Source: a virus. Taken from it: 61,886 nucleotides of DNA. The stretch lies in the IMG/VR virus record IMGVR_UViG_3300012683_000009. The stretch is one strand, 5' to 3'. Under the pieces are notes generated by a model. The model ran no database searches and was not told the DNA's origin. It saw only the letters and a program-made list of their open reading frames with translations. The translations under genes and the position numbers were made by a program. Of this stretch, positions 1 to 61,886 are shown one piece after another; the stretch's first letter is position 1; every line of letters starts with the position of its first letter.

Positions 1-1020
1 AGGGCACCGTGTCGAGCAGTGAGACGATATGCCTCGCCAAGTCGAACCTGGCCTCTGAGAGAGGCACAGACTCGGATAGCGCCGCTGTCATCCTTCGAGA
101 GGCGATGAGAGCCTCGGAGAAGGAGACAGTCGTCAGCAGAGGCTGGTGGAAGTCCGCCTTCGAGGTCATGGCATCGGAGGAGGAGACGCTCTCGTTCAGA
201 GCCACTACCGTCCTCTTCAGGGCAGCCAGGTTCTCCACCAAGGCATCTGTCTCAGCCAGGGGCTGAATGTAGTGCGCCAGGGACGCCAGGGACTCTGAGG
301 AGGGCACAGACTCTGCGAGCAGCGCCCTGAACTTGCCGATCGCAACCATGGCCTCTGAGAAGGACACGCTCTCTGCCAGAGGGATCACCACTCGGTAGAG
401 TGCAGCCAGGCTGTCGGAGAAGGGGACGGTCTCTGAGAGCAGAGGGTGCGCCCTCATGATTGCCGTCAGAGACTCAGTCAGGCCGACCGTCTCGGAGAGG
501 AAGAACTCAGCGTGGTTGCCAAGAGCTTCATTCAACGAGTCCGTCTCGTTCAAGAACTGAACGAAGTGCATCACGACGGTCTCTGCCTCTGAGAGGGTGA
601 CCGTCTCGCTCAGAGCCGCTGTCATTCCCTTGGATACGAGAAGTGTGTTCGCCAGCGTGACAGTCTCGTTCAGGGTGCTAAAGAAGTGGGCAAGGGAGAC
701 GAGCGACTCTGTGAGAGTCACCGTCTCATTCAGTGAGGCCTTGAAGGCCGCCAGGGCGACCATCGACTCCGACAGGCCCACCGTCTCGGACAACGAGTTG
801 AAGAGACGAGCAATGGACGCCAACGACTCGGAGAGCCCCACGGTCTCCGACAGCACCTTGAGCATGTGCTGACTCACAGAGACGCTGTCAGAGAAAGCTA
901 CGGTCTCCGGAAGAGGTTGGATGCCGGCGAAGCGGCTGGCCAGGGACTCTACGGAAGCCACCGTCTCCGGAAGAGGGGCCGAGAAAGCTACGACGTTGCC
1001 GCCGGCGTGGTCGGAAGGGT
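1..1020. repeat. About 17 copies of a degenerate 60-bp tandem repeat (each 60-nt line starts aggNcacNgNctc...), coding
   Basis: Seen directly: the 60-nt sequence lines are in register from 1 to about 1020. Confidence 0.8.
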
Positions 1021-1162
1021 TGAGACGGATCTCGTTGGTTGCGTCTTGCGATGGCCTCATCAAGAAGATGTTGACGAGGGTTCTTGTGGCCGCATCAACA
1101 GGCAGCAGAACGATGTTGCCTGGAGTGCCGTCCGCCTGGGCGAGGTAGACGTTGACGGACAT
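1..1162 (-). CDS. Partial (3'-truncated by window edge) fibre-like protein built of 20-aa tandem repeats (consensus about LSETVxLSESLxxLAxFxxx); ATG at 1162-1160
   Basis: Manual translation of the reverse strand from ATG 1162 gives an open frame with no stop to position 1 (over 380 aa); absent from the ORF track because it has no in-window stop; 60-bp periodicity of DNA; lies directly downstream of the 1172..1681 gene on the same strand. Confidence 0.6.
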   Translation of the reverse strand, partial: MSVNVYLAQADGTPGNIVLLPVDAATRTLVNIFLMRPSQDATNEIRLNPSDHAGGNVVAFSAPLPETVASVESLASRFAGIQPLPETVAFSDSVSVSQHMLKVLSETVGLSESLASIARLFNSLSETVGLSESMVALAAFKASLNETVTLTESLVSLAHFFSTLNETVTLANTLLVSKGMTAALSETVTLSEAETVVMHFVQFLNETDSLNEALGNHAEFFLSETVGLTESLTAIMRAHPLLSETVPFSDSLAALYRVVIPLAESVSFSEAMVAIGKFRALLAESVPSSESLASLAHYIQPLAETDALVENLAALKRTVVALNESVSSSDAMTSKADFHQPLLTTVSFSEALIASRRMTAALSESVPLSEARFDLARHIVSLLDTVP

Positions 1163-1171
1163 AGGAGGACC

Positions 1172-1681
1172 TCACGAAGGAACGAGGGTCCTCACCGACG
1201 ATCCGATGAAGTCTGGGGATCCAGCTTTGTAGGCGACCAGGAAGTGGTTCTGAGAGGGGTACTGCGAGATGAACTCGAAGTAGCCGCCAGAGTCGCTCGT
1301 GACTTCGGCGATGAACACCTCGGAGACGTCTGACGTGTTGATGAGGTACCCACGGATGAGGCAGCTTCCGAGTGGGTTGCCGTTTCCGTCCTTGGTCACG
1401 CCGACGATCTTGAGCTGCGACTGGCAGCCACCCTCTTGTGGAGGAGGGGCCCAACGCCCGGTGGCAGTGGCATCTTCACTCAGAATGCCACAGGACATCT
1501 CAGGGCCGCAGTAACGAGTCCTGGGCCACAGAACGGCATCGGCGAAGGGAGCTGTGGCAGTGAACGTACCTGCCTGCTCCGGCACCGACTGGTACTGAGG
1601 GGGAGCGCCACGATCATCGTTCGGCACCGTGAACCACACGGCGCTCGTGTTGCCGTTCGCTGGAAGAGTGAACTTGCTCAC
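1172..1681 (-). CDS. Beta-sandwich (carboxypeptidase-regulatory-like) domain protein, probable fibre/virion-associated
   Basis: ORF track; motif GVTKDGNGNPLGSCLIRGYLINTSD resembles CarbopepD_reg-like fold; same-strand cluster with fibre genes. Confidence 0.5.
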   Translation of the reverse strand: MSKFTLPANGNTSAVWFTVPNDDRGAPPQYQSVPEQAGTFTATAPFADAVLWPRTRYCGPEMSCGILSEDATATGRWAPPPQEGGCQSQLKIVGVTKDGNGNPLGSCLIRGYLINTSDVSEVFIAEVTSDSGGYFEFISQYPSQNHFLVAYKAGSPDFIGSSVRTLVPS

Positions 1682-1899
1682 GGTCGTACCAGGGTGGGGT
1701 CCGCAGGCTCGATGGAAACGTCTTTCGGTGGAACCACCAGAGGGGCGTTGGGCCTCCCATGGTTCCTCACGGCGTCGATGGCGTTGTTCAGCATGGCGAG
1801 GCAGAACACCTTGTCGGCGATCGGCCCTTCGACACTCAGCGCACCGTCAGGCCAGCACTTGATGACAAGGGCAACGACAGGTTGCTTCTGATCCGCCAT
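1678..1899 (-). CDS. Hypothetical protein (73 aa)
   Basis: ORF track; 4-nt overlap coupling with neighbours. Confidence 0.4.
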   Translation of the reverse strand: MADQKQPVVALVIKCWPDGALSVEGPIADKVFCLAMLNNAIDAVRNHGRPNAPLVVPPKDVSIEPADPTLVRP

Positions 1900-1908
1900 G
1901 GTACCACC

Positions 1909-2340
1909 TCATTCGTCGATCACGGCCCAGACGTCGCAGACCGGGGCGGTCGCGATGATCCAGACGACGATGCTGTTGCTGATGGGAACGCCGAGACCTC
2001 TTGGGAAGGTCCAGATGATACCAGCACCGATCGTGGCCGTGCAGGCGAAACGACGGAAGAAGTTGGTGGGGACGGTCGGAGCGGTACCCCACGCCACTGC
2101 CGCAGTCGTGAGACCCGTCGGGCCACCACCGTCTGCCTCGTCGAGGAAGGTCTGAGGCGAGGTCGGGGTGACGCCGATGGCGCCAGGACGGCCCAGGCCG
2201 TACACGCCGGCGGTCGCAGCGGTCTGGCTGATGCCGACCTCCATGATCTTCGGCTTGTTGGTTGCCGCCGTGCGGACTTCCCAGCTCGGGGTCGCAGCGG
2301 TACCCGAGGTGGTGCGCTGCGAGAGTGAGTAGATGGCCAT
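1909..2340 (-). CDS. Hypothetical protein (143 aa), G/A/T-rich, probably structural
   Basis: ORF track; compact same-strand packing. Confidence 0.45.
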   Translation of the reverse strand: MAIYSLSQRTTSGTAATPSWEVRTAATNKPKIMEVGISQTAATAGVYGLGRPGAIGVTPTSPQTFLDEADGGGPTGLTTAAVAWGTAPTVPTNFFRRFACTATIGAGIIWTFPRGLGVPISNSIVVWIIATAPVCDVWAVIDE

Positions 2341-2347
2341 GTTCGTC

Positions 2348-2935
2348 TTACCCCAGGGTGATGGTGTACGTGATCTCCAGCGTGTCGTTGAGCACGAGCG
2401 AACGCTGGGTGAAGGCGAGAACGTGGTTCATGGTGCCGCTGGATGACGCCGTGAAGAGCGCTGCCTTCTGAGCCGACTGCGAGCCGGTGGCCGTGAAGGT
2501 CTTGTCGACGGTGGTCTGGTTGCCTGCGCCGGTGGGCAGCACGACGATGCCCTGAGCTCTGGTGAGCCCGTTGGCTGCGATCTCGTTCGAGAGGGTGGTT
2601 GAGGTCGCCGTCTCGGTGAGAGCATCGTTCGAGAGGGCGACGTAGTTCAGCCCGTTCGCACCGAGACCGGAAGTGCCGTAGCCCTGGGTGTGAAGGAAGA
2701 TGCGGCCGGGGTTGGTGATGAGGTTCCAGACGACCTCTGGCTCATCCACCATCTTGAAACTGCGAGGGTCGGGGACGAAGAGCCCCGTGGCCTTGTCCAT
2801 CAGGAAGTCCGTCGGCCGACGGTGGGTGATCTTCATCTGAGCTCGGCCGATCGGGATGAACTCCTTCAGAGGCGAGCGGAGAAGAACGGAAGCTGCCATC
2901 TTCTCTGCACTACGAACGAGCTCTCGCATGTCCAT
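2348..2935 (-). CDS. Hypothetical structural-like protein (195 aa)
   Basis: ORF track; T/S/G-rich beta-like composition. Confidence 0.5.
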   Translation of the reverse strand: MDMRELVRSAEKMAASVLLRSPLKEFIPIGRAQMKITHRRPTDFLMDKATGLFVPDPRSFKMVDEPEVVWNLITNPGRIFLHTQGYGTSGLGANGLNYVALSNDALTETATSTTLSNEIAANGLTRAQGIVVLPTGAGNQTTVDKTFTATGSQSAQKAALFTASSSGTMNHVLAFTQRSLVLNDTLEITYTITLG

Positions 2936-3238
2936 GTCTTACTGCTCCTGAAGTGAGGGGCCCGATGGCCAAGGGAGAGAACTGGAGTTCCCGGACGTGA
3001 GGTGGCATGGTACCCGTCCGGGTGTTCGTCAGAGAAGCAAAAGTTTGGTGTCAAGAGTGATGGAAGGTTAACCGGTACGGGATACCGGGCTCCGCTCGAA
3101 ACGGATGCGCTCCCTCCGGGGAGTGGGCTTCGACTGCTCAACCTTCCGCTTCTGGAGAGTAAACAGCGTAGGTCGCTGGCCCGCCTGCTAAGCGGTGCGC
3201 CCCGAAAGGGGTGTGATTCGAGTTCACTGCTCTCCGCT

Positions 3239-6200
3239 TCACTTCTTCTTCTTGAAAACGACTTGGACGCTCGGACGAAGGATCTGAGAACCCTCGCCAA
3301 CGAGAAGAGTGACCTGGCCGTGGAGAAGTACCTTGCCGGTGGCGGTTCCCGCTTCGAAGATGACGTGGTCTCCCTCGTTGATCTCGTTCGGCGACTGACC
3401 TCCCTCGTTGACAGGGACGGGCGCAGCAAAGACGAAGTCCGGGAACGTCGGCATCCAGTCGGTGCTCGGCTCACGCTCCAGCTTGACGAAGAAGGAACCA
3501 CCCTCTTGAACAAGAGGAGCCTTCTGCCAGATGAAGTCCGGCATGATCGGCAGCCACTCGACATCTGGCACCCGGATGAAGATGCGTGTGTAACCAAACG
3601 CTCCTGTGTCGACAGGTCTTGGTGCTGCCCGAGCGAAGTCTGGGAAGTCCGGCGACCACGCAAGAGCGGGCGTGTAGTCGAGATCGAGGAACGAGATCGT
3701 CCCCGTGTCGACTGGACGAGGCAGAGCTCTTCCAGCGAAGTCAGGGTAGCTCGGCGCCCAGTCGACGTAGGGCTCGTATTCGAGGTGAGCACGGAAGACA
3801 CCGCCGACATTGACTGGAGGCTGAGCCTTCCTTGCGAAGTCTGGGTAGTCGGGGAGCCAGTCGACGGCGGGCTCACGCTCCTGGATGACGATGACGCTCT
3901 GGCCTTGCGGAACGAGAGGCGTCTTGCCCCGAGCGAAGTCCGGATAGTCCGGGTACCAGAGAGAGTTGACCGTCGGGGCAACGAAGCGCTGGAAGAAGTA
4001 ACCGCCTTCGTTGACGGCACGAGGCAGAGCTCTTGCTGCGAAGTCTGGGTAGTCCGGAGACCAGTCGAGCTGAGGCTCTCTCTCCAGATGGGTGCGGAAG
4101 ACGCCACCTTCATTGACCGGCCTCTTCGCCGCACGTGCGAAGTCTGGGTAGCTCGGTTCCCAGGAGAGCTTCGGAACGAAGTCCGGATCAAGGAACGAAG
4201 CCCCGCCCTCTCTCAGGGTCAACGCACGAGGGAGAGGAGCAACCGCATCCTGGTAGGACGGGAACCAGTCGGTGGGCTCGTACTCCAGATGAGTGCGGAA
4301 CTGCCCACCCTCGTTGACTGGACGAGGGGCAGCTCTGGCGAAGTCTGGGAAGTCTGGGAGCCAATCGACATCTGGCTCTCTCTCAAGCTTGACGAAGAAC
4401 GCTCCGCCGACGTTCAGCGGAGGACGAGCAGCACGAGCGAAGTCAGGGAAGCTCGGGGACCAAGAGAGCTTTGGTACGAAGTCGAAGTTGTCGAAGGGGG
4501 CGAGACCGCCTTCATTGACCGCTCTTGGGAGAGCTCGACCTGGGAAGTCTGGGTACTCAGGGCTCCAGTCAGTCGTCGGTTCGTACTCAAGATGCGTCCT
4601 GAAGACGCCGCCCTCATTGACGGGGCGTGCAGCCGCCCTGGCGAAATCCGGGAAGTCTGGGAGCCAATCCGTGACCGGAATGCGAGGAGGAGTGGCTGGG
4701 ACCCGGAAGACACCGCCTTCGTTGACAGGCCTCGGAGCTGCCCGAGCGAAGTCAGGAAAGTCCGGCAACCAGTCGGTGGTCGGCTCACGCTCTTGAATGA
4801 CGAGAGCGAAGAAGCCCTCTCGAACAAGAGGAGCACTGGTCCTGGCGAAGTCTGGAAATGCGGGGGACCAAGACAGTTTCGGAACGAAATCGAAGTTGTC
4901 GAGAGAGGCGTACCCGCCTTCGTTTACTGGCCGTAGAGCTTTCCTACCGGCGAAGTCTGGGTAATCCGGAAGCCAATCGGTCGTTGGCTCGTACTCAAGG
5001 TGAGCTCGGAAGACGCCACCCTCGTTGACCGGCCGAGGCGCTGCTCTGGCAAAGTCAGGGTAGTCGGGAAGCCAGTCAGTGACTGCTTCACGCTCTTGAA
5101 TGACGAGGACACTGAGACCGGTGTCGACGGGCCGAGGCTTCGCTCTTGCGAAGTCCGGGTAGCTCGGAGCCCACGCCAGCTTGGGAACGAAGTCTGGATC
5201 GAGGAACGAGAGACCCGTCTCGGCAAGAGCAGTTGCTCTCTTGGCTGCCTGACCTGGGAAGTCCGGATAGTCCGGGCTCCAGTCGGTGGTGGGCTCGTAT
5301 TCGAGGTGGGTTCTAAAGAGACCACCTTCGTTGACCGGTCGAAGAGCCGCACGACCAGCGAAGTCAGGGTAGTCAGGACTCCAATCGAGCTGTGGCTCCC
5401 TCTCCAGATTCGTCCAGAAGAGACCACCCTGTGGGTTTCGAGCAGCGGCCCGAACCTGATCAACACCTTGGTCCCACGGGAAGCCAGTTGACGGGTCGAA
5501 GCCTGTCGGAGTGAAGACGAAAGGAGCTTCTCCGCCCTTCTCGACAGGAACTGCTCTTGCCCGAGCGAAGTCCGAGAAGGTCGGCTGCCACGCCATCTTC
5601 GACACGAAGTCGAGAACGGGCCCTCGGATGTTCTCCCACTGGCTGACGGCGAACGGTGAGAGAGTGTTGCCGTTGACGGAAGAGTCGACGAGCTTGTCGG
5701 CTTCCGACGCGAACTTCCAGAACCCGCTCAGGTTCGAAGTTCTGACCGTGGTGAACGAAAGACGCTCAGCCTCGATCTCAGCGTCAGTGAGCTGGGCATC
5801 GTACAGCTTCCAAAGAGACAACCCTCCCGTTAGGAAGTTGGAAGTCGTGTACGAGAAGTACATCTTGAACGAGGCGCCCTGGGCGACGATCGTTCCTGTG
5901 GCACTGACGATGGCGTCGGTCTCGGTGCCACGGAAGATGGTAGCCGTGGTGCCGTTGACCCGAAGAGCGATGAAGTAATACTTCTGATCGACCAGCGCTC
6001 CGGAGATCGTCGCTGGCCGGGTGAAGCCGAAGGTGTCGACGAGAGCGACCTGCCCGGTCTTGAATTCAAGAGCGAGACCAGTGCCGGCGGCGTCACTGAC
6101 CCAGATCAGTGAGTCGTCGGCAGTAGCTGCATCGAACTTGGCCCAACCGCAGACCGTGTAGCTGGTGTTGTTCGCCGGAAGCCCGCTACGGAAGAGCGGG

Positions 6201-7375
6201 TCGTTGGCCGAATCGAACCTGATGGCCCCGAGCCCGGCTCTGGGGACCTCAAAGAGTCCGCCCTCAGGAACTAGACGTGGAAGCCTTCGAGCAAAGTCCG
6301 GGTACTGTGGAAGCCACGAAGGACTGTTCGCCGGGCTGAAGCCTGCTGGAACGAAGGTAAAGTCGACAGCCCCACCACCGTCTAGAACTCCTCGACTCTG
6401 CGGACGTAGAGCAGGAGCTTCCTCTACCTGTTCGAAGAAGGTCTTGAGAGACGGATCGAACGGCCCATCCTGGAGGAACGGACCTTCTTCCGTGCTCCAA
6501 GAACCGGCCCCGATGTCAGAGAGATTACGAACAAAGCCGCTGGAGTCGATTAGACGAGTAGCGGCATTCTCCAGCTTCCAGACGAACTCGATGTTCGCCG
6601 TACGAGCAGGGAGAATTCGCGTCGACTCGGCGAGAGCTTCGGCTGCCGACAGCGGAACACTGTGAACCTTGAAGCCAGTGAGGCGTCCATCGAAGTTGTC
6701 GAGGAAATCGTCGGTACCAATCTCGAAGGTGGTGGGCGTCCACCCCGTCGTCATTCCAGTGACAACAGTATGAGTAAGCGGACCGCCAACTACGCCAACG
6801 TATGCATCGGCGTTTCCTCCAGTGCCGACCGAGATGCAGGCAAACATCCACTTGCCTGGGACGAAGGTCTCGATGAGAACGAAGCCTCCGTTCCAAGCGA
6901 GGAGGATCTCGTTGTCGCTGAGGACTTCGATGTTGTGGTAGTTGGTCGGGCCAGCGTCGTTCAGGGTCCAGAACGCAGCGTCGCCAGCAGGCGTGGTGGT
7001 CTTATAGAAGAAGCAAGAGACCGAGTAGTTGGTCGGCCCTACGAGATTCGTGTCTCGATGGAGTCCGTTGTTGTGATCAAGACCAACGAGCTTGAGCGCC
7101 GTTCCGAACTGAGACGGTGGTTTCGACTCGGCGTCCTGACGAAGGCCCGGCGACCGTACGGCTGCTCTTGCCGGCTGATCAGGGTACGACGGAAGCCAGG
7201 TCGGAACTGCTCCGGGATCTACTCCCGGAGGAACAAAGACGAAGGCTGTCGCCGCCAGAAGAAGAGCAGTAGCCCTTCTCGGCACGCTATGCGCCGGAGG
7301 CCCAGGAGGCTGCTCGTAGGGAAACCCGTTAGCCGGGTCGAACGGTGCCGCTTGCGTGGAGAGTAGGAGCGACAA
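3239..7375 (-). CDS. Giant (1378 aa) repeat protein: two LamG/concanavalin-like lectin domains followed by about 25 copies of a 33-aa repeat (DW[LS]PD[YF]PDFAR..P.PVNEGG...); probable tail fibre/receptor-binding protein
   Basis: ORF track; LamG-like segments (NYSVSCFFYKT...WMFACISV and NTSYTVCGWAKF...YYFIALRV); repeats evident in translation; overlapping ORFs 3002..4936(+) and 2866..4191(-) are shadows of the repeats. Confidence 0.75.
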   Translation of the reverse strand: MSLLLSTQAAPFDPANGFPYEQPPGPPAHSVPRRATALLLAATAFVFVPPGVDPGAVPTWLPSYPDQPARAAVRSPGLRQDAESKPPSQFGTALKLVGLDHNNGLHRDTNLVGPTNYSVSCFFYKTTTPAGDAAFWTLNDAGPTNYHNIEVLSDNEILLAWNGGFVLIETFVPGKWMFACISVGTGGNADAYVGVVGGPLTHTVVTGMTTGWTPTTFEIGTDDFLDNFDGRLTGFKVHSVPLSAAEALAESTRILPARTANIEFVWKLENAATRLIDSSGFVRNLSDIGAGSWSTEEGPFLQDGPFDPSLKTFFEQVEEAPALRPQSRGVLDGGGAVDFTFVPAGFSPANSPSWLPQYPDFARRLPRLVPEGGLFEVPRAGLGAIRFDSANDPLFRSGLPANNTSYTVCGWAKFDAATADDSLIWVSDAAGTGLALEFKTGQVALVDTFGFTRPATISGALVDQKYYFIALRVNGTTATIFRGTETDAIVSATGTIVAQGASFKMYFSYTTSNFLTGGLSLWKLYDAQLTDAEIEAERLSFTTVRTSNLSGFWKFASEADKLVDSSVNGNTLSPFAVSQWENIRGPVLDFVSKMAWQPTFSDFARARAVPVEKGGEAPFVFTPTGFDPSTGFPWDQGVDQVRAAARNPQGGLFWTNLEREPQLDWSPDYPDFAGRAALRPVNEGGLFRTHLEYEPTTDWSPDYPDFPGQAAKRATALAETGLSFLDPDFVPKLAWAPSYPDFARAKPRPVDTGLSVLVIQEREAVTDWLPDYPDFARAAPRPVNEGGVFRAHLEYEPTTDWLPDYPDFAGRKALRPVNEGGYASLDNFDFVPKLSWSPAFPDFARTSAPLVREGFFALVIQEREPTTDWLPDFPDFARAAPRPVNEGGVFRVPATPPRIPVTDWLPDFPDFARAAARPVNEGGVFRTHLEYEPTTDWSPEYPDFPGRALPRAVNEGGLAPFDNFDFVPKLSWSPSFPDFARAARPPLNVGGAFFVKLEREPDVDWLPDFPDFARAAPRPVNEGGQFRTHLEYEPTDWFPSYQDAVAPLPRALTLREGGASFLDPDFVPKLSWEPSYPDFARAAKRPVNEGGVFRTHLEREPQLDWSPDYPDFAARALPRAVNEGGYFFQRFVAPTVNSLWYPDYPDFARGKTPLVPQGQSVIVIQEREPAVDWLPDYPDFARKAQPPVNVGGVFRAHLEYEPYVDWAPSYPDFAGRALPRPVDTGTISFLDLDYTPALAWSPDFPDFARAAPRPVDTGAFGYTRIFIRVPDVEWLPIMPDFIWQKAPLVQEGGSFFVKLEREPSTDWMPTFPDFVFAAPVPVNEGGQSPNEINEGDHVIFEAGTATGKVLLHGQVTLLVGEGSQILRPSVQVVFKKKK
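3500..5900. repeat. Coding tandem repeat region (about 99-bp period) inside the giant gene
   Basis: Periodicity of W-PDYPDFAR motif in translation; boundaries approximate. Confidence 0.6.
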
Positions 7376-7390
7376 CGCCCACCCCCAAGG

Positions 7391-7687
7391 TTACTTGCTC
7401 TGCTGAGCGAGGATGGCTGCGGCGATGCGGCTCACATCTTCGTCGCTGAGCTTCATGGTGACAACACGAGGCTCTTCGACTGTTGGCAGGCCAACCTCAG
7501 GTCCTGGGCGAGCGGCCACCGCTTCGGCCTCACCGGACCCGTCCCACACCTGGTAGAGGGTTGGTCCATTGCCCTTCTGGATCTCTTCGCGGCACTCGGC
7601 CTTTGGGTAAGTGCCAGCAGCCAGAATCTCTTCCAGCTTCTTGTGCGAAGCGTTTCGATCTGCCGTCTCGAACAGTTTCGTAGCCAT
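7391..7687 (-). CDS. Hypothetical protein (98 aa; start MATKLF)
   Basis: ORF track 7391..7735 trimmed to the ATG that overlaps the upstream stop (TAATG). Confidence 0.45.
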   Translation of the reverse strand: MATKLFETADRNASHKKLEEILAAGTYPKAECREEIQKGNGPTLYQVWDGSGEAEAVAARPGPEVGLPTVEEPRVVTMKLSDEDVSRIAAAILAQQSK

Positions 7688-8358
7688 TAGAAGATCGCCA
7701 CCTCTGCCCAAACGATGTTGACTGCTGCCGTCCAAGTACCGGTAGCTGGGACGGCCACGCTGCGAATGACGAGTCCTTCGTTCTGGACAAGGACAAAAGG
7801 GTGCCCAGCGTCTAGGTCACCAGCGTAGATGTCGGTACCTGGGCCGATGATCTGACCGTTCAGCGAAGCAGTGATGGGGCCGGGGGCGGCAATAGCTCCC
7901 ATCGAGTTGGCTTCGAGAGTGGAGGTACCGGCACCCAAAGCAGCAGTGGTGGCAATACGAATGTCACCAGCGGCCACCAGCGAAGAGCCCATGCTCGTGC
8001 GCTTCTTGAGGGTGGCCGATGGGGTAACCGAGGTACCACCGGTTCCCTGAGCCGACCAGGTCGTGACCTTCACAAGGTCTACTTGAACAGGAACACCAGC
8101 GGCGAAGAAGGTGGTGCTGACCACCGCAGAGATGCTGATGCGCTGAATGACGGCGAGGCGAGTGGCATCCGTCCAACGAAACTGGAAGATCTGCGAGTTC
8201 GCACCAAGAGCGGCGGGCAGAATGCCGGTGAAGCCACCGTACCGGTAGTGACCGAAGGAGGTGTACTCCAACGGCTTCGCTGACGTGCTGAGAGCACGGA
8301 ACGTAGTGCCCTGCACCTCGGCGACCGTTCCTCCGTTTCCCTGAACTTGAATCGCCAT
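7687..8358 (-). CDS. Hypothetical beta-rich G/A/T/S-rich protein (223 aa), structural-like
   Basis: ORF track; composition; same-strand cluster of similar small proteins. Confidence 0.5.
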   Translation of the reverse strand: MAIQVQGNGGTVAEVQGTTFRALSTSAKPLEYTSFGHYRYGGFTGILPAALGANSQIFQFRWTDATRLAVIQRISISAVVSTTFFAAGVPVQVDLVKVTTWSAQGTGGTSVTPSATLKKRTSMGSSLVAAGDIRIATTAALGAGTSTLEANSMGAIAAPGPITASLNGQIIGPGTDIYAGDLDAGHPFVLVQNEGLVIRSVAVPATGTWTAAVNIVWAEVAIF

Positions 8359-8361
8359 GCC

Positions 8362-8652
8362 TTACAGGCCTCCGGTCATTCCCGAGCTCAGGTATACCTC
8401 ACCTGACCCAACAGTGAGAGACAACTCTGTAGCCTTGTCTCTTGCAGCCGAAGCACAGGCGGCATGGATCTGAGCCACCGTTGGCGAGTTCTGCCCAACA
8501 CTCAGTTGCAAAGCCGTGATGTCGTGCGGCCCCTGAACCGCCCCGTTGTCATCGACATCTGAGCCGAAGAACGACACCGTGCAACTTACGTCGACCTCTG
8601 AGGTGTTCTGTCGGTTGAAGAACTGCTTGATCGACACAAATGCTTTGGCCAT
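8362..8652 (-). CDS. Hypothetical protein (96 aa)
   Basis: ORF track. Confidence 0.45.
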   Translation of the reverse strand: MAKAFVSIKQFFNRQNTSEVDVSCTVSFFGSDVDDNGAVQGPHDITALQLSVGQNSPTVAQIHAACASAARDKATELSLTVGSGEVYLSSGMTGGL

Positions 8653-8664
8653 TTGCTTTTCCTC

Positions 8665-9054
8665 TCAATTCCAAACCCAGGCAACGGTCCAGAGACCGTA
8701 GATGCGAGTACCAGCACCACCCACGCTTGTTACACCTTGCTGCGCTGCTGAAGATACAGGACCGAGACCGACGGCAGGACGAGTGCCAGTCAACTTGTCC
8801 AACGGCTCGTTGAGCTGACTGTTGTTGAATGCGTAGATCGTGAAACCCGTACCAGCCACGATCTTGCCGGCAAAGATGTTCATGGTCTCTACCATGTGCT
8901 CATCCGCAAGATGGTCCGCCGTATCAACTGGTCGGAGCCAGGCTTCTACGAGAGACCCAGCGACGATTCCCGCCTGTCCGGTGATGACGACAGACGCATC
9001 TGATCCACCTGGGAAGGCACCGAAGTCGATGGTGGTGGATCCTTGCGCTCCCAT
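8665..9054 (-). CDS. Hypothetical beta-rich protein (129 aa)
   Basis: ORF track. Confidence 0.45.
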   Translation of the reverse strand: MGAQGSTTIDFGAFPGGSDASVVITGQAGIVAGSLVEAWLRPVDTADHLADEHMVETMNIFAGKIVAGTGFTIYAFNNSQLNEPLDKLTGTRPAVGLGPVSSAAQQGVTSVGGAGTRIYGLWTVAWVWN

Positions 9055-9057
9055 GGC

Positions 9058-9321
9058 TCAGACTCCGATCGACTTCAGCATCCTCGCTCTCGCCTCGTCC
9101 TTCTCCATCTTCTTCTCGAACGGCGTGCAGGTTCCCGTGTTGTGACACGTCGGGCAGACCCCCTTCATGCAGAGCCGGCAGAACCCGCCGAGAGTAGACG
9201 GGTCCGCCTTTGGCTCGATGAAGACGATCTTGTTGCAGTGGCAGCAGGTGAACGTGTCCCGTTCCTTGGTGGTAGTTCCAAGGTCCGGGTCTGTCCAGGT
9301 GGCGTACCCCTGTACCCGCAT
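9058..9321 (-). CDS. Cys-rich putative zinc-binding protein (87 aa; CCHC...CxxC...CxxC)
   Basis: ORF track; cysteine pattern. Confidence 0.5.
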   Translation of the reverse strand: MRVQGYATWTDPDLGTTTKERDTFTCCHCNKIVFIEPKADPSTLGGFCRLCMKGVCPTCHNTGTCTPFEKKMEKDEARARMLKSIGV

Positions 9322-9324
9322 CGG

Positions 9325-16477: not shown

Positions 16478-18084
16478 AGCTCGACACGAAGGCAATGATC
16501 TTCGAGAAGGCCAAGGCCGGATACCCGGCGCTGTACCTGGTCAGTTCTGAAGACCAGCGGTCGCTGAGAGAGATCAAGGAAGCTGCGGACGAGCTCAAGC
16601 GGACGCTCTACATCTGGACGCTCGGCAAGGGCCTGGTGAAGGAAGGGTCCAACACCAAGGGCAGAGGAGGAGCTCCAACGCCTATCGCCGACACGGAGAT
16701 CCCTCCTGGAGCTCTCGCCGAGATGGCGAAGGCACCGGAGAAGTCCATCTTCGTCCTCCGGCTGTTCCACCACTTTCTCGAAGCTCCGAACATCCAGTCG
16801 ATGCTCATCGACCTCATCCCGGACTTCAAGCTGAACGCCAAGATGCTCATCATCTTGACCCCGGTTCAGAAGCTGCCGCCGGAGCTGGAGAAGGAGTTCG
16901 CCCTCATCGAGACGGCGCTCCCCGACAAGCAGATGCTGGAGCGGGTGCTCACGGGCATCATCGTCGGCTCTAGACTGCCGGACGACAAGAAGCCGTCACC
17001 AGAGGTGAAGAAGCTTCTCATCGACGCTGCGGCCGGTCTCACCACACCTGAGGCTGACAACGCCTTCGCTCTGTCGCTCCTGCGCCCGTCCATTCAGAAG
17101 ACCGGAATGGTGTGGGATCCGCAGGTGGTGCTCGAAGAGAAGATGGCCGCTCTGAAGAAGACGGGTCTGCTGGAGTACATCCCGGCCGGCACCGTCAGCA
17201 TGCAGTCGGTCGGAGGCATGAAGGCGCTGAAGCGGTGGATCGCACTCCGCAAGCGGGCCTTCACCGAAGAGGCCAAGACGTTCGGCCTGCCGGCGCCCAA
17301 GGGCATCCTGATGGTCGGTCCTCCTGGCTCCGGTAAGTCACTGGGTGCGAAGGCAGTGAGCAACGAGCTCAACCTGCCACTCATCCGCTGCGACTTCGGC
17401 AAGCTCCTCGGCAGCCTCGTCGGCCAGTCGGAGGGCAACATGCGGAAGGCCATCGACGTCGCTGAAGCAGCCTCGCCGTGCGTCCTCTGGATCGATGAGA
17501 TCGAGAAGGCTCTCGCAGGCTCGTCGGGTGGTTCTCACGACTCAGGCGTAGGAGCTCGACTCCTGGGCTACCTGCTGACGTGGATGGCGGAGAAGACCTC
17601 CCCTGTCTTCGTCTACGCCACCGCCAACGACGTGACCAGTCTCCCGCCCGAGCTTCTCCGCAAGGGCCGCTTCGACGAGATGTGGTCGGTACTGCTCCCG
17701 AACGAGGAGGAGCGGAAGGAGATCTTCAACATCCACCTGAAGAAGCGTGGGCGTGGTGATCTCGTCGGTGACAAGTCGAAGAACAAGCAGGCCATCGACC
17801 TGGACCACTTCTCCAAGGACACTGCCGGGTTCTCCGGTGCTGAGATCGAGGCCGCCGTCATCGAGTCTCTGTTCCTCGCCTTCGATGAGAAGCGAGAACT
17901 GACCTTCATGGATCTCCAGAACGCCATCGACGACACGATGCCGCTCTCGACGACCATGAGTGGGAAGATCAAGGCCCTCGAAGAGTGGTGCCGGGACAAG
18001 ACCCGTTCCTCGAACGGCGACGACAGCTACAACATCGACGCCATCCTCAAGGCAGGAGGAAGCCGCAAGGTCGAGACCGTCTGA
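16474..18084 (+). CDS. AAA-family ATPase (classic clade) with about 300-aa N-terminal domain
   Basis: ORF 16237..18084 trimmed to ATG 16474 (AAGGAG RBS, ATGA overlap); Walker A GPPGSGKS, Walker B VLWIDEIE, SRH TANDVTSLPPELLRKGRFDE. Confidence 0.85.
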   Translation: MKLDTKAMIFEKAKAGYPALYLVSSEDQRSLREIKEAADELKRTLYIWTLGKGLVKEGSNTKGRGGAPTPIADTEIPPGALAEMAKAPEKSIFVLRLFHHFLEAPNIQSMLIDLIPDFKLNAKMLIILTPVQKLPPELEKEFALIETALPDKQMLERVLTGIIVGSRLPDDKKPSPEVKKLLIDAAAGLTTPEADNAFALSLLRPSIQKTGMVWDPQVVLEEKMAALKKTGLLEYIPAGTVSMQSVGGMKALKRWIALRKRAFTEEAKTFGLPAPKGILMVGPPGSGKSLGAKAVSNELNLPLIRCDFGKLLGSLVGQSEGNMRKAIDVAEAASPCVLWIDEIEKALAGSSGGSHDSGVGARLLGYLLTWMAEKTSPVFVYATANDVTSLPPELLRKGRFDEMWSVLLPNEEERKEIFNIHLKKRGRGDLVGDKSKNKQAIDLDHFSKDTAGFSGAEIEAAVIESLFLAFDEKRELTFMDLQNAIDDTMPLSTTMSGKIKALEEWCRDKTRSSNGDDSYNIDAILKAGGSRKVETV

Positions 18085-18134
18085 AGACGTCAGGCATTCG
18101 TAGTAGAGTTGTCCAACACGCAGAGAGGAAACAC

Positions 18135-18584
18135 ATGAGCCACTTCACTGAAATCAAGGTCAACTTCGACCAGAAGTACGAGCCTCAGCTCATCAACGCC
18201 CTCGAAGAGCACTTCGGGAAGGGCAACGTCGAAGTCCACGAAGATGGAGAAGACCTCAAGACGTACTACGGGGAGGTCAACCGGGCGAACTCCGGTCTCG
18301 GCAAGACCGAGAAGTGCCATCTCATCGTCCGCAAGGAGACGCAGGAGAAGGCAGCCGGTCGCGGCCTCGCTACCAACGACGCCGGCTACTACCGGACCCA
18401 GGACGGGAAGGGCTACAAGGTCTTCCTCGATCACGCCGGCTTCAACGACCGGCTCCAGGGCCTGGTGGCGCAGTCGTACGGCCTCCTCGTCGCCGAGAAG
18501 AAGCTCAAGGCGGAGGGCTACATGACCAAGCGAGTCCAGAAGGAGGATGGCGTGGTCCGCCTGGAGGCTCGCATCTACACGTGA
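18135..18584 (+). CDS. Hypothetical protein (149 aa)
   Basis: ORF 17985..18584 trimmed to ATG 18135 with GAGAGGAAA RBS. Confidence 0.5.
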   Translation: MSHFTEIKVNFDQKYEPQLINALEEHFGKGNVEVHEDGEDLKTYYGEVNRANSGLGKTEKCHLIVRKETQEKAAGRGLATNDAGYYRTQDGKGYKVFLDHAGFNDRLQGLVAQSYGLLVAEKKLKAEGYMTKRVQKEDGVVRLEARIYT

Positions 18585-18589
18585 AGAAG

Positions 18590-19612
18590 ATGCTTCGTGA
18601 GTGGGTCGAGAAGTTTCGACCCACTCATGCACGTGAAGAGCTTCGTGGATTGTGGAGGGAGCGAGAAGCTCTGACCAAGATCGGCGTCGACTACGCCTCG
18701 AAGAAGATGGACTCTTGGGGTGCTTTTGCCGTTCACGATGGAGCGAAGCTAGAGTTTCTCCGGATTGATGACTGCGATCATCTACCTGAGCTCCAGGAAA
18801 TGATGGATCGGAACGCTCGGCAGATCGCCGCTGCCATGGGAGTGCCTCCCGAGCTTCTTAGGGAGGTAGAGGAGGCTAACAGACGAAGCGAGGAAGACAT
18901 CGCTAGACTGCTGGCTCAATCGACCATAGGTGCCCCGATGCCCCAAGTTCAACGAGGCGTGAGTCAGTACGATGAGAACGGCAGGCGAGTCTCTGTTCCA
19001 GACGATGAGGTCATCGACAGAGTCGGAGCACTAGCTCGTCATATGGTCGCTCAGGGGTTGGCGTTCAACGCATCCCAGTTGCGACAGGAACAACTCGGTC
19101 AGTTCCCTGAGCGAGAAGAAGACCAATACGAGCCACAACCGTCGTCTACCGCTTTGGTGGAGATGAGGCTCATCGAACTAGAGGAGTGGGAAACCGTGGC
19201 ACGCACGACAACGACAAGGAGACGCAGACCGGCCGGCGGTAGAGCAAACGTCGGTGGGCCTGCGACGAAGAACGATCCGATCTTCGTCTGGGGCATGCAA
19301 TCGAGCAAGCCTCGGAACGGTGGACACTTCATCACCTACGAGGTCCGACTGAACACCGACGGCACGACGAGCTGCAACTGCCCTGGCTGGATCTTCAAGA
19401 AGAAGACCGACGACCGAGGCTGCAAGCACACCAGGCATCCTGAGGTGATGAACAACTTCAAGGACTACTTCCAGCGCCACCAGAGGGGCGAGCAGCTTCC
19501 GACGGTCGATCCTCCGGCAGGTGCCCAGTCGTCCACCACGGTTCAGCCTGCGACCCCAACCGCCAAGGACAACATGAAGGGGTTCGGTCGCCTCGTCATC
19601 TTGGACGACTGA
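18590..19612 (+). CDS. SWIM zinc-finger protein (about 340 aa; CNCPGW...CKH)
   Basis: ORF 18314..19612 trimmed; CxC-x(n)-CxH SWIM signature near C-terminus. Confidence 0.6.
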   Translation: MLREWVEKFRPTHAREELRGLWREREALTKIGVDYASKKMDSWGAFAVHDGAKLEFLRIDDCDHLPELQEMMDRNARQIAAAMGVPPELLREVEEANRRSEEDIARLLAQSTIGAPMPQVQRGVSQYDENGRRVSVPDDEVIDRVGALARHMVAQGLAFNASQLRQEQLGQFPEREEDQYEPQPSSTALVEMRLIELEEWETVARTTTTRRRRPAGGRANVGGPATKNDPIFVWGMQSSKPRNGGHFITYEVRLNTDGTTSCNCPGWIFKKKTDDRGCKHTRHPEVMNNFKDYFQRHQRGEQLPTVDPPAGAQSSTTVQPATPTAKDNMKGFGRLVILDD

Positions 19613-19785
19613 TGTTCTTCCTCTGCCGAGTCGTAGCGTGGGTGCTGTACACGGCCCACTTCTATGAGCACGGGGCGTGGGGGTCGGACTACATTGCCAT
19701 CGCTTTCTACGCCAACTTCAACGAGGAGAAGGCAAAGGTCCTGGCAGACAAGATGTTCCCCGAAGAAACGAGAAAGGAAAACTGA
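19613..19785 (+). CDS. Small hydrophobic protein (57 aa; MFFLCRVVAWVLY...), missed by the 60-aa ORF cutoff
   Basis: ATG overlaps upstream TGA (TGATG); high GC3; stop abuts the next ATG. Confidence 0.4.
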
Positions 19786-19986
19786 ATGGCAAGCGAGAAG
19801 ATGATCACGATCGACTTCGACAAGAAGGGCGGATCGAAGATCGAAGCACACGGGTTCGCTGACAACACGTGCCTCAAGGCGACGAAGAGTGTCGAAGAGG
19901 CTCTGGGTGTGGTCGGCAAGCAGGACCTGAAGCCCGAGGGCATGAAGGCCCCGGACCTCACGCAGTCTCTGAAGGTCGGCGGCTGA
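19786..19986 (+). CDS. Hypothetical protein (66 aa)
   Basis: ORF track; RBS. Confidence 0.5.
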   Translation: MASEKMITIDFDKKGGSKIEAHGFADNTCLKATKSVEEALGVVGKQDLKPEGMKAPDLTQSLKVGG

Positions 19987-20013
19987 GCAGGGTCTCACCG
20001 TCGAAACAACCGC

Positions 20014-20050
20014 AGGCCCGGCTGCCTTCTTGGGGCCGGGCCTTTCTCTT
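20014..20050 (+). terminator. Rho-independent terminator (9-bp stem AGGCCCGGC/GCCGGGCCT plus TTCTCTT)
   Basis: Seen in sequence. Confidence 0.55.
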
Positions 20051-20058
20051 GGGCACTC

Positions 20059-22395
20059 ATGATCCCGAACCACAAAGAACGAAACGTTCAGACCTCTGGT
20101 CTGGATGAGCAGGCTGTCTTCGGCATCTCTGCCGACAACCAAGCTCACATCATGACGATCCTCCGTGACACGCTCTACACGGACAAGATCCTCGCAGTTC
20201 TTCGAGAGTACAGCGCCAACGCCTGGGACTCTCATCGGATGAACGGGAAGGACGAGCTGCCCATCAAGGTCACGCTCCCCAGTCCGGCAGAGCCGACTCT
20301 CGCCATCCGTGACTTCGGTCCTGGCCTCACGCAGGAGGAAGTCTTCACCGTCTTCACTCAGTACGGAGCCAGCACCAAGAGGACCACCGACAAGGCCGTC
20401 GGAACCCTCGGCATTGGGTGCAAGAGCGGCTTCGCCTACTCCGACAGCTTCAGCATCGACTCGTACAACAACGGGACGAAGAGCACGTACGTGGCGGTGC
20501 TCGACAAGTCAGAGAAGGGCATGATCTCGCTGCTGAACCGTGAACCGTGCGGAGAAGAGTCGGGCCTCTGCATTCAGATTCCGGTCAGGCCCGAGGACAT
20601 CCCGCTGTTCATCGACAAGGCGAAGGGCCTCTTCAGGTACTTCCTCCCGAAGCCGGACATCAACACCGAGGTCGCCGACATGGCGGAGATCTCGATGGAG
20701 ATGAAGACTGGGGTGCTCACCAAGTCTGGCGGCTGGGTGGCGGTGATGGGGTGCATCCCCTACCGCATCAACATCGATCAGCTTCAGGCCATCCGCAGCA
20801 AAGAAGAGGACACCGTCAGCATCAAGAGGTTCCTCTCCGGGCTGAGCGGGCTGCTGTTCTTCAAGATCGGCGAGATCCACATCGTCGCCAACCGAGAAGA
20901 GCTCCGCTACACGAACGAGACCAAGACCGCCCTCGTGAATCGGTTCAACGATCTCATCGAGGAGTACGTCACCTCGGCTCTGAAAGACATCCAGGAGTCC
21001 GGGCTCACCTACTTCGAACGGCGAATGCGCCTCATGAAGTTCGAGGCTCTGAAGTTCGCCATTCCGGAGGTGTTGACGGAGTTCCTGAACCCGAACCTCG
21101 ACGTGAAGCACGTGAAGGACTTCTCCTTCTGCCTGACGGACTACAACCGGCACAAGCAGATCATCGGCAACTCTACAGACACCCTCCACATCCACGACGA
21201 GACCACCCTCGTCCTCAAAGATGACCCCAGGGCGTTCAGTGGCTTCAAGCTCGAAGGCCGCCCATACATCGTCAAGATCAGCCCGAAGCCAGGGAAGAAT
21301 GCAGAGCCCTGGTCGAAGATGATGCCCAAGTTCGAGAAGTTCCTCGAAGAGTACAAGATCACGGGCGTCAAGATCATCAAGCTCAGTGAGTGCGCTTGGG
21401 AAGCTCCGAAACGTGACTACGAACGTGGAGAGGTGAACGAGAAGCACAAGGTCACCACCTTCAAGTTCAACCCTGACTCGCACGGCAGTGGGTCCGATCT
21501 TTGGACCATCACGAAGCACAAGCCGGATGCCGCCGACGTGTTCGTGGTGCTGGAGAAGTTCAAGACCACCAAGAAAAGCACCTACAATCCCACGAGGAGG
21601 GAGAAGTACAGGTTCAGGGACAAGTATCACGAGACGAAGGCTTGGCTGGAGTTCTTCGGCGAGAAGATGCCTGCCGTCTACGGGTACAAGTCGACCGAGA
21701 AGAAACCGGCGTTGGAGAAGGACTTACTCGGTACCGAGTTCATCGAATGGGCTGCTGCGAGGAAGAAAGAGCTCACCGCCAAGGCGGAGATGAATCCCGT
21801 CATCTTGGAGATGGCGGAGATGGTGGCCTGGGACGATCTGGCCGAGGAAATCTACCCGAGCACGAATGAGAACCGCATCGCTTCTGCTCCGAAGCTGAAG
21901 GGGCTCACAGAGGCACTGGGGAAGAACCACCCTCTGGTTGCCGTCCTCGAACCGTACGTCGAGGCAGAGCTGAAGAAGAAGGAGTCCTGGTCCGGCTTCA
22001 ACTCCATGGAGAGCTTCATCGTCTCCAGCCAGGCACTCTGCAAGATGAAAGACAAGGCCCTAAAGGCCTTCCGGAAGAAGCTGACGAAGACCGTCGCCAA
22101 GTACCCATTGCTGAGGTCGGTACAGGGCGGCATTTCGAACCTACTGCGTGACTCGTACCCGCACTGGGTTCCCTACGTGAAGATGATCGACAAGGAGCTG
22201 AAAGATGGAAGCCGAACCGAAGTACACGATGACCAACGAGTCGCTGACCCTGGTGTGGCAGGGCAAGACGCACACAGTCCGGAGCTCACAGCCGAACTTC
22301 GAGAGCCTCCGGCGGGCGATCTCCCAGAAGGACTGGGACAGTATCCCCAAGTTCCTGACGGTCAACAGAACGCTGGGGGAGTGGGCGCAGGGTGA
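20059..22395 (+). CDS. rIIA: rIIA-like GHKL (Bergerat-fold) ATPase; ORF stays open to 22395 but coding signal (GC3) switches to the rIIB frame at about 22205
   Basis: ORF track; N box EYSANAWD, G1 IRDFGPGLT, G2 GTLGIGCKSGF; immediately followed by an rIIB-like gene as in T4. Confidence 0.7.
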   Translation: MIPNHKERNVQTSGLDEQAVFGISADNQAHIMTILRDTLYTDKILAVLREYSANAWDSHRMNGKDELPIKVTLPSPAEPTLAIRDFGPGLTQEEVFTVFTQYGASTKRTTDKAVGTLGIGCKSGFAYSDSFSIDSYNNGTKSTYVAVLDKSEKGMISLLNREPCGEESGLCIQIPVRPEDIPLFIDKAKGLFRYFLPKPDINTEVADMAEISMEMKTGVLTKSGGWVAVMGCIPYRINIDQLQAIRSKEEDTVSIKRFLSGLSGLLFFKIGEIHIVANREELRYTNETKTALVNRFNDLIEEYVTSALKDIQESGLTYFERRMRLMKFEALKFAIPEVLTEFLNPNLDVKHVKDFSFCLTDYNRHKQIIGNSTDTLHIHDETTLVLKDDPRAFSGFKLEGRPYIVKISPKPGKNAEPWSKMMPKFEKFLEEYKITGVKIIKLSECAWEAPKRDYERGEVNEKHKVTTFKFNPDSHGSGSDLWTITKHKPDAADVFVVLEKFKTTKKSTYNPTRREKYRFRDKYHETKAWLEFFGEKMPAVYGYKSTEKKPALEKDLLGTEFIEWAAARKKELTAKAEMNPVILEMAEMVAWDDLAEEIYPSTNENRIASAPKLKGLTEALGKNHPLVAVLEPYVEAELKKKESWSGFNSMESFIVSSQALCKMKDKALKAFRKKLTKTVAKYPLLRSVQGGISNLLRDSYPHWVPYVKMIDKELKDGSRTEVHDDQRVADPGVAGQDAHSPELTAELREPPAGDLPEGLGQYPQVPDGQQNAGGVGAG

Positions 22396-23191
22396 GTTCA
22401 CGTACAAGAACGAGAAGTTCTTCTTCAAGGACGAAGAGCTTCCGTCGAATCTGAACCAGAAGATCGTTCAGATGGCGACCGAGGGGCAGGATCCCACGGT
22501 GATGTTCCGGTTCTACGAGAGGCTGAGCCGAAATCCCTCGTTCCGCTCAGTGCAGCAGCTCTTCAAGTTCCTCGACCACGGGAACATTCCGTTCACCAAG
22601 GATGGGTGCTTCCTGGCGTACAAGAGCGTTCGGAGCGACTACAAGGACGTTCACTCCGGAACCTGGGACAACAAGCCTGGTGCGGTCAACGAGATGCCTC
22701 GGAATCAGATCTCCGATGATCCGAACCACGCCTGCCACGAAGGCTTCCACGTCGGAGCTCTGAAGTACGCAAGGGGCTTCAGCGGGTCGAAGATGGTCGT
22801 CTGCAAAGTCGACCCGGAGCACGTGGTCTGCGTCCCGTACGACTCGTCGCAGGAGAAGATGCGAGTCTGCAAGTACAAGGTCCTCGGTGAGTGGAGCGGG
22901 CAGCCTCTCGACGAGCTTCTCCACGACGATGAGGCCCTGGCCGAGCCGCAGCCGAAGGAGCACTCGACTCCGCCTCTGTCGAAGAAGCCGAAGCAGGAGG
23001 TCAAGGTCCAGAAGAAGTCAGTGACCAAGGACTTCAAGAAGTACGACAAGATGACCACGGCGGAGCTGATGACCTGCTCCCTCGATGAGCTCCGGCAGTA
23101 CGCCGGCAAGGGTCTGGAGATCGTAGGCGCCTCGAAGATTCCAGGAGGCAAGGTCCGACTCGTCACGGCCATCGAGAAGGTCCGGAAGTGA
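22205..23191 (+). CDS. rIIB: rIIB-like protein (328 aa)
   Basis: ORF track; from-memory similarity to the T4 rIIB C-terminal half (ours VQQLFKFLDHGNIPFTKDGCFLAYKSVRS...MRVCKYKVLGE; remembered T4 counterpart segments in the rIIA/rIIB finding). Confidence 0.6.
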   Translation: MEAEPKYTMTNESLTLVWQGKTHTVRSSQPNFESLRRAISQKDWDSIPKFLTVNRTLGEWAQGEFTYKNEKFFFKDEELPSNLNQKIVQMATEGQDPTVMFRFYERLSRNPSFRSVQQLFKFLDHGNIPFTKDGCFLAYKSVRSDYKDVHSGTWDNKPGAVNEMPRNQISDDPNHACHEGFHVGALKYARGFSGSKMVVCKVDPEHVVCVPYDSSQEKMRVCKYKVLGEWSGQPLDELLHDDEALAEPQPKEHSTPPLSKKPKQEVKVQKKSVTKDFKKYDKMTTAELMTCSLDELRQYAGKGLEIVGASKIPGGKVRLVTAIEKVRK

Positions 23192-23541
23192 CGTACGACC
23201 GGGTGGTGCTCGCCCACTACCCATTCCCAGCAGAGATCCGCTCAGTGACTGTCCTCGGTGATCACACTGTGCCGCAGGGAGCACTGAAGCGGAATCTCTG
23301 GGTCTTCATCCTGATGGAGTACGGCGGCAAGCTGAGGGTCTACCTCGAAGAGAAGCACACCGAGGCCAGACTCTCGGCCCGCCATGGGTGGGCGAAAGAC
23401 GGCAGTTCCACGTACAGCCGAATCAACAAGAGGGACACGGCCGTGCAGAAAGAGCCCGAGGTCCCTGACATGTTCACGAACCTCGTGGTCGACCACTTCC
23501 GGAAGCAGATCTGGTTCGAGAAGTGGGTAGGGAGAGCCTGA
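23188..23541 (+). CDS. Hypothetical protein (117 aa), GTG start
   Basis: ORF track; GTGA overlap. Confidence 0.5.
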   Translation: MTYDRVVLAHYPFPAEIRSVTVLGDHTVPQGALKRNLWVFILMEYGGKLRVYLEEKHTEARLSARHGWAKDGSSTYSRINKRDTAVQKEPEVPDMFTNLVVDHFRKQIWFEKWVGRA

Positions 23542-24596
23542 TGCCTGATGAGAGAAACGAACTGACAGCAGCCCTGTTCCGGCGGGGAGCTCTGATGGAT
23601 CTGCACATCGGGCGCTGGACAGCGATGAAGAAGATGCAGCCCAACGACTTGCTGATGGGGGAAGTTGACCTCAACACCATCTACCTCGGGCACAAGAAGC
23701 TCCTCCCGAAGAAGGCAACGGAGAAGCTCGTCGAGATCGAAGGCAAGGCTCGTACAGCCCTGGCCAGCAAATCGCTGGAGTTCCCCCTCGCCGGGGCTCG
23801 TTTCGTGACCTACGGAACCATCCCCGACGTTGTTGATCGACTCCGGCAGCTCAAGGTCGATTGGAATCGAGAGATCGATTCCCTCGTCGTGGACTACCCG
23901 ACACTCCGAGAGACACAGTTGGCTCTCCTGGAGACCCAGGCTCAGAGGTTCATCCAGGAGGAGCTCCGGAAGTTCGGAGCGGTCAGCACGGCCGACGCCT
24001 GGCAGAACCGCAAGGGCGAGCTCGACGAGTGGCTCAAGAAGCAGAGAGCTTCGAACCTCAGCTTCTACCCACGTGACGTGGAGGAGCTGCGGAAGAAGTT
24101 CAGCTTCGGCTGGCGCATGTTCCAGGTCTCTTCTCTAGACGGCGTCGATGACCTCGACGTGGAAGAGGTCAGAGCGGCCCAGGATCAGCTCAGGGCCGAT
24201 CTTCAGGGCTGGGTGAGGTCTGCGGCTGCCTCAATGCACCAGGCCCTTGGGGAGGCTGCTGCGAACGCCAGAAGCATGTTGGAGAAGAACGGCAAGCTGA
24301 CACCGAGGAACCTCCAGCCGCTGTTCAACGCCTTCGAGAACTTCCTCAAGGTGGACTTCACTGGTCAGTCGACGTTCCGAGCGACCATCGACACCATCAA
24401 GCAGCGGTTCCTCATCCAGAACGCTGACGGCTCATACGACCTGCCGAAGATGGCAGAGAGCATGGGAACTGAAGCTCGCCAGGCGGAGTTCGGCAACCTG
24501 CTCGTCAGCATGGCCGACCTGGCAGTCGATGAGACGGCTGCCAAGGCCGGCATCAACAGCCTCCGAGCAGACTTCGGACGGCTGGTGGAGCTCTGA
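23541..24596 (+). CDS. Hypothetical protein (351 aa)
   Basis: ORF 23523..24596 trimmed to ATG overlapping upstream stop (TGATG). Confidence 0.55.
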   Translation: MPDERNELTAALFRRGALMDLHIGRWTAMKKMQPNDLLMGEVDLNTIYLGHKKLLPKKATEKLVEIEGKARTALASKSLEFPLAGARFVTYGTIPDVVDRLRQLKVDWNREIDSLVVDYPTLRETQLALLETQAQRFIQEELRKFGAVSTADAWQNRKGELDEWLKKQRASNLSFYPRDVEELRKKFSFGWRMFQVSSLDGVDDLDVEEVRAAQDQLRADLQGWVRSAAASMHQALGEAAANARSMLEKNGKLTPRNLQPLFNAFENFLKVDFTGQSTFRATIDTIKQRFLIQNADGSYDLPKMAESMGTEARQAEFGNLLVSMADLAVDETAAKAGINSLRADFGRLVEL

Positions 24597-24602
24597 AACA
24601 CT

Positions 24603-24633
24603 GAGAGGCGAAGCTGCCTCTCTTTTAGCTCTT
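24603..24633. terminator. Bidirectional terminator between convergent blocks: GAGAGGC-loop-GCCTCTC then TTTT-AGCTCTT
   Basis: Seen in sequence; carries the recurrent TTTAGCTC tail motif. Confidence 0.6.
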
Positions 24634-24837
24634 CTTCTCCGTGACGCCGTCGACGTAGTCGGCGACCTTGTCCTTCGCCTTGCCGAGGAGAATGACAGCC
24701 TCAGTCAGGCGAACGTCTGCCGGCATCTTCTCGACTTCCTGCATGGCCTTGAGGATGGCCGTCTCCGCAGGGACGTACAGGTCTTGGTAGACCCGTCGAG
24801 GGTGCTCCCGACCTTTGTTGTCGCCCTTGGGCATCAT
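24625..24837 (-). CDS. Hypothetical protein (70 aa; start MMPKGDN)
   Basis: ORF 24625..24912 trimmed to ATG forming ATGA overlap with upstream stop. Confidence 0.5.
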   Translation of the reverse strand: MMPKGDNKGREHPRRVYQDLYVPAETAILKAMQEVEKMPADVRLTEAVILLGKAKDKVADYVDGVTEKKS

Positions 24838-25268
24838 ACGGGCTTCTCTCCGACGCCGAAGTACGGCTTGGCGTGGCCAGCCTTGATCATGAGCTGGTTC
24901 AGGTTGGTCCACTCGCCCAGTGGGTCGTAGAAGGCCGACTTGGGATCTGCGACGTTGTGGAACTTCACCGGCAGCCAGAGCTCTCCCAGAATGCGACCTC
25001 CGTACTTGTCGTTCTGGTCCTTGTAGCTCTTCAGCCGAAGCTGCTTCGAGCTCACGGAAGCCTTCAGGAGGCTCTCCAGGAAGAGCTGGGCCACCTTCGC
25101 CGCCGGCGCCGTTGCTCCCTGCAACTCGGGAGTGTTGATGCCGTACATGCGGATGTTCTGCCCGACGGAGATCTGGAAACCGAGGTCGATGTCCACGGAC
25201 ACCGTGTCACCGTCGTGGTTCTTCACGTACGTCGCTCGATACCAGTAGAGATCGTCGTCTGAGATCAT
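24834..25268 (-). CDS. Thermonuclease (staphylococcal-nuclease-like, SNase) (144 aa)
   Basis: ORF 24834..25367 trimmed; SNase motifs DGDTVSV...RMYGINTPE. Confidence 0.75.
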   Translation of the reverse strand: MISDDDLYWYRATYVKNHDGDTVSVDIDLGFQISVGQNIRMYGINTPELQGATAPAAKVAQLFLESLLKASVSSKQLRLKSYKDQNDKYGGRILGELWLPVKFHNVADPKSAFYDPLGEWTNLNQLMIKAGHAKPYFGVGEKPV

Positions 25269-25423
25269 GCGAGCTTCACCCTCCTCCCAGTGAACTGGCA
25301 CTTCGTGCAGACAGAGACCTTGGGGTCCTTCGCCGAAGGAATCATGTTGCTGTTGCACTTCGGACACTTCATCTCCCCTGCCTTCGGGGCGGGCCGGTAG
25401 GCCCTTCTGTCGACGTCGTTCAT
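25265..25423 (-). CDS. Zinc-ribbon protein (52 aa; CPKC...CTKC)
   Basis: ORF 25265..25489 trimmed to ATG with GGAGGATGAC RBS. Confidence 0.5.
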   Translation of the reverse strand: MNDVDRRAYRPAPKAGEMKCPKCNSNMIPSAKDPKVSVCTKCQFTGRRVKLA

Positions 25424-25424
25424 G

Positions 25425-26138
25425 TCATCCTCCGAAGACGGTTGCGCCTTCCGGAGCGGGAGCCTCTTCCGGCGGCGGGCCCTGGTCAAGGCCTGACAGC
25501 TCCTTGCCTTCGGCCTTGACGAGCTCTTCCTTCATCTTCTGCTCCTTCGCCTCCCGCATCTTCTTGGCCCGCTCTTCTGCGGCGGCCTTCTGGGCCTCGA
25601 TCCTGTGCTGGCGTTCGGCCCTAATCTCCTCTTCGGCTTCCTTGACGAGGAGCTTCTGATCCTCTGAGCTGAGGCCGAGCTTCACGAGCATCTTGGCGAA
25701 GGCCCGGAAGTTGACCTCCATCGAGTCTGCGAGAACACCGTCGTTGTACTGGAGGGCGTTGATGTCCTGAGCCAGTCGGCGGCTCATGGCTGTGTCGAGT
25801 CGCTTGTACTCCTCGAACTTCTGGTCGAGAGGCTTGTTCTTGTAGTCCTCCTCCGCCAGCATGAGAGGGATCTTCTTCGGGTCGATGCCCTTGTTGACGA
25901 GCCGCTGGTAGCGCTCTCGCATGATCTTCTGGCGCTTGAGCTCGATGGCGTTCGGCTTCTTGTCGGCGAGGATGTACGTGTTGCCGTTCTCGTCGACTGC
26001 CTGCTTCTTCCCGTCTGCTCCGACGGTGACCGGGAGGAACTTGCCGTCGATCTCCACCATCTGGGTGGGTTCGACCTCTTCCGGCTCTGCTGCGACGACC
26101 TTCTTGTCTTCCTCTACGACAGTGGAGTCAGGGCTCAC
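25425..26138 (-). CDS. Hypothetical charged coiled-coil protein (237 aa)
   Basis: ORF track. Confidence 0.55.
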   Translation of the reverse strand: MSPDSTVVEEDKKVVAAEPEEVEPTQMVEIDGKFLPVTVGADGKKQAVDENGNTYILADKKPNAIELKRQKIMRERYQRLVNKGIDPKKIPLMLAEEDYKNKPLDQKFEEYKRLDTAMSRRLAQDINALQYNDGVLADSMEVNFRAFAKMLVKLGLSSEDQKLLVKEAEEEIRAERQHRIEAQKAAAEERAKKMREAKEQKMKEELVKAEGKELSGLDQGPPPEEAPAPEGATVFGG

Positions 26139-26551
26139 GACTGAACTTCTCCTTGGGTAGTGCTCTTGGAGGACTTCTTCTTCGTATCTGCTACCACGGG
26201 CGCCGGCACGGGAACAGGTGCTGGGGCGGTGATGACGACAGGCTGGACACCTGGTGGAACTGCCAGAGGACCTGGCGGAGTTGCCAGACCACCAGGGACG
26301 AGCAGAGGCATTCCCATGATCTGCTCGATCTCTTTGGTCACAGCTTCCAGACCACTGAAGAGCTCCTTCACGACCTGCTCGAAGAACTCGTCTCCGACCC
26401 GAACCTTCTCGTCGGTCATGAGCACCTTCTTCGCCTCGGCCCCAGCGACAGGACGGAAGTTCGTCTCCAGGTGGTCGATGAGGTGCTGGTAGATGGCCGC
26501 CTTGCTCCTGGCGGTGGAGACTCTCTTCTGAAGTTCTTGGAACGTGCTCAT
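26135..26551 (-). CDS. Hypothetical protein with Pro/Ala/Val-rich tail (138 aa)
   Basis: ORF track; ATGA coupling. Confidence 0.5.
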   Translation of the reverse strand: MSTFQELQKRVSTARSKAAIYQHLIDHLETNFRPVAGAEAKKVLMTDEKVRVGDEFFEQVVKELFSGLEAVTKEIEQIMGMPLLVPGGLATPPGPLAVPPGVQPVVITAPAPVPVPAPVVADTKKKSSKSTTQGEVQS

Positions 26552-26662
26552 ATCAATTCCTCTTCGGTCTTCGGTACAAGGTGAAGTTGTGACGGTGATA
26601 CGCAGCCGCTGCTCAGGGACCCCGCTGCCACTGCCCGCCGCAGCCGCCTGTGATGGTGAGGA

Positions 26663-27355
26663 CTACCGTTGGCCGATGGTCACGGGCGTGTTGTTCTTTC
26701 TTAGCTCCCGCCCCTGGCGGTGAGAGTCGAGAGCTATGTCAGTCCTCCGCTTGAGCTTCATGCCCTTGCCGATGGTCGCCCAGGCCGAGCTCGTCTTGAT
26801 GAGGCCAGCCTTGTAGAACTGCTTCACCGCCTTGATGTGATCGCAGTCCGTCCTGCGAACCGAGTGGTGGAACTGCCAGTCCTTGCACTCACAGGCGAGA
26901 CGCCCTGACGGCAGGACCTTGACCTTGTACTCTTTGCCCTCGGTCGTGCGGCTCGGAGCGACAGCGATGATGGTCTTCGAGGTGAGCTGGCCGCCGTAGT
27001 TCTTCACGTACTTCTTCAGCTTCGGGTCGGTGAGATCATGACCCAGCATGGCCCTCTGGAACGGCCGGTTCATCAGGTCCTTCTCGAAGCCCGGCCAGTC
27101 CTTCACCTCGGCAGTGTGGAAAGCCTCCGCCTTCTCCTTGTGCTCTTTGCCGGCGGTCTTCTGTTTCTCTCGTGCCAGCCTCCGAGCTCTCGCCTTGTCC
27201 TCTCCAGGAGTCGTCGGAGGCATGCCCTTCGCCACCCGTGCCTTGTTGCCATGGACGGGGCAGGTGGTGAGCCTCGCACTCGGGCAGATGCATTCCGGCT
27301 CAGCAGCGAGCTTCACGAGCTCTTGAGCGAAGGATGGGAGAAGGGCCTCAAGCAT
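26663..27355 (-). CDS. SWIM zinc-finger protein (230 aa; CECKDWQFHH...CDH)
   Basis: ORF track; SWIM signature. Confidence 0.55.
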   Translation of the reverse strand: MLEALLPSFAQELVKLAAEPECICPSARLTTCPVHGNKARVAKGMPPTTPGEDKARARRLAREKQKTAGKEHKEKAEAFHTAEVKDWPGFEKDLMNRPFQRAMLGHDLTDPKLKKYVKNYGGQLTSKTIIAVAPSRTTEGKEYKVKVLPSGRLACECKDWQFHHSVRRTDCDHIKAVKQFYKAGLIKTSSAWATIGKGMKLKRRTDIALDSHRQGRELRKNNTPVTIGQR

Positions 27356-27360
27356 GGCGT

Positions 27361-28020
27361 TCAGGATGTCAGAAAGACCTGGATGCGGCCAGCGAGAGCT
27401 GCTCCGTGGGCGGTGTCTCTCAGGATGTTCTTGAGAGGGTAGATGTGCATGCCCTTGAGCCGCTTGGCGACTTCAGGCCCCTTCGCCTTCTCCATCGCCA
27501 GGTAGCGAGCATCGAACCGGTGGTACTTCACGTAGATGTCGGCGCTGGAGTCGAGCTCTCGGAAGAGCTTCTCCAGGACGATGGAGAGGTTCTTCGTCGA
27601 CCACGAACCGACTCGGCCGTCGACCAGAAGGTTGGCGTTCACGCCCTTCTTGCAGTGAGGGCAGAAGCCGACGCCTCCCTTGAGGTAGTTCGACGTGATG
27701 ATCTTGCCACAGCCCTGCGTGGCGTCTGCGTTCATGCACCAGAAGGCGAGGTCGTCACCACCACCGTTCAGACGGCGACCGCTCTCCCAGAGCTTCACGA
27801 CGACGGTGTTGGGGCCGTTCATCGTGCGATCTGCGCCGAACAGGACTTCGATCTTGAACTTCGCCCTGATGGTGAGCTCTCCCATGCCGACTTCGGCACC
27901 GGTCTTGACGAGCTCGTCTCTCGACTTCTGGGCCGCTCGCTGGGAGGTGATGTCGCCTGCCCGACGCATCTCGTCGGACGGGCCACTCTCGGGCAGCTTG
28001 AGCATCTCTCGAACTCCCAT
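27361..28020 (-). CDS. Hypothetical Cys-rich protein (219 aa)
   Basis: ORF track. Confidence 0.5.
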   Translation of the reverse strand: MGVREMLKLPESGPSDEMRRAGDITSQRAAQKSRDELVKTGAEVGMGELTIRAKFKIEVLFGADRTMNGPNTVVVKLWESGRRLNGGGDDLAFWCMNADATQGCGKIITSNYLKGGVGFCPHCKKGVNANLLVDGRVGSWSTKNLSIVLEKLFRELDSSADIYVKYHRFDARYLAMEKAKGPEVAKRLKGMHIYPLKNILRDTAHGAALAGRIQVFLTS

Positions 28021-28022
28021 GA

Positions 28023-28694
28023 TCAGCTTCCTCCGCCAGATGTTGGGACAGCGCCCCCAGCGAACTTCAGAGGCCCTCCCTGAAGAGGCTTCGGGATGTT
28101 CTGCTCCCTGTACGTGTGAGGGAGAGGCATCTCCGTGATGTCCGTCGGACGCCCCTTCTCATCGACTCCACGAGCCACGACCTTGAGCTCTGGGCCTCTT
28201 GCTCGTGGAGGCGGCACTGGGTCAGGCCCCAGTCTCTCTGGAGCACGAGGAGTAGCGGTCGTCAATTGCTTGACCTTCTTCCCCGCCATGAGACGTCGAG
28301 CGACTGCCTGGTCGGTGTCGTAGCGAGGCTGAGATGGAACTTGAGCCTGCTGCGCCGGAGCGAGCTCAGGCTCGGCCTCATTCAGAACCTTGACGACTGC
28401 ACCAACCGCCTCGACAAGGCTCGCAGCGTTCTTCGCCTCGATTCCGAGGAACCATCCGAAGACCATGCCGCCTTGACGCCGTACGTAGCGGCGACAGATG
28501 TGGAAGTCGGAGAAGACTGGGTTCCCGTCGGTGGCAAGGAGGAGCTTGTCGACGACGGCGACCCAAGGCGCCTCTTGCCCAGGAAGCTGACGACACAGGA
28601 TGGAAACGCTCCCACCCCTGCCCTTGACGTCGACCGGTTGGACGAGTCCTGTCCCATACAGCGCCTCCCTCAGCGATTCGAGTGCCTTACTCAT
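28023..28694 (-). CDS. Hypothetical protein (223 aa)
   Basis: ORF track. Confidence 0.5.
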   Translation of the reverse strand: MSKALESLREALYGTGLVQPVDVKGRGGSVSILCRQLPGQEAPWVAVVDKLLLATDGNPVFSDFHICRRYVRRQGGMVFGWFLGIEAKNAASLVEAVGAVVKVLNEAEPELAPAQQAQVPSQPRYDTDQAVARRLMAGKKVKQLTTATPRAPERLGPDPVPPPRARGPELKVVARGVDEKGRPTDITEMPLPHTYREQNIPKPLQGGPLKFAGGAVPTSGGGS

Positions 28695-28971
28695 CGTTCC
28701 TCACGATCCGAAGCCGTGGCTCTTCTTTGACGTTGTCTCGAAGAGCTTCGAGCTCGTCGACTACTCTCTCTGCCGCATTGATGACGATGTCGAAGGTGTT
28801 CATCAGAGCGTGGGCCCCAGCCCATTCATGAAGCGGCGTGAGCTTGCTCTTTGACGAGTCTTGGACATCGACAATCCTCTTGAAGAGGATATCACGAGAC
28901 TGGAGAAGAGCCTGAACGTCCGCCTTCTTCTCGGCGAGCTCTTCCTCCAGTTCTCGACTCGTGAGCTCCAT
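28687..28971 (-). CDS. Hypothetical helical protein (94 aa)
   Basis: ORF track. Confidence 0.45.
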   Translation of the reverse strand: MELTSRELEEELAEKKADVQALLQSRDILFKRIVDVQDSSKSKLTPLHEWAGAHALMNTFDIVINAAERVVDELEALRDNVKEEPRLRIVRNDE

Positions 28972-28977
28972 GAGACC

Positions 28978-29262
28978 TCAGTGGACGGCGACGTTCGGTT
29001 GCTCCGCCGGCTGCTTGGTGAATGTCTCCTGGAGCTGCTCCGGCGTCTTCTTGTACTCGACCTTCAGGCCGCCGTACTCGACAGAGACGAGAAGACCGTT
29101 CTTCGAGGAGAGCTCGAAGTGGTAGTCGAGCTGAGGCTGCATCCGGATCTTCTCTCCGACGCAGCACGGGCCTACGAGAATCTTCTCCCCGTCGGGGAAC
29201 TCGTGGACCTTGATGTCCTCCGCCTTGATGCCCCTCGTGTAGCAGTTCTCACAGCTAGCCAT
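28978..29262 (-). CDS. Cys-rich protein (94 aa; start MASCENCY)
   Basis: ORF 28978..29292 trimmed to ATG with AAAGGAAACGG RBS. Confidence 0.5.
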   Translation of the reverse strand: MASCENCYTRGIKAEDIKVHEFPDGEKILVGPCCVGEKIRMQPQLDYHFELSSKNGLLVSVEYGGLKVEYKKTPEQLQETFTKQPAEQPNVAVH

Positions 29263-29431
29263 TGCCGTTTCCTTTCGACCGATCGAACTCACGGTAGATG
29301 AGCTCGCGAATCAACTGGGCAACGGATACCCGCCGGCGACGAGCTTCCTTCTCGAAGAACTCATGAACGTCCCTCTCCACTCGGACAAGGAACGTGTGGT
29401 CCTTCTTTGCCTTCTCGTCTTCAGCAGCCAA
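29255..29431 (-). CDS. Ribbon-helix-helix (Arc/CopG-like) protein, 58 aa, TTG start; not in the ORF track
   Basis: Manual translation: (L)AAEDEKAKKDHTFLVRVERDVHEFFEKEARRRRVSVAQLIRELIYREFDRSKGNGNG; GGAGGA 8 nt upstream of TTG; stop overlaps next ATG; coordinates +/- few nt. Confidence 0.5.
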   Translation of the reverse strand: MAAEDEKAKKDHTFLVRVERDVHEFFEKEARRRRVSVAQLIRELIYREFDRSKGNGNG

Positions 29432-29494
29432 ACCCAGTCCTCCACGACCATCAGGTCGTGTATACGGTCAGTATCAGTCCGAATACAACCGATG

Positions 29495-30028
29495 TCAAGG
29501 AGTGGTGGCGTAGGGGTCGTAAGTCTCGATCTTCTGAGACGAAACCTGGAGGCAGACGGGCTGGTCATCGGCGTAGAGCACAGTGCTCTCCATGACTCGG
29601 CCATCGACGGGCTTGACGCAGCCAGGCTGGTCGAGGTCGTTCCTGAACCGACGGATGCGGTACCCAGGCACGAACCACTCTTGCTTGATGTCCTCCATCC
29701 TGAAGTAGAGCCTGTTCATGCGATCGATGAGCGCCGGGTGCTGGCTGATGACGAGCTTCTCCTTCTCGTCGAAGAGGTCGACCTTCGTTGGCCAGCGGAG
29801 CTTGTCGAGGTCGAGCTGGGACTCCTTCAAGACCCGAGCCTTGTCGACCTCGTCGCCGATCTCCTCGGCCAGCTTGGTGAGCTGATCCCTCGTTGCGTCC
29901 TTGAAGGGGTCATTGTCGGGGATGAGATCGGCGGCTCCGTCTGGCAAGTTGCCCCACTTCTGGAGCATCTGAGCCATGTGCTTGTCGACTAGACCGCTCT
30001 TCAGAATCTTCTCGGTGAGTGGCTTCAT
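29495..30028 (-). CDS. Hypothetical protein (177 aa)
   Basis: ORF track. Confidence 0.5.
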   Translation of the reverse strand: MKPLTEKILKSGLVDKHMAQMLQKWGNLPDGAADLIPDNDPFKDATRDQLTKLAEEIGDEVDKARVLKESQLDLDKLRWPTKVDLFDEKEKLVISQHPALIDRMNRLYFRMEDIKQEWFVPGYRIRRFRNDLDQPGCVKPVDGRVMESTVLYADDQPVCLQVSSQKIETYDPYATTP

Positions 30029-30576
30029 TTCAGGTTCCTTTCGTCCATCAGCATCCGAAGGCTGAGCTTGATGTCGTCTTCCCCTGCCTCGGATGCCGTG
30101 AGCAGAAGAACATCGGGTGGGATCTCATCGACCTGCATGACGTCGATACCGCAGAGCTGGGAGAGATCCCAGAACTTGTCGACGTCGAGACTCGCTCGAA
30201 GGAGGTTGACGTTGCTCAGAAGGAAGGCCCGAGCCACGAGCCGCTTCTGGGTGAGAATGCCGAAGGCCCGGAAGAGGTACTCGTGGAACGAGTCGAGGGC
30301 CGTCGAGTCGAACTCCTGCATCTCGGTGTTGCGAGCGCTGGCGTAGAGGTCGTTGGACTTCATCTCCAACGGGCCAGTCGTATCGATGGCCGAGTAGCGG
30401 GAGATCTTGATGGGCTTGCCCACCTCGATCACGACCTTCTGAACTCCGCCCTGGCCCAGGATGGACTCGAACCGCAGGACGATGTCCTTCCTCGTCGAGG
30501 GCAGAGGAGACTCTTCGTGAATCAACTTCAGCGACTGCTTCTGTCCGTCGCCGAGTGATGGAGGGATGTCAGCCAT
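30025..30576 (-). CDS. Hypothetical protein (183 aa)
   Basis: ORF track; ATGA coupling. Confidence 0.5.
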   Translation of the reverse strand: MADIPPSLGDGQKQSLKLIHEESPLPSTRKDIVLRFESILGQGGVQKVVIEVGKPIKISRYSAIDTTGPLEMKSNDLYASARNTEMQEFDSTALDSFHEYLFRAFGILTQKRLVARAFLLSNVNLLRASLDVDKFWDLSQLCGIDVMQVDEIPPDVLLLTASEAGEDDIKLSLRMLMDERNLK

Positions 30577-30775
30577 GGTTCGGGAACTCCTTGTCGACGA
30601 ACGAGAACGGGTCGTGCTCGACCTTGAGCTGTTCGCCCGACTTCGTGTTCATGAAGTGAAGCACCACGATCTCAGTCACCGTGGTGCTCCGATCCTCTGC
30701 GTACTTCTTCATCCACTTCAGCAGATCAGCGGGAACCCGAAGGTTGAGCCGAGCTCGCTTGGGAGCCTTTTTCAC
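30569..30775 (-). CDS. Ribbon-helix-helix DNA-binding protein (68 aa; RLNLRVPADLLKWMKKYAE), GTG start
   Basis: ORF track; RHH beta-strand/helix pattern; GGAAGGTG RBS. Confidence 0.6.
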   Translation of the reverse strand: MKKAPKRARLNLRVPADLLKWMKKYAEDRSTTVTEIVVLHFMNTKSGEQLKVEHDPFSFVDKEFPNHG

Positions 30776-30881
30776 CGTTACACCTTCCGATCAGGTAGCC
30801 GTTGCAACCTACTGCGAAGAGGATGAGAAGCATCACTGTGTAGAGGATCTTGTCCAGCCCTCTGAACATGCCGGGTTCCAT
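30726..30881 (-). CDS. Possible small transmembrane peptide (51 aa; MEPGMFRGLDKILYTVMLLILFAVG...)
   Basis: 3' part of ORF 30726..31133; TGATG overlap with upstream stop; overlaps RHH start by 50 nt, so weak. Confidence 0.3.
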   Translation of the reverse strand: MEPGMFRGLDKILYTVMLLILFAVGCNGYLIGRCNGEKGSQASSAQPSGSR

Positions 30882-30997
30882 CAGAGCCTCGTAGCCAGGA
30901 CGTAGATCACGAAGGCGACACCGGCTGCTGCGAGAATGCCGCAGCCGATGATCGTCCATGGATGGAACGTCGTCATGTAGTTCTTGAACTTCTGCAT
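30881..30997 (-). CDS. Small transmembrane protein (38 aa; MQKFKNYMTTFHPWTIIGCGILAAAGVAFVIYVLATRL), holin-like candidate
   Basis: 3' part of ORF 30881..31222 starting at ATG with GAGGAGACCC RBS; directly downstream of the hydrolase gene. Confidence 0.4.
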   Translation of the reverse strand: MQKFKNYMTTFHPWTIIGCGILAAAGVAFVIYVLATRL

Positions 30998-31005
30998 GGG
31001 TCTCC

Positions 31006-31569
31006 TCAGTCGTGGGTGTAGAAGACGACCTGTGGCACCAGGTTGCCGTAGCCGACGGAGATGTCCTTGTCGAAGAAGTTGGTGCCTCCGGCCTGGGCGA
31101 TGTGAACGAAGTCGAGACCAGGAAGCACGACACAGACGTGGCCGATGCCGCCTGGGTTCTTCCAGAGACCGACGGTCGGGAAACCCTTCGAAGCCCTGCC
31201 CCGAGCCTGGATCTTTCCGCACTTCATCCAGCCGAAGTCGAGAGCGTGTTGCTCGAACCAGTCGCAGACACCGTTGGCCGAGAGCTCCTTGCCCTTGCCC
31301 ATCGGCACCTCGATGCCGGTCGCCGGGTCGACCCAGTGAGGCACCTCGACAGACATCGCCTTGGTGAAGTCCCAGAGGAAGATGTTGCAGTACGTCTCCA
31401 GGCCGTTGTTCGGGTTGTTGTCGTGGCCCTTGATGTAGCGAGGGTTGTTCTCGACGTCGAACTGCTTGGCCGCAACGACGAGGTTCACCGCCGCCCGATC
31501 CTCTGGACCATTGACGAAGTCCGGGGTCGCTTCGACCCAGGCGTTGGGGTTCTTCATGCTCTCGTTCAT
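31006..31569 (-). CDS. Putative peptidoglycan hydrolase (CHAP/NlpC-P60-like Cys-His), endolysin candidate
   Basis: ORF track; conserved C (YCNIFLWD) and H (GHVCVV) arrangement; followed by small TM genes. Confidence 0.5.
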   Translation of the reverse strand: MNESMKNPNAWVEATPDFVNGPEDRAAVNLVVAAKQFDVENNPRYIKGHDNNPNNGLETYCNIFLWDFTKAMSVEVPHWVDPATGIEVPMGKGKELSANGVCDWFEQHALDFGWMKCGKIQARGRASKGFPTVGLWKNPGGIGHVCVVLPGLDFVHIAQAGGTNFFDKDISVGYGNLVPQVVFYTHD

Positions 31570-31940
31570 CTTGTCCTCACTCCTCTGTAGCAGGGGATCC
31601 GAGACATCTGTTGGAACCCGTGTCTTGCGTGAACTTCAGGTGGCTTCCTCGGACTACTGAACCACGCCCGGAACTCTCTGGACGACTCGAACGCGAAGAA
31701 CTTGCCCTTCTCGAACAGCCTCTCTGTTGCGTTCTGAACCTTGATGTCGAGCTTTGGGTACTCGTAGGTGTTGGCGGCAGTGATGTTGGTGCCGACCCAG
31801 TAGCTCGTCGTCGTAGATGAGGTCGACGGTCCCCAGCTCGTGGCGAAACCCATGTCGTCGTTACCCCAGTACTCAGGCTCCCCCGTCCGTCGGTTCGGAT
31901 TCTGCGTCCTGCGGTAGTTCCTCGGACTGTTCGGCACCAT
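31566..31940 (-). CDS. Hypothetical protein (124 aa; start may be a later ATG about 31853)
   Basis: ORF track; overlaps upstream gene 3' end. Confidence 0.4.
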   Translation of the reverse strand: MVPNSPRNYRRTQNPNRRTGEPEYWGNDDMGFATSWGPSTSSTTTSYWVGTNITAANTYEYPKLDIKVQNATERLFEKGKFFAFESSREFRAWFSSPRKPPEVHARHGFQQMSRIPCYRGVRTR

Positions 31941-32367
31941 CCATGTTCTCCGGAGGCATGTTGTCGCCCTGCGGCATCTGCTGACCGAGTCCTGCCTCGG
32001 TCAACATCATCTCGGTCTGAGCCAGGCACAGGTTCCAGTCGCCATCGTAGGTGACGTGATTGTGCCCGATGAAGACGTCAGCCGCCGGCTTGGTGAAGCC
32101 CGACCAGACCTCCATGGGAGGGAAGCCGAAGGACTGGAGCTCCTGCTCGACCTGCTCCTTGAGCCTCTGCCGTTCTGAGTCCGGCATCGGAGCGAAGCGG
32201 GAGGTGTAGACCGTCAGTCGGTGCCCTTCGGCAGCGAGCTGACCGCATGCCTCCGGCGCACCCGGAACCGGCTGAGGGCCGAGGGCCTCTCCGGTCATCG
32301 GGTCGACAGCGTCAGGTTCTCCTTCGATGACCAGCGTGTGATCGAGATCGATGCAGATCCAAGCCAT
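31873..32367 (-). CDS. HAD-superfamily phosphatase (164 aa; MAWICIDLDHTLV)
   Basis: ORF 31873..32427 trimmed to ATG with GAGGAGAAC RBS; DxDxT motif I. Confidence 0.6.
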   Translation of the reverse strand: MAWICIDLDHTLVIEGEPDAVDPMTGEALGPQPVPGAPEACGQLAAEGHRLTVYTSRFAPMPDSERQRLKEQVEQELQSFGFPPMEVWSGFTKPAADVFIGHNHVTYDGDWNLCLAQTEMMLTEAGLGQQMPQGDNMPPENMDGAEQSEELPQDAESEPTDGGA

Positions 32368-32377
32368 GATGTTCTCC

Positions 32378-33307
32378 TCAGGGTGTCGGTGAGACAGGAC
32401 CCTTGCCTGCTTCAACCAGCAGAGCATTCAGGTCCGAGTTGTCGAGGGGCGCAGGGTACTTCGCCATCCTGCTGCCGTCGTACTTCTTTCGACTTTCCAG
32501 AACGATCTGAGTGCCTCGGTCAGCAGCTTCACGCCAGTTGTCCCCGCCGTAGCCGTAGCCGAAGAGGCCATCGGTACCACAGTCCCAGGAGTTCTCACCC
32601 TTGCCCTGGTGAGGAATGCCTTTTGGGATGTCGACGGTGATGCTGAGGTCAGGCTTGCCGAACCACCTGGGACGTTTCCTGATGGCGCTGACCAGCTTCC
32701 CCTTCGCCTTGTACTCACCTTCAGGCATCTGGATGACCATGTCCCGCTCTTCGAGAACCTTCTCGGTGTACTTCATGCGACCGAGCACGAGATCTGCGAA
32801 GTCGATGTGCCCGTCCATCCACTTCGGCATCTTGTGCGACCAGCCCCAGTCGAACTTCCAGATGTCCCAGTGCAGGCCCCAGTTGAAGAAGCTGACGTCG
32901 AAGAACGAGAACATCGTGTACTTCGAGCTCCCCTTGTAGCCGCCGTAGCTCTGGTTCCACTTGTCGACTCGCTCACTCGCCAGGAGCTTGTTCATCCACT
33001 TCGTGAAGAAGTTGTGGTGGAAGTAGAAGGCGAAAGGCGGGAAGGCGAGGCGAATGCCCCACCCGTGCTCTGACGGGTCGAAGTGAAGGTACACGCCGCA
33101 CGACGAGCTCCAGAGGTTCCATTCCAGGCTGCACTCCCTCTTGCGTCCCATGTGGAGGAACGCCTGCCCGTGGTACGGCGGGAACTTCGGATGCCCTTGC
33201 TTGTCCTCGTTGCGGTTGATGGTGTGCAGCCAGACCTTGCGGTCCCCGTCGGTGTCTCTTCCGAACAGGAAAGTGAAGATGCTGTCAGCGATGCGATCGA
33301 TGAACAT
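32378..33307 (-). CDS. Trp-rich hypothetical protein (309 aa)
   Basis: ORF 32378..33607 trimmed to ATG 33307 (GAAAGG RBS, 8-nt gap to upstream stop). Confidence 0.5.
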   Translation of the reverse strand: MFIDRIADSIFTFLFGRDTDGDRKVWLHTINRNEDKQGHPKFPPYHGQAFLHMGRKRECSLEWNLWSSSCGVYLHFDPSEHGWGIRLAFPPFAFYFHHNFFTKWMNKLLASERVDKWNQSYGGYKGSSKYTMFSFFDVSFFNWGLHWDIWKFDWGWSHKMPKWMDGHIDFADLVLGRMKYTEKVLEERDMVIQMPEGEYKAKGKLVSAIRKRPRWFGKPDLSITVDIPKGIPHQGKGENSWDCGTDGLFGYGYGGDNWREAADRGTQIVLESRKKYDGSRMAKYPAPLDNSDLNALLVEAGKGPVSPTP

Positions 33308-33315
33308 GGGGCCTT

Positions 33316-33741
33316 TCAGAGGTACTTCAGGGCGAGACCGTTGATGCAGACGTGCATCGTGTTGTCTGCAATGATCAAGAGCCAGACTGCCATCCAGGCT
33401 GGCCGGTCCTTGTGGTAACCTGTCGCCGAACACTCCGACCAGGGAAACCACCACTGTGTGCCGATGAGGTGTTCCGGTAACGTCGCCGGAAACGAGAGGA
33501 AGTTCTTGGCGTAGCAGACGTACCGAGCCAGGCGGTATCGGTCGATGAGGAAGTGGGTGCCGGCCATCACTCCCCAGGCAGCCCATGACATGTGCGGCGC
33601 CAGCCACACGAAGGGGATCGTGTAGAAGATGGCATGGACGATGGCGGCGAAGCTCTTCTTCGTCTTCTCGTTTGCCATCCAGTCGCTCTGGAGAACGTAG
33701 TCGCCGATCGCATGAGCGACGAGTTGGTCGGCGGTGATCAT
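33316..33741 (-). CDS. Membrane protein, DUF3307-like (HAIGDYVLQ motif)
   Basis: ORF track; motif recollection, weak. Confidence 0.45.
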   Translation of the reverse strand: MITADQLVAHAIGDYVLQSDWMANEKTKKSFAAIVHAIFYTIPFVWLAPHMSWAAWGVMAGTHFLIDRYRLARYVCYAKNFLSFPATLPEHLIGTQWWFPWSECSATGYHKDRPAWMAVWLLIIADNTMHVCINGLALKYL

Positions 33742-34049
33742 GGGGGAAGTTGCCCCTTCATCTCGTGCTCGAACTCGTTGCAGACGCCTTCGAGCTCCTT
33801 GGCAAGACGCCGAGCGGTGTCCACATCCATGCAGATGCCGCTCAGCGTCTTGATGTCGAGAAGGAGGCTGACGGGCTTGTCGCCCTCGATGAGCCCAATG
33901 CCGTTGGGAGTGTCGTCGTCATCGATGAACTCGAACGGCTCGAACTTGAAGAGCTCCCCGTCTTCATGCATCCGAGTAGCAGCGGCGTGGTTCCGCTTGA
34001 TCTTCTCGTCCATCAGGTTGACGACCTTCTTCTCCTCGTCCATGGTCAC
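33738..34049 (-). CDS. Hypothetical acidic protein (103 aa)
   Basis: ORF track; ATGA coupling. Confidence 0.5.
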   Translation of the reverse strand: MTMDEEKKVVNLMDEKIKRNHAAATRMHEDGELFKFEPFEFIDDDDTPNGIGLIEGDKPVSLLLDIKTLSGICMDVDTARRLAKELEGVCNEFEHEMKGQLPP

Positions 34050-34459
34050 TCCTTGATGTACTTCACCTTGAGAGTGAACTCGTACTCTCCCGTCGGCTCC
34101 AGACCGAGGAACTGACCCTCTTCCGTGACCGGCCGAGTCTTCTCGACGTTCTCGTGGCTCACCTTCACGATGCGGTGCTTGCCGCCACCGATGTCGTAGA
34201 TGATCTCCTGCCGGCCGCTGTCCTTGGTGTTCATGCCGATGATGACGGCGATGTCCATCACGGGAATGGCCCGAGGAGCCTGGCGAAGAGCTTGGCGACG
34301 AGCTTCGAGGCGCTCTCGCTGACCTGCCTCTTCTGAGTCCTGAGCCGCTGGAGCGTGGGGCGCAGCAGAGGGAGGAGGTGCCAGCGCCACAGGCGCTGCG
34401 ACAGGCGCCGGTACCGGGGCTTGAAGTGCTTCGGCTGCGACTGCAACTGGGGTTGGCAT
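34046..34459 (-). CDS. Hypothetical protein (137 aa; start MPTPVAVAAE)
   Basis: ORF 34046..34537 trimmed to ATG with GAAAGGAACAACG RBS. Confidence 0.5.
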   Translation of the reverse strand: MPTPVAVAAEALQAPVPAPVAAPVALAPPPSAAPHAPAAQDSEEAGQRERLEARRQALRQAPRAIPVMDIAVIIGMNTKDSGRQEIIYDIGGGKHRIVKVSHENVEKTRPVTEEGQFLGLEPTGEYEFTLKVKYIKE

Positions 34460-34472
34460 TTCGTTGTTCCTT

Positions 34473-34703
34473 TCACTTCTCGACGGAGGAGATGAAGCTG
34501 ATGTTGGTGAAGACGACGTCGTAGGGCTTGAAGACACCCTTCTTCGTTCTCTTGAACGGCCTTGAGGAGCTGACGTTGAGTATGCCGTTCATGACCTTGT
34601 GCTTGCTCTTGATCACGATCTTCTTGCCCTTGTCGTCGACTCCTCGAACGGTGAGCTCTACGACGTTGAAGAGGTTGGGCATCAGGTAGTTCCTGGGGTT
34701 CAT
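34473..34703 (-). CDS. Hypothetical protein (76 aa)
   Basis: ORF 34473..34823 trimmed to ATGA-overlap ATG. Confidence 0.45.
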   Translation of the reverse strand: MNPRNYLMPNLFNVVELTVRGVDDKGKKIVIKSKHKVMNGILNVSSSRPFKRTKKGVFKPYDVVFTNISFISSVEK

Positions 34704-35080
34704 TTCTTCTCCGGAACCTGCGGACGGCCCGAGTAGACACCGATCTGAACGCCTTCCGGAATGAACCCGAGAATGTCGTCCGAGCTCATGATGAAGTACT
34801 TCTTGTTCTGCCCGTCGGGCCACTTCTCATCGACTTCGATGGGGTTGGCGTGCTTCAGGAAGCCTCGGTACAGCACACGAACGTCCTTCGTGATGCCGAG
34901 CTTCTCGTTCTTCTCTCCGGGCCCGACTCGAACGACCCTGCCGGAGCCCTCACTGACGAGCTCAGCGCCGGTCTCATTCGGAGCGAGAATGATGCCCGAC
35001 TCCATCTCCTTCTTCCGTGGCTCGGCGAGCACCACGACCCAGCCGTTCATCGGACGGACCTTCAGAGGATCGAGTTCCAT
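34700..35080 (-). CDS. GroES-like co-chaperonin (Hsp10 family) with C-terminal extension (126 aa)
   Basis: ORF 34700..35128 trimmed; similarity to GroES: PLKVRPMNGWVVVLAEP...ESGIILAPN...GRVVRVGPG and KYFIMSSDDILGFI vs E. coli EVLIMSESDILAIV. Confidence 0.65.
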   Translation of the reverse strand: MELDPLKVRPMNGWVVVLAEPRKKEMESGIILAPNETGAELVSEGSGRVVRVGPGEKNEKLGITKDVRVLYRGFLKHANPIEVDEKWPDGQNKKYFIMSSDDILGFIPEGVQIGVYSGRPQVPEKK

Positions 35081-35361
35081 CACTTCTCCTTGCGGCCCAG
35101 GGCCTTGAAGATGCCGTCCTTCAGCCACTCCGAGGCGATGCCCTGCGGAGTCGTGGTCCGAGAGATGCCGAGCTGCCGGCTCTCCAGAAGGTGGACTGTG
35201 TTGTCACCGACCACGGCGAGCTGAACCTGCTGCTGGTTGCTGTCGTCCTGGTAGGTCACCAAGGCGAGCTCAACGACCTTGGCGGCGGTGACGGTCTTTG
35301 GGAGCCGGCTCTGCGCCATCTGCGGCTGGAGCGAGGGGAGAGGCTGGAGGGGTGTTGCCAT
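35080..35361 (-). CDS. Hypothetical protein (93 aa); overlaps upstream gene 3' end, start uncertain
   Basis: ORF track; high GC3 in this frame. Confidence 0.4.
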   Translation of the reverse strand: MATPLQPLPSLQPQMAQSRLPKTVTAAKVVELALVTYQDDSNQQQVQLAVVGDNTVHLLESRQLGISRTTTPQGIASEWLKDGIFKALGRKEK

Positions 35362-35614
35362 TCTGAACTCCTGTGACCGGTGTGAGTGGGATGGTGGAAG
35401 GCTGCTTGCCGGTCTTGCAGCCGCACTTCCTGACGACGACGTTGTGAGTGATGTCGATCTGGTAGTCGACGGCCTGGCAGCACACCGGGCACATGTTCCC
35501 GATGAAGTGCATCATCTTGTTCGGAGACGCATCGAGGAAGCCGAGTCGCCCCAAGACGAGGTCGATCTTGTGCTCGATGCGAAGGACTGCTTCAGCCAGG
35601 ATTCCCAGAGACAT
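35270..35614 (-). CDS. Zinc-finger protein (114 aa; CPVCC...CGCK)
   Basis: ORF track. Confidence 0.45.
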   Translation of the reverse strand: MSLGILAEAVLRIEHKIDLVLGRLGFLDASPNKMMHFIGNMCPVCCQAVDYQIDITHNVVVRKCGCKTGKQPSTIPLTPVTGVQNGNTPPASPLAPAADGAEPAPKDRHRRQGR

Positions 35615-36059
35615 GCTCTCTCTCCTTCGTCAGCTTGAGAACCTGCGCCCCATGAGGTCCAGAGGTCAGGTGAACCGTGATGCCGTTGTCGAGAATGAGC
35701 TCCGACAGGTAGACCTTTCCGAACGTCCTCTCCAGCTTGTAGTCCTTCACCTTGCACGCTGTGAGCATCGGTCCCAGCACTTCCGGGTGGACTTCGATCT
35801 CATCCGGAAGACCGAGGCCCTTCACCGCCTTGAAGAGCTCGGTGCCTGAGATCTTCAGCGGGTCACGCAGTCGGCGGTCTTTCATCGTGTCGTCGATGAC
35901 CGAGTCTCCGACCAGGTTGATGTGCCCTCCGCAGAGACGAGGGCAAGGGCACGTGTGGCCCTGCTCGTCGGCGATCTTCCGGATGAGATCGACCTCCTGC
36001 ACTCCCACCATGATCTGGTAGGTCTGGTGACAGGAGTTGCAGAGGGAGAGGAGCATCAC
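35592..36059 (-). CDS. Hypothetical Cys-containing protein (155 aa)
   Basis: ORF track. Confidence 0.5.
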   Translation of the reverse strand: MMLLSLCNSCHQTYQIMVGVQEVDLIRKIADEQGHTCPCPRLCGGHINLVGDSVIDDTMKDRRLRDPLKISGTELFKAVKGLGLPDEIEVHPEVLGPMLTACKVKDYKLERTFGKVYLSELILDNGITVHLTSGPHGAQVLKLTKEREHVSGNPG

Positions 36060-36451
36060 AGCGACTTGATCTCCGCTTCGGACTTCGGGACCTTCGGCAG
36101 CTCGAACGGACGCACCGGATCGGGGTCGTCGTCTCCTTCTTCGACATCCCCACCGAAGGTCGTGGCATCCGGATCCTCTTCATCGAGGTCAGGGTCATCG
36201 CTGGGAGGGTTCTCTTCCTCGTAGGCGATCTCCTTCTCCACTTCGTCCCTCTCTTCGTGCTCCACTTCCGGAGGAACCTCCTGCGGCGCTGCGAAGGCGA
36301 AACGAGTGATGGCCTCGATGGCTTCAGGCCCGACCGGCACCCGAAGCTCCTTCCCTTCGTCGTTGGTGAAGACCAGGAAGCTCTTCGGCTTCGTCGGGTC
36401 CTGAAGAGAGACCGTCTGCATGAAGTCTGTGAGAGTCAAGTTCATGTTCAA
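36056..36451 (-). CDS. Hypothetical protein with strongly acidic C-terminal half (131 aa)
   Basis: ORF track. Confidence 0.5.
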   Translation of the reverse strand: MNMNLTLTDFMQTVSLQDPTKPKSFLVFTNDEGKELRVPVGPEAIEAITRFAFAAPQEVPPEVEHEERDEVEKEIAYEEENPPSDDPDLDEEDPDATTFGGDVEEGDDDPDPVRPFELPKVPKSEAEIKSL

Positions 36452-36867
36452 TCCAGTTCGACCTTGCGTCCAAATCGACCCAGGCCGCCTTTCTCTTTTC
36501 GCTCTTTGAGCTTCTTCCTGAAGTCGTCCGGCAACGTCATCTGCTTTGCCGCTCTCTGGAACGGACTTGGAGCTGCAACCGGAGCGAACGTGATGGGACC
36601 CTTGTTCGCCTCTTTCTTCATCGCTGCTACGAGCTCCTGGTCCGAATCGCCTCTCGTCTTCACGGCGAACGGGAAGGCAACGTCGACGAAAGCCTTGTAG
36701 GCCTCGACCACGTTCTTCGAGCTCTCTTTCTGGATGAGGTCACCAACTGCGTTGACCAACATCGCTCCCTTGCGAACCTCCATCTCCTGCCGTCTGAGCC
36801 AGACGGTGAGGAAAAGCCCTTCTCGCAACGAGCCCACTGGGGGAAAGCGATTCGTCTTCTCGTACAA
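36448..36867 (-). CDS. Hypothetical protein (139 aa)
   Basis: ORF track. Confidence 0.5.
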   Translation of the reverse strand: MYEKTNRFPPVGSLREGLFLTVWLRRQEMEVRKGAMLVNAVGDLIQKESSKNVVEAYKAFVDVAFPFAVKTRGDSDQELVAAMKKEANKGPITFAPVAAPSPFQRAAKQMTLPDDFRKKLKERKEKGGLGRFGRKVELD

Positions 36868-36899
36868 GACGTTCGCCCTGGCCCAGCCCTCAGGGGACT

Positions 36900-37769
36900 C
36901 TATCCATTTTTTAAGTCGTCCGGGTTCAGCAGCTTCCGCACCCTGATGTCGAACCAGAAGAAGTTGATGCCGAGATCGGCGATGACGTACGCCGACTTCT
37001 TGAGCAGCATCTTCAGCTTCTTGTCGAAGAGGGCTTCCTGAGGAGCACCGGTCTCATCCAGGTGGCTCGGGAAGGGGATGCCGTTGATGGCCACCAGCGC
37101 CAGGCAGAGCTGCATGATGCCGTACTTCTCCAGCATGTACTGATCCGACTCGACCGTCTCGTTCGCCAGGAGCCTCTTCACGAGCAGGTTCTCTTGAGGC
37201 GTCGCCGAGCGGTAACGCACGACGAACTTGCCGGGCATGATGGGAACGTCCTGCTGGACCTCGTCCTTCATGATGAGGTCTTCGATCTTCATCGTCTCGC
37301 AGCGGGACTCGATCTCCGTCCGGCGCTTCTTGTTGTTGAGGATCCGGTCCGCCTCTGTCTTGCCGCTGAAGTCGAACATGTCGAAGAGGTCGTCCTTCTC
37401 CTTCTCGATGTCCTTCTTCAGGCCCGCTTCTGCCGCTGCTGCGTCAGGCTGCTTCTCCTGAGCCTTCTGCATGTCCTGAAGCTGCTGGACCGTCTCCGGA
37501 CGAACTGCTGGAGAGCCAGGAGGACGGGGCTGCACGCCGCCGTCTTCGCTGATGGGGCTTGCTGACCCAGAGGCTTGCTTGGCGAGAAGTGGCATCTGCG
37601 GTCTCGCCACGTGACCGATAGGGGTGTTCCCCTTCAGACCCGAGACCAGCTTCCCAGTTGCCTTCGCCGTGGCAACCATGTCGGAGTACTTCTTCGCCTC
37701 CTCCGGGTCGAGCTCCGTCTTACCGAAGACGATAGTCTTCGTTCCTTCTGGCTGATCAGCCATCTTCAT
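36900..37769 (-). CDS. Hypothetical protein (289 aa)
   Basis: ORF track. Confidence 0.55.
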   Translation of the reverse strand: MKMADQPEGTKTIVFGKTELDPEEAKKYSDMVATAKATGKLVSGLKGNTPIGHVARPQMPLLAKQASGSASPISEDGGVQPRPPGSPAVRPETVQQLQDMQKAQEKQPDAAAAEAGLKKDIEKEKDDLFDMFDFSGKTEADRILNNKKRRTEIESRCETMKIEDLIMKDEVQQDVPIMPGKFVVRYRSATPQENLLVKRLLANETVESDQYMLEKYGIMQLCLALVAINGIPFPSHLDETGAPQEALFDKKLKMLLKKSAYVIADLGINFFWFDIRVRKLLNPDDLKNG

Positions 37770-38106
37770 CTTCTCCTGGTGATGGGATTGGAGCTCCTTT
37801 GCGGAACTCCGTAGTGAGAGGCACCGCTCTCACTTCCTCTACTATCATACCCTTCTCGTTCTTTGTGAACGAGATGCCGGTCTTGATCGGGTCTTCCGGA
37901 GCGTGAGGGAGCTTGGGATCGATCGGCACATGAGGAAGACCACCATCCCATTGCTCACCGCAGCTACCGCAGGTGAAGTGAATGGCAGAGGCCCCGCCGA
38001 TACGCCGACCCGAGCACTTGTCACTACCACACTTCGGGCAGCCCCGCCTCTTCTGCTCTTCCTTCGGGATGAGGATGGGGTTGCGGTTCTTGTCCAGGGG
38101 GTTCAT
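37756..38106 (-). CDS. Zinc-ribbon protein (116 aa; CPKCGSDKC...CGSCG)
   Basis: ORF 37756..38226 trimmed to internal ATG. Confidence 0.45.
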   Translation of the reverse strand: MNPLDKNRNPILIPKEEQKRRGCPKCGSDKCSGRRIGGASAIHFTCGSCGEQWDGGLPHVPIDPKLPHAPEDPIKTGISFTKNEKGMIVEEVRAVPLTTEFRKGAPIPSPGEDEDG

Positions 38107-38111
38107 AGGTT

Positions 38112-38132
38112 CAAGTACAGACAGTGTACAGA
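38112..38132. promoter_or_regulatory. Tandem direct repeat GTACAGACA-gt-GTACAGACA (each with palindromic TGTACA core) just downstream of the HTH gene
   Basis: Seen in sequence; candidate regulator binding site. Confidence 0.35.
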
Positions 38133-38146
38133 CACTCGAAACGAAG

Positions 38147-38359
38147 TCAACCCTTCTCGACAACAACGATGCGGGCACCGATGGCCTTGGCGTAGCGCTC
38201 AAGAGAGCGGGCAGTCGGGTCCCCATCTCGTCCAGTCTCCATGGTGTAGAGGTGCTGGCGAGAGATGCCCATCCGGCGGGCGGCTTCGGAAGGCTTGATG
38301 CCCTTCCTACGCCTGAGCCGAATCAAGTCTCGGAAGAGCTTTGTGACCGGCCGGTCCAA
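38147..38359 (-). CDS. XRE-family helix-turn-helix transcriptional regulator (Cro/CI-like, 70 aa)
   Basis: ORF track; HTH KPSEAARRMGISRQHLYTMETG; position near head of the minus-strand operon. Confidence 0.7.
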   Translation of the reverse strand: MDRPVTKLFRDLIRLRRRKGIKPSEAARRMGISRQHLYTMETGRDGDPTARSLERYAKAIGARIVVVEKG

Positions 38360-38654
38360 CTAGACCCCTTACGACTTTGATGTTGATGGTGAAGCCTTCG
38401 TTCATCTCCCTCACGAGAACGCTCTTGAGGACTGCCTCGATGGTCTTCTCTTCGAAGGCTCTATCGATGCCGACAGTGATGTTGAAGGCGGTGGACTCCC
38501 CGCCCGGCACAGGGACGGCATGGACCCCTACGAAGTAGATTCCCGTCTCCGCCGGAAGTAGGTGGATGATCCTTTCGAGCTCCTGTGCTCGCTCGAACAC
38601 CCCGGAGCTGACGTACGGAAGTCCTTGAGAACCCATGAATCGGGACAGGAACAT
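38307..38654 (-). CDS. Hypothetical protein (115 aa), first gene of the minus operon
   Basis: ORF track. Confidence 0.45.
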   Translation of the reverse strand: MFLSRFMGSQGLPYVSSGVFERAQELERIIHLLPAETGIYFVGVHAVPVPGGESTAFNITVGIDRAFEEKTIEAVLKSVLVREMNEGFTINIKVVRGLVGPAGHKALPRLDSAQA

Positions 38655-38682
38655 GCCCCTAAGAGGGTGTCAAGGAATACCG

Positions 38683-38703
38683 CTACGTCGGTATAAGACG
38701 TAG
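38683..38703. promoter_or_regulatory. Divergent-promoter operator candidate: perfect inverted repeat CTACGTC-N7-GACGTAG enclosing a -10-like GGTATAAGA
   Basis: Seen in sequence, between divergent genes 38654(-) and 38720(+). Confidence 0.45.
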
Positions 38704-38719
38704 GAGGAGAACACTACCT

Positions 38720-39139
38720 ATGAGACTGCTTCTGAAGGTGAACTCGTCGAACGAGTACGATGATGAGATCGACACGGGCTTCATCAGTGTCGACCGCCAG
38801 TTGGCTGAGATCATCCTCAAGCGAAGGAAAGTCATGCTGACGGCGGCCGAATTCGATGGGTCCCTTCTTCGCATGGACTACTACGATGAGGCGTTCGTTT
38901 ACCTCTCGGACCCGGAACTCGACAAAGAGAAGAAGGACGACCTTCGAGAGGAGCTCGACGATGGGGTCATCTTCCCCGTCGAAGATGACTACTCGAAGCG
39001 CAAAGAGGTCGTCGAGATGGACTCGCAGTACATGCGCATCTTTCGAGAAGGAGTCTGCTTCTTCGGCTACCAGAAGTACTCCGTCACCGAGTACTACTCC
39101 GAGGCGATCCCCTACAATGAGATCGAGAAGGCGCTGTGA
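38720..39139 (+). CDS. Hypothetical acidic protein (139 aa)
   Basis: ORF track; TAGGAGGAG RBS. Confidence 0.55.
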   Translation: MRLLLKVNSSNEYDDEIDTGFISVDRQLAEIILKRRKVMLTAAEFDGSLLRMDYYDEAFVYLSDPELDKEKKDDLREELDDGVIFPVEDDYSKRKEVVEMDSQYMRIFREGVCFFGYQKYSVTEYYSEAIPYNEIEKAL

Positions 39140-39447
39140 AGATCAAGATCCACAAGTACCGGCTGGGTCCTGTCGATTCTCCACAGGACCACAAGATCCA
39201 GTGCGTCGTCGAGATGCCGTACGAGGCGAAGCTGCTCGATGCCGGCTACTCGGCGCTGGAGCCCGTCGTCTGGGCACAGTTCGACGTCGACCACGAGCAG
39301 AGGCTCGTCAAGCGTGTGTTCCATGTCTTGATGACGGGTGAGGAGTACGAGATCGAGTACAACAAGCTGGTGTACTTCAGGACCATCAGGCACCCGGCCT
39401 CGCAGATCTCCCCGCTCTTCTTTCACATCTTCCACGAACTGTGGTGA
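39136..39447 (+). CDS. Hypothetical protein (103 aa)
   Basis: ORF track; GTGA coupling. Confidence 0.5.
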   Translation: MKIKIHKYRLGPVDSPQDHKIQCVVEMPYEAKLLDAGYSALEPVVWAQFDVDHEQRLVKRVFHVLMTGEEYEIEYNKLVYFRTIRHPASQISPLFFHIFHELW

Positions 39448-39450
39448 CAC

Positions 39451-40065
39451 ATGCCCTTCAGAGGACCAGCAGAGCTCGAATCGATGCTGATGTCTCGTCT
39501 CCACCATCTGACCGTCAACAAGGTCTCAGGGGAGAACGCCAAAGAACGTCTTGAGACCGTCCTCGAAGTCGGCATCAAGTCGAACCTCCTTGAGATGGCC
39601 GGGAACAACCAGATCCCGAACGGCTTGATCAGGGAGGACATCGACAGGTGGTCTCAGAGAATGTCCGAAGTGGGCGTCTTCGGTTCCAGCATCGAGGTGA
39701 ACCGGACGCCGCAGATCGTCCTCAACCTGCGAGCAATGACGGAGGCGATCTTCAAGGACTACACGCCTCCTCGCACTCCCATCTCGCCTTTCGTTCAGCC
39801 TGGAGTCGGCTTCAGGGGACTGAGAGCAGCCAGAGTGATTCAAGACGAGAGCTTGTCACTGGAGCTCGAAGAGCGAGGCCTCAAGGAAGTCATCGTCCCC
39901 GGCACCATCAACAAGGAAGGCCGGAAGAGGATCGGTGCGAGCGTTCAACAAGCTCTCGCAGACGCAGAGACGCAGCGTAAGCAGCAGCTCGAAGAGCAGA
40001 AGAAGCTGGATGCGGAAGAGACCGAGATCGCGAAGACAGGCTTCGGTCGCAAGGTTGAGATCTAA
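39451..40065 (+). CDS. Hypothetical protein (204 aa)
   Basis: ORF track. Confidence 0.55.
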   Translation: MPFRGPAELESMLMSRLHHLTVNKVSGENAKERLETVLEVGIKSNLLEMAGNNQIPNGLIREDIDRWSQRMSEVGVFGSSIEVNRTPQIVLNLRAMTEAIFKDYTPPRTPISPFVQPGVGFRGLRAARVIQDESLSLELEERGLKEVIVPGTINKEGRKRIGASVQQALADAETQRKQQLEEQKKLDAEETEIAKTGFGRKVEI

Positions 40066-40225
40066 CCGAACTTCCGGGTCGTCATCGGGCCAATGAGCTG
40101 GTGCGGACCCATACGGGTTCTACGCACGAGGGTTGAGGCCGTCACCACGTTGCCCGCCTTCATCCGGCGTTCTCGATCGAGTGGTCACTCTTCACCTACC
40201 GTTCGGCGGGTTCCTCTTCGCCCCA

Positions 40226-40588
40226 ATGGAGGAGCTGGCCAGGAAGTTGTCCGTCAACGGACTCGCTACTGGGAAACCGGTGCCCGTCTTACACCAAACG
40301 GAGGTCGAAGTCATGAGCAGGATGATGGATCGCGAGGGGTACTTCCGGCCCGAGATTTACAAGAAGCCGAAGTGGGGAAAGACGCTCGCCAAGATCTACA
40401 AGGCCATGGAGAGCTTCTGCATCGACGTTTACTTGGAGGGAGGAACTCTTCCGGAGGCTATGACGCACCTCACCTTTGAAGCACATCGAGCAGTTGGTAA
40501 CGCTCGGGTCCACTTCTTGGCTCGTGACGGTGCCTACCAGAAGAAGCTAAGAAGAAAGAGAAAGCTCGCTGCTAGGAGGTCTACGTGA
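40226..40588 (+). CDS. Hypothetical protein (120 aa)
   Basis: ORF 40133..40588 trimmed to first ATG. Confidence 0.45.
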   Translation: MEELARKLSVNGLATGKPVPVLHQTEVEVMSRMMDREGYFRPEIYKKPKWGKTLAKIYKAMESFCIDVYLEGGTLPEAMTHLTFEAHRAVGNARVHFLARDGAYQKKLRRKRKLAARRST

Positions 40589-40863
40589 TTCGACGTGTGC
40601 TGTTCGTGCTCCTTTTCGCCGTCAGTCTCGGAGTCGCAGGAGCAGTTGGGTACTACGTGAACGAGTACCAGCATCTGAAGAAGGACTACGAGGACCTTCG
40701 GATCATCACTCGCAGCACGATGATGGAGAACGAGAGGAACCAGGAGAACTCTCGTTCCTGCCTGGCGAGTCTTCACGTCATAAGGAAAGAGCTGTTCATG
40801 CCGACCCTGGACCTGGACTTCACAGATTCACCGACACCCCTGAAATTCGCACAAGGACGGTAG
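40585..40863 (+). CDS. Hypothetical membrane protein (92 aa)
   Basis: ORF track. Confidence 0.45.
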   Translation: MIRRVLFVLLFAVSLGVAGAVGYYVNEYQHLKKDYEDLRIITRSTMMENERNQENSRSCLASLHVIRKELFMPTLDLDFTDSPTPLKFAQGR

Positions 40864-40864
40864 T

Positions 40865-41107
40865 GTGGCGTTGCTCAACAAGGACCCGAAAGAGGGTTGG
40901 GTCTTTGGAGGCAGGAACGGATCGAAGCACAGAGGCAAGACCTTGGAGAAAGTGGCCGAGGTCGATCCAAGCTACCTGACCTTCATGTGGACCAACTCGT
41001 TGAAGTACCTCTCCGAGCCGGCCATCGACGCACTCGATGACGTCATGGAGGGGAAGAAGATCCCCAGAGAGTTCCCGAGAAAGAAGAAAGAGAAGAAGAC
41101 CAAATGA
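40865..41107 (+). CDS. Hypothetical protein (80 aa)
   Basis: ORF track. Confidence 0.45.
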   Translation: MALLNKDPKEGWVFGGRNGSKHRGKTLEKVAEVDPSYLTFMWTNSLKYLSEPAIDALDDVMEGKKIPREFPRKKKEKKTK

Positions 41108-41253
41108 ACATCTTCCAGTTCATGTCCGACAGTCCGTGGTTGACGTTCTTCCTGGCCTGCACGCTCGGCAGCACGTTGGTAGGCGTCGTCAGGGGCATTC
41201 GAGGGCTGAAAGAGAAGGACGAGGATGAAGACTCTGAAGAAAAGACCAACTGA
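41104..41253 (+). CDS. Small membrane protein (49 aa), below ORF-track cutoff
   Basis: ATGA overlap; hydrophobic core then acidic tail. Confidence 0.4.
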   Translation: MNIFQFMSDSPWLTFFLACTLGSTLVGVVRGIRGLKEKDEDEDSEEKTN

Positions 41254-41497
41254 CATCCCGTTCAACCAGTTCCTCGTAGTCGTGGGCTACAACCGAGCGC
41301 TCCCGAAGTACGGAGACAGGAAGAAGTACCCGATGGGAGATCCGGACAGGAACATCATGTTCGGTCACGTCTCAGCGGACATGGGGATGGAACCTCCGCA
41401 GCCGGAGCTGACTGCCGAAGAGATGCAGTCGGTGGCCTTTGCGGCCAAGATGGCCCTCTACAAAGTCGTGATGAACCGAAAGAAGAAGAGCAAATGA
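41225..41497 (+). CDS. Hypothetical protein (90 aa)
   Basis: ORF track. Confidence 0.45.
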   Translation: MKTLKKRPTDIPFNQFLVVVGYNRALPKYGDRKKYPMGDPDRNIMFGHVSADMGMEPPQPELTAEEMQSVAFAAKMALYKVVMNRKKKSK

Positions 41498-41652
41498 AAG
41501 AGAAAGCCGACGATCCGAAGACCTTCGCCTGTGCGAAGTGCGGTCAGACGAAGAAGCGGAAGTACCAGGCCAAGCGCATCAGGGTCGGGGGTAAGATCGA
41601 GCGTACCTGCACTCTCTGCGTGAAGGTTCCCACTCAGGCTGCGGCCCAGTAG
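41494..41652 (+). CDS. Zinc-ribbon protein (52 aa; CAKCG...CTLC)
   Basis: ATGA overlap; Cys pairs. Confidence 0.45.
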   Translation: MKEKADDPKTFACAKCGQTKKRKYQAKRIRVGGKIERTCTLCVKVPTQAAAQ

Positions 41653-41655
41653 GCT

Positions 41656-41898
41656 TTGGCCATGGTTCTGAAGCATCTACATCCTCTTCTCGCAGCATTC
41701 GCCGCCGAGCTCGACAAGCAGGCAGGCATCAAGGAAGACCTGAAGGCCGGCACCAAGAAGCTGGTGTCGACCCTCAAGAAGGTTCCTCAGCACGCCAGTG
41801 ACGCGGCGCTGAAGGCAGTAGTGAAGGTTCACCAGCTTCCTGGCGGAGACAAGGTCATGGCACACGGACCTGACTTCCTCAGGAAGCTGATGACCTAG
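41656..41898 (+). CDS. Hypothetical protein (80 aa)
   Basis: ORF track. Confidence 0.5.
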   Translation: MAMVLKHLHPLLAAFAAELDKQAGIKEDLKAGTKKLVSTLKKVPQHASDAALKAVVKVHQLPGGDKVMAHGPDFLRKLMT

Positions 41899-42263
41899 AG
41901 ACGAGCGCACCTGCGGTGGAACTCCGAGCAGTACGGAGCCACCTCAGGTGCAGACTCTCCGCCGCATTCAGGGCAGCCGCCAACAGGCAGGACTACCCCT
42001 CTCTCGGTCGAGTCTCGGATGTCGTCGTGGATCGACTTCGCCACGAGCAAGTGGTGTTTCATCGCTGAGAGAGCGGCCTGGAGAGCTACGCACCACTCCT
42101 TGTTGGTAATGCCGGTCGGTCTCTGGAACATGAGCCAGCCGGCATCGACGTCGCAGCAAATGACGCTCCCGTCAACGGACACTAGGAAGACGTGCCGCTT
42201 CGGGTACTTCTTTGGATCAAGAGCCTCCCGAACTACTTCGGGACCGAGCACGAGGGTTTTCAT
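41895..42263 (-). CDS. Hypothetical Cys-containing protein (122 aa), lone minus-strand gene
   Basis: ORF track. Confidence 0.5.
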   Translation of the reverse strand: MKTLVLGPEVVREALDPKKYPKRHVFLVSVDGSVICCDVDAGWLMFQRPTGITNKEWCVALQAALSAMKHHLLVAKSIHDDIRDSTERGVVLPVGGCPECGGESAPEVAPYCSEFHRRCARL

Positions 42264-42409
42264 CGGGCACCTCGCCCAGTCGAACAGGTGCAGTGCGAAC
42301 CTCGAAAACGAGGTTTTCCTTCACACCATCTATACACCCTACCCCTGACATCGACACGTCACTAGAGGTAGCGTTTCGGAGTGGTAACGAGAGAATCGAA
42401 AGGACTCAA

Positions 42410-42757
42410 ATGGCTACGGATGAGCAGCAGCTCTTCAGCAACGAGAAGACGAGGATGGTCACCAGGTTCTTGTGGTGGCTGGCGCTGATCGTCGTCTCCG
42501 GCGTTCTGGGCGGTATGTACATGTACATCAACAGGCCGGCTCGGGCAGCCAAGATCACTCCTGAGAGCTGCACGACGATGTGCGGTGAGAACGGGCTGGA
42601 GGAGTACAACTTGGACGAGTGCAGGTGTCGTCGGGCGCCTGTTCAAGTGCCGTCCATCAACATCACCCCGACAACGGTCGAGAAGATCGAGAACGTAGTA
42701 TGCACCTGCCGTCCTGCAACAAGACTGGAGGAAGACGTCGCAAGACTGAAGAAGTAG
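42410..42757 (+). CDS. Membrane protein (115 aa) with Cys-rich ectodomain
   Basis: ORF 42212..42757 trimmed to ATG with AAAGGACTC RBS. Confidence 0.5.
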   Translation: MATDEQQLFSNEKTRMVTRFLWWLALIVVSGVLGGMYMYINRPARAAKITPESCTTMCGENGLEEYNLDECRCRRAPVQVPSINITPTTVEKIENVVCTCRPATRLEEDVARLKK

Positions 42758-42764
42758 TTGGTAC

Positions 42765-43146
42765 GGGCCCGACCTGGTTTCGACAGGGACGTAGAGATTC
42801 TTCGCTGCATGCCGAGCTGGCTCACAAGCTCGTAAATCCAAGAGAGCAAAACAACAAAAGCCAACGACAACGTTGAGCTGGCTGACAGCCCGGTTCGCCT
42901 GGCTGCTTGACCCCTGGTCTCGGTAAGCAGGCACCGAGTAGCTGAGACTGGGAAACCCATCCGGTGCTGGGGCTCGTTCAATCCTCAAGAGCGAGTTCGA
43001 GAGTCGTAACAGAGGCGTGCTGCCGAGGTGAGCCTGTCCGGGCTTCGCCCTACTCGGCATCGTCGTACAGAGTGAGAAACGGACTACGCATGTAGAAGTG
43101 ATGAGTCGAAGGTTTCTGGACGAGGGTTCGATTCCCTCCGGGTCCA
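42765..43146 (+). ncRNA. ssrA: tmRNA (ssrA), about 382 nt, with tag reading frame ANDNVELADSPVRLAA-stop (42860..42910)
   Basis: 5' GGGCCCGACCTGGTTTCGACAGGG and 3' ...GCATGTAGAAGTG...GGACGAGGGTTCGATTCCCTCCGGGTCCA align to the E. coli ssrA ends; acceptor pairing 42765-71 with 43139-45 includes a G3-U70 pair; tag ORF ends LAA-TGA. Confidence 0.85.
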
Positions 43147-43159
43147 CTTGGGAGAAGTC

Positions 43160-43327
43160 ATGAAGATTGTGAAGTGCTCTTGCCGGATGTGTCGGCGAGG
43201 GCTGAGAACGAAGTGCACCTCGAAGCTCGTCACGAAGAAGGTGAGAGCAGCGAGGCGTAAGGCGAAGCAAGACCTGAGGGCCGGCAAGGAGCCGGACACC
43301 AAGGTGATGTTGCCGTACACCGACTAG
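43160..43327 (+). CDS. Small basic Cys-containing protein (55 aa)
   Basis: GGGAGAAG RBS; below ORF-track cutoff. Confidence 0.4.
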   Translation: MKIVKCSCRMCRRGLRTKCTSKLVTKKVRAARRKAKQDLRAGKEPDTKVMLPYTD

Positions 43328-43335
43328 GAGGAACC

Positions 43336-43719
43336 ATGGGAGAGTTGGAGAAGACCGCAGCAGACGTGCTGAACAGGGCGATGGCAGAGAGGATCGCTCC
43401 GTTCTGTCACGAGGCGAATCGCATCATCACCGGCGTCGTGAAGGACGTGCCGGTCCAGCCTTCGTGGGACGACAGCCCCGAAGAGATGAAGAAGAGCTCC
43501 ATCCAGGGCGTTCTCTTCGCTCTGGAGAACCCGGACGCCACCCCGAAGGCGCAGCACGAGGAGTGGAGCCGGGGGAAGATCGCCGACGGATGGACCTTCG
43601 GTGAGGTCAAAGACCCCGTCAAGAAGACCCACCCGGCACTGGTGGACTTCGAGAAGCTCCCGGAGGGCACTCGGGCCAAGGACGCCCTGTTCCAGCTCAT
43701 CGTGAAGGCCGTGCGCTGA
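43336..43719 (+). CDS. RyR (ryanodine-receptor) domain protein
   Basis: ORF track; HEEWSRGKIADGWTFGEVKDPVKKTHPALVDFEKLPEGTRAKD matches the RyR-domain signature H..W...K...GW.YG...D...K.HP.LV.Y..LPE..K..D. Confidence 0.7.
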   Translation: MGELEKTAADVLNRAMAERIAPFCHEANRIITGVVKDVPVQPSWDDSPEEMKKSSIQGVLFALENPDATPKAQHEEWSRGKIADGWTFGEVKDPVKKTHPALVDFEKLPEGTRAKDALFQLIVKAVR

Positions 43720-43726
43720 GGGCGAC

Positions 43727-44578
43727 ATGAACGAGCCCCAGGCGAAGTTGATCGACCTGCTGAAGCAACGGCAGGAGCAGTTGAAGTACCTCGGCACTCC
43801 GCCTGGGACCGTGAGCGTTGCCATCGCTCCAAGTCAGGCCGAGATGCAGGTGATGGCTCAGGTCGCAGATGAGCCACCAGAGACCTTCTTCTACGCCAGG
43901 AACCAGACGGAGATGTCCCTGGCCCAGGAGTCTCTCGTGGCTTGGGCCACTACAAAGGTGAGAGCTCTCAGGAAGGAGCTCAAAGAGGCGCAGGAGAACC
44001 TCGACATCGCCACGAAGCGGAAGTGGAAGAAGGGGCCGTTCGAGAATCTCGTACGGAGAGTGTCGAAGAGAGTCACGTTCTACGAGAAGGTCGAAGCTGC
44101 TCTGAAGGCCGGGTACACCATCATCCCGGATATGCAGGCTGACCTCTTCGCCATTCGCACGACGAGAAAGTCCGTGAAGCAGAACAAGGTCAAGGGACCG
44201 TGGTCTCGGCCTAAGCACCAAGAGAGCAACAGCCCTATGATGGGGGAAGGTCGGTACGTAACTCCACAAGGCGAACAAGTCTGGGCCAACGAAGTGAAGA
44301 AACACGAGCCTGGGAAGGCTCCTGAGTACGAGATGGCTCGGTGGGTCGAGGCGCATGACGAGGAGATCGACTTCCCGTTTCGGATGGCCAAGCCGGCGAT
44401 TCTGAACTCCACGGCGCAAGCAATGGCCATGAAGGTCTTCGACGAAATTGGATGCCTTCCTCGATTCCGAGTGCAGGCTGACCCTGTCATCGTCGGGAAG
44501 ATCGTCCTCAAAGAGGGCTACCACACGAAGCGGTTCAACTTCCTCGTCGTATGGTTCATCGACACCAAGGAGCTGTGA
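43727..44578 (+). CDS. Hypothetical protein (283 aa)
   Basis: ORF track. Confidence 0.55.
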   Translation: MNEPQAKLIDLLKQRQEQLKYLGTPPGTVSVAIAPSQAEMQVMAQVADEPPETFFYARNQTEMSLAQESLVAWATTKVRALRKELKEAQENLDIATKRKWKKGPFENLVRRVSKRVTFYEKVEAALKAGYTIIPDMQADLFAIRTTRKSVKQNKVKGPWSRPKHQESNSPMMGEGRYVTPQGEQVWANEVKKHEPGKAPEYEMARWVEAHDEEIDFPFRMAKPAILNSTAQAMAMKVFDEIGCLPRFRVQADPVIVGKIVLKEGYHTKRFNFLVVWFIDTKEL

Positions 44579-44835
44579 TGATCGCCTTTGCAGGCATGCT
44601 GATGAAGGCAGCGGAAGAGGCAGGCATGAAGGTGCCACCGAACCCTGATGAGTACGATCAGGAGAAGTTCCCCCACTTCCATGTCTTCTGTGGGGTGCAG
44701 CTCGGCAGGTCGATGACTTCCTGGACCGAGCACTGGGACAACGCCAAGGTTGTGGCGGAAGTCCCAGAGAAAGAGATCCGAACCATCACGGTCCAGGGTC
44801 TACTCGACAAAGGACTGAAGGCGGTGATGGGCTGA
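44578..44835 (+). CDS. Hypothetical protein (85 aa)
   Basis: ORF 44551..44835 trimmed to ATGA-overlap ATG. Confidence 0.5.
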   Translation: MIAFAGMLMKAAEEAGMKVPPNPDEYDQEKFPHFHVFCGVQLGRSMTSWTEHWDNAKVVAEVPEKEIRTITVQGLLDKGLKAVMG

Positions 44836-45074
44836 TGTTCAACTTCCCCAAGATGCCGAAGTTCTCGAAGCTGGTGGAGAACGCCTTCAAGACGTTCGAC
44901 AAGGGCTTCGAGCAGGTGGAAGAGGCCTTCGATCAGCTCGACGAAGAGATGCCGAAGCTCGATCGAGACCTGAAGGACATCAAGCCTGGCGAAGAGAAGG
45001 AAACCGTGACAGAAGAACGTCGACCAGATGGAACTGTCATCACGACACGCACCGTCATCAGGAAGACTTCGTAG
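44835..45074 (+). CDS. Hypothetical protein (79 aa)
   Basis: ORF track. Confidence 0.5.
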   Translation: MFNFPKMPKFSKLVENAFKTFDKGFEQVEEAFDQLDEEMPKLDRDLKDIKPGEEKETVTEERRPDGTVITTRTVIRKTS

Positions 45075-45164
45075 TGGCCGAGACGTAGGCGGCCTGGTGG
45101 AGGCGGCGGCCCAGAACATCGGGTCGCCTCCCTTTTACTGATCGGTAACACCCAGGAGGGGATC

Positions 45165-45497
45165 TTGAAGTTCACCGAGTCGCTGAAGAAGATCCCAATC
45201 GGGGGAGAAGTGGGTCGACTAGAGAACTCAGGACGGATCTACCCGTGCGTCGTATGTGGGACTCGGACGGGCTGGAGGAATAACGGAGATGGCAGTTGTC
45301 CGGGAGTTCCCTGTTGTAGCGACGAGTGTTTAGATGTGATGGACGAATGGTCGAAAGAGAGCGGTTCGAACACATCTGAAACGAACCGTATCTCCAGCGC
45401 TGAACCCGTTCTTGCGAGGCCAGAGGTGAGTCAGACCCATGAGCGAGAATCGGGCAATGAGGAAGCTGCTGCCAGTTCGGAAGATCCTGCTCGTTGA
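45165..45497 (+). CDS. Cys-rich protein (110 aa), TTG start with AGGAGGGG RBS
   Basis: ORF track. Confidence 0.5.
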   Translation: MKFTESLKKIPIGGEVGRLENSGRIYPCVVCGTRTGWRNNGDGSCPGVPCCSDECLDVMDEWSKESGSNTSETNRISSAEPVLARPEVSQTHERESGNEEAAASSEDPAR

Positions 45498-45846
45498 TGA
45501 TGACGAGCTGATCCGTTCGTTGATGAAGCTCTACATGACCGGGCTCGGCAACTTCGAGTTCTGGGAAGAAGGGAACGGCATGGGTGCTCTCAACCTGACC
45601 CGGCAAGTTCACCCTGACATCATCATCACCGATCTCACCATGCCAGTGATGGATGGAGCGATGCTCACCGCTGAGATCAGAAAAGACCCGGACGAGCTCG
45701 TCCGGAAAGTCCCCATCATCGTCGTCACCGGTGCTGGTGAGGACTTCAAGACCGCCGCCTACAAAGCTGGTGCGAGCCTGGTTCTGGAGAAGCCACTCTC
45801 CAGGAAGACCTTCGCCTCAGCTCTCGAACGGCTACTCCCCAAATAG
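45439..45846 (+). CDS. Stand-alone CheY-like receiver (REC) domain protein
   Basis: ORF track; all REC hallmarks: DD (LVDDDE), phospho-Asp (IIITDLTMPVMDG), T (IIVVTG), K (LEKPL). Confidence 0.75.
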   Translation: MSENRAMRKLLPVRKILLVDDDELIRSLMKLYMTGLGNFEFWEEGNGMGALNLTRQVHPDIIITDLTMPVMDGAMLTAEIRKDPDELVRKVPIIVVTGAGEDFKTAAYKAGASLVLEKPLSRKTFASALERLLPK

Positions 45847-45857
45847 GAGTTCCCCAC

Positions 45858-46034
45858 ATGAAGAAGAAAGTGAAAACCGTCTACGAAGTCGTGGACGCTG
45901 AGGACGCTTTGTCTCACGACTCCAACTACTGGTACCGAACGAAGACGGCACTAAGTGCCAAGGCGAAGGTCTCGAACGTCCCTGCTCAGTACAAGGTCGT
46001 CGTTCGGAAGGTCACAGTCGAAGTCATGAAGTGA
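45858..46034 (+). CDS. Small protein (58 aa)
   Basis: AGGAG RBS; below cutoff. Confidence 0.4.
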   Translation: MKKKVKTVYEVVDAEDALSHDSNYWYRTKTALSAKAKVSNVPAQYKVVVRKVTVEVMK

Positions 46035-46047
46035 AAGGAGAAGTTCA

Positions 46048-47337
46048 ATGGCGAAGAAAGCGGTGCTGGTGATCACGGATCCTGGGATGCCTCCAACGGT
46101 GTTCGTTGTACCGGACGAGGCCCTCAACGAAGGAGACATCAAGAGGCTGAACCGTCTCCTGGAGTACGTCGGCAGCTACGACTTCGACGCCGAGGACTTT
46201 CGGGAGTGCTCCAACCTGAAGGAAGTGCATGACGCACTGATCGAGCAGTTGGGCCTCAAGGACGATGAGGAGGCACCAGAGTTCGATTGGTACCCGGACC
46301 AGAAGCTCGCCGTGACTCGGGCCGAGGTGAAGAAGCGGGAGCTCGAAGAGCACTACAAGAAGTATCCTCACGGGACCGTCACCGGGAGGATGAGTTCGAA
46401 GGATGGCCACTTGTCGAACTTGCCGAAGCCTGGGCCTTCACTTCGACAGGCGGCCAAGAGAGTCGACTTCGGCTCGCCGTCTCCCACGGGACGCTTTCCT
46501 TCAGCGCTCGAACAGCAGCACATCAACCCTTTTCTGAAGACGAACCCCAGAGTCGACGCAGAGTTCAACTTCAACTTCGACTACGCAGAGATCGAGAGGA
46601 GACTGTTCGCAGCCATCGGACCACCCATCGCCAAGATCTATGACGAGTACGTCTTCGAGGTTGCGGACAAGGATGCACCAGCAGCTCGGGAAGCGATGAA
46701 GCAGTTCTGTGAGGAAGTGTTCAAGAACGTCAAGTTCCCCCTCGTTCGAGTCGGCGACTTCACCATGTACGAAGGTGGCGTGGGTCACTGGAAGTCGGAG
46801 AAGTCGAACCTCCAGGAGCTGCCCAAGCACGTCAAGACCCAGAACGGCACGCTCGTGACGATCAACTGGGGCCAGTGCTCACCAGAGTGTGCTGGCTGGC
46901 TCCACATGAACGAGCCGTACGAGATCGAGCAGTGCGACGAGTGCAGGAGGTTCGAGCTGACCCCTGACGGGCACGAAGCAGCACGCAAAGCCCATCGGGA
47001 GGAGTGTGGCTGCGGCTGGCCGGAGTTCGACATCCAGGACGCAGCAATGGCCTGGGTCACAGACCTGATCGAAGACCACGTCATCACGAAGGACGACATC
47101 AAAGAGCTGTCGGACCTTCTCTGCTGCCGTGACACTGAGTTCATGGACAACGTGGTGCCGGCTGTCTACGCCTGCTCCAGGCTCGTGGAGAAGGCAAGGA
47201 GCGCCACCAACCCCAACAGGAACAGCCTCGAAGGTCTGGCGAAGCTCCTCAAGGAAACCCGAGATGGCATCGAGAACGAAACGCTCAAGCTCAAAGACTT
47301 CGGCAGCCCTCCCGGCTCCGAAGAAGAAAGTGACTAG
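46048..47337 (+). CDS. Hypothetical protein (429 aa)
   Basis: ORF track. Confidence 0.6.
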   Translation: MAKKAVLVITDPGMPPTVFVVPDEALNEGDIKRLNRLLEYVGSYDFDAEDFRECSNLKEVHDALIEQLGLKDDEEAPEFDWYPDQKLAVTRAEVKKRELEEHYKKYPHGTVTGRMSSKDGHLSNLPKPGPSLRQAAKRVDFGSPSPTGRFPSALEQQHINPFLKTNPRVDAEFNFNFDYAEIERRLFAAIGPPIAKIYDEYVFEVADKDAPAAREAMKQFCEEVFKNVKFPLVRVGDFTMYEGGVGHWKSEKSNLQELPKHVKTQNGTLVTINWGQCSPECAGWLHMNEPYEIEQCDECRRFELTPDGHEAARKAHREECGCGWPEFDIQDAAMAWVTDLIEDHVITKDDIKELSDLLCCRDTEFMDNVVPAVYACSRLVEKARSATNPNRNSLEGLAKLLKETRDGIENETLKLKDFGSPPGSEEESD

Positions 47338-47686
47338 GGAGGACGTACTGGCAGGAAGGGCACTGTTTCGACCCAAGATTCCGGAGTGCGAGACACCGTG
47401 CCCTTCCTGTCCCTTCTCCAACGGCAACGACAAAGAGTTCGGCGCAGTGATGAACAAGCTCGCCGTTGCCACAGGAGAAGAGTTTCCCGTTCCCACCAGC
47501 GTATCCCGTGCTCGTGTGCGGATGGAGCTCCAACACAACGGAGACTTCATCTGCCACTTCACGGCGTACAACATCGAAGACATGTCACTGAAACCAAGGA
47601 AAGGACACCGGCAATGCCCAGGAGCAACGAAGTGGTACAAGACGGTAGTGACAGACGGCACTCTTCGAAGACTGAACGGGAAGTAG
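47264..47686 (+). CDS. Hypothetical Cys-rich protein (about 140 aa; start uncertain)
   Basis: ORF 47129..47686 trimmed to first ATG. Confidence 0.4.
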   Translation: MASRTKRSSSKTSAALPAPKKKVTREDVLAGRALFRPKIPECETPCPSCPFSNGNDKEFGAVMNKLAVATGEEFPVPTSVSRARVRMELQHNGDFICHFTAYNIEDMSLKPRKGHRQCPGATKWYKTVVTDGTLRRLNGK

Positions 47687-47895
47687 AGCGCACGCTCGTC
47701 TACGACACGAAGTTGATGCGACCAGCCTGTGCCCTTCTCCAAGCTGCCTTTGGTGGGACGGTCGCCAACTTCGACACTATGCAGATGGGTGAGTGGATAA
47801 CCTTTCCGACCCCCGACATGAGAACGTTCATCGTCACGGAAAAAGACATCGAAGACCTGAAGAAGTACGACGCACTGCGGAGGGGAAAGAAATGA
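47614..47895 (+). CDS. Hypothetical protein (93 aa)
   Basis: ORF 47386..47895 trimmed. Confidence 0.4.
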   Translation: MPRSNEVVQDGSDRRHSSKTEREVERTLVYDTKLMRPACALLQAAFGGTVANFDTMQMGEWITFPTPDMRTFIVTEKDIEDLKKYDALRRGKK

Positions 47896-48176
47896 GCACC
47901 GACTACGAGTTGTACAAGGACGGGACGCACGAGTGCTGGATCATCGAGGGGTCGAGCCAGTTCACCATCGGAGTGAAGGAAGAGGATCCGGTGCGCCACC
48001 CTGACGTAGAGGATGGCATCTGCATCATCGACTTCCCGAGGGGCAGGAGCCTCACTGCCGAAGAGGTCGTCGACATGGCGATGAAGCTGATCCAGCCCAC
48101 CCTCTACAACGTCGAGGACCCGGAGAAGTTCTTCAAGGAAGTCATCCTCAAGAAGGTCAAAGAGCTCCACGTATGA
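47892..48176 (+). CDS. Hypothetical protein (94 aa)
   Basis: ORF 47793..48176 trimmed to ATGA-overlap ATG. Confidence 0.5.
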   Translation: MSTDYELYKDGTHECWIIEGSSQFTIGVKEEDPVRHPDVEDGICIIDFPRGRSLTAEEVVDMAMKLIQPTLYNVEDPEKFFKEVILKKVKELHV

Positions 48177-48361
48177 AGACCGACTGGAAGCAGTACGAGA
48201 AGGTCTTCGAAGAGATGAGAGAGCTCGCCAAGAAGTACCGGGTCCCTGTCATCATGCCCACACAGCATCCGAGGCCGCCTGGGTTCGGGCCTCTGGCCCC
48301 AAGACGCAGGTTCGGAGAGCCCGACTTCATCTTCATCGACTACCCGGACGTGCTGCGATGA
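48173..48361 (+). CDS. Hypothetical protein (62 aa)
   Basis: ORF track. Confidence 0.45.
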   Translation: MKTDWKQYEKVFEEMRELAKKYRVPVIMPTQHPRPPGFGPLAPRRRFGEPDFIFIDYPDVLR

Positions 48362-48678
48362 CGGACCAACCTCCCAAGAAGAAGCGGAAGCTGCTCATCG
48401 TCGACATCGGGGAAGACGGAAAGCCGATCGTTGACCCTTCCGTGCCGCAACAGAGGCTCGCAGGCATCGAGAGTACACACCAGCAGCTCCAGAAGTACGT
48501 TCAAGATCTGGCCATTCACTTCCAGTTCCAAGGTCAAGTCGACCAGGAGGTCTGGAAGAAGGTAGACCTGGTCCTCACCGCACAAACACAGGAGGAAGCA
48601 AATGCACTCATCAACGCAGCATCCCAGCACGCACTTGCCTTCTTCCAGGGTGCGGCCGGAGGTAGTCCAGGTCGTTGA
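48358..48678 (+). CDS. Hypothetical protein (106 aa)
   Basis: ORF track. Confidence 0.5.
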   Translation: MTDQPPKKKRKLLIVDIGEDGKPIVDPSVPQQRLAGIESTHQQLQKYVQDLAIHFQFQGQVDQEVWKKVDLVLTAQTQEEANALINAASQHALAFFQGAAGGSPGR

Positions 48679-49015
48679 GAACAAGTGGGAAGGGCCGTAC
48701 ACGAAGCTCCACCTCACCCTCTTCGACCGAGGCCTCTACTTCGGTGAGGCCGTAGCCACCTCGTGGGAGTGGATCGAAAAGGGCTGGTGGTACCTCAACA
48801 ACATCGATGTCGACCCCGACTTCCAGGGCTTCGGCTTCGGAAGTCTGCTCATCCTGCGACTCTGCGAGGAGCTGAAGAAGAGGGGCATGATCGGGCTCTA
48901 CGTTGCCCCTGCTGCGACGGAGAACGACCTAGAGCGGTTGGAGCGCTTCTACCTGCGGAACGGCTTCGTGAAGACCGATGAGGGTCAAATGCCGTGGAAG
49001 AAAAGACTCCCCTGA
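48602..49015 (+). CDS. GNAT-family acetyltransferase-like protein
   Basis: ORF track; WYLNNIDVDPDFQGFGFGSLLI resembles GNAT motif A; start uncertain. Confidence 0.5.
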   Translation: MHSSTQHPSTHLPSSRVRPEVVQVVENKWEGPYTKLHLTLFDRGLYFGEAVATSWEWIEKGWWYLNNIDVDPDFQGFGFGSLLILRLCEELKKRGMIGLYVAPAATENDLERLERFYLRNGFVKTDEGQMPWKKRLP

Positions 49016-49070
49016 GATCGGCATAAGAAGAGAGCAGGGAAATCACTCTGCCTTTTCCTCGGGAGGGGAC

Positions 49071-49427
49071 TTGTCGAACCTGGCGCAGGAGCTGTTGATC
49101 AACACCGAACACTTGAAGCACCTCATCTTCGTTATGGTCTCTTCCGGAACTCTGGAGGAGAAGCTCAGGCCTTACAGAGAGCAGCTCCACGTGGTGCAGT
49201 CCCTCGACATGGAGCTCTCCGCCTTCTGCTTGAACATCGAGAGGGAGGGGCTCAGGGTCGAAGAGACCATCAAAGTCACTGAACGGATCGACGAGCTCGT
49301 CGAGCAGTGCAAGGCGTTCCTTCGAGTGCAGAGTCGAGAACTCGCCAGGGAGAGTCTGAAGCAGCTCAGGGACGAACACCGGGTGTTCCTGCATGCGATG
49401 GACGTCCGTCGGAAGGCTCGTTCATGA
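49071..49427 (+). CDS. Hypothetical protein (118 aa), TTG start after CCTCGGGAGGGGAC
   Basis: ORF 48978..49427 trimmed by analogy with the conserved SD cassette spacing. Confidence 0.45.
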   Translation: MSNLAQELLINTEHLKHLIFVMVSSGTLEEKLRPYREQLHVVQSLDMELSAFCLNIEREGLRVEETIKVTERIDELVEQCKAFLRVQSRELARESLKQLRDEHRVFLHAMDVRRKARS

Positions 49428-49714
49428 GCCAGTTCGGCTGTTACACCCTCGACCGTGCCTTCTGCACCTGTGGTAGTTGCGAGGCGTGCAAGCACCGAGC
49501 TCTCATCGAGGGTGAGGAGAAGGCGAAGCAGATGAAGACGGCCGTCGGGAGAGCCATCAACGGCTTCTACCGGAGGGTCAGCGCAGGGAAGTACAACAGC
49601 CCTGAGGACAAGAAGGAAAAGGCAAAGCAGCGCCTTGAAGACGAGCGGCGTAAGGAAGATGCGAAACAAGACCGGCTCTGGAGAAACCCAGAGCTCTTTC
49701 CACGGGGACCCTAA
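49424..49714 (+). CDS. Cys-rich protein (96 aa; CTCGSCEACKH)
   Basis: ORF 49307..49714 trimmed to ATGA-overlap ATG. Confidence 0.5.
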   Translation: MSQFGCYTLDRAFCTCGSCEACKHRALIEGEEKAKQMKTAVGRAINGFYRRVSAGKYNSPEDKKEKAKQRLEDERRKEDAKQDRLWRNPELFPRGP

Positions 49715-50605
49715 GTGACGACGACACCGACGACGACAAGCAGGCTGGTCGAGGCCACGCAGTTCACCATCCAGGACTACGAGATCTTCAAGACCGGAAC
49801 GAAGTTCGACAACAAGTTCCGCCAGGCTGCCATGGAGAAGATGGCCCTGGACGAGAAGGATCCGAAGTCCGAGCTCAACAAGCTCGGCTTCAAGGAGGTG
49901 CGTCGGGTCCGTGTTCTCCGGGAAGCAGGGGACACAGAGGGAACGAACCTGACGCTCGTCTACGAGACGAAGACCGACAAACGAACCCTGGAGATGGCGG
50001 CCTACAAGAAGGATCAGCAGAAGGCTGCCGACGTGAGGTACACCTTCCCGGTCTGGATCGCCGATGCGAAGGTCTACTTGAAGGCCGTCTTCACAGAGCT
50101 CGTGGAGTGGGTCGACGCCAAGACGACCCTCGCTGATCCACACAACCCAGAGCGCAACGTCCAGAAGGACATCGCAGACCAACTGGAAGTGCTCTGCAAG
50201 AAGATGGAAGAGTCGAAGCTGTCGAGCCAGGAGCTCGCCGTGATCCGAGTCGACGTCTACAAGATTCTCCACTCGCACACGAACGCTCAGTTCATCCCGA
50301 ACCTCGACGACACGACGGCCGAGGACTGGCCGAAGGAGAAGCTGGAGAAGGTGCAGGCGACGAATGCGGCACGAAGCGAGCTCTTCCTACGGCTCGACTT
50401 CCTCTCGTCGGCGCTCTGCTTCCTCCCGAAACCGCTGTTCGACAAGTCGTCGCTCCTCACCTACGCCACCTCTCTTCGTCCTCCTCGCCAAGCCCCCAAA
50501 GGGAACGCAGGAAGGCCGCCGAGGGAGAACAAGGGCAACGAGAAGCCGCAGAACCGTCAGCACCGCAATCCGAAGTCAGCAGAGAAGCCTCGTACTCAAG
50601 CGTAG
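49715..50605 (+). CDS. Hypothetical protein (296 aa)
   Basis: ORF track. Confidence 0.55.
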   Translation: MTTTPTTTSRLVEATQFTIQDYEIFKTGTKFDNKFRQAAMEKMALDEKDPKSELNKLGFKEVRRVRVLREAGDTEGTNLTLVYETKTDKRTLEMAAYKKDQQKAADVRYTFPVWIADAKVYLKAVFTELVEWVDAKTTLADPHNPERNVQKDIADQLEVLCKKMEESKLSSQELAVIRVDVYKILHSHTNAQFIPNLDDTTAEDWPKEKLEKVQATNAARSELFLRLDFLSSALCFLPKPLFDKSSLLTYATSLRPPRQAPKGNAGRPPRENKGNEKPQNRQHRNPKSAEKPRTQA

Positions 50606-50662
50606 CGGGTACAGTTCTGGGGATGCCGGCGCTTGTCAGCCTGCCGGCCCGCAACGTGGTGC

Positions 50663-50698
50663 CGGTCCTCGAAAGGGGGCCGGCACATTTCATTTAGG
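50663..50698 (+). terminator. Terminator-like hairpin (TGCCGGTCC / GGGCCGGCA) followed by CATTTCATTT
   Basis: Seen in sequence. Confidence 0.45.
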
Positions 50699-50704
50699 AG
50701 CCCT

Positions 50705-51088
50705 ATGGGACCGAGAAGAATGTGCATCATGCTGGGATGCCCGAACTACGCACTGGAGACGAAGGACACGTGCGGAGGGTGTACTGCCGGGGCCAGCATC
50801 GCAGGTCCGGCCCTGTCGGCTCCCTCTCCTGCTGCCATCGCAGCAGCCGAAGAGATGTTGAGGATTCCCAACGCTCTGGCTGCGGCGGTCAAGACGGCCG
50901 AGGAAGTCACGAAGCAGATGCACGTCCTGTGTGGACAGATGGAGCTCATTGCCCATCTCTTCACGGAGCGCCAACGAGCAACGTCAGCCCCTCCTGCTAA
51001 GAACTACTTCCTCAATGAACAACACACCACACACGTGTCCAAAGCACAGATCCGAAGAGAACGGCGAGAGGCCAAAGCGAGAAGCTGA
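50705..51088 (+). CDS. Cys-rich protein (127 aa)
   Basis: ORF 50633..51088 trimmed to ATG with AGGAGCC RBS. Confidence 0.5.
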   Translation: MGPRRMCIMLGCPNYALETKDTCGGCTAGASIAGPALSAPSPAAIAAAEEMLRIPNALAAAVKTAEEVTKQMHVLCGQMELIAHLFTERQRATSAPPAKNYFLNEQHTTHVSKAQIRRERREAKARS

Positions 51089-51197
51089 GAGCAAGCCTGC
51101 ACGCATTCGCCGCAAGACTCGGAAGTCTGGGTCCGGCCGTTCTCGTAGTCGCTGACTTCATCGGCCACATCTTCGGCATCGAACTCGGAGTCCACTG

Positions 51198-51554
51198 ATG
51201 GCACGCAAGAAGAAGGATCGGCCGTACGAGACCAACCGTTACCGGATGGGCATTCAGGTGACGGCAGGTGGTGTCTCTCTACCCAATGCCCACGTCGTCT
51301 ACGAGGTCTGCTACTCGGACGGCACTTCCCGACTCGAACGAGGGAGGTCCGTGTTCGGAGTGCAGGCAACGAACATCCGAAACAAGAAAGAGAGATTGGA
51401 GGCCGGGCTCACCAGTCGGCCTGATCTCTACACGGTGATGCACGCCGCAGCTCTGCTCAACAGACAGGTCGAAGAGGCCTGCCTCAGCGCTGATGGACAC
51501 TACGACCGGGCCGAGAGGCTCAAGAAGAAGCGCTACAAGGACGACTACTCATGA
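51198..51554 (+). CDS. Hypothetical protein (118 aa)
   Basis: ORF track. Confidence 0.5.
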   Translation: MARKKKDRPYETNRYRMGIQVTAGGVSLPNAHVVYEVCYSDGTSRLERGRSVFGVQATNIRNKKERLEAGLTSRPDLYTVMHAAALLNRQVEEACLSADGHYDRAERLKKKRYKDDYS

Positions 51555-52951
51555 ACAGAGAAGACATCACGCAGATCATCGAGAAACAGAAGACCATCGT
51601 CAGCCTCGCTCTCAGCAAGGGGATCGGAAGCGCCGACATTCGAGTCGATGAAGTCGTCGCCGAGAACGCCAACGAGACCATCGAGAAACTCAAGGCGATG
51701 ATCGAGCTCCCGATGCATCCAGATCCGGAGATCAACAAGGAAGTGAACGCCGACCTTCAAGCAGGAGAGGCAGCCGACAGAGTTGCAGGCCTTCCTTCTC
51801 AGAAGTTCGAAGAGAGCGAGCGAGAGCTGGATGAACGCTTTCGAGGGTGGACACCCACGCCCGAGAACGTCAATCGGCTTCCGGAGCCTCTTCGGCAGTA
51901 CATCCACGACATCGAGACGAAGTGCGATCCGGCTGGTGATGCTCAGCAGATCCTCCTTCTGAAGGACACCGTCAACGGCCAGGTCGTTCGCATCAAAGAG
52001 CTGGAGAACGCCTGCGACACCTTCGAGAAGAACTCGAACGAGGCCTCTCAGGTGTTCGAGGTGCTGATGCGCTACAGCCTGGTGCCTGCTGAGAAACCAG
52101 GTCCGACGTTGGCCGCCATCGTCTCGACTGCGCTGTTGGAGGTCGAGAAGGTCCACACGGCTCTGGGCAAGTTCCCTGGCAGCACCCTTTCCCTGGCAGC
52201 CGAAGTTCGCCTCAACGAGTACCGAGCGATGACCGAGAAGTACGAAGCGATGAAGCTTCAGGTCGAAGAGGCCGAGAAGAGCGTCAAGTTCCTGCTGGAT
52301 ACGGAGGCGATGTCGGCTCCGGACGTGGCAGCTCTGGTCGCTGCGGCCTTGGTCGTCAAAGACCTTCCGGAACCTGGGAGGAAAGCAGTGCAGGCCTTCG
52401 TTCGGAACATCCAGCGGCTCGAAGACAAGCTCGAAACGAAGACCTCGGACTACAACCGGCTCGTCCTCGCAGTGAAGAAGCACCACGATCAGAAGGGCGA
52501 CGACCGCTGCTGGCTCGATGATGCGACGCTCTACCAGGAGACCGGTCTCCAAGGAGCTGAGACAGCTCTTCCCGGCAGGGATGAATTCCTCGAAAACTGC
52601 TCCAGGTTCCATGAGAGCCGGGTGCATCCGAGCGACAAGAACAAGTACATCACCGTGGAGCAGCGCATCGTCAATGCTCGGACGCAGTGGGAGACGGAGG
52701 GCAACGAGCAGCTCAAAGAGAAAGAGAAGACGATCAAGAAGCTCGGCAACATGCTCGACAAGACCGTCGGGGATCTCCGGGCCGCTGTGAAGGTCCAGAG
52801 AGCCTTCAACGAGACCAAGACCATCAGTGGGAGGCAGTTCGCTTCCTCGATGACCAAGTACGTTCTCCCGGCCCTGAAGCGTCTCGGCTGGATTCCAACG
52901 AAAGAGGAGGCACGGGTTGGCAAAGCCAACGGCAGAGTTCGAGGACGTTGA
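51551..52951 (+). CDS. Hypothetical coiled-coil protein (466 aa)
   Basis: ORF track. Confidence 0.6.
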   Translation: MNREDITQIIEKQKTIVSLALSKGIGSADIRVDEVVAENANETIEKLKAMIELPMHPDPEINKEVNADLQAGEAADRVAGLPSQKFEESERELDERFRGWTPTPENVNRLPEPLRQYIHDIETKCDPAGDAQQILLLKDTVNGQVVRIKELENACDTFEKNSNEASQVFEVLMRYSLVPAEKPGPTLAAIVSTALLEVEKVHTALGKFPGSTLSLAAEVRLNEYRAMTEKYEAMKLQVEEAEKSVKFLLDTEAMSAPDVAALVAAALVVKDLPEPGRKAVQAFVRNIQRLEDKLETKTSDYNRLVLAVKKHHDQKGDDRCWLDDATLYQETGLQGAETALPGRDEFLENCSRFHESRVHPSDKNKYITVEQRIVNARTQWETEGNEQLKEKEKTIKKLGNMLDKTVGDLRAAVKVQRAFNETKTISGRQFASSMTKYVLPALKRLGWIPTKEEARVGKANGRVRGR

Positions 52952-53114
52952 GTGCATCGCTGAAACAACCGATGCCATCCTTGTCGTCGTGGAGGGCAAA
53001 GAGCACTGGATCCCCAAGAACCAGGTCAACGAAGACAGCGAAGTCTACGAGAAGGGTGGGGAGGGCACTCTCATCGTCACTCAGTGGATCGCAGAGAAGG
53101 AGGGACTCGTTTGA
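52917..53114 (+). CDS. Hypothetical protein (65 aa)
   Basis: ORF track. Confidence 0.4.
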   Translation: MAKPTAEFEDVECIAETTDAILVVVEGKEHWIPKNQVNEDSEVYEKGGEGTLIVTQWIAEKEGLV

Positions 53115-53512
53115 AAGAGCCCAAGAGCCTGAACGCCATTGAGGAGAGAGCTCGGCGCCGAAGCAAGGAGGGGGAATTCAAGCACCTCATTCGGCTCATC
53201 AACGATCTGCGGAAACAGGACTCCAAGATCAAGAACAAGCTCCACGTCGGAGCCGAACCTCCCAAGGTCGGCGAGGACATCTACGTCGGTGGGAGCATGT
53301 ACATCGATCACGGAGAGGATGACACCGAGGGTGGTCTTGCGGAGGTCACCAAGGTCGAATGGGCGCCTGAGATCAACGGAGGCACCTTCGAGATCGAGGT
53401 CGCTGAGCTCCCCAGCAAAGGCTTCTACTGGAATTCTCTCGTGAACGACCAAGAGATGCTCAAGAAGGAGCACGGCAAGAGCAGAGCTCATCCGGACCCA
53501 GACAACGGGTGA
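53111..53512 (+). CDS. Hypothetical protein (133 aa), TTG start
   Basis: ORF 53084..53512 trimmed; TTGA overlap. Confidence 0.45.
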   Translation: MKEPKSLNAIEERARRRSKEGEFKHLIRLINDLRKQDSKIKNKLHVGAEPPKVGEDIYVGGSMYIDHGEDDTEGGLAEVTKVEWAPEINGGTFEIEVAELPSKGFYWNSLVNDQEMLKKEHGKSRAHPDPDNG

Positions 53513-53532
53513 GAAAAACAGCTCCTCCCGAG

Positions 53533-53540
53533 GGCATAAG
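53533..53540 (+). promoter_or_regulatory. GGCATAAG promoter-like element, then hairpin, then CTTCTCGGGAGGAAG SD and ATG 53598
   Basis: Motif recurrence. Confidence 0.45.
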
Positions 53541-53597
53541 AGAGGTGAGCAAATCGGAAACGTACTTGCTCATCAACTCGCTTCTCGGGAGGAAGCC

Positions 53598-53987
53598 ATG
53601 GATAACATGCAGAAGAACGAATGCGAAACGTGTGGTGGCGGTTTCGATGGGTACACCGCACCAGAGGCTCGGTGCAGGTGCAAGGAGGAGGCGAAGCACG
53701 AGATGCTGCTCGCGGAGACCAAGTACCTGAAGCGCTCCGGGTGGGAGCCTGTCGATCACATCTCGCTGGCGGAGGGCTCCTCGTGGAAAGCTCCGACCGG
53801 CGACGGACCGATCAGCCAGGCGGCTGCGGTCGACATCCAGAAGCAGCTCGATCGTCGGCCGGCCGTTCGTGGTGTGTGGCTGAGGGGGATCACCACGACC
53901 ACCCTCCGCTCGGAGATGAAGGACGCTCACGAGACCGCCAAGATGCAGATTGCGGAGATGAAGCTCCGTCACAAGGTTCACTGCTGA
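53598..53987 (+). CDS. Cys-rich protein (129 aa)
   Basis: ORF track. Confidence 0.55.
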   Translation: MDNMQKNECETCGGGFDGYTAPEARCRCKEEAKHEMLLAETKYLKRSGWEPVDHISLAEGSSWKAPTGDGPISQAAAVDIQKQLDRRPAVRGVWLRGITTTTLRSEMKDAHETAKMQIAEMKLRHKVHC

Positions 53988-54026
53988 CAGCACTGGAGTA
54001 GAATCCCCCCTCCACTCTGGTGCGTC

Positions 54027-54065
54027 CAGAAGCACGAGAACATCCGTGCTTCTGTTTTAGCTCTT
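54027..54065 (+). terminator. Terminator: 10-bp stem CAGAAGCACG/CGTGCTTCTG then TTTT-AGCTCTT
   Basis: Seen in sequence. Confidence 0.65.
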
Positions 54066-54084
54066 GGAGAGGTACCCTGAACGC

Positions 54085-54336
54085 ATGGCACTCCCGGCGG
54101 CAATGAAGAAGGCGTTGATCGACGAGCTCTCGAAGATGGGCGACAAGCACGTCGCCAAGGCGCTCAACAAGATCCTCTTCCAAGAGCCCCTTCAGAAGCA
54201 GGAAGTCGGCCTGCCAGGGAACCAGGGGACCCCTCCCAACCCGAATGGTGGGCAGGACATGGGTGCAGGGCAGTCGCAGAACAACGTCGGCACCAGCCAG
54301 GGACAGGACCCAACAACAGGCCCAGGAGGAGCATGA
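54085..54336 (+). CDS. Hypothetical Gly/Gln-rich protein (83 aa)
   Basis: ORF 54064..54336 trimmed. Confidence 0.45.
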   Translation: MALPAAMKKALIDELSKMGDKHVAKALNKILFQEPLQKQEVGLPGNQGTPPNPNGGQDMGAGQSQNNVGTSQGQDPTTGPGGA

Positions 54337-54509
54337 AGGCGAAGAAGATCATCTCTAAGGTCGGGCGCTGCGCCAGGTGTGGAAAGAACCACCGGGCAGT
54401 GGTCTTCAAGAAGTTCCGTCGGCCGTTGCAGTTCAAGAGCAAAGAGATCCCGACTCACTGGGGCATTTGCCCGGTCACGAAAGAGCCGATTCTCTTCTGG
54501 ATTGGCTGA
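54333..54509 (+). CDS. Small Cys protein (58 aa)
   Basis: ATGA overlap; below cutoff. Confidence 0.4.
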   Translation: MKAKKIISKVGRCARCGKNHRAVVFKKFRRPLQFKSKEIPTHWGICPVTKEPILFWIG

Positions 54510-54528
54510 GCAAAGCACTCTGGTACGA

Positions 54529-54537
54529 GGGGATAAG
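54529..54537 (+). promoter_or_regulatory. GGGGATAAG promoter-like element followed by two hairpins and a GGGGG SD before ATG 54621
   Basis: Motif recurrence. Confidence 0.4.
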
Positions 54538-54620
54538 AACCTTGATGAGAGAGGCAATTCAGCCTCCTCCGTAAAGGAGTGTCCCGTTGAGAGGCAACCA
54601 CCACAACGGGGGTTCGTAAG

Positions 54621-54920
54621 ATGGAACCGGAAAGTACGAACCCTCCAGTTGAAAGCTCTCCGTACCCAGAGCTGAAAGAAGCTCTAGAAGTCTTCGAACA
54701 GGTCGTGTTCTACGAGAAGGAACTAGCTGCCGAGTCCATCTTCATTGGTCATCTGAGCGACCACGTGAAGGGAACAGCGCTGAGGTATCTCCTGGAGGGG
54801 AGACCTGTGCCAGAGATCATTGCGTACCTCGAAGAGGCGCAACGGAGCTTCAAGCAGTACCGTCGAGATCAACTCCCTCGTAGCAACCCTATTCGGGTCT
54901 ACAAGAAGGAGCATCTGTAG
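54621..54920 (+). CDS. Hypothetical protein (99 aa)
   Basis: ORF track. Confidence 0.5.
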   Translation: MEPESTNPPVESSPYPELKEALEVFEQVVFYEKELAAESIFIGHLSDHVKGTALRYLLEGRPVPEIIAYLEEAQRSFKQYRRDQLPRSNPIRVYKKEHL

Positions 54921-55077
54921 TGGAGCCGGGTTCCACAAGAAGACCGAGGTAGAGCAGCCTCCGGTCCCTCCTCCCGAGGCCCGTGTTTCACGGGGGAAAG
55001 AGGCCAGTTCGGCTCTCTCCCTTTAGGTGTCAGACCCACCTGATAGACCAGCAGTGCCACTCAACCAAGGAGCAGTC

Positions 55078-55995
55078 ATGAGCAACAACCACCCACTCAC
55101 GAAGCAGGACGTCATGCAGGAGCTGAGCTCGATGGAGGGCCGCTTGGAGGCTCTTCTGACCCAGTGGCAGTCCACTGAGGAGGAAATCAAGACAGCAGAG
55201 CAGCACCTGGTGGAACGCAAGGAGGCCCTGGACACCATCAAGAAGGAAGTCGACGAGCACCGTACCGGCATCGCCAACATGAGGAACACCCTCGGGACCT
55301 ACCAGCAGATGGAGCTGGTCGCCTCTGGGAACGACGAAGACTTCAACGGTTGCCCTCATGAGTGGCAGCGAGAAGTCATCGTCTTCATGCGTCGCCAGCC
55401 CGGAGTGAAGTTCCACTTCAGCACCATGTTGACCCTCGTGGACAAGAAGCTGCCGACGGAGGTCTTCACGAAGAACCGATCGGCGATGCTGAATCTGATG
55501 GGCCACCTCATCACGAAGGGGAAGGTCGCCAAGGGCAAGAACGGCAACTACTCGTGGGCCGTCTTCCCGAAGGACTGGAAGACGCCTGCTCCAGTGGTGT
55601 CTCTCTTCAAGACTGGGGAGACGATCGATCGCACCAAGGTCGCCAGCAAGTTCGTCGACTGGATCGTCGCTGGCAAAGAGTACATCCAGAAGGATCTGGA
55701 GAAGGAGTTCCACCAGAAGTGCATTGAGGAGGAGCTCTCGTTCGGCACGCCGGACGACTTCAAGAACGACGCCCAGTTCATCGAGCGCCACATCTACGAG
55801 AGGTCGCAGCACGCCACGGGCATCATCTCCGTCTACGAGAAGGACCCCTCAGGTCGAAAGGGAGATGAGATCTCGACACACCTGATCATCTCCAGGATGC
55901 GGCAGCCTCCGAAGGCGCCCTGGGTCATCGTGCCGAACCCCACCTTCAAGATGCCGCCCCTCGGCATCAAGAGACCGGGTGCCAAGGGAGCCTAG
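55078..55995 (+). CDS. Hypothetical protein (305 aa)
   Basis: ORF 55027..55995 trimmed to ATG with AAGGAGCAG RBS. Confidence 0.55.
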   Translation: MSNNHPLTKQDVMQELSSMEGRLEALLTQWQSTEEEIKTAEQHLVERKEALDTIKKEVDEHRTGIANMRNTLGTYQQMELVASGNDEDFNGCPHEWQREVIVFMRRQPGVKFHFSTMLTLVDKKLPTEVFTKNRSAMLNLMGHLITKGKVAKGKNGNYSWAVFPKDWKTPAPVVSLFKTGETIDRTKVASKFVDWIVAGKEYIQKDLEKEFHQKCIEEELSFGTPDDFKNDAQFIERHIYERSQHATGIISVYEKDPSGRKGDEISTHLIISRMRQPPKAPWVIVPNPTFKMPPLGIKRPGAKGA

Positions 55996-56013
55996 AAACT
56001 GAGCTCCGTCCTG

Positions 56014-56021
56014 GGGATAAG
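56014..56021 (+). promoter_or_regulatory. GGGATAAG promoter-like element, then 13-bp-stem hairpin, then CTCTCGGGAGGAG SD and ATG 56073
   Basis: Motif recurrence. Confidence 0.45.
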
Positions 56022-56072
56022 GTGAAGAGGACAGAAGCACTTTGTCCTCTTCACCGCTCTCGGGAGGAGCAC

Positions 56073-56315
56073 ATGAACCAATACATGGAGTCGGAAGTCG
56101 TCAGGGAATTCGAGAAGAAGCTCATCGCACTGCTGTTGAAGAACGAGCCCAATGGCGGGGCTCTCGGTCTAATCGCCTGGATGTGCCGCAACCTTCACGA
56201 AGCGGATCTTCTCATCTTGGAGAGGGTCGAGAAGGAGATCGGCGAAGAGGGTGCGAGAGACTGGCTGGACCGGGTCATCCGCACTGCATTCCCCCAAACC
56301 ATCGCAGCAGCCTGA
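56073..56315 (+). CDS. Hypothetical protein (80 aa)
   Basis: ORF 56022..56315 trimmed. Confidence 0.5.
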   Translation: MNQYMESEVVREFEKKLIALLLKNEPNGGALGLIAWMCRNLHEADLLILERVEKEIGEEGARDWLDRVIRTAFPQTIAAA

Positions 56316-56323
56316 GGAGGCAC

Positions 56324-56968
56324 ATGTCCACGTACGATCCAGACAGTCTCGTAGGCTACACGATGATTCACGCAGAAGAGAGCTGGGGCGGGAAGGGAAC
56401 CTTCGGGATCAAGATCTTCATCAAGGACACAGAGCGAGACAAGCTCGATGTCCCGGTGAACCGTCACGGCAAGAAGGCGAAGTTCAACACCGACGGAGAC
56501 TGGAAGTCTGTCTACGACGCCGTCAAGCTCATCACCATCGGCATCCGGGGCAGCACGGAGAAGCTGAAGCCGGACTTCGCCGAGAAGAAGGTGAAGCAGC
56601 AGGAGTACTACAAGAACCTCTTCGTCGAGGCTGGCATCACCACCGTCTACATGCAGGAGCTGCCAAACGGCTACTGCCCGGAGGGTGGCTGGTGCTGTCT
56701 CGACAAGCCGTGGTTCAAGGTCACCACGCCCTTCGGTCACGTCAAGATCGGCTGGAGGAAGAGCGTCATCAACATCGACTGGACTGAGAGCGACATTCGC
56801 CCAGGCGGAGAAGAGCTTTTTCCGAACGAGAACGTGACTCGCGGAGGGAAGTACAGCGACGAGGCGAAGTACATCCACGCTCATGGCGACAAGAAGGCCA
56901 TCGAGTATCTCAAGGTGCTGAAGCAGGAAGCGGAGAATCCGACACCCGAAAAGAAGGAGGAGCCATGA
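56324..56968 (+). CDS. Hypothetical protein (214 aa)
   Basis: ORF 56042..56968 trimmed to ATG with GAGGAGG RBS. Confidence 0.55.
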   Translation: MSTYDPDSLVGYTMIHAEESWGGKGTFGIKIFIKDTERDKLDVPVNRHGKKAKFNTDGDWKSVYDAVKLITIGIRGSTEKLKPDFAEKKVKQQEYYKNLFVEAGITTVYMQELPNGYCPEGGWCCLDKPWFKVTTPFGHVKIGWRKSVINIDWTESDIRPGGEELFPNENVTRGGKYSDEAKYIHAHGDKKAIEYLKVLKQEAENPTPEKKEEP

Positions 56969-57792
56969 AGTACCTCACGATTCTGATGACGGGGATCGAC
57001 CCCTTCACCAACTCTGCCTCCATCGGGCTCTATCGATGGAAGTGGGTGGCATGGCTCTTCGGTCTCTGGGCCAAGCTTCACTACGGTGGCGGGCTCTTCG
57101 TCCTCTGGCACATCCCGGAGAGTCACCCGCCCAGGTTCAACAAGAAGAACACTCCGTGGAGCTCAATCCAGCAGATCCAGGAGTGCACGAGGTGCGAGTC
57201 AAGGTGGATCTGGGACGGAGTCTTTGCTCCCACGTGGGTGTGGTCGAAGGCGCCTTGCTTCGACTGCGTCTGCGAGGCGAAGGCTCAGGGGTTCGACTCT
57301 CCTAAGAAGGCTCTAGGCAGAGTCACCGTCTCGGTCAAAGGAGAGGTGATCACCGCAGAGGCGATCCCCATTCCAAGGAAGCAGCTCGGGGTCCCTCTCC
57401 TTCCTTCTGGTGAGCCCGATTGCCCTGAGTGCGCCAACGGCATGACCCATGACCAGTGCAGAACGGGCTGGAAGGCGGTCTTGCAGGCCAACCTGGAGGC
57501 CAAGGTCGCAGACGGCTCTCTTCCGAAGTGGCGACCTCCGTGCAACACCTGCGGCAGCAACTGCGGCCAGTGCGGTAGCAGTCACTGCGGAATCTGCGGT
57601 GTGAAAGGTGGGTATCCGCACAACGGAAAGTGCGACCAGGCGATGCACGCAGCCTACGAGGCCACGAAGTGTGGGCTGTGTGGGAAGTACGCAGCTCACT
57701 TCTGCGTGGACAACAAGGTCGCCGGTGAACAGTACAGCGCCAGAAGCACGTACAAGAAGGGTGAGAAAGACGCCATGGGAGATTCCATGTGA
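56965..57792 (+). CDS. Cys-rich (about 20 Cys) membrane-anchored protein (275 aa)
   Basis: ORF track. Confidence 0.55.
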   Translation: MKYLTILMTGIDPFTNSASIGLYRWKWVAWLFGLWAKLHYGGGLFVLWHIPESHPPRFNKKNTPWSSIQQIQECTRCESRWIWDGVFAPTWVWSKAPCFDCVCEAKAQGFDSPKKALGRVTVSVKGEVITAEAIPIPRKQLGVPLLPSGEPDCPECANGMTHDQCRTGWKAVLQANLEAKVADGSLPKWRPPCNTCGSNCGQCGSSHCGICGVKGGYPHNGKCDQAMHAAYEATKCGLCGKYAAHFCVDNKVAGEQYSARSTYKKGEKDAMGDSM

Positions 57793-57919
57793 GAAGCCTT
57801 CTCGTGAAGAGCGGAGTGCGAGGCAATTGGGGCTACGCCTGGCACTGCGCCAACTACAAGAAGCCCCGTTTCCCGAAGAGGGTACTCAGGACGGTTCTGA
57901 TGTACCTGGGGTTCATGCC

Positions 57920-58132
57920 ATGAAGAATCTGAAGAAGGATGCACCGTCTCGCAACGTTGGGGAAGTGGGCAAGGGCGACTTCATCAAGGTGGGATCCGTC
58001 TGGAAGGAGATTGCTCACAACTCAGGAGAAGGTCCAGAGTACCAGAGTGACTGGTCGGTCGAGACCACCGACGGAAGTCGTCACGGCATGTTCAACATCA
58101 AGCGGTACGCCAAGAAGGAAGACCTGGAGTAG
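57920..58132 (+). CDS. Hypothetical protein (70 aa)
   Basis: ORF 57608..58132 trimmed. Confidence 0.5.
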   Translation: MKNLKKDAPSRNVGEVGKGDFIKVGSVWKEIAHNSGEGPEYQSDWSVETTDGSRHGMFNIKRYAKKEDLE

Positions 58133-58137
58133 GGGTC

Positions 58138-58168
58138 GGAGAGAGGCCGTCGCCTTTCTCCTTTAGCC
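58138..58168 (+). terminator. Terminator hairpin (GGAGAGAGGC / GCCTTTCTCC) then TTTAGCC
   Basis: Seen in sequence. Confidence 0.5.
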
Positions 58169-58326
58169 TTCACTTTTCCTGCTCAAACCACCCTCCTGGT
58201 GGCCCATTAGAGAGTGAGGCGTTTCGAACCGACCGGTTCACGCCCCTCTGTAACGGACCCACCCTCTATTTCCGGGTTGTCACGCTTCGCCCTATTCAAG
58301 GGAGAGCGACCGGGGTCTATCAGGAG

Positions 58327-58542
58327 ATGAACATGTCACCACAGGCGAAGGCTCTCTGGCAGCGGTACTTTGGACAGTTCCCCAAGTCGATGAGGTACCG
58401 GCCCGATGGCATCACGGCTCGGCCCATGGAGCTGATGAGCTACCTGGTGGTCACGGTCGAAGGACCGGGTGGAGTGATAAGCTCGGGCGGCTACAAGTGC
58501 GGCCCTCTGCCTGCTTCTGGAGGTAGGAAGTGGCCTGGCTGA
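58327..58542 (+). CDS. Hypothetical protein (71 aa)
   Basis: ORF track. Confidence 0.5.
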   Translation: MNMSPQAKALWQRYFGQFPKSMRYRPDGITARPMELMSYLVVTVEGPGGVISSGGYKCGPLPASGGRKWPG

Positions 58543-58567
58543 CAGAGGCAAACAGTCTTCTCCCCAC

Positions 58568-58575
58568 GGCATAAG
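58568..58575 (+). promoter_or_regulatory. GGCATAAG promoter-like element, then hairpin, then CTCTCGGGAGGAG SD and ATG 58627
   Basis: Motif recurrence. Confidence 0.45.
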
Positions 58576-58626
58576 GGAAGAGCAGGAAGAAGCATTCAGC
58601 TTCTTTCAGTCTCTCGGGAGGAGACA

Positions 58627-58971
58627 ATGGATCGATACGCTTGGGTGCAGAACTACAACCGGGTCGCAAAGCAGTGGAACGACAGCTACGAGAAGTTCTC
58701 GACGCTGCCTCCTGGCCGCATCAGGGAGAGTGCTCTGGAGCTGCTCCAGATCCAGGGTGCGGACATCATCTTCTTCTTGAACCTGGTCTGGGGCGCCCTC
58801 ACGCCCGAGGACTTCAAGAACCTGGGGCTCATGCAGGGAGCGATGCCGGTGCTGGTCGACGTGGATGATCCTCACGTCATCGCCGGCTTCCTCCTCTTCC
58901 AGGACAACAAGGGGCCGAAGGTCGAGGGCTACGTCGAGGCGCTTCAGAAGGCGGTGAGCTATGCCAACTGA
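58627..58971 (+). CDS. Hypothetical protein (114 aa)
   Basis: ORF track. Confidence 0.55.
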   Translation: MDRYAWVQNYNRVAKQWNDSYEKFSTLPPGRIRESALELLQIQGADIIFFLNLVWGALTPEDFKNLGLMQGAMPVLVDVDDPHVIAGFLLFQDNKGPKVEGYVEALQKAVSYAN

Positions 58972-59200
58972 CATCCCAGAGCTCGTCATCGCCAACAGCC
59001 AGATGGAACCCAACATGTGGTACGTGCGCCGAGGAGACGGGAGCACGAGCCACCAAGACGTGGCCGTCATCTTCGTCTTCGGAAAGGTGAGTCAACATCT
59101 CCCCTCTCCGGAGGTGCTGGACTTCATCAACGAGAAGCTCGGTGCGAAGACGATCGAGCAGCTCTTGCAGGAAGCTGAGAACCGAAAGGGGCAGCGATGA
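58961..59200 (+). CDS. Hypothetical protein (79 aa)
   Basis: ORF track. Confidence 0.5.
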   Translation: MPTDIPELVIANSQMEPNMWYVRRGDGSTSHQDVAVIFVFGKVSQHLPSPEVLDFINEKLGAKTIEQLLQEAENRKGQR

Positions 59201-59472
59201 ACTTCTACCGGTTCACACTGGCAGACCTCATCACGGAGCTCATCTTGCTGCCGCTTCGCCCCATAGCGAGGTGGTACTACCGGGAGTCTCCGAAGCCGCC
59301 CCACTACGGGAACACGACCTACGTGGTGAAGAGGCACTTCATCAACGGAGAGGAGCCGATGGAAGTGGGACGAACCACGGACTACGGGGCCGCTCTGGAG
59401 CTCGCCGAGAAGGTGAAGATGACGGAGAACTTCGACCCGTTCTTCAAAGAGGCACGCATCCACGTGGAGTGA
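59197..59472 (+). CDS. Hypothetical protein (91 aa)
   Basis: ORF track. Confidence 0.5.
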   Translation: MNFYRFTLADLITELILLPLRPIARWYYRESPKPPHYGNTTYVVKRHFINGEEPMEVGRTTDYGAALELAEKVKMTENFDPFFKEARIHVE

Positions 59473-59537
59473 GAACTCCAAGGAGGAGCCCAGGGTCTTA
59501 CCTGGCGCTTCTTCTAGCTCCCAAACCAAGGAGACAA

Positions 59538-59777
59538 ATGACGTTCTCATCAATCAGGTACGAAGGACCGATGTGCCAGGCGATGGTGGTGGCCGAGGTG
59601 AAACATCGTCTCGAACTCGCCATCACAGAGCTCAGGAAGATGAACGACGGGTTCGCTGCGATCGGAGCCGAGGGGACCAACACCAAGCTGAACAACATCA
59701 TCGGCAGGTTGCTGGACCAGAAGGAAGACCTCTACTACCTCCACTGCGAGCTCGAACAGGATCTCAAGAACCGATGA
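59538..59777 (+). CDS. Hypothetical protein (79 aa)
   Basis: ORF 59142..59777 trimmed to ATG with AAGGAGAC RBS. Confidence 0.5.
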   Translation: MTFSSIRYEGPMCQAMVVAEVKHRLELAITELRKMNDGFAAIGAEGTNTKLNNIIGRLLDQKEDLYYLHCELEQDLKNR

Positions 59778-59977
59778 AGACGAAAGAAGAAGCCATGCTG
59801 GAGCTGGAGATGAGGCTGTTCGTCCAGAAGATGGACAAGGTCCCAGATGTAGAGGACCTCAGCACTCAGGCCAAGGAACAGACCATCGAGAGGCATACTC
59901 TCTGGGCCGCCGAGAGCGCCATACAAGAAGCCAAAGTCTTCTTCTCGGTGCGTAGTTTGGGCCCGGACCCGACATAG
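59774..59977 (+). CDS. Hypothetical protein (67 aa)
   Basis: 3' part of ORF 59573..59977 from ATGA-overlap ATG. Confidence 0.45.
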   Translation: MKTKEEAMLELEMRLFVQKMDKVPDVEDLSTQAKEQTIERHTLWAAESAIQEAKVFFSVRSLGPDPT

Positions 59978-59987
59978 GAGTCCTACA

Positions 59988-60260
59988 ATGAACGGCAAGA
60001 AGATGACGAAGAGGGAGATTCTGACCGATCTCAACACGGTCTTGGGCAGGACTTACGAGAAGCTCGTGAAGAGCGAAGAAGAGCTTGAGAAGCTGGAATA
60101 CGCCTTCACCGTGCTGGGCCATGGCAACGGTGGGCAGATCATTCGGCGACTGAGATACGAGATTCAGCAGTCGAAGACCGACGTGAACTGGGCTCTCAAG
60201 ATGGTGAAAGAGGAGGGTCTCGCCCTCCTCAAGGTGAAGTCCAAGAGCAAAAAGACGTGA
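59988..60260 (+). CDS. Hypothetical protein (90 aa)
   Basis: ORF track. Confidence 0.5.
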   Translation: MNGKKMTKREILTDLNTVLGRTYEKLVKSEEELEKLEYAFTVLGHGNGGQIIRRLRYEIQQSKTDVNWALKMVKEEGLALLKVKSKSKKT

Positions 60261-60324
60261 CTCTTCGGGACAAGGTCGTAACGGAAGACATCTCGTCTTC
60301 TGGTTCTCTCGGGAGGAGAACATC

Positions 60325-60474
60325 ATGACCATCGGAACCTACTTGAAGATCCTCGTTCACGGCATCGCCATCGGGTATGCGTACCACGATGAAATCAACG
60401 AAGGCATCGAGCTCGGGGCGAAGGCGGCGGTGAAGGGCTACCGGCTGCTTCGTCGGAAGCTGGCGCAGGCCTGA
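60325..60474 (+). CDS. Small protein (49 aa) preceded by CTCTCGGGAGGAG SD
   Basis: Manual; below cutoff; coordinates +/- 2 nt. Confidence 0.4.
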   Translation: MTIGTYLKILVHGIAIGYAYHDEINEGIELGAKAAVKGYRLLRRKLAQA

Positions 60475-60476
60475 CA

Positions 60477-60566
60477 TGTACCTCGAACTGGCAGGCGTGG
60501 TGATGATCGTCTGGGCACTCTGTATGAGCACCTACTGGGTCATCAGGATCGTGAAGAAGCGCTGAC
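60477..60566 (+). CDS. Possible 29-aa transmembrane peptide (MYLELAGVVMIVWALCMSTYWVIRIVKKR)
   Basis: Manual; very short. Confidence 0.3.
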
Positions 60567-60688
60567 CCGTTGGGTCGGCTCGGAGGGTACCCACCCTCCT
60601 CTTAGCTCTTCGCCGAAATTCTTCCTGATGATGTGGGACAAGGAGGGAGTGGGAGACATCTTGTCTCTCGTTCTCGGGAGGAACACAC

Positions 60689-61024
60689 ATGCCGCATACC
60701 AAGACGGTCATCACCATCGAGCTCGATCAGCAGCTCGCACCTGAGGTGAAGAAGGAGCTCGCTGAGCTCTTTGCTGATGCCCTGCACGAGTTCAAGGGCA
60801 ACCGGTTGCCCATCTACAGCTACTTCGAGCGGAACTACGGGAACAAGTCGGTCTACAAGACCGAGGCGGAGAAGGCCCGGAAGATGGCCCAGATTGACCG
60901 ACGGGTGACTCTGGCCGGGATGCTCCACAACCCGGTGCTGCGGCTGGAGGTCAAAGAAGAGGAGGTCCCCGACAAGTTCGAGCCGGGGTCTCCGGAGTAC
61001 GAGGCCGTCGCAAGGAGCGAGTGA
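60689..61024 (+). CDS. Hypothetical protein (111 aa) preceded by TTCTCGGGAGGAAC SD
   Basis: ORF track. Confidence 0.5.
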   Translation: MPHTKTVITIELDQQLAPEVKKELAELFADALHEFKGNRLPIYSYFERNYGNKSVYKTEAEKARKMAQIDRRVTLAGMLHNPVLRLEVKEEEVPDKFEPGSPEYEAVARSE

Positions 61025-61266
61025 GCATGCCCTTTTGCGCCTGTCACCAGAACCTCCGGGATGTAGACCTCGTGGTCATGCTGGAGAAGGACGCCACGAA
61101 GTGTGACTCCCTCTGGGTTCGTTGGTGCGCTGTGCACCAGGACGAAATCGAAAGGGAGGTCATGGCCTGGCTGAACAAGCACTCCCTGGTCGGCCGCATC
61201 ATGAAGCTCCGGGACCTACCAAAAGAGCAGCGCAACATCGGCAACCTCGGAAGGACCAAGCCATGA
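61021..61266 (+). CDS. Cys-containing protein (81 aa)
   Basis: ORF track. Confidence 0.5.
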   Translation: MSMPFCACHQNLRDVDLVVMLEKDATKCDSLWVRWCAVHQDEIEREVMAWLNKHSLVGRIMKLRDLPKEQRNIGNLGRTKP

Positions 61267-61700
61267 GCCACGGGCACTCTAAGTGGTACACCGACTTGGC
61301 CATGGTGCGAGAGCGCCTGGACGTCCGTGGGCGCACCATGAAGGAGACCATCGAGGCGCTCACGAAGCTCGGCCTGATGAGCCCCGTAGTCGAGGAGATG
61401 GTGCTGACGGTGAAGGTCCTGGGAGAGTGCGCCAACACGGTGAACAACTCGATCCAGGAGGTCAGCATCACCCTCAACGAGATGGGCTACGAGCTCGAAC
61501 GGGCCAAGAAGCTGTCGTCTGGGCCTGTACATGCGCTGGAGAAGAGCACGGGCACCCTCAAGGAGTTCCAGAGTCTGGCGGCCATCCCAGAGGGGTGGGT
61601 CCATGTTCAGAGGGTCATCGGCCAGGAAGGCACGAACTTCAAGCCATGGAAGGACAACCTGGTGAAGCGTAAGAAGTCCAAGCGCAAGGCCAAGAAGTAG
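61263..61700 (+). CDS. Hypothetical protein (145 aa) with basic tail
   Basis: ORF 61122..61700 trimmed to ATGA-overlap ATG. Confidence 0.55.
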   Translation: MSHGHSKWYTDLAMVRERLDVRGRTMKETIEALTKLGLMSPVVEEMVLTVKVLGECANTVNNSIQEVSITLNEMGYELERAKKLSSGPVHALEKSTGTLKEFQSLAAIPEGWVHVQRVIGQEGTNFKPWKDNLVKRKKSKRKAKK

Positions 61701-61705
61701 GGTCT

Positions 61706-61737
61706 GGGGGAGCACTTCCCCCTTTCCTTAGCTCTCT
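61706..61737 (+). terminator. Terminator: GGGGGAG-cac-TTCCCCC then TTTCC-TTAGCTCTCT
   Basis: Seen in sequence. Confidence 0.55.
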
Positions 61738-61886
61738 GACCGGCACTTCAGCATGACATCACCCGGACGAACCCCTCCAGAACTACCCCAAGAAAAAACA
61801 GAGCCTCCCTTCTGAGGTGGGGTTTCTCGGTGGGTGACCGGGTGGGGGTCCTAACAAATCCCCCCCAAGATAGGGGTACCACTGTC

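Follow-up and report, generated by a model that had tools for sequence, protein, structure and literature searches.

Does a large uncultured phage carry a ribosome-rescue RNA of its own, and from which bacteria was that RNA acquired? The question is raised by one locus of the window, that is, of the whole stretch of 61,886 nucleotides analysed here, for which an initial annotation had proposed a complete one-piece tmRNA. ARAGORN found three RNA genes in the window, one of them a tmRNA at 42765-43147(+) with the tag ANDNVELADSPVRLAA*. The Rfam covariance model RF00023 (gathering score of 47) matched 42765-43149 with 151.4 bits (E = 1.3e-59), covering its entire length (positions 1-374) without truncation; both the proposal and the bit-score check that had been named for it were therefore borne out. 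Until CCA is added, the mature RNA ends at 43146, the discriminator A. The minimum free energy fold of the 382-nt RNA (-153.8 kcal/mol, z = -2.53) recovered the acceptor stem, the T arm and a long helix 2. The features of the locus and its surroundings are collected in Table 1.

Table 1. Coordinates of the tmRNA gene, its elements and neighbouring genes in the window.
Feature	Position	Strand	Remarks
tRNA-Arg(TCT)	10926..10999	+	ARAGORN, Rfam 60.2 bits; no encoded CCA, followed by CTT
Upstream ORF, 115 aa	42410..42757	+	Stop codon 7 nt before the tmRNA 5' end; no Pfam match
One-piece tmRNA (ssrA)	42765..43146	+	382 nt, G1 to discriminator A; ARAGORN, Rfam RF00023, sequence
Acceptor stem, 5' strand GGGCCCG	42765..42771	+	Pairs with 43139-43145 (CGGGTCC)
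D-loop analogue ACCTGGTTTCGA	42772..42783	+	Conserved GG..TTCGA element of the tRNA-like domain
Helix 2, 5' strand (2a, 2c, 2d)	42784..42812	+	Pairs with 43088-43118
Pseudoknot 1	42813..42847	+	Stem 1 CGAGCT/AGCTCG, stem 2 GCTC/GAGC; RF00023 alignment
Tag reading frame	42860..42910	+	Gene positions 96-146; GCC resume codon, ANDNVELADSPVRLAA, TGA
In-frame insertion GACAGCCCGGTTCGC (DSPVR)	42884..42898	+	15 nt relative to all 86 myxobacterial tmRNAs; alignment columns 127-141
Region of pseudoknots 2-4	42911..43087	+	177 nt; two long hairpin systems supported
Helix 2, 3' strand (GCATG ... GGTTTCTG)	43088..43118	+	RF00023 alignment, minimum free energy fold, covariation
T arm GAGGG-TTCGATT-CCCTC	43122..43138	+	RF00023, sequence
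Small basic Cys-rich ORF, 55 aa	43160..43327	+	ATG 13 nt past the tmRNA 3' end; GGGAG ribosome-binding site
RyR-domain protein, 127 aa	43336..43719	+	Pfam PF02026, E = 7e-11; beside the tmRNA in L139-L142
283-aa protein, synteny anchor	43727..44578	+	No assigned function; 83 homologues, contigs up to 203 kb

The tRNA-like domain is complete, with a 7-bp acceptor stem, a T arm and a D-loop analogue. The acceptor stem with its G3:U70 pair and the T arm, as spelled out by the initial annotation, are both seen in the sequence; G3:U70 is the alanine identity pair. The D-loop analogue aligned to the RF00023 consensus with high posterior probability and was nearly invariant in two alignments, among them that of the window with 86 host tmRNAs. 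The internal reading frame has an alanine resume codon, no start codon, a degron end of the ...AA type and a stop codon, and ARAGORN gave it the same coordinates as had been proposed for a frame ending LAA-stop. The resume codon GCC (42860-42862) is followed by 16 codons for ANDNVELADSPVRLAA and by TGA at 42908-42910. Its upstream context, ACAAAA-GCC, is the host consensus. The annotation had also named the context of the resume codon in a covariance alignment as a check, and there GCC and the nucleotides preceding it aligned to those of RF00023 at the highest posterior probability. The region of pseudoknots 2-4 fitted RF00023 poorly, with low posterior probability, and had no blastn similarity to hosts. 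We conclude that the gene is confirmed as a complete one-piece tmRNA, having every sequence-level feature looked for except an encoded CCA and, in the region of pseudoknots 2-4, with covarying hairpins supported rather than the pseudoknots themselves.

An encoded 3'-terminal CCA is absent, the discriminator being followed by CTT as had been reported, and the same holds for the tRNA-Arg gene, which ARAGORN and Rfam both confirmed. None of the six tmRNAs of the phage clade encodes CCA, and among 91 unique myxobacterial tmRNA genes just 11 do so, CTT being a common trailer there. Since 80 of these 91 genes are without it, the missing CCA of the phage gene is a host-like trait rather than a defect; it is a property of the gene and no ground for exclusion from the tmRNA family. 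It follows that CCA must be added post-transcriptionally.

We then considered the DNA in which the gene lies. In reverse complement, the window corresponds to positions 1-61886 of an 88,861-bp ENA metagenome contig (ERZ27253174, k141_1051315), and the neighbouring genes were found to be identical in a second sample (SRR6267154). Gene calling gave 112 ORFs. A comparison of 100 window proteins with Pfam matched only 17 families, including NT5C, MVP shoulder, AAA, response-regulator receiver, Laminin_G_3, RyR, GroES, GNAT and SNase, while 37 PHROG families were matched in the window, rIIA among them (7e-96). Genes for SmpB (PF01668), an integrase, ClpP or an adaptor were not found among the Pfam matches of the 100 proteins, and the window had no clear capsid or terminase gene, only a sub-threshold portal match. 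What was read is the window and the adjoining tRNA region, all but some 19 kb of a contig that is itself part of a larger genome. Just beyond the window, 27 further tRNA genes are interspersed with HNH endonuclease; by ARAGORN the contig has at least 29 tRNAs, one without Rfam confirmation. This fits the expectation, voiced in the initial annotation, that tmRNA carriers are mostly large phages with tRNAs. For a tRNA-Ser called by ARAGORN at 3062-3149, Rfam support was absent even at E <= 0.01.

Within the window, the tmRNA is set inside a co-directional block of small genes. The gene called on the ENA contig ends at the stop codon of the 115-aa upstream ORF, the genes called in four syntenic relatives end a few bases before the tmRNA, and all six contigs of the phage clade have a stop codon no more than about 10 nt upstream of the tmRNA. 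On reading its sequence, the 115-aa product has a hydrophobic stretch resembling a membrane segment. Downstream, the 55-aa Cys-rich ORF is 84-85% conserved in two relatives (L139 and L140) and absent from three others (L141, L142 and L146), and has no Pfam match. A scan for sigma-70-like promoters around the tmRNA predicted no site on the plus strand, and terminator-like hairpins lie at 42192-42207 and 45105-45128. Because no promoter was predicted nearby and the flanking genes are tightly placed, the simplest reading is that the tmRNA belongs to a polycistronic transcript and would be processed out of it.

Relatives of this locus were found through the 283-aa anchor gene, several of whose 83 homologues are on contigs of 100-203 kb, and eight neighbourhoods were fetched. 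Four of them (L139-L142, anchor identity 58-73%) are syntenic with the window and have a tmRNA at the same place (Rfam 124.5-159.8 bits), the shared gene order being GroES, DUF7352, small ORFs, tmRNA, RyR, the 283-aa gene and a response regulator. In a fifth (L146, a 195-kb contig with 39% anchor identity) synteny is mostly lost, the tmRNA still being immediately upstream of the anchor homologue. The contigs of these five tmRNA-bearing relatives measure 56-203 kb and come from independent samples. Related contigs include the 164-kb JGI contig Ga0613662_000094 and the 203-kb contig SRR29078113_21924. In the three more distant neighbourhoods (L143-L145), the 20 kb that were fetched contained arrays of 23-45 tRNAs and no tmRNA; one of the three contigs is the IMG/VR viral genome IMGVR_UViG_3300034358_000044 (195,735 bp). 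The identification of the window as phage DNA is based on gene content, synteny with large contigs and this one IMG/VR classification. The claim that the tmRNA is carried by a phage was thus upheld by the co-directional block of small genes, the phage-type genes and an arrangement recurring in five independent contigs.

Other database searches gave no match. Neither the tmRNA (by blastn) nor the surrounding 20 kb (by megablast) matched any of 50,697 GenBank phage records, scanning IMG/VR with an exact pattern of the tag and the start of its insertion was negative, and a search of IMG/VR for related loci with the 283-aa neighbour yielded none. A scan of JGI metagenomes with a degenerate ANDNVELAD pattern returned 0 matches, and evidently missed the sample of the JGI contig L139, which has this tag in codons that fit the pattern.

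The six tmRNAs of the clade (the window and its five relatives) were used to ask whether the fold is under selection. RNAalifold predicted 87 pairs, of which 29 showed compensatory double changes. A curated set of 64 pairs comprised the acceptor stem, helices 2a, 2c and 2d, both stems of pseudoknot 1, two hairpin systems in the region of pseudoknots 2-4 and the T arm. In this set, 94.1% of cells were standard pairs and 23 of the 64 pairs had changed on both sides, as against 28-44% pairing and 3-5 both-side-changed pairs in slid controls, in which partners were shifted by 1-3 columns; none of 500 shuffles reached the observed value for either pairing or both-side change. All cells were paired in the acceptor stem, where pairs 4 and 6 covary, and in the T-arm stem, where three of five pairs do. 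The G3:U pair is invariant in 6/6 phage-clade and 86/86 host tmRNAs. Helix 2 and pseudoknot 1 (helices 2-7) were 87-100% paired, with 10 pairs changed on both sides: 7 in helix 2, where 19 were counted, and 3 of the 6 in stem 1 of pseudoknot 1. In stem 2 of this pseudoknot, four pairs are invariant and one pair is broken in one sequence. Helices 8-11, in the region of pseudoknots 2-4, were 83-92% paired, with 8 covarying pairs. In a neighbour-joining tree of the conserved columns, the six phage tmRNAs were monophyletic, Mx1 (see below) and other viral tmRNAs fell outside, and the nearest non-phage sequences were myxobacterial within a host set that had been chosen by its tag.

The tag differs from that of the hosts in a defined way. 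Between the host-type ANDNVELA and LAA sits the insertion DSPVR, which occurs in 0/86 hosts in an 87-sequence alignment. It is kept in L139, L140 and L141, and other extended forms are found in L142 and L146, the tags being ANDNVELADSPVRLAA (window, L139 and L140), ANDNVELIDSPVRLAA (L141), ANDNVEAGTMLQAA (L142, ending ...MLQAA) and ANDNVELSAAPLLAAA (L146). All six clade tags start with ANDNVE, end with AA and have 14-16 residues, whereas the host tag has 11 residues in 86/86 cases. Synonymous differences (GCT/GCA and GCT/GCC) separate genes with identical tags, and the tag frame is preserved in all six members of the clade. Inspection of the surrounding nucleotides by hand showed that the insertion shares the strings ACAGCC and CGGTTC with host sequence 3' of the stop codon. 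The 15 nt are also flanked on both sides by a direct repeat, CTGGCTG.

We next asked what the tag says about the host. A genome collection was scanned for a degenerate coding pattern of ANDNVELA, giving at least 120 loci to which ARAGORN was applied; about 80 were tmRNAs with the tag ANDNVELALAA. Among the record titles listed, the great majority were Myxococcus, Corallococcus, Archangium, Cystobacter, Hyalangium or Pyxidicoccus, or metagenome-assembled genomes (MAGs) of Myxococcaceae, Archangiaceae or Myxococcales. The scan also returned eight permuted tmRNAs with the tag ANDNVELAAAA, and a few titles were alphaproteobacterial, such as Magnetospirillum. The initial annotation had taken the start of the tag as a proteobacterial clue to the host, and this clue can now be narrowed to Myxococcaceae and Archangiaceae, whose ANDNVELALAA the phage tag repeats with 5 residues inserted. 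By blastn, the window tmRNA matched an Archangium MAG best (82% over nt 6-118), Archangium being a member of the phylum Myxococcota (formerly Deltaproteobacteria). The last 70 or so nucleotides were 73-81% identical to hosts, and the middle had no similarity detectable by blastn. Overall identity to hosts was 64-66%, compared with 72-85% between hosts, in a comparison set selected by tag, other phyla being outside it. Acceptor pairs 4 and 5 are C-G in the window and G-C in almost every host. On reading the alignment, the substitutions traced in helix 2 and pseudoknot 1 relative to hosts leave the pairs intact. Judged by the tmRNA alone, the phage likely infects one of the Myxococcaceae or Archangiaceae. 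A phage tmRNA can also reflect a former host, as has been proposed for phage Melnitz (PMC9004378).

The covariation, the synteny and the monophyly together point to one ancient acquisition, after which the RNA was passed down vertically in working order. We therefore regard it as probable that the locus encodes a functional one-piece tmRNA of a large uncultured phage, whose related contigs reach 110-203 kb, and that its source was a myxobacterial ssrA gene. As to the extended tag, the shared strings and the direct repeat are at most suggestive of a derivation of the 15-nt insertion from the helix-5 region of the host gene.

Such an RNA would act as follows. Going by its operon-like context, it would be transcribed with the flanking small genes in a polycistronic RNA, from which host RNase P and 3'-processing enzymes would excise it, and the host CCA-adding enzyme would finish the 3' end. 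Host alanyl-tRNA synthetase would charge it with alanine by way of G3:U70. Host SmpB, since no SmpB was found in the window, and EF-Tu would then take the RNA to ribosomes that have stalled on truncated mRNAs. Translation would resume at GCC with (A)ANDNVELADSPVRLAA being appended, and the LAA at the C terminus, or at any rate AA, would send the product to host proteolysis of the ClpXP type, the ribosome being released. The benefit to the phage would probably be that ribosomes are kept available during infection. As the phage brings at least 29 tRNAs, a tmRNA would fit a general strategy of sustaining translation while the host makes less RNA and its mRNAs dwindle. Sustained translation during infection has also been proposed as the role of other phage tmRNAs (PMC9004378, PMC7162821).

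Three other explanations were weighed against this one. The gene could be a real tmRNA-like RNA whose main role is something other than ordinary rescue, for instance defence escape, competition for SmpB, or an altered handling by adaptors or proteases. In line with this, the tag extension has been conserved or re-invented across the clade while the host tag keeps its single length, compensated changes set the acceptor stem apart from that of every host, a longer tag and a similar non-host acceptor stem occur together in the unrelated myxophage Mx1 as well, and the phage has a large tRNA set of its own. In one version of this reading, the extended tag would be a phage-specific degron with host-type ends and 3-5 extra residues which, together with the acceptor stem, could put the phage tmRNA in the place of the host's during infection or give it the upper hand in competition. 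Delivery of tagged proteins to host proteases might then be altered in manner or rate, or a phage factor might recognize them, and a replacement of the host tmRNA would amount to more than extra rescue capacity. Nevertheless, all the elements of normal trans-translation appear intact in the sequence, with both degron ends (ANDNVE... and ...AA) kept; tmRNA tags vary naturally in length; and the acceptor stem varies inside the clade (GGGTCCG in L141, GGGGCTG in L146), which looks more like compensated drift than like a stem type fixed in phages. We consider a main role outside rescue unlikely, and the phage-specific degron doubtful to the same degree.

The two remaining explanations deny the phage a working gene. 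The locus might be a non-functional relic: host DNA that the phage took up, say when it excised imprecisely from an integration site in ssrA, and that is now in decay. Indeed, ssrA is a common integration site of prophages and ssrA fragments occur in them (PMC9004378); in addition, the central region is far diverged from hosts, and the score of 151 bits is below the 181-187 bits of host tmRNAs. However, the gene is full length and not the 3' fragment of an attP-type site, and integrase families are absent from the Pfam matches of the window. Moreover, six diverged phages have kept the gene at the same locus, and among them compensatory changes are abundant, G3:U70 never varies and the tag frame is intact; decay would cost a relic both pairing and frame, and their retention makes this explanation very improbable. 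It is, if anything, slightly harder to believe that the tmRNA belongs to a bacterial chromosome and entered the window through a chimeric assembly or a prophage-host junction. The resemblance of the first 118 nt to the Archangium tmRNA would agree with such an origin, as would a window in which neither a capsid nor a terminase gene is visible. Yet both flanks consist of small, tightly packed same-strand genes with no housekeeping genes, identity to any host copy stays below the range that hosts show among themselves, and the gene order recurs in independent assemblies from five other samples. Furthermore, the GC content of the tmRNA (0.58) fits the contig (0.57-0.62 across the window) and not the host tmRNA mean of 0.62. 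A vertically inherited tmRNA that works in ribosome rescue is thus the reading that we carry into the comparison with known systems.

Compared with the ssrA of Myxococcaceae and Archangiaceae, the phage gene shares the acceptor stem with G3:U70, the T arm, helix 2, pseudoknot 1, the GCC context and the lack of CCA, and its tag shares the first eight and the last three residues (ANDNVELA and LAA) of ANDNVELALAA. It differs in the DSPVR insertion, the swapped acceptor pairs 4-5, the dissimilar region of pseudoknots 2-4 and its place in a phage gene block. The ssrA 3' fragments of temperate phages and islands (Islander database, PMC4383910) are likewise tmRNA sequence on mobile elements, but they are partial, serve integration and come with an integrase, whereas the window gene is complete, its whole fold is under selection and the window is without an integrase. 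Because of the tag extension, host and phage degrons are directly comparable, and tagged peptides (...AANDNVELADSPVRLAA versus ...AANDNVELALAA) should be separable by mass. Telling them apart would show which of the two tmRNAs acts in infection and so bear on why phages carry tmRNAs.

Among isolate phage genomes, 402 of 18,146 (2.3%) have a tmRNA (PMC9004378), and huge phages carry tmRNAs, sometimes together with SmpB (PMC7162821). Like these, the window tmRNA is complete, is accompanied by many tRNAs in a large phage and is similar to the tmRNA of the lineage presumed to be its host. Its clade, by contrast, is undescribed and has an extended tag of its own, and SmpB, which some huge phages encode, was not seen in the window.

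Only a handful of myxobacterial phages are known, Mx1, Mx4, Mx8 and Mx9 (PMC10720576). We found that Myxococcus phage Mx1 (OR576727, 169.6 kb) has a tmRNA at 46646-47022 with the tag VNTNVFGSQMMAAA (ARAGORN; Rfam, 117.7 bits). It lies inside the tRNA cluster, is unannotated in GenBank and is overlapped by a 126-nt CDS called 'Hef-like endonuclease'. The genome announcement gives 22 tRNA genes, and the word 'tmRNA' occurs there only in the title of the ARAGORN reference (PMC10720576); the GenBank record of a model myxophage thus omits a tmRNA gene. Both phages are large and linked to myxobacteria, with a tRNA cluster, the GC content of Mx1 being well below that of its host. Their tmRNAs are both one-piece, with tags that are longer than the host's and end in AA; the 3' terminal 29 nt (T arm and acceptor strand) are identical and the acceptor stem is similar (GGGCCTG in Mx1). 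In contrast, the two RNAs have 61% identity overall, and that of Mx1 has a different tag and a GUC resume codon and falls outside the clade in the tree. A relationship between the phages themselves was rejected, 0 of 112 window proteins having a tblastn match to Mx1 at E <= 1e-4. The GGGCC(C/T)G stem and the identical 3' 29-mer are common to the window, Mx1, L004, L005 and L007. A 'phage-type' acceptor stem was nonetheless discarded as a lineage marker, as the stem varies in the clade (L141 and L146) and the tree separates these RNAs.

Phage tmRNAs as such are already known. What is new here is a lineage with no phage relative in GenBank, a likely myxobacterial host and a clade-wide extended tag. 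Alongside Mx1, it adds an undescribed clade of large, tRNA-rich phages linked to myxobacteria, and a well-supported, evolutionarily tested case of a phage retaining its own ribosome-rescue RNA.

A one-piece tmRNA was also found in Myxococcus phage Mx1 (OR576727.2), at 46646-47022 of that record, where it lies within a tRNA cluster. ARAGORN assigned it the tag VNTNVFGSQMMAAA, and it matched Rfam RF00023 with a score of 117.7 bits. The tmRNA is not annotated in the GenBank record, in which a short CDS (46919-47044) labelled 'Hef-like endonuclease' overlaps it. In the searched text of the Mx1 genome paper, which reports 22 tRNA genes for this phage, the term 'tmRNA' was found solely in the title of a reference.

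Clustered tRNA genes are likewise present on the window's own contig (Table), with an HNH endonuclease interspersed among them, and 23-45 tRNAs were counted within a 20-kb stretch in each of the more distant relatives L143, L144 and L145. The tRNA-Ser(CGA) call within the window occupies a gap between genes that are encoded on the other strand; it is doubtful, because the Rfam search returned no tRNA at this position even at E <= 0.01.

The 55-aa ORF beside the window tmRNA starts 13 nt downstream of its 3' end, has no gene call in the ENA annotation and gave no Pfam match. It is 84-85% conserved in the related phage contigs L139 and L140, adjoining their tmRNAs, and is absent from the relatives L141, L142 and L146. 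Elsewhere in the window, the 896-aa protein combines the shoulder domain of Major Vault Protein (PF11978, 1.6e-30), which is unusual in a phage protein, with a vault repeat (PF17795, 2.2e-07), and had no PHROG match. The best matches of the rIIA-like protein among cultured phages reached no more than ~32% identity.

Table. Features of the window and of the adjoining contig stretch L137
Feature	Position	Strand	Remarks
55-aa ORF	43160-43327	+	very basic, Cys-rich, MKIVKCSCRMCRRG...
RyR-domain protein	43336-43719	+	tmRNA neighbour conserved across L139-L142
Stand-alone response-regulator receiver domain	45439-45846	+	tmRNA neighbour conserved across L139-L142
Dense array, 27 tRNA genes	L137:13210-20432	mostly one	same contig, just past window position 1
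tRNA-Ser(CGA) call	3062-3149	+	ARAGORN
Major Vault Protein shoulder/vault repeat protein, 896 aa	11127-13817	+
GroES (Cpn10) homologue	34700-35080	-
rIIA-like protein, 778 aa	20059-22395	+	PHROG 612, 7e-96

A 29-nt tmRNA 3' end, GGACGAGGGTTCGATTCCCTCCGGGTCCA, was exactly identical in the IMG/VR contigs L004, L005, L007, L008 and L010. The tmRNAs sharing it come from several unrelated viral contigs, include one-piece and permuted forms and have quite different tags; several of them also share the 5' end of the window tmRNA, GGGCCCG. All of the myxobacterial host tmRNAs compared (86/86, a set chosen by tag) differ from the viral-contig tmRNAs at these ends.

Follow-up and report, generated by a model that had tools for sequence, protein, structure and literature searches.

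A gene at positions 45439-45846 of the stretch of DNA analysed here (61,886 nucleotides at its full length, hereafter the window) encodes a genuine single-domain response regulator, which is predicted to be phosphorylation-competent and has an intact, conserved phospho-acceptor site. This assignment is well supported by sequence comparison and by a structural model. Bacteria sense their surroundings mainly through two-component phosphorelays, and the phage probably plugs into the signalling of its host via this receiver. That a lineage of huge phages keeps a selected, phosphorylatable receiver for use in a host His-Asp phosphorelay, either as a decoy or as an eavesdropping switch and possibly together with the product of a zinc-finger gene, is in our judgement an evenly balanced proposition. 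The receiver belongs to a conserved single-domain family, which is found in a less usual carrier and comes with an overlapping upstream gene.

A single-domain receiver with a conserved active site

The receiver gene and its landmarks are:

45439-45846, plus strand: receiver gene, an ATG-to-TAG open reading frame of 135 amino acids encoding a single-domain response regulator (REC/CheY-like receiver)
45423-45429, plus strand: Shine-Dalgarno-like GAGGTGA, 10-16 nt 5' of the receiver ATG and within the zinc-finger coding sequence
45496-45501, plus strand: codons of D20 and D21, the acidic pair
45631-45633, plus strand: codon of D65, the predicted phospho-acceptor
45727-45729, plus strand: codon of T97
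45790-45792, plus strand: codon of K118

The start at 45439 is credible because the N-terminus MSENR is kept in most of the receiver homologues. A GAGG motif can be read 12 nt 5' of the ATG, and five related loci have a purine-rich counterpart of GAGGTGA at the equivalent spot. The open reading frame is coding according to its codon-usage score, which was obtained with a model trained on the long open reading frames of the window. The gene set used for the 62-kb window consists of 115 non-overlapping, home-made calls, which cover 88% of it.

The 135-amino-acid protein matches the Pfam family PF00072 (Response_reg) with 77.2 bits at a gathering score of 30.2 (E=1.4e-21). The match spans residues 16-129 of the receiver and positions 1-110 of the 111 profile positions, and the protein has no second Pfam domain. 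By sequence, the closest solved structures are RR468 of Thermotoga maritima and CheY proteins (E ~2e-15). The alignment with RR468 (3dge_C) places D20/D21 on D9/D10, D65 on the phospho-acceptor D53, T97 on T83 and K118 on K105. In the 15 members of the family, this quintet reads D, D, D, T or S (13 and two members, respectively) and K. An AlphaFold2 model, which was built from the family alignment, has a pLDDT of 90.5 and the element order b1-a1-b2-a2-b3-a3-b4-a4-b5-a5, that is, a (beta/alpha)5 fold. Foldseek superimposes the model on RR468 with a TM score of 0.92 and an rmsd of 1.4-1.5 Å and on CheY with TM scores of 0.82-0.86; the best structural match, RR468, is the cognate partner of the kinase HK853.

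The first-pass annotation, which was made from the sequence alone, had described a complete REC domain with all phospho-acceptor residues and without an output domain. The first part is borne out by the fold model, by D20/D21, D65, T97 and K118 and by the match to PF00072, the Pfam check that it had proposed, which lies well above the cutoff. The second part agrees with the dimensions of the protein, in which the receiver takes up residues 16-129 of 135, and with the lengths of its homologues (128-170 amino acids).

Distribution of the receiver family

A search of 5.8 billion proteins identified 15 close homologues with identities of 52-98%, all of which contain PF00072 only; beyond these 15, identity falls to 36% or less. 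The contigs that encode them were assembled from metagenomes (Logan, JGI and NCBI) and reach lengths of 111-203 kb, some of them 164-203 kb. Five related neighbourhoods (L001, L002, L005, L008 and L010) were compared with the window, giving six loci. In L001, L002 and L008, the gene order is a RyR-domain gene, a gene for a protein of about 285-330 amino acids, small open reading frames, a cysteine-rich open reading frame of about 110 amino acids and the receiver gene. In L001 and L002, the receiver gene is followed on its 3' side by a small open reading frame and then by a DUF7694 or polymerase-A-fragment gene. The most distant loci, L005 and L010, retain the pair of cysteine-rich open reading frame and receiver gene, while several of the neighbours differ.

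Outside this set, relatives are rare. Neither the protein nor the family alignment found a relative of the receiver when IMG/VR was scanned, and an exact-sequence look-up revealed no identical protein on record. Among 185,579 bacterial and archaeal species genomes (one per species), no relative closer than about 37% identity was found; the best receivers in these genomes have identities of 26-37% and belong to unrelated phyla, so they give no clue to the host. A profile search of 1.84 billion representatives (50% clustering) retrieved 841,958 receivers, three to four of which are single-domain members of this family; the ranking is dominated by hybrid kinases with several receivers, which outscore true family members because their scores are summed. 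A nucleotide search with 16 kb around the receiver gene gave no match in 50,697 phage records. With tblastn, the receiver found only matches of 37% identity or less in the phage records, and many of these are uninformative because they lie in unannotated fragment records resembling host DNA. The absence from IMG/VR and from the species genomes, together with the small number of representatives, argues for a small, lineage-restricted phage family rather than a recent pick-up from a host. Restriction of the receiver family to one lineage of large uncultured phages, with genomes of probably 160-200 kb or larger, is well supported.

Conservation and selection

The receiver gene is under purifying selection, as indicated by dN/dS values of 0.09-0.25 (Nei-Gojobori, six genes), which are to be read with dS near or at saturation and saturated in the most distant pairs. 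The distribution of conserved positions was determined from the column entropy of the 15 receiver sequences (52-98% identity). Entropy is lowest in the active-site loops beta1-alpha1, beta3-alpha3 and beta5-alpha5, where it amounts to 0.00-0.36 (0.00, 0.32 and 0.36). The alpha1-beta2 loop (0.39) and beta2 (0.35), both of which carry the family motif GLGNFEFWE, follow closely, and helix alpha1 is also low (0.66). The highest values are found in alpha3 (1.27) and alpha5 (1.39), with alpha4 at 1.07, and the classical output face is thus more variable. The RR468 specificity positions V13, L14, I17 and N21, which had been rewired in the structures 4JA2 and 4JAV according to the titles of these PDB entries, correspond to L24 (mostly leucine), I25 (invariant), L28 (invariant) and Y32 (tyrosine or phenylalanine) of the receiver. 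Invariant or nearly invariant residues also occur elsewhere, namely K104, A107 and Y108 in alpha4 and E117, L120 and R122 in the beta5-alpha5 region. The predicted face for kinase docking and phosphotransfer is thus under the strongest constraint of any surface of the receiver, although other parts are constrained as well.

The overlapping zinc-finger gene and the upstream hairpin

Two further elements lie directly upstream of the receiver gene; the first-pass annotation had missed both of them:

45165-45497, plus strand: zinc-finger gene, 110 amino acids, TTG start; Cys4 N-terminal domain of about 60 amino acids; conserved at the protein level in relatives
45105-45138, plus strand: terminator-like, G+C-rich hairpin with T-run, between the preceding gene (which ends at 45074) and the zinc-finger gene

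The last 59 nt of the zinc-finger gene overlap the beginning of the receiver gene in another reading frame, and an overlap of 38-59 nt is present in all six loci. The first-pass annotation had called the receiver an orphan. This holds for the kinase, which is absent from the window; it does not hold in the sense of an isolated gene, since the first 59 nt of the receiver gene are overlapped by a conserved upstream gene. The start codon of the zinc-finger gene is TTG in the window; its relatives use ATG or GTG in the same position, and GGAGG lies in front of the start. Ribosomes that finish the zinc-finger gene would cross the ribosome-binding site and the start of the receiver gene, which makes translational coupling of the two genes plausible.

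The zinc-finger protein has the signature C28-x2-C31-x19-C51-x3-C55 with the motif 'CSDECLD' and a variable, acidic and serine-rich tail. The four cysteines are invariant and identically spaced in 11 sequences, and W37 and SDECLD are also invariant in the relatives examined. The spacing fits the signature C-x2-C-x19-22-C-x3-C, which is reportedly that of the TRASH metal-binding domain, and we take it to be that of the TRASH/FCS-type treble-clef fingers. Members of this group (DUF2256, YacG, eL24) share the C-x2-C-x19-C-x3-C spacing and the 'CSxxC' second half; however, the zinc-finger protein has an additional segment at its N-terminus as well as a long acidic tail, and its similarity to them is below all significance thresholds. 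DUF2256 scored 13.9 bits at a cutoff of 25, and the best member reached a sub-threshold E=0.0014. The AlphaFold2 model of the zinc-finger protein has a pLDDT of 56 and is only moderately confident in its core; Foldseek found no significant match to it, with eL24, MYND and YacG on top and a best E of 0.5. Two more distant relatives have a tail-less zinc-finger gene of 75-80 amino acids and no receiver within the available DNA, and the tail extension is present only where the receiver is present. This suggests that the receiver is an accessory addition beside an older gene and that the zinc-finger protein is not an obligate partner.

The hairpin was detected in a pattern scan and consists of eight pairs, seven of which are G-C, at 45105-45128, followed by TCCCTTTT. 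It is conserved with a few base changes in the closest loci (the window, L001, L002 and L008), and the T-run is present in all four; the alignment is partial in L010 and poor in L005. A scan for sigma-70 promoters around the receiver gene, including the region after the hairpin, gave no hit. The hairpin is terminator-like by sequence, and it might serve as an attenuator or mark an operon boundary.

Possible roles in host signalling

A host histidine kinase or Hpt protein may phosphorylate D65 of the receiver, which has no output domain and would therefore act by competition, draining or occupying the kinase and silencing a host pathway. We rate the chance of this reading a little short of even. 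The receiver would be expressed together with the overlapping zinc-finger gene, in a gene block of the kind that often holds host-takeover genes. It would dock on the host kinase or Hpt protein through helix alpha1 and the active-site loops, and the phosphoryl group would pass to D65. The receiver would then drain phosphoryl groups from the kinase or merely occupy it; the kinase's own regulator would be left under-phosphorylated, and the host response would stay off during infection. Possible targets include motility, envelope stress, exopolysaccharide and defence-linked pathways. We infer that the receiver would be phosphorylated, that a host kinase would be the donor and that the outcome would be that of a sink or decoy. 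As the phage region seen supplies no phosphodonor, a host kinase or Hpt protein is the most likely one.

Several observations speak for such a sink or decoy, namely the conservation pattern, the placement in a block of small genes and the precedents set by PIT4 and by cellular phosphate sinks. Cellular examples of single-domain regulators that act as phosphate sinks include CheY1 of Sinorhizobium. Low entropy in the active-site loops and in alpha1 is the pattern needed if the main job of the receiver is docking and phosphotransfer. A role as a phosphate sink or in interference with host two-component signalling, which the first-pass annotation had put forward, thus looks plausible from the sequence. 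Against a sink stand the invariant residues K104, A107, Y108, E117, L120 and R122, which could mark an output surface and would then point to an effector-type switch rather than a passive sink, and the accessory nature of the gene, since the two distant relatives with a zinc-finger gene do without a receiver.

That the receiver is an eavesdropping switch is a reading which we regard as rather unlikely. Here, a host kinase would phosphorylate the receiver, and the phosphorylated form would bind a phage or host target, thereby coupling phage development (gene expression, replication or the timing of lysis) to the sensory state of the host. The contacts would resemble those of CheY, DivK, CpdR or EpsW with their protein partners, and a candidate for the target or partner is the zinc-finger protein. 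The intact and conserved phosphorylation site and the invariant residues in alpha4 and in the beta5-alpha5 region are in line with a switch, as are the overlap with the zinc-finger gene in six of six loci and the restriction of its tail to loci with a receiver. EpsW is reportedly a recent precedent of a single-domain regulator that works through direct binding (PMC12802240). However, alpha4 and alpha5 are more variable overall, and a zinc-finger gene that also occurs without a receiver does not encode an obligate partner.

If a host kinase does pass phosphate to the receiver, this would represent signalling-substrate mimicry as a takeover strategy, and the protein would be a natural, portable inhibitor or reporter for a specific kinase. 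Whether as a decoy or as a switch, no phage response regulator would have been defined in its function before it. If it takes no phosphate from a host kinase, it is merely another accessory gene acquired by a large phage.

Possible sources of the phosphoryl group

Cognate kinase-regulator pairs are usually adjacent. No HisKA, HATPase_c, Hpt, CheA/W/Z or other signalling domain was found by Pfam in the 115 gene products of the 62-kb window, for which ten neighbours were scanned singly and the remainder as spacer-joined concatenates, with a slight loss of sensitivity possible. This result upholds the claim of the first-pass annotation that a cognate kinase is missing. Likewise, precomputed Pfam hits revealed no kinase or Hpt domain within 10 kb on either side of the receiver in the five related contigs. 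In the window and the five neighbourhoods, the receiver has no adjoining histidine kinase and is therefore not part of a classical paired two-component system.

It is improbable, in our estimate, that the receiver is one half of a complete phage two-component system and is phosphorylated by a phage histidine kinase or Hpt protein encoded outside the window. The window is part of a genome whose relatives form contigs of 164-203 kb, and histidine kinases of viruses are annotated in BFVD, although mostly from giant eukaryotic viruses, with a few from phages; however, the kinase is missing both from the window and from the 20-kb neighbourhoods of the relatives.

Still less probable is a receiver that works independently of phosphorylation, be it as a scaffold-type pseudo-receiver or as an enzyme of the cRec class acting on cyclic phosphates. 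For the cRec domains of jumbo phages, a function in the processing of cyclic phosphates has been put forward, within NAD+/ADP-ribose and RNA-repair systems (Iyer et al. 2021, PMC7824862); that comparative survey of jumbo phages deals with no other receiver-type domain. They share with the receiver a receiver-type fold, conserved catalytic aspartates and a home in large phages. However, cRec domains are divergent, never occur in kinase signalling and are linked to NAD+/ADP-ribose, RNA-ligase or WYL genes (PMC7824862), whereas the receiver is a classical one, with 77 bits to PF00072 and RR468 and CheY as its best structures, and has none of these genes, nor RNA-repair genes, among its neighbours. 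In BFVD, a protein annotated as a cyclic-phosphate processing receiver appears only at rank 30 (E=1.8e-3, TM ~0.54), behind classical viral receivers with E ~1e-9 to 1e-10. Membership in cRec was therefore rejected. A pseudo-receiver was rejected on the basis of the phosphorylation quintet, which is conserved throughout the family, with threonine replaced by serine twice.

Genomic setting

The receiver gene is part of a long run of small genes that share its direction and have no known function. Its neighbours include a RyR-domain gene, unknowns and a gene for a protein with a polymerase A-like fragment. PADLOC found no defence-system match for the receiver and seven neighbours, and a six-frame search with the family profile revealed no second receiver in the window. 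Among the other products of the window are an RIIA homologue (phrog_612, 7e-96) with relatives in 2,576 phage records, a phage AAA ATPase (phrog_8638, 9e-129), a DNA methyltransferase, an NT5C nucleotidase, staphylococcal-nuclease-like, GroES-like and GNAT proteins, the RyR-domain protein and a 1,348-amino-acid repeat protein with a Laminin_G_3 domain. A major-vault-protein-like protein of 896 amino acids matches, within the phage collection, only the huge phages LR756500, LR756501 and LR756503, whose genomes are 462-735 kb in size. The RNA genes comprise a full-length tmRNA and one Rfam-confirmed tRNA, and dozens of small open reading frames have no match at all. The tag of the tmRNA may resemble one from myxobacteria; a myxobacterial host was considered on this account and is not used as evidence here.

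The window has no recognisable gene for a capsid, portal or terminase protein, and PHROGs searches with ten structural-looking or mid-sized proteins returned a DNA methyltransferase only, so that a phage origin is strongly indicated and not proven. The window is probably part of a large phage genome of probably 160-200 kb or more. That the receiver is instead a cellular gene in a chimeric assembly, or that the window is a plasmid or a cellular island, is very improbable: the lack of structural genes, the small number of genes with PHROGs matches and the lack of a relative in IMG/VR would fit such an origin, but the same receiver gene, with matching synteny, is present in assemblies that are independent of each other and stem from several samples and sources, its codon usage fits the window, RIIA, the phrog_8638 ATPase, the huge-phage vault-like protein, the tmRNA and the tRNA are present, housekeeping genes are absent and the 185,579 species genomes hold no close relative. 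An assembly chimera was rejected on these grounds.

Comparison with known systems

The receiver resembles the cellular single-domain regulators RR468, CheY, DivK, Spo0F and EpsW in its fold, its length, the quintet (DD, D, T, K) and the lack of an output domain. It differs from them by an identity of only about 30-37%, by being phage-encoded and by having no adjacent kinase. The invariant motif GLGNFEFWE in the alpha1-beta2 region is specific to the family. In CheY, the aromatic residue Y106 acts as a switch; the receiver has V115 at this position, which is an invariant valine in the family, and RR468 also has a valine there. Orthology with CheY was rejected, since the scores for the CheY equivalogs NF007901 (47 bits, cutoff 189) and NF041367 (48.9 bits, cutoff 200) are far too low and no che genes are present in the window. 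The link to chemotaxis that had been suggested in the first-pass annotation thus found no support.

Stand-alone receivers of phages have been annotated before, for example A0A6C0R1B8 (149 amino acids) of Alteromonas phage vB_AmeM_PT11-V22 and the 'CheY-like receiver' A0A6J5RMP2 (143 amino acids). PHROGs also contains families with receiver domains such as phrog_731, and the PHROG matches are annotated as being of unknown function. The annotated phage receivers are likewise small, have the receiver fold and stem from tailed phages (Foldseek E 1e-6 to 1e-9); with 19-28% identity, they suggest separate acquisitions. The literature searched on phage-encoded single-domain regulators, CheY-like proteins of huge phages and PF00072 viral auxiliary genes yielded no functional study of a phage-encoded receiver, and neither response regulators nor two-component systems come up in the paper of Al-Shayeb et al. 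on huge phages. A receiver in a huge phage will be of little surprise to specialists; the intact site, the selection on the gene and its phage-only range make a hijack of host signalling testable. The family is a clean test case, being small, well folded by prediction, conserved, restricted to phages and equipped with an intact active site.

Phages interfere with two-component systems through unrelated small proteins such as PIT4. PIT4 of the Pseudomonas phage LSL4 is an early protein, which binds the domains of host histidine kinases and alters the behaviour of the host (PMC10714779). Decoy-substrate mimicry was not found to be demonstrated for any phage in the literature searched. PIT4 and the receiver share the proposed point of attack, which is the two-component systems of the host; however, PIT4 is not a receiver domain, whereas the receiver is proposed to take the route of a decoy substrate.

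Variable presence of the receiver gene

The receiver gene varies in its presence or absence among the members of this phage group. The zinc-finger gene, which precedes the receiver gene in the window, also occurs in two more distant relatives, the metagenomic contigs L019 and L020:

L019, 4001..4228: zinc-finger gene without the tail
L020, 1177..1419: zinc-finger gene without the tail

In both contigs the zinc-finger gene lacks the acidic tail, and no receiver gene lies near it in either of them; the presence of the receiver therefore differs within the group.

Genes around the receiver

43336..43719, plus strand: protein of 127 aa containing a ryanodine-receptor repeat (RyR) domain (PF02026, 7e-11)
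45105..45138, plus strand: terminator-like hairpin and T-run directly upstream of the zinc-finger/receiver gene pair
46048..47337, plus strand: 429-aa protein with a DNA polymerase A-like motif, just downstream of the receiver

The closer relatives (L001, L002 and L008) conserve the RyR-domain gene at a distance of about 2 kb upstream from the receiver, and the sequence of the hairpin and T-run is well conserved across the four closest loci, which are these three and the window. In the 429-aa protein a DNA polymerase A-like motif, TGRMSSKDGHLSNLP, stands isolated, and the PolA matches are no more than faint (phrog_17, 1e-5; PF00476, 0.007); the protein may represent a fragment of a polymerase, or a split one. 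Relatives have a DUF7694 gene ahead of its homologue.

Further genes elsewhere in the window

16474..18084, plus strand: phage AAA+ ATPase (phrog_8638, 9e-129; PF00004)
20059..22395, plus strand: RIIA homologue (phrog_612, 7e-96)
34700..35080, minus strand: phage-encoded GroES/Cpn10-like co-chaperonin (PF00166, 2.6e-7)
3239..7285, minus strand: 1,348-aa protein with Laminin_G_3 (ConA-like lectin) domains and tandem repeats

The nearest cultured relatives of the AAA+ ATPase are found in Rhizobium, Aeromonas and Mycobacterium phages (31-34% identity), and the GroES/Cpn10-like gene is also present in related contigs. In the 1,348-aa protein, the Laminin_G_3 domains are followed by well over a dozen tandem copies, each of about 35-45 aa, of the motif 'DW(L/S)PDYPDFAR...RPVNEGG'; a tail-fibre or receptor-binding role is possible. 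The products of the adjoining minus-strand genes (1172..9783) are rich in Ala, Gly and Thr and have no database match.

tRNAs, tmRNA and vault-like protein

3062..3149, plus strand: tRNA-Ser (anticodon cga)
42765..43149, plus strand: full-length phage-encoded tmRNA
11127..13817, plus strand: 896-aa protein with major-vault-protein domains

The tRNA-Ser was called by ARAGORN alone and is absent from the Rfam gathering-threshold scan; a tRNA-Arg (tct; 10926..10999) was found by both. The tmRNA matches Rfam RF00023 at 151 bits, and its tag peptide predicted by ARAGORN, ANDNVELADSPVRLAA, might give a clue to the host. Huge phages are known to carry tmRNAs (PMC7162821). The vault-like protein carries the Pfam domains MVP_shoulder (PF11978, 1.6e-30) and Vault_3 (PF17795, 2e-7); vault proteins are not mentioned in the text of Al-Shayeb 2020. 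Within the phage collection, relatives of the vault-like protein occur only in the huge phages LR756500, LR756501 and LR756503 (462-735 kb); they are 37-41% identical to it across 82-98% of its length.

What the first reader, a model, noticed from the sequence alone, without database searches (positions are those of the whole stretch)
49000..60700. Repeated promoter-like/translation-initiation cassette: G[CGT]ATAAG, hairpin, CTCTCGGGAGGAG, N5-7, ATG
At least six genes (starts 49071, 53598, 56073, 58627, 60325, 60689) are preceded by the near-identical motif (C)TCTCGGGAGGAG 5-7 nt before the start codon. This is longer than a plain SD. In several cases a -10-like element lies 35-60 nt further upstream: GGCATAAG at 49020, 53533, 58568; GGGATAAG at 56014, 54529. 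A short stable hairpin sits in between. The same ATAAG element occurs before the MVP gene (11033) and inside the divergent-promoter operator at 38693 (GGTATAAGACGTAGG, sharing the 11-mer ATAAGACGTAG with 11035). This looks like a phage-specific middle/late promoter plus conserved 5'UTR. The T4 late promoter TATAAATA is an analogy.
Basis: seen in the sequence. Interest (0 to 1): 0.7.

Follow-up and report, generated by a model that had tools for sequence, protein, structure and literature searches.

The report
Repeated phage promoter–hairpin–ribosome-site cassette
An uncultivated large phage places the same ~80-base control module (a probable phage-specific promoter, a hairpin and an unusually long ribosome-binding site) before six genes, and in most copies the promoter DNA also encodes an RNA strand that would hide the ribosome site in transcripts arriving from upstream, a trick known from phage T4.

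Summary
The box + gap + CTCGGGAGG composite occurs 6 times in the window against 0.01 expected. It recurs at syntenic sites in at least seven related metagenomic phage contigs.

1. A -35-like G[AC]AAA lies exactly 15 nt upstream of GG[CG]A[TCA]AAG, which is sigma-70-like spacing. A matrix built from these two blocks alone finds 8 window sites. All 8 are on the gene strand, intergenic, and 50-93 nt before a start codon; two of them lack the long ribosome site.
2. A covarying hairpin starts a few nt after the box in 50 of 51 sites.
3. The 12-mer is itself a small hairpin: a 4-6 bp covarying stem presents UCGGGAG (the SD) in its loop.
4. In cassettes A-D the promoter spacer is complementary to the ribosome site (mean -20.5 vs about -10 kcal/mol in controls). 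Where orthologous promoters precede a different SD, the spacer matches that SD instead.

Best reading (confidence 0.55): a phage-clade-specific promoter with a 5' hairpin and an extended SD, in which read-through RNA has its SD sequestered. This is the logic of T4 genes e, soc, 49 and I-TevI, in a composite-cassette format like PeSLs. No transcript data exist, and host and timing are unknown.

Also noticed: one invariant stand-alone anti-SD 15-mer followed by a terminator, possibly a trans-acting regulator.

The parts
49000..49073 (+). Cassette A: -35-like GAAAA 49000-49004; anti-SD arm GACTCCCCTGAG 49005-49016 (overlaps the stop codon of the GNAT gene, 49013-49015); box GGCATAAG 49020-49027; hairpin 49034-49051; SAS CCTCGGGAGGGG 49057-49068; TTG start 49071
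   Evidence: Arm x SAS duplex -17.9 kcal/mol (3 of 200 shuffles reach it). The cassette is present after the GNAT orthologue in 6 genomes.
53513..53600 (+). Cassette B: GAAAA 53513-53517; anti-SD arm AGCTCCTCCCGAGGG 53520-53534; box GGCATAAG 53533-53540; hairpin 53545-53573; SAS TCTCGGGAGGAA 53583-53594; ATG 53598
   Evidence: (top matrix score, 26.5). Duplex -25.5 kcal/mol (0 of 200 shuffles). Predicted unpaired probability of the SD is 0.00 in read-through RNA and 0.90 in promoter-initiated RNA.
55994..56075 (+). Cassette C: AGAAAC 55994-55999 (overlaps stop TAG 55993-55995); anti-SD arm AGCTCCGTCCTGGG 56002-56015; box GGGATAAG 56014-56021; 14-bp hairpin 56022-56054; SAS TCTCGGGAGGAG 56058-56069; ATG 56073
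   Evidence: (-21.2 kcal/mol, 0 of 200 shuffles). In orthologous promoters in L092, L094 and L095 a different SD is matched by a different spacer.
58548..58629 (+). Cassette D: GCAAA 58548-58552; anti-SD arm GTCTTCTCCCC 58555-58565; box GGCATAAG 58568-58575; hairpin with C-AUUCA-G loop 58585-58607; SAS TCTCGGGAGGAG 58612-58623; ATG 58627
   Evidence: (-19.3 kcal/mol, 1 of 200 shuffles).
60247..60327 (+). Cassette E: GCAAA 60247-60251; box GGGACAAG 60267-60274; hairpin 60283-60301; SAS TCTCGGGAGGAG 60307-60318 inside a 6-bp local hairpin (gttctc/gagaac); ATG 60325. No significant anti-SD arm.
   Evidence: (-10.8 kcal/mol, 25 of 200 shuffles).
60615..60691 (+). Cassette F: GAAAT 60615-60619; box GGGACAAG 60635-60642; hairpin 60651-60669; SAS TCTCGGGAGGAA 60672-60683; ATG 60689
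   Evidence: The anti-SD arm is weak or absent in the other F-type copies (F group mean -12.2 kcal/mol).
60578..60612 (+). Terminator-like hairpin GGAGGGTACCCACCCTCC with tail TCTTAGCTCTTCG, immediately upstream of cassette F
   Evidence: Equivalent hairpins precede F-type cassettes in L092, L095 and L097.
54510..54623 (+). Promoter-like site without SAS: GCAAA 54510-54514; box GGGATAAG 54530-54537; hairpin with AAUUCA loop 54550-54567; two further 5'UTR hairpins; ATG 54621
   Evidence: 25.7 bits; conserved in 5 relatives; no spacer-ribosome-site complementarity: -9.1 kcal/mol, 158 of 300 shuffles.
11013..11129 (+). Promoter-like site without SAS, before the vault-protein-like gene: TCAAA 11013-11017; box GGCATAAG 11033-11040; hairpin 11046-11073; ATG 11127
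   Evidence: 16.4 bits; no complementarity; MVP_shoulder domain.
54966..55030 (+). Stand-alone anti-SAS CCCTCCTCCCGAGGC (54966-54980), followed by a strong terminator-like hairpin (about 54993-55021) and TTTAGG. It lies in the 3' untranslated region of gene 54621-54920.
   Evidence: The 15-mer is invariant in all 7 related contigs while its flanks vary, and it is a perfect complement of CTCGGGAGGAG.
54027..54064 (+). Terminator-like hairpin with tail TTTTAGCTCT, closing the one-gene unit of cassette B

Best explanation
Each copy is a composite expression cassette of a large uncultivated phage. Reading 5' to 3', it has four parts.

(1) A clade-specific bipartite promoter: a -35-like G[AC]AAA, a 15-16 nt spacer, and a -10-like GG[CG]A[TCA]AAG. 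It is presumably read by host RNA polymerase carrying a phage-specified or unusual sigma-type factor.

(2) A stem-loop that begins a few nt after the box. It would therefore sit at the very 5' end of the transcript, where such hairpins are known to protect mRNA. Many copies carry an invariant C-AUUCA-G loop, so a bound factor is possible.

(3) The 12-mer (T)CTCGGGAGGAG. This is a strong SD (GGAGG) displayed in the 7-nt loop UCGGGAG of a weak hairpin with a 4-6 bp stem, 4-8 nt before the start codon.

(4) In cassettes A-D, which directly abut the upstream gene with no terminator between, the promoter spacer is also an anti-SD strand (about CTCCYCCYGAGG). RNA that reads through from the upstream gene contains this strand and folds into a long-range helix that buries the SD, with the inner hairpin stacked inside. 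RNA started at the cassette's own promoter lacks the strand and is translatable. The gene is therefore translated only when its own promoter fires.

Shown by computation: the motifs, their geometry, their distribution and conservation, the pairing potential and the covariation. Inferred: promoter activity, the transcription start, the translational consequence and the timing.
For: Enrichment:
- The composite pattern occurs 6 times against 0.01 expected.
- The exact core occurs 9 times against 1.9 expected.

Conservation:
- There are 30 full cassettes in 6 syntenic genomes whose flanking proteins are only 40-87% identical, plus two more metagenome contigs.

Promoter reading:
- In the box-anchored alignment, A is present in 29 of 30 copies at -19 and at -18, and G G. 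A. A A G is invariant in 30 of 30, at a fixed distance.
- A matrix built from the two blocks alone gives 8 window hits at >=12 bits (7 at >=15 bits against 0.2 in shuffles). All 8 are on the + strand and intergenic, 50-93 nt before starts. No minus-strand site reaches even 9 bits.
- The same holds in 5 relatives and in 9 kb of extra source contig.
- About 190 kb of Acidobacteriota and other genome (mostly MAG) DNA gave only 2 weak hits.
- The motif occurs without the SAS (54530, 11033).
- F-type copies follow terminator-like hairpins, and cassette B's gene is closed by a terminator.

Post-promoter hairpin:
- 50 of 51 sites have one, starting a median 2.5 nt after the box.
- For the 13 AUUCA-loop copies, 89.7% of cells are paired, 8 of 9 pairs change on both sides, and the covariation score is 0.635 against 0.350 in shuffles (0 of 500 reach it).

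SAS hairpin:
- Covariation score 0.399 against 0.197 (0 of 500 shuffles). The pairs switch between UA, CG and GC.

Anti-SD arm:
- Duplex energy averages -17.9 kcal/mol over all 30 copies, against -10.2 for shuffled arms and -10.9 for upstream windows.
- Groups A-D average -20.5; groups E-F average about -12 to -13.
- 60 of 379 pairs are G-U, and the + strand is more stable than the - strand.
- RNAalifold recovers the nested helix in each orthologous group, with one-sided C-to-U changes.
- Arm-level covariation: the site-C promoters of L092, L094 and L095 drive a gene with SD GAAAGGAG, and their spacers (CGGCCCTTTCC and variants) pair with that sequence (-22.7, -24.2 and -15.1 kcal/mol; 0, 0 and 5 of 300 shuffles). 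SAS-less promoters with long 5'UTRs show no such pairing.
- L113 shows GACTCTTCCTC pairing with GGGAGGAAGAGTC.
- The predicted unpaired probability of the SD is 0.09 in read-through RNA and 0.41 in promoter-initiated RNA for A-D (p = 2e-7; copies are not independent). For E-F it is 0.34 vs 0.46.

Precedent:
- T4 genes e, soc, 49 and I-TevI (PMC3014915).
Against: - There are no transcript or reporter data, so promoter activity and the transcription start are inferred.
- The -10-like box lacks the canonical T at its last position, and neither hexamer matches TTGACA/TATAAT.
- No sigma factor or RNA polymerase gene was found in the part of the window scanned with Pfam. Most of the genome was not available.
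- The host is unknown.
- The 3' arm (the SD) is invariant within the SAS-bearing copies, so classical two-sided covariation of the outer helix rests on a few flanking positions and on the site-C and L113 cases.
- Orthologues and paralogues are not independent samples, so the p-values are optimistic.
- The extended stems of several post-promoter hairpins begin 0-3 nt after the box, so a start 6-8 nt downstream would remove part of them.
- Cassettes E and F keep the full SAS without an anti-SD arm, so the arm does not explain why the 12-mer is conserved.
- Even in the short RNA the SD is predicted to be only 41% unpaired.
Confidence: 0.55

Rival explanations
1. An RNA-only element. The whole module, including G[AC]AAA and the box, is transcribed as part of a polycistronic mRNA. 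It acts as an intercistronic processing site (an RNase III-type interrupted helix, as in T7) or as a translational operator. In the operator version, the conserved unpaired box in the internal loop is bound by a phage protein that opens or locks the SD-sequestering helix, as Mu Com does on mom mRNA.
For: - The minimum-free-energy and consensus folds give a 20-30 bp interrupted helix with the box largely unpaired in an internal loop.
- The helix lies between genes with no terminator.
- Conserved loops on variable stems are typical of protein-bound RNA hairpins.
Against: - The box and G[AC]AAA keep a fixed linear spacing of 15 nt whatever the register of the helix.
- Both elements occur intact where no outer helix exists: 54530, 11033 and the E/F sites.
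- F-type copies sit just downstream of terminator-like hairpins, where a new promoter is needed.
- No Rfam family matches.
- The RNase III and Com analogies come from my own knowledge and were not tested.
Confidence: 0.15
2. A trans-acting anti-SAS regulon, which could act in addition to the promoter reading rather than replace it. The 12-mer is conserved because all SAS-bearing mRNAs are targets of one phage RNA. That RNA would be the 3' untranslated end of the 54621-54920 transcript, which carries CCCUCCUCCCGAGGC just upstream of its terminator hairpin. It would pair with CUCGGGAGGAG, possibly starting as a loop-loop contact (CUCCC with GGGAG), and shut off or time the translation of the whole gene set.
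For: - The 15-mer is invariant in 7 related contigs while its flanks vary.
- It always lies 8-12 nt before a strong terminator-like hairpin followed by UUUAG.
- It is the exact complement of the SAS.
- It lies downstream of a high-scoring copy of the same promoter motif (25.7 bits).
- It would explain why the SAS is conserved in cassettes E and F, which lack a cis arm.
- The SAS and the anti-SAS both fold as mini-hairpins with complementary loops.
Against: - No covariation test is possible, because the SAS and anti-SAS are identical in every genome found.
- Ranking the anti-SAS region against all 117 ribosome sites puts 5 SAS genes on top, but with little margin over background.
- The element could be a relic 5' arm of a decayed cassette or simply part of a terminator region.
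- There is no evidence that a stable small RNA accumulates.
Confidence: 0.15
3. A recombination cassette of the PeSL type. The repeated ~80-bp modules mainly serve as homology patches that shuffle orphan genes between phages and carry their expression signals with them. On this view the fine structure is secondary.
For: - The cassettes flank small genes with no hits in the Pfam or PHROGs scans run on them.
- Gene content downstream of equivalent cassettes differs between relatives. For example, the 114-aa gene after cassette D has no homologue after the D cassettes of the other genomes, although the first codons ATGGATCG are shared.
- PeSLs are composite promoter + stem-loop repeats with this distribution in T4-type phages (PMC2839356, PMC4122927).
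Against: - This reading explains spread, not sequence constraint.
- Covarying stems, an invariant SAS, and spacers matched to their own SD in genomes with 40-67% protein identity all indicate selection on expression function.
- Recombination junctions were not mapped.
Confidence: 0.1
4. DNA-level operator sites. The near-palindromic CCTC-NN-GAGG elements on both sides of the box are binding sites for a dimeric phage DNA-binding protein that controls the promoter between them. This is what Pope et al. proposed for the ESAS repeats of Cluster K mycobacteriophages.
For: - Both elements contain CCTC..GAGG symmetry.
- ESAS repeats were judged to be DNA sites because their departures did not preserve pairing (PMC3203893).
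Against: - Here the departures do preserve pairing.
- The two elements match as complements (CC/CT facing GG in the centre), not as direct repeats.
- 16% of pairs are G-U, and the transcribed strand folds better than its complement.
- Flanking positions covary.
- The arm changes completely when the SD changes.
Confidence: 0.04

Closest known systems
T4 genes e (lysozyme), soc, 49 and I-TevI: a late promoter embedded in the DNA that encodes the 5' strand of an SD-sequestering helix (McPheeters et al. 1986; reviewed in Uzan & Miller 2010, PMC3014915)
   Same: - An upstream, co-directional transcript contains both strands of a helix that buries the SD.
- A promoter lies in or next to the 5' strand, so its own transcripts lack that strand and are translatable.
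- The arrangement is conserved in related phages.
   Different: - In T4 these are individually evolved structures at a few genes, using the TATAAATA late promoter, which has no -35 element.
- Here there is one stereotyped module: a bipartite promoter whose spacer is the anti-SD strand, plus an inner hairpin and a fixed 12-nt SD, reused at four or more genes per genome.
- Neither the promoter class nor the timing is established here.
- Nothing has been tested experimentally.
PeSLs (promoter-early stem-loops) of T4-type phages (Arbiol et al. 2010, PMC2839356; Comeau et al. 2014, PMC4122927)
   Same: - Both are repeated intergenic composite cassettes of about 70-100 bp that combine a promoter with a stem-loop.
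- Both are clustered in a plastic region upstream of small orphan genes.
- In both, the gene content between cassettes differs between relatives.
   Different: - PeSL promoters are near-consensus sigma-70 early promoters, and the stem-loop is viewed as a terminator for upstream transcription.
- Here the promoter is non-canonical, and the stem-loop lies downstream of the box.
- The cassette also fixes the ribosome site and an anti-SD strand.
- Recombination between copies was not shown here.
[quoted passage not shown] 2011, PMC3203893)
   Same: - Both are a conserved, asymmetric 12-13 nt motif containing the SD, a few nt before start codons (mostly ATG).
- Both occur in one orientation and only in the non-structural arm.
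- About half of the Cluster K copies have an inverted repeat upstream.
- The Cluster K motif GGG-ATAGGAG-CCC, like UCGGGAG here, could put the SD in a 7-nt loop closed by a short stem.
   Different: - The sequence is different (GGGATAGGAGCCC) and the phage and host group are different.
- Cluster K stems never vary, so no covariation is available there, whereas here the stems covary.
- ESAS repeats do not preserve RNA pairing and were assigned to DNA binding.
- No promoter motif is linked to the Cluster K SAS.
- The function of the Cluster K SAS is still unknown.
T7 intercistronic RNase III sites and 5'-terminal stem-loop mRNA stabilisers such as the ompA leader (from my own knowledge, not checked here)
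   Same: - Both include interrupted helices between genes of a phage operon.
- Both include a hairpin at or within a few nt of the mRNA 5' end.
   Different: - No cleavage data exist here.
- T7 sites do not contain a promoter in their internal loop.
- T7 sites do not systematically include the SD.

Membership tests
T4-type 'promoter inside an SD-sequestering helix' control | The 5' strand of the helix is complementary to the SD or start codon of the downstream gene | tested here: met
   Cassettes A-D: duplex energy averages -20.5 kcal/mol against about -10 in controls. The spacer follows the SD when the SD differs. Not met in E and F.
T4-type 'promoter inside an SD-sequestering helix' control | A promoter lies within or next to the DNA encoding the 5' strand, so that its transcripts lack that strand | tested here: inconclusive
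   The anti-SD arm is the spacer of a bipartite promoter-like motif. Promoter activity and the transcription start were not measured.
T4-type 'promoter inside an SD-sequestering helix' control | Upstream co-directional transcription runs into the element (no terminator in between) | tested here: met
   In A-D the upstream stop codon lies 0-25 nt before the box, leaving no room for a terminator. F-type copies, which do have a terminator-like hairpin upstream, lack the arm.
T4-type 'promoter inside an SD-sequestering helix' control | Long transcripts are poorly translated and short ones well translated | not testable with these tools
   Prediction only: the SD unpaired probability is 0.09 vs 0.41.
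T4 late promoter (gp55-dependent) | TATAAATA at -10 and no -35 element | tested here: not met
   The consensus is GG[CG]A[TCA]AAG, with a conserved G[AC]AAA 15 nt upstream.
Canonical sigma-70 promoter | Two hexamers separated by 16-18 nt | tested here: met
   There are 15 nt between G[AC]AAA and GG, i.e. 16-17 nt between hexamers.
Canonical sigma-70 promoter | Hexamers resemble TTGACA and TATAAT (A at position 2 and T at position 6 of the -10) | tested here: not met
   The consensus scan finds none of the cassettes. The last base of the box is an invariant G.
PeSL cassettes | A repeated intergenic composite of promoter plus stable stem-loop, upstream of orphan genes in a plastic region | tested here: met
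   50 of 51 promoter hits carry a hairpin. The cassette genes have no Pfam or PHROGs match. Gene content is shuffled between relatives.
PeSL cassettes | A near-consensus sigma-70 early promoter, with the stem-loop acting as a terminator | tested here: not met
   The promoter is non-canonical. Only one inner hairpin (49034-49051) passes the terminator scan.
PeSL cassettes | Recombination between copies (mini-circles, junctions at cassettes) | not tested
   There is only indirect gene-content evidence.
Cluster K SAS/ESAS | Consensus GGGATAGGAGCCC with at most 2 departures | tested here: not met
   The motif here is (T)CTCGGGAGGAG. The definition comes from PMC3203893.
Cluster K SAS/ESAS | 3-8 nt upstream of start codons, one orientation, non-structural arm | tested here: met
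Any described RNA family (Rfam 15) | A covariance-model match at E <= 1 | tested here: not met
   In 38000-61886 only the tmRNA matches.
Intrinsic terminator | A GC-rich hairpin followed by a U-run | tested here: not met
   Inner hairpins are followed by sequences such as CAGTCTCTC or CGCTCTC. Only 49034-49051 is flagged.

The most novel reading that the evidence does not exclude
The extended SD is the address label of a phage-encoded post-transcriptional regulon. A single invariant anti-SAS sequence (CCCUCCUCCCGAGGC, window 54966-54980) sits just upstream of a terminator in the 3' end of an mRNA driven by the same promoter class. It would act in trans, perhaps through a loop-loop contact between two mini-hairpins, on every mRNA that displays UCGGGAG(GAG) in its SD hairpin. 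The cis anti-SD spacers would be built-in copies of the same regulator. That would be a phage system in which one short RNA seed and its cis copies gate the translation of a whole gene set through an SD extension. It would also offer a mechanistic model for the still unexplained start-associated sequences of Cluster K mycobacteriophages.
Probability: 0.15. Interest if true: 0.75.

Novelty: new variant of a known kind. Interest (0 to 1): 0.5.

Why it matters
If the reading is right, it has four consequences.

- It defines the promoter consensus and transcription-unit map of an uncultivated clade of large phages, possibly infecting Acidobacteriota. Almost none of their genes can be annotated, so this gives a handle for sorting them into expression classes.
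- It shows the T4 'promoter inside an SD-hiding helix' device turned into a reusable module. The spacer of a bipartite promoter doubles as the translational silencer, so one stretch of DNA is under simultaneous DNA-level and RNA-level selection.
- The covarying stem around the SD loop is the first comparative evidence I know of that a start-associated-sequence-like motif acts as an RNA hairpin. This bears on the open question of what Cluster K SAS elements do.
- The stand-alone anti-SAS gives a directly testable hypothesis for a phage 3'UTR-derived regulator.

Tried and rejected
- **12-mer with up to 2 mismatches:** not enriched (18 vs 19.8), so it was dropped in favour of the exact core and the composite pattern.
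- **IMG/VR pattern scan** (ATAAG, gap, TCTCGGGAGGA): 90 single hits, with no similarity to the window by blastn. I treated them as chance.
- **IMG/VR protein-based searches:** no relatives.
- **INPHARED megablast:** no match.
- **Metagenome scan with a strict composite pattern:** 16 hits, of which only 2 are real relatives.
- **Rfam:** nothing on the cassettes.
- **Pfam and PHROGs on cassette genes:** nothing.
- **Pfam on concatenated proteins of 22.7-53.5 kb:** no sigma factor. The Serglycin hits are an artefact of my Gly-Ser linkers.
- **Sigma-70 consensus scans:** not enriched, and they miss all cassettes.
- **Sigma-54 reading (GG...GC 10 nt apart):** rejected by eye, because the region downstream of the box is not conserved in sequence or register.
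- **Inner hairpin as a terminator:** rejected, because there are no U-runs.
- **The two CCTC..GAGG elements as direct repeats or protein sites:** rejected, because their centres are complementary (CC/CT facing GG), G-U pairs are frequent, and the arm changes with the SD.
- **The 38690 GGTATAAG site as a family member:** rejected, at 4.4 bits.
- **Ranking the anti-SAS region against all ribosome sites:** uninformative.
- **More distant relatives** (36% identity to the 214-aa protein; L129-L131): fetched to look for a co-varying SAS/anti-SAS pair. They lack the cassette altogether.
- **One MAFFT alignment across all hairpin types:** it mis-registers AUUCA and AUCUU loops, so pair counts were made on ungapped, loop-anchored sets only.
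- **A covariance model of the whole cassette:** not built.

Full report
**1. What is in the sequence**

The window is about 59% G+C. It forms one end of an 88,861-bp metagenomic contig, ENA ERZ27253174 k141_1051315. It encodes:
- an rIIA-like protein;
- a major-vault-protein-like protein and an AAA ATPase;
- a GroES homologue, a nuclease and a receiver domain;
- two tRNAs and a tmRNA.

It has no close relative among deposited phages. It is therefore part of a large uncultivated phage.

My gene model matches the genes called on the contig. All genes from 38.7 kb to the end are on the + strand.

The exact core CTCGGGAGG occurs six times on the + strand, only between 49 and 61 kb, and each copy lies 4-8 nt before a start codon. 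A GG[CG]A[TCA]AAG box lies 32-62 nt upstream of the SAS in the 30 copies found across six genomes. The composite pattern occurs 6 times against 0.01 expected. The 12-mer with two mismatches is not enriched.

**2. Relatives**

The 466-aa protein at 51551-52951 has homologues at 40-87% identity on other large contigs of 27-164 kb. I fetched five syntenic loci.

They carry the same cassette at equivalent positions. Thirty copies in six genomes have box, SAS and start codon together. A strict pattern scan of JGI metagenomes added two more contigs.

More distant phages, sharing only 36% identity in a neighbouring protein, lack the cassette, and IMG/VR holds no relative. The module is therefore conserved, but confined to a narrow clade.

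**3. A bipartite promoter-like motif**

I aligned the 30 copies on the box. This shows a second conserved block, G[AC]AAA, at a fixed distance. A is present in 29 of 30 copies at two of its positions, and there are 15 nt between the block and the invariant GG. That is the 16-17 nt hexamer spacing of sigma-70-family promoters, although neither hexamer resembles TTGACA or TATAAT.

A matrix built only from these two blocks gives the following results:
- It finds eight sites in the window at >=12 bits. All eight are on the + strand, at a gene end or intergenic, and 50-93 nt before a start codon.
- Seven of them reach 15 bits, against 0.2 expected from shuffles. No minus-strand site reaches even 9 bits.
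- Two of the eight have no SAS: 54530, and 11033 before the vault-protein gene.
- In the five relatives, and in 9 kb of extra source contig, every hit is again on the gene strand.
- About 190 kb of Acidobacteriota and other genome (mostly MAG) DNA gave two weak hits.

F-type copies follow a terminator-like hairpin. The gene of cassette B is closed by one. This is the layout expected of real transcription units. I infer a promoter; nothing here measures transcription.

**4. The hairpin after the box**

Fifty of 51 matrix hits in eight contigs are followed by a stable hairpin, which starts a median 2.5 nt after the box. The stems differ between sites and between orthologues, but pairing is kept.

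For the 13 copies with the invariant C-AUUCA-G loop:
- 89.7% of cells are paired;
- 8 of 9 pairs show changes on both sides;
- the covariation score is 0.635, against 0.350 for shuffles (0 of 500 reach it) and at most 0.313 for slid controls.

With a start about 6-8 nt after a -10 element (general knowledge), the hairpin would sit at the 5' end of the RNA. There, stem-loops are known to stabilise mRNA (my knowledge). The conserved loops leave room for a bound factor.

**5. The 12-mer is a small hairpin**

The bases flanking UCGGGAG pair as gcttc/gaagc, gctc/gagc, gtctc/gagac, gttctc/gagaac or gttc/gaac. On the ungapped alignment, individual pairs switch between UA, CG and GC. The covariation score is 0.399 against 0.197 (0 of 500 shuffles), and slid controls reach at most 0.204. 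The SD is thus presented in a 7-nt loop on a weak stem. This explains part of the motif being 'longer than a plain SD'.

**6. The promoter spacer is an anti-SD strand**

In cassettes A-D the 12-15 nt between the two promoter blocks read about CTCCYCCYGAGG, which is the complement of CTCGGGAGGAG. The evidence for pairing is as follows.
- Folding -110..+6 gives a nested structure of outer helix, unpaired box and inner hairpin.
- RNAalifold recovers this structure in each orthologous group, with C-to-U changes that keep G-U pairs.
- The arm x SAS duplex averages -17.9 kcal/mol, against -10.2 for shuffled arms and -10.9 for upstream windows. Groups A-D average -20.5; E and F average about -12 to -13.
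- 16% of the pairs are G-U, and the transcribed strand folds better than its complement.
- The two elements match as complements, not as direct repeats (CC/CT faces GG in the centre).
- The pairing extends into variable flanks: GAGC/GCTC, GAGAC/GTCTY, and GAAGAGTC/GACTCTTC in L113.

The strongest point comes from the site-C promoters of L092, L094 and L095. They drive a gene with an ordinary SD (GAAAGGAG), and their spacers (CGGCCCTTTCC and variants) are complementary to that sequence (-22.7, -24.2 and -15.1 kcal/mol; 0, 0 and 5 of 300 shuffles). Promoters with long 5'UTRs (54530, 11033 and their orthologues) show no such match.

The predicted unpaired probability of the SD is 0.09 in RNA starting 60 nt upstream of the box, and 0.41 in RNA starting 7 nt after it, for A-D. 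For E-F the values are 0.34 and 0.46.

A-D abut the upstream gene with no terminator. F-type copies have a terminator upstream and no arm.

**7. Mechanism and rivals**

The best reading is a phage-specific promoter, a 5' hairpin and an extended SD, with read-through RNA translationally silenced by the spacer-encoded strand. This is the logic documented for T4 genes e, soc, 49 and I-TevI (PMC3014915).

The rivals are:
- An RNA-only processing site or operator. It is disfavoured by the fixed spacing of the two blocks and by their occurrence without any helix.
- A PeSL-like recombination role, which is compatible and possibly additional.
- DNA operator sites. These are disfavoured by the G-U pairs, the strand asymmetry and the arm-level covariation.

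What the cis model does not explain is why E and F keep the exact 12-mer.

**8. An unexpected extra**

One stand-alone copy of the complement, CCCTCCTCCCGAGGC (54966-54980), lies in the 3' untranslated region of gene 54621-54920, a few nt before a strong terminator-like hairpin. The 15-mer is invariant in all seven related contigs while its flanks vary. A seed followed by a terminator is the layout of 3'-end-derived small RNAs (my knowledge). A trans-acting anti-SAS would account for the conservation of the 12-mer. This cannot be tested here, because SAS and anti-SAS never vary.

**9. Comparison with known systems, and novelty**

The module works like the T4 examples, has a composite-cassette format like PeSLs, and resembles Cluster K SAS/ESAS in placement (PMC3203893). 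It fails the sequence definitions of all three (see the membership table) and matches no Rfam family.

I rate it a new variant of a known kind. It has a new promoter consensus, a spacer that doubles as a translational silencer, an SD hairpin with covariation support, and a possible trans regulator. Timing, host and the factor that reads the promoter remain unknown.

Noticed in passing
window 54966-55030 (+); also L092 13430, L094 8907, L095 13451, L097 12993, L098 12455, L113 11708: A stand-alone anti-SAS, CCCTCCTCCCGAGGC, is invariant in 7 contigs. It lies just upstream of a terminator-like hairpin plus TTTAG, in the 3'UTR of the gene driven by the SAS-less promoter at 54530. It may be a trans-acting RNA seed.
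   Followed up: partly
window 42765-43147 (+): A complete tmRNA gene lies in the phage (Rfam RF00023, 151 bits; ARAGORN tag peptide ANDNVELADSPVRLAA), in the 402-nt gap between genes.
   Followed up: no
window 11127-13817 (+) and 16474-18084 (+): An 896-aa protein carries a major-vault-protein shoulder domain (E = 1.6e-30) and vault repeats, with an AAA+ ATPase a few genes downstream. It is preceded by a copy of the promoter-like motif (box 11033) and by tRNA-Arg (10926-10999). A vault-protein homologue seemed unusual to me in a phage; I did not check how common it is.
   Followed up: no
window 3062-3149 (+) and 10926-10999 (+): tRNA-Ser(CGA) and tRNA-Arg(TCT) genes.
   Followed up: no
window 20059-22395 (+); 23541-24596 (+): An rIIA-like protein (25-32% identity to rIIA of many large phages), and a DUF3150 protein downstream. 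These indicate a large lytic phage.
   Followed up: no
window 24603-24632, 54027-54064, 60578-60612, 61706-61731 (+): Terminator-like hairpins share a conserved tail, TT(T)TAGCTCT(TCG) or TTTCCTTAGC. The same tail follows hairpins in the relatives. This may be a clade- or host-specific terminator signature, or the start of the next promoter region.
   Followed up: no
window 55022-55048 (+) and relatives: TTTAG(G/A)TGTCAGACCCCAGTG(G/A)TACAC is conserved downstream of the anti-SAS terminator and upstream of the 305-aa gene in six genomes. GGTGTCA also occurs at 38666 in the divergent region. This may be a second promoter class.
   Followed up: no
window 58627-58971 versus L092 16304-16693 and the other D-site genes: The genes downstream of equivalent cassettes are not homologous, although the cassette and the first codons (ATGGATCG) are shared. 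Several genes in 57.8-60.6 kb have no counterpart in the relatives. This suggests cassette-mediated gene shuffling as proposed for PeSLs.
   Followed up: partly
L100-L110 (genome contigs): A 50-residue motif of the 466-aa protein (residues about 102-152) has relatives on large contigs of Acidobacteriaceae/Acidobacteriota MAGs with 54-59% G+C, plus single hits in a Candidatus Binatia MAG and a Sphingomonas genome. This is a weak hint that the host is an acidobacterium. Those loci contain no cassette.
   Followed up: partly
window 3239-7285 (-): A 1348-aa protein has a Laminin_G_3 domain and many tandem copies of a ~40-aa repeat (…DWLPDYPDFARAAPRPVNEGG…). It is probably a fibre or receptor-binding protein.
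   Followed up: no
L129 4214, 6364, 9161, 11273, 12602, 13437: A distant relative (NCBI GCA_040384425.1 contig, 180 kb) lacks this cassette but has its own intergenic repeat, TTGAGGGATA-N-CCCTATTG, followed by TTGACA-like/TAnnnT-like hexamers. That is a conventional stem-loop + sigma-70-type promoter cassette.
   Followed up: no
window 29470-29498 (-) and 38123-38150 (-): Two of the three sigma-70-consensus matches in 24-43.5 kb lie in intergenic gaps, correctly oriented for the leftward gene cluster (TTGACA-17-GATACT; TTGACT-16-TACACT). They are possible host-type promoters, distinct from the cassette promoter.
   Followed up: no
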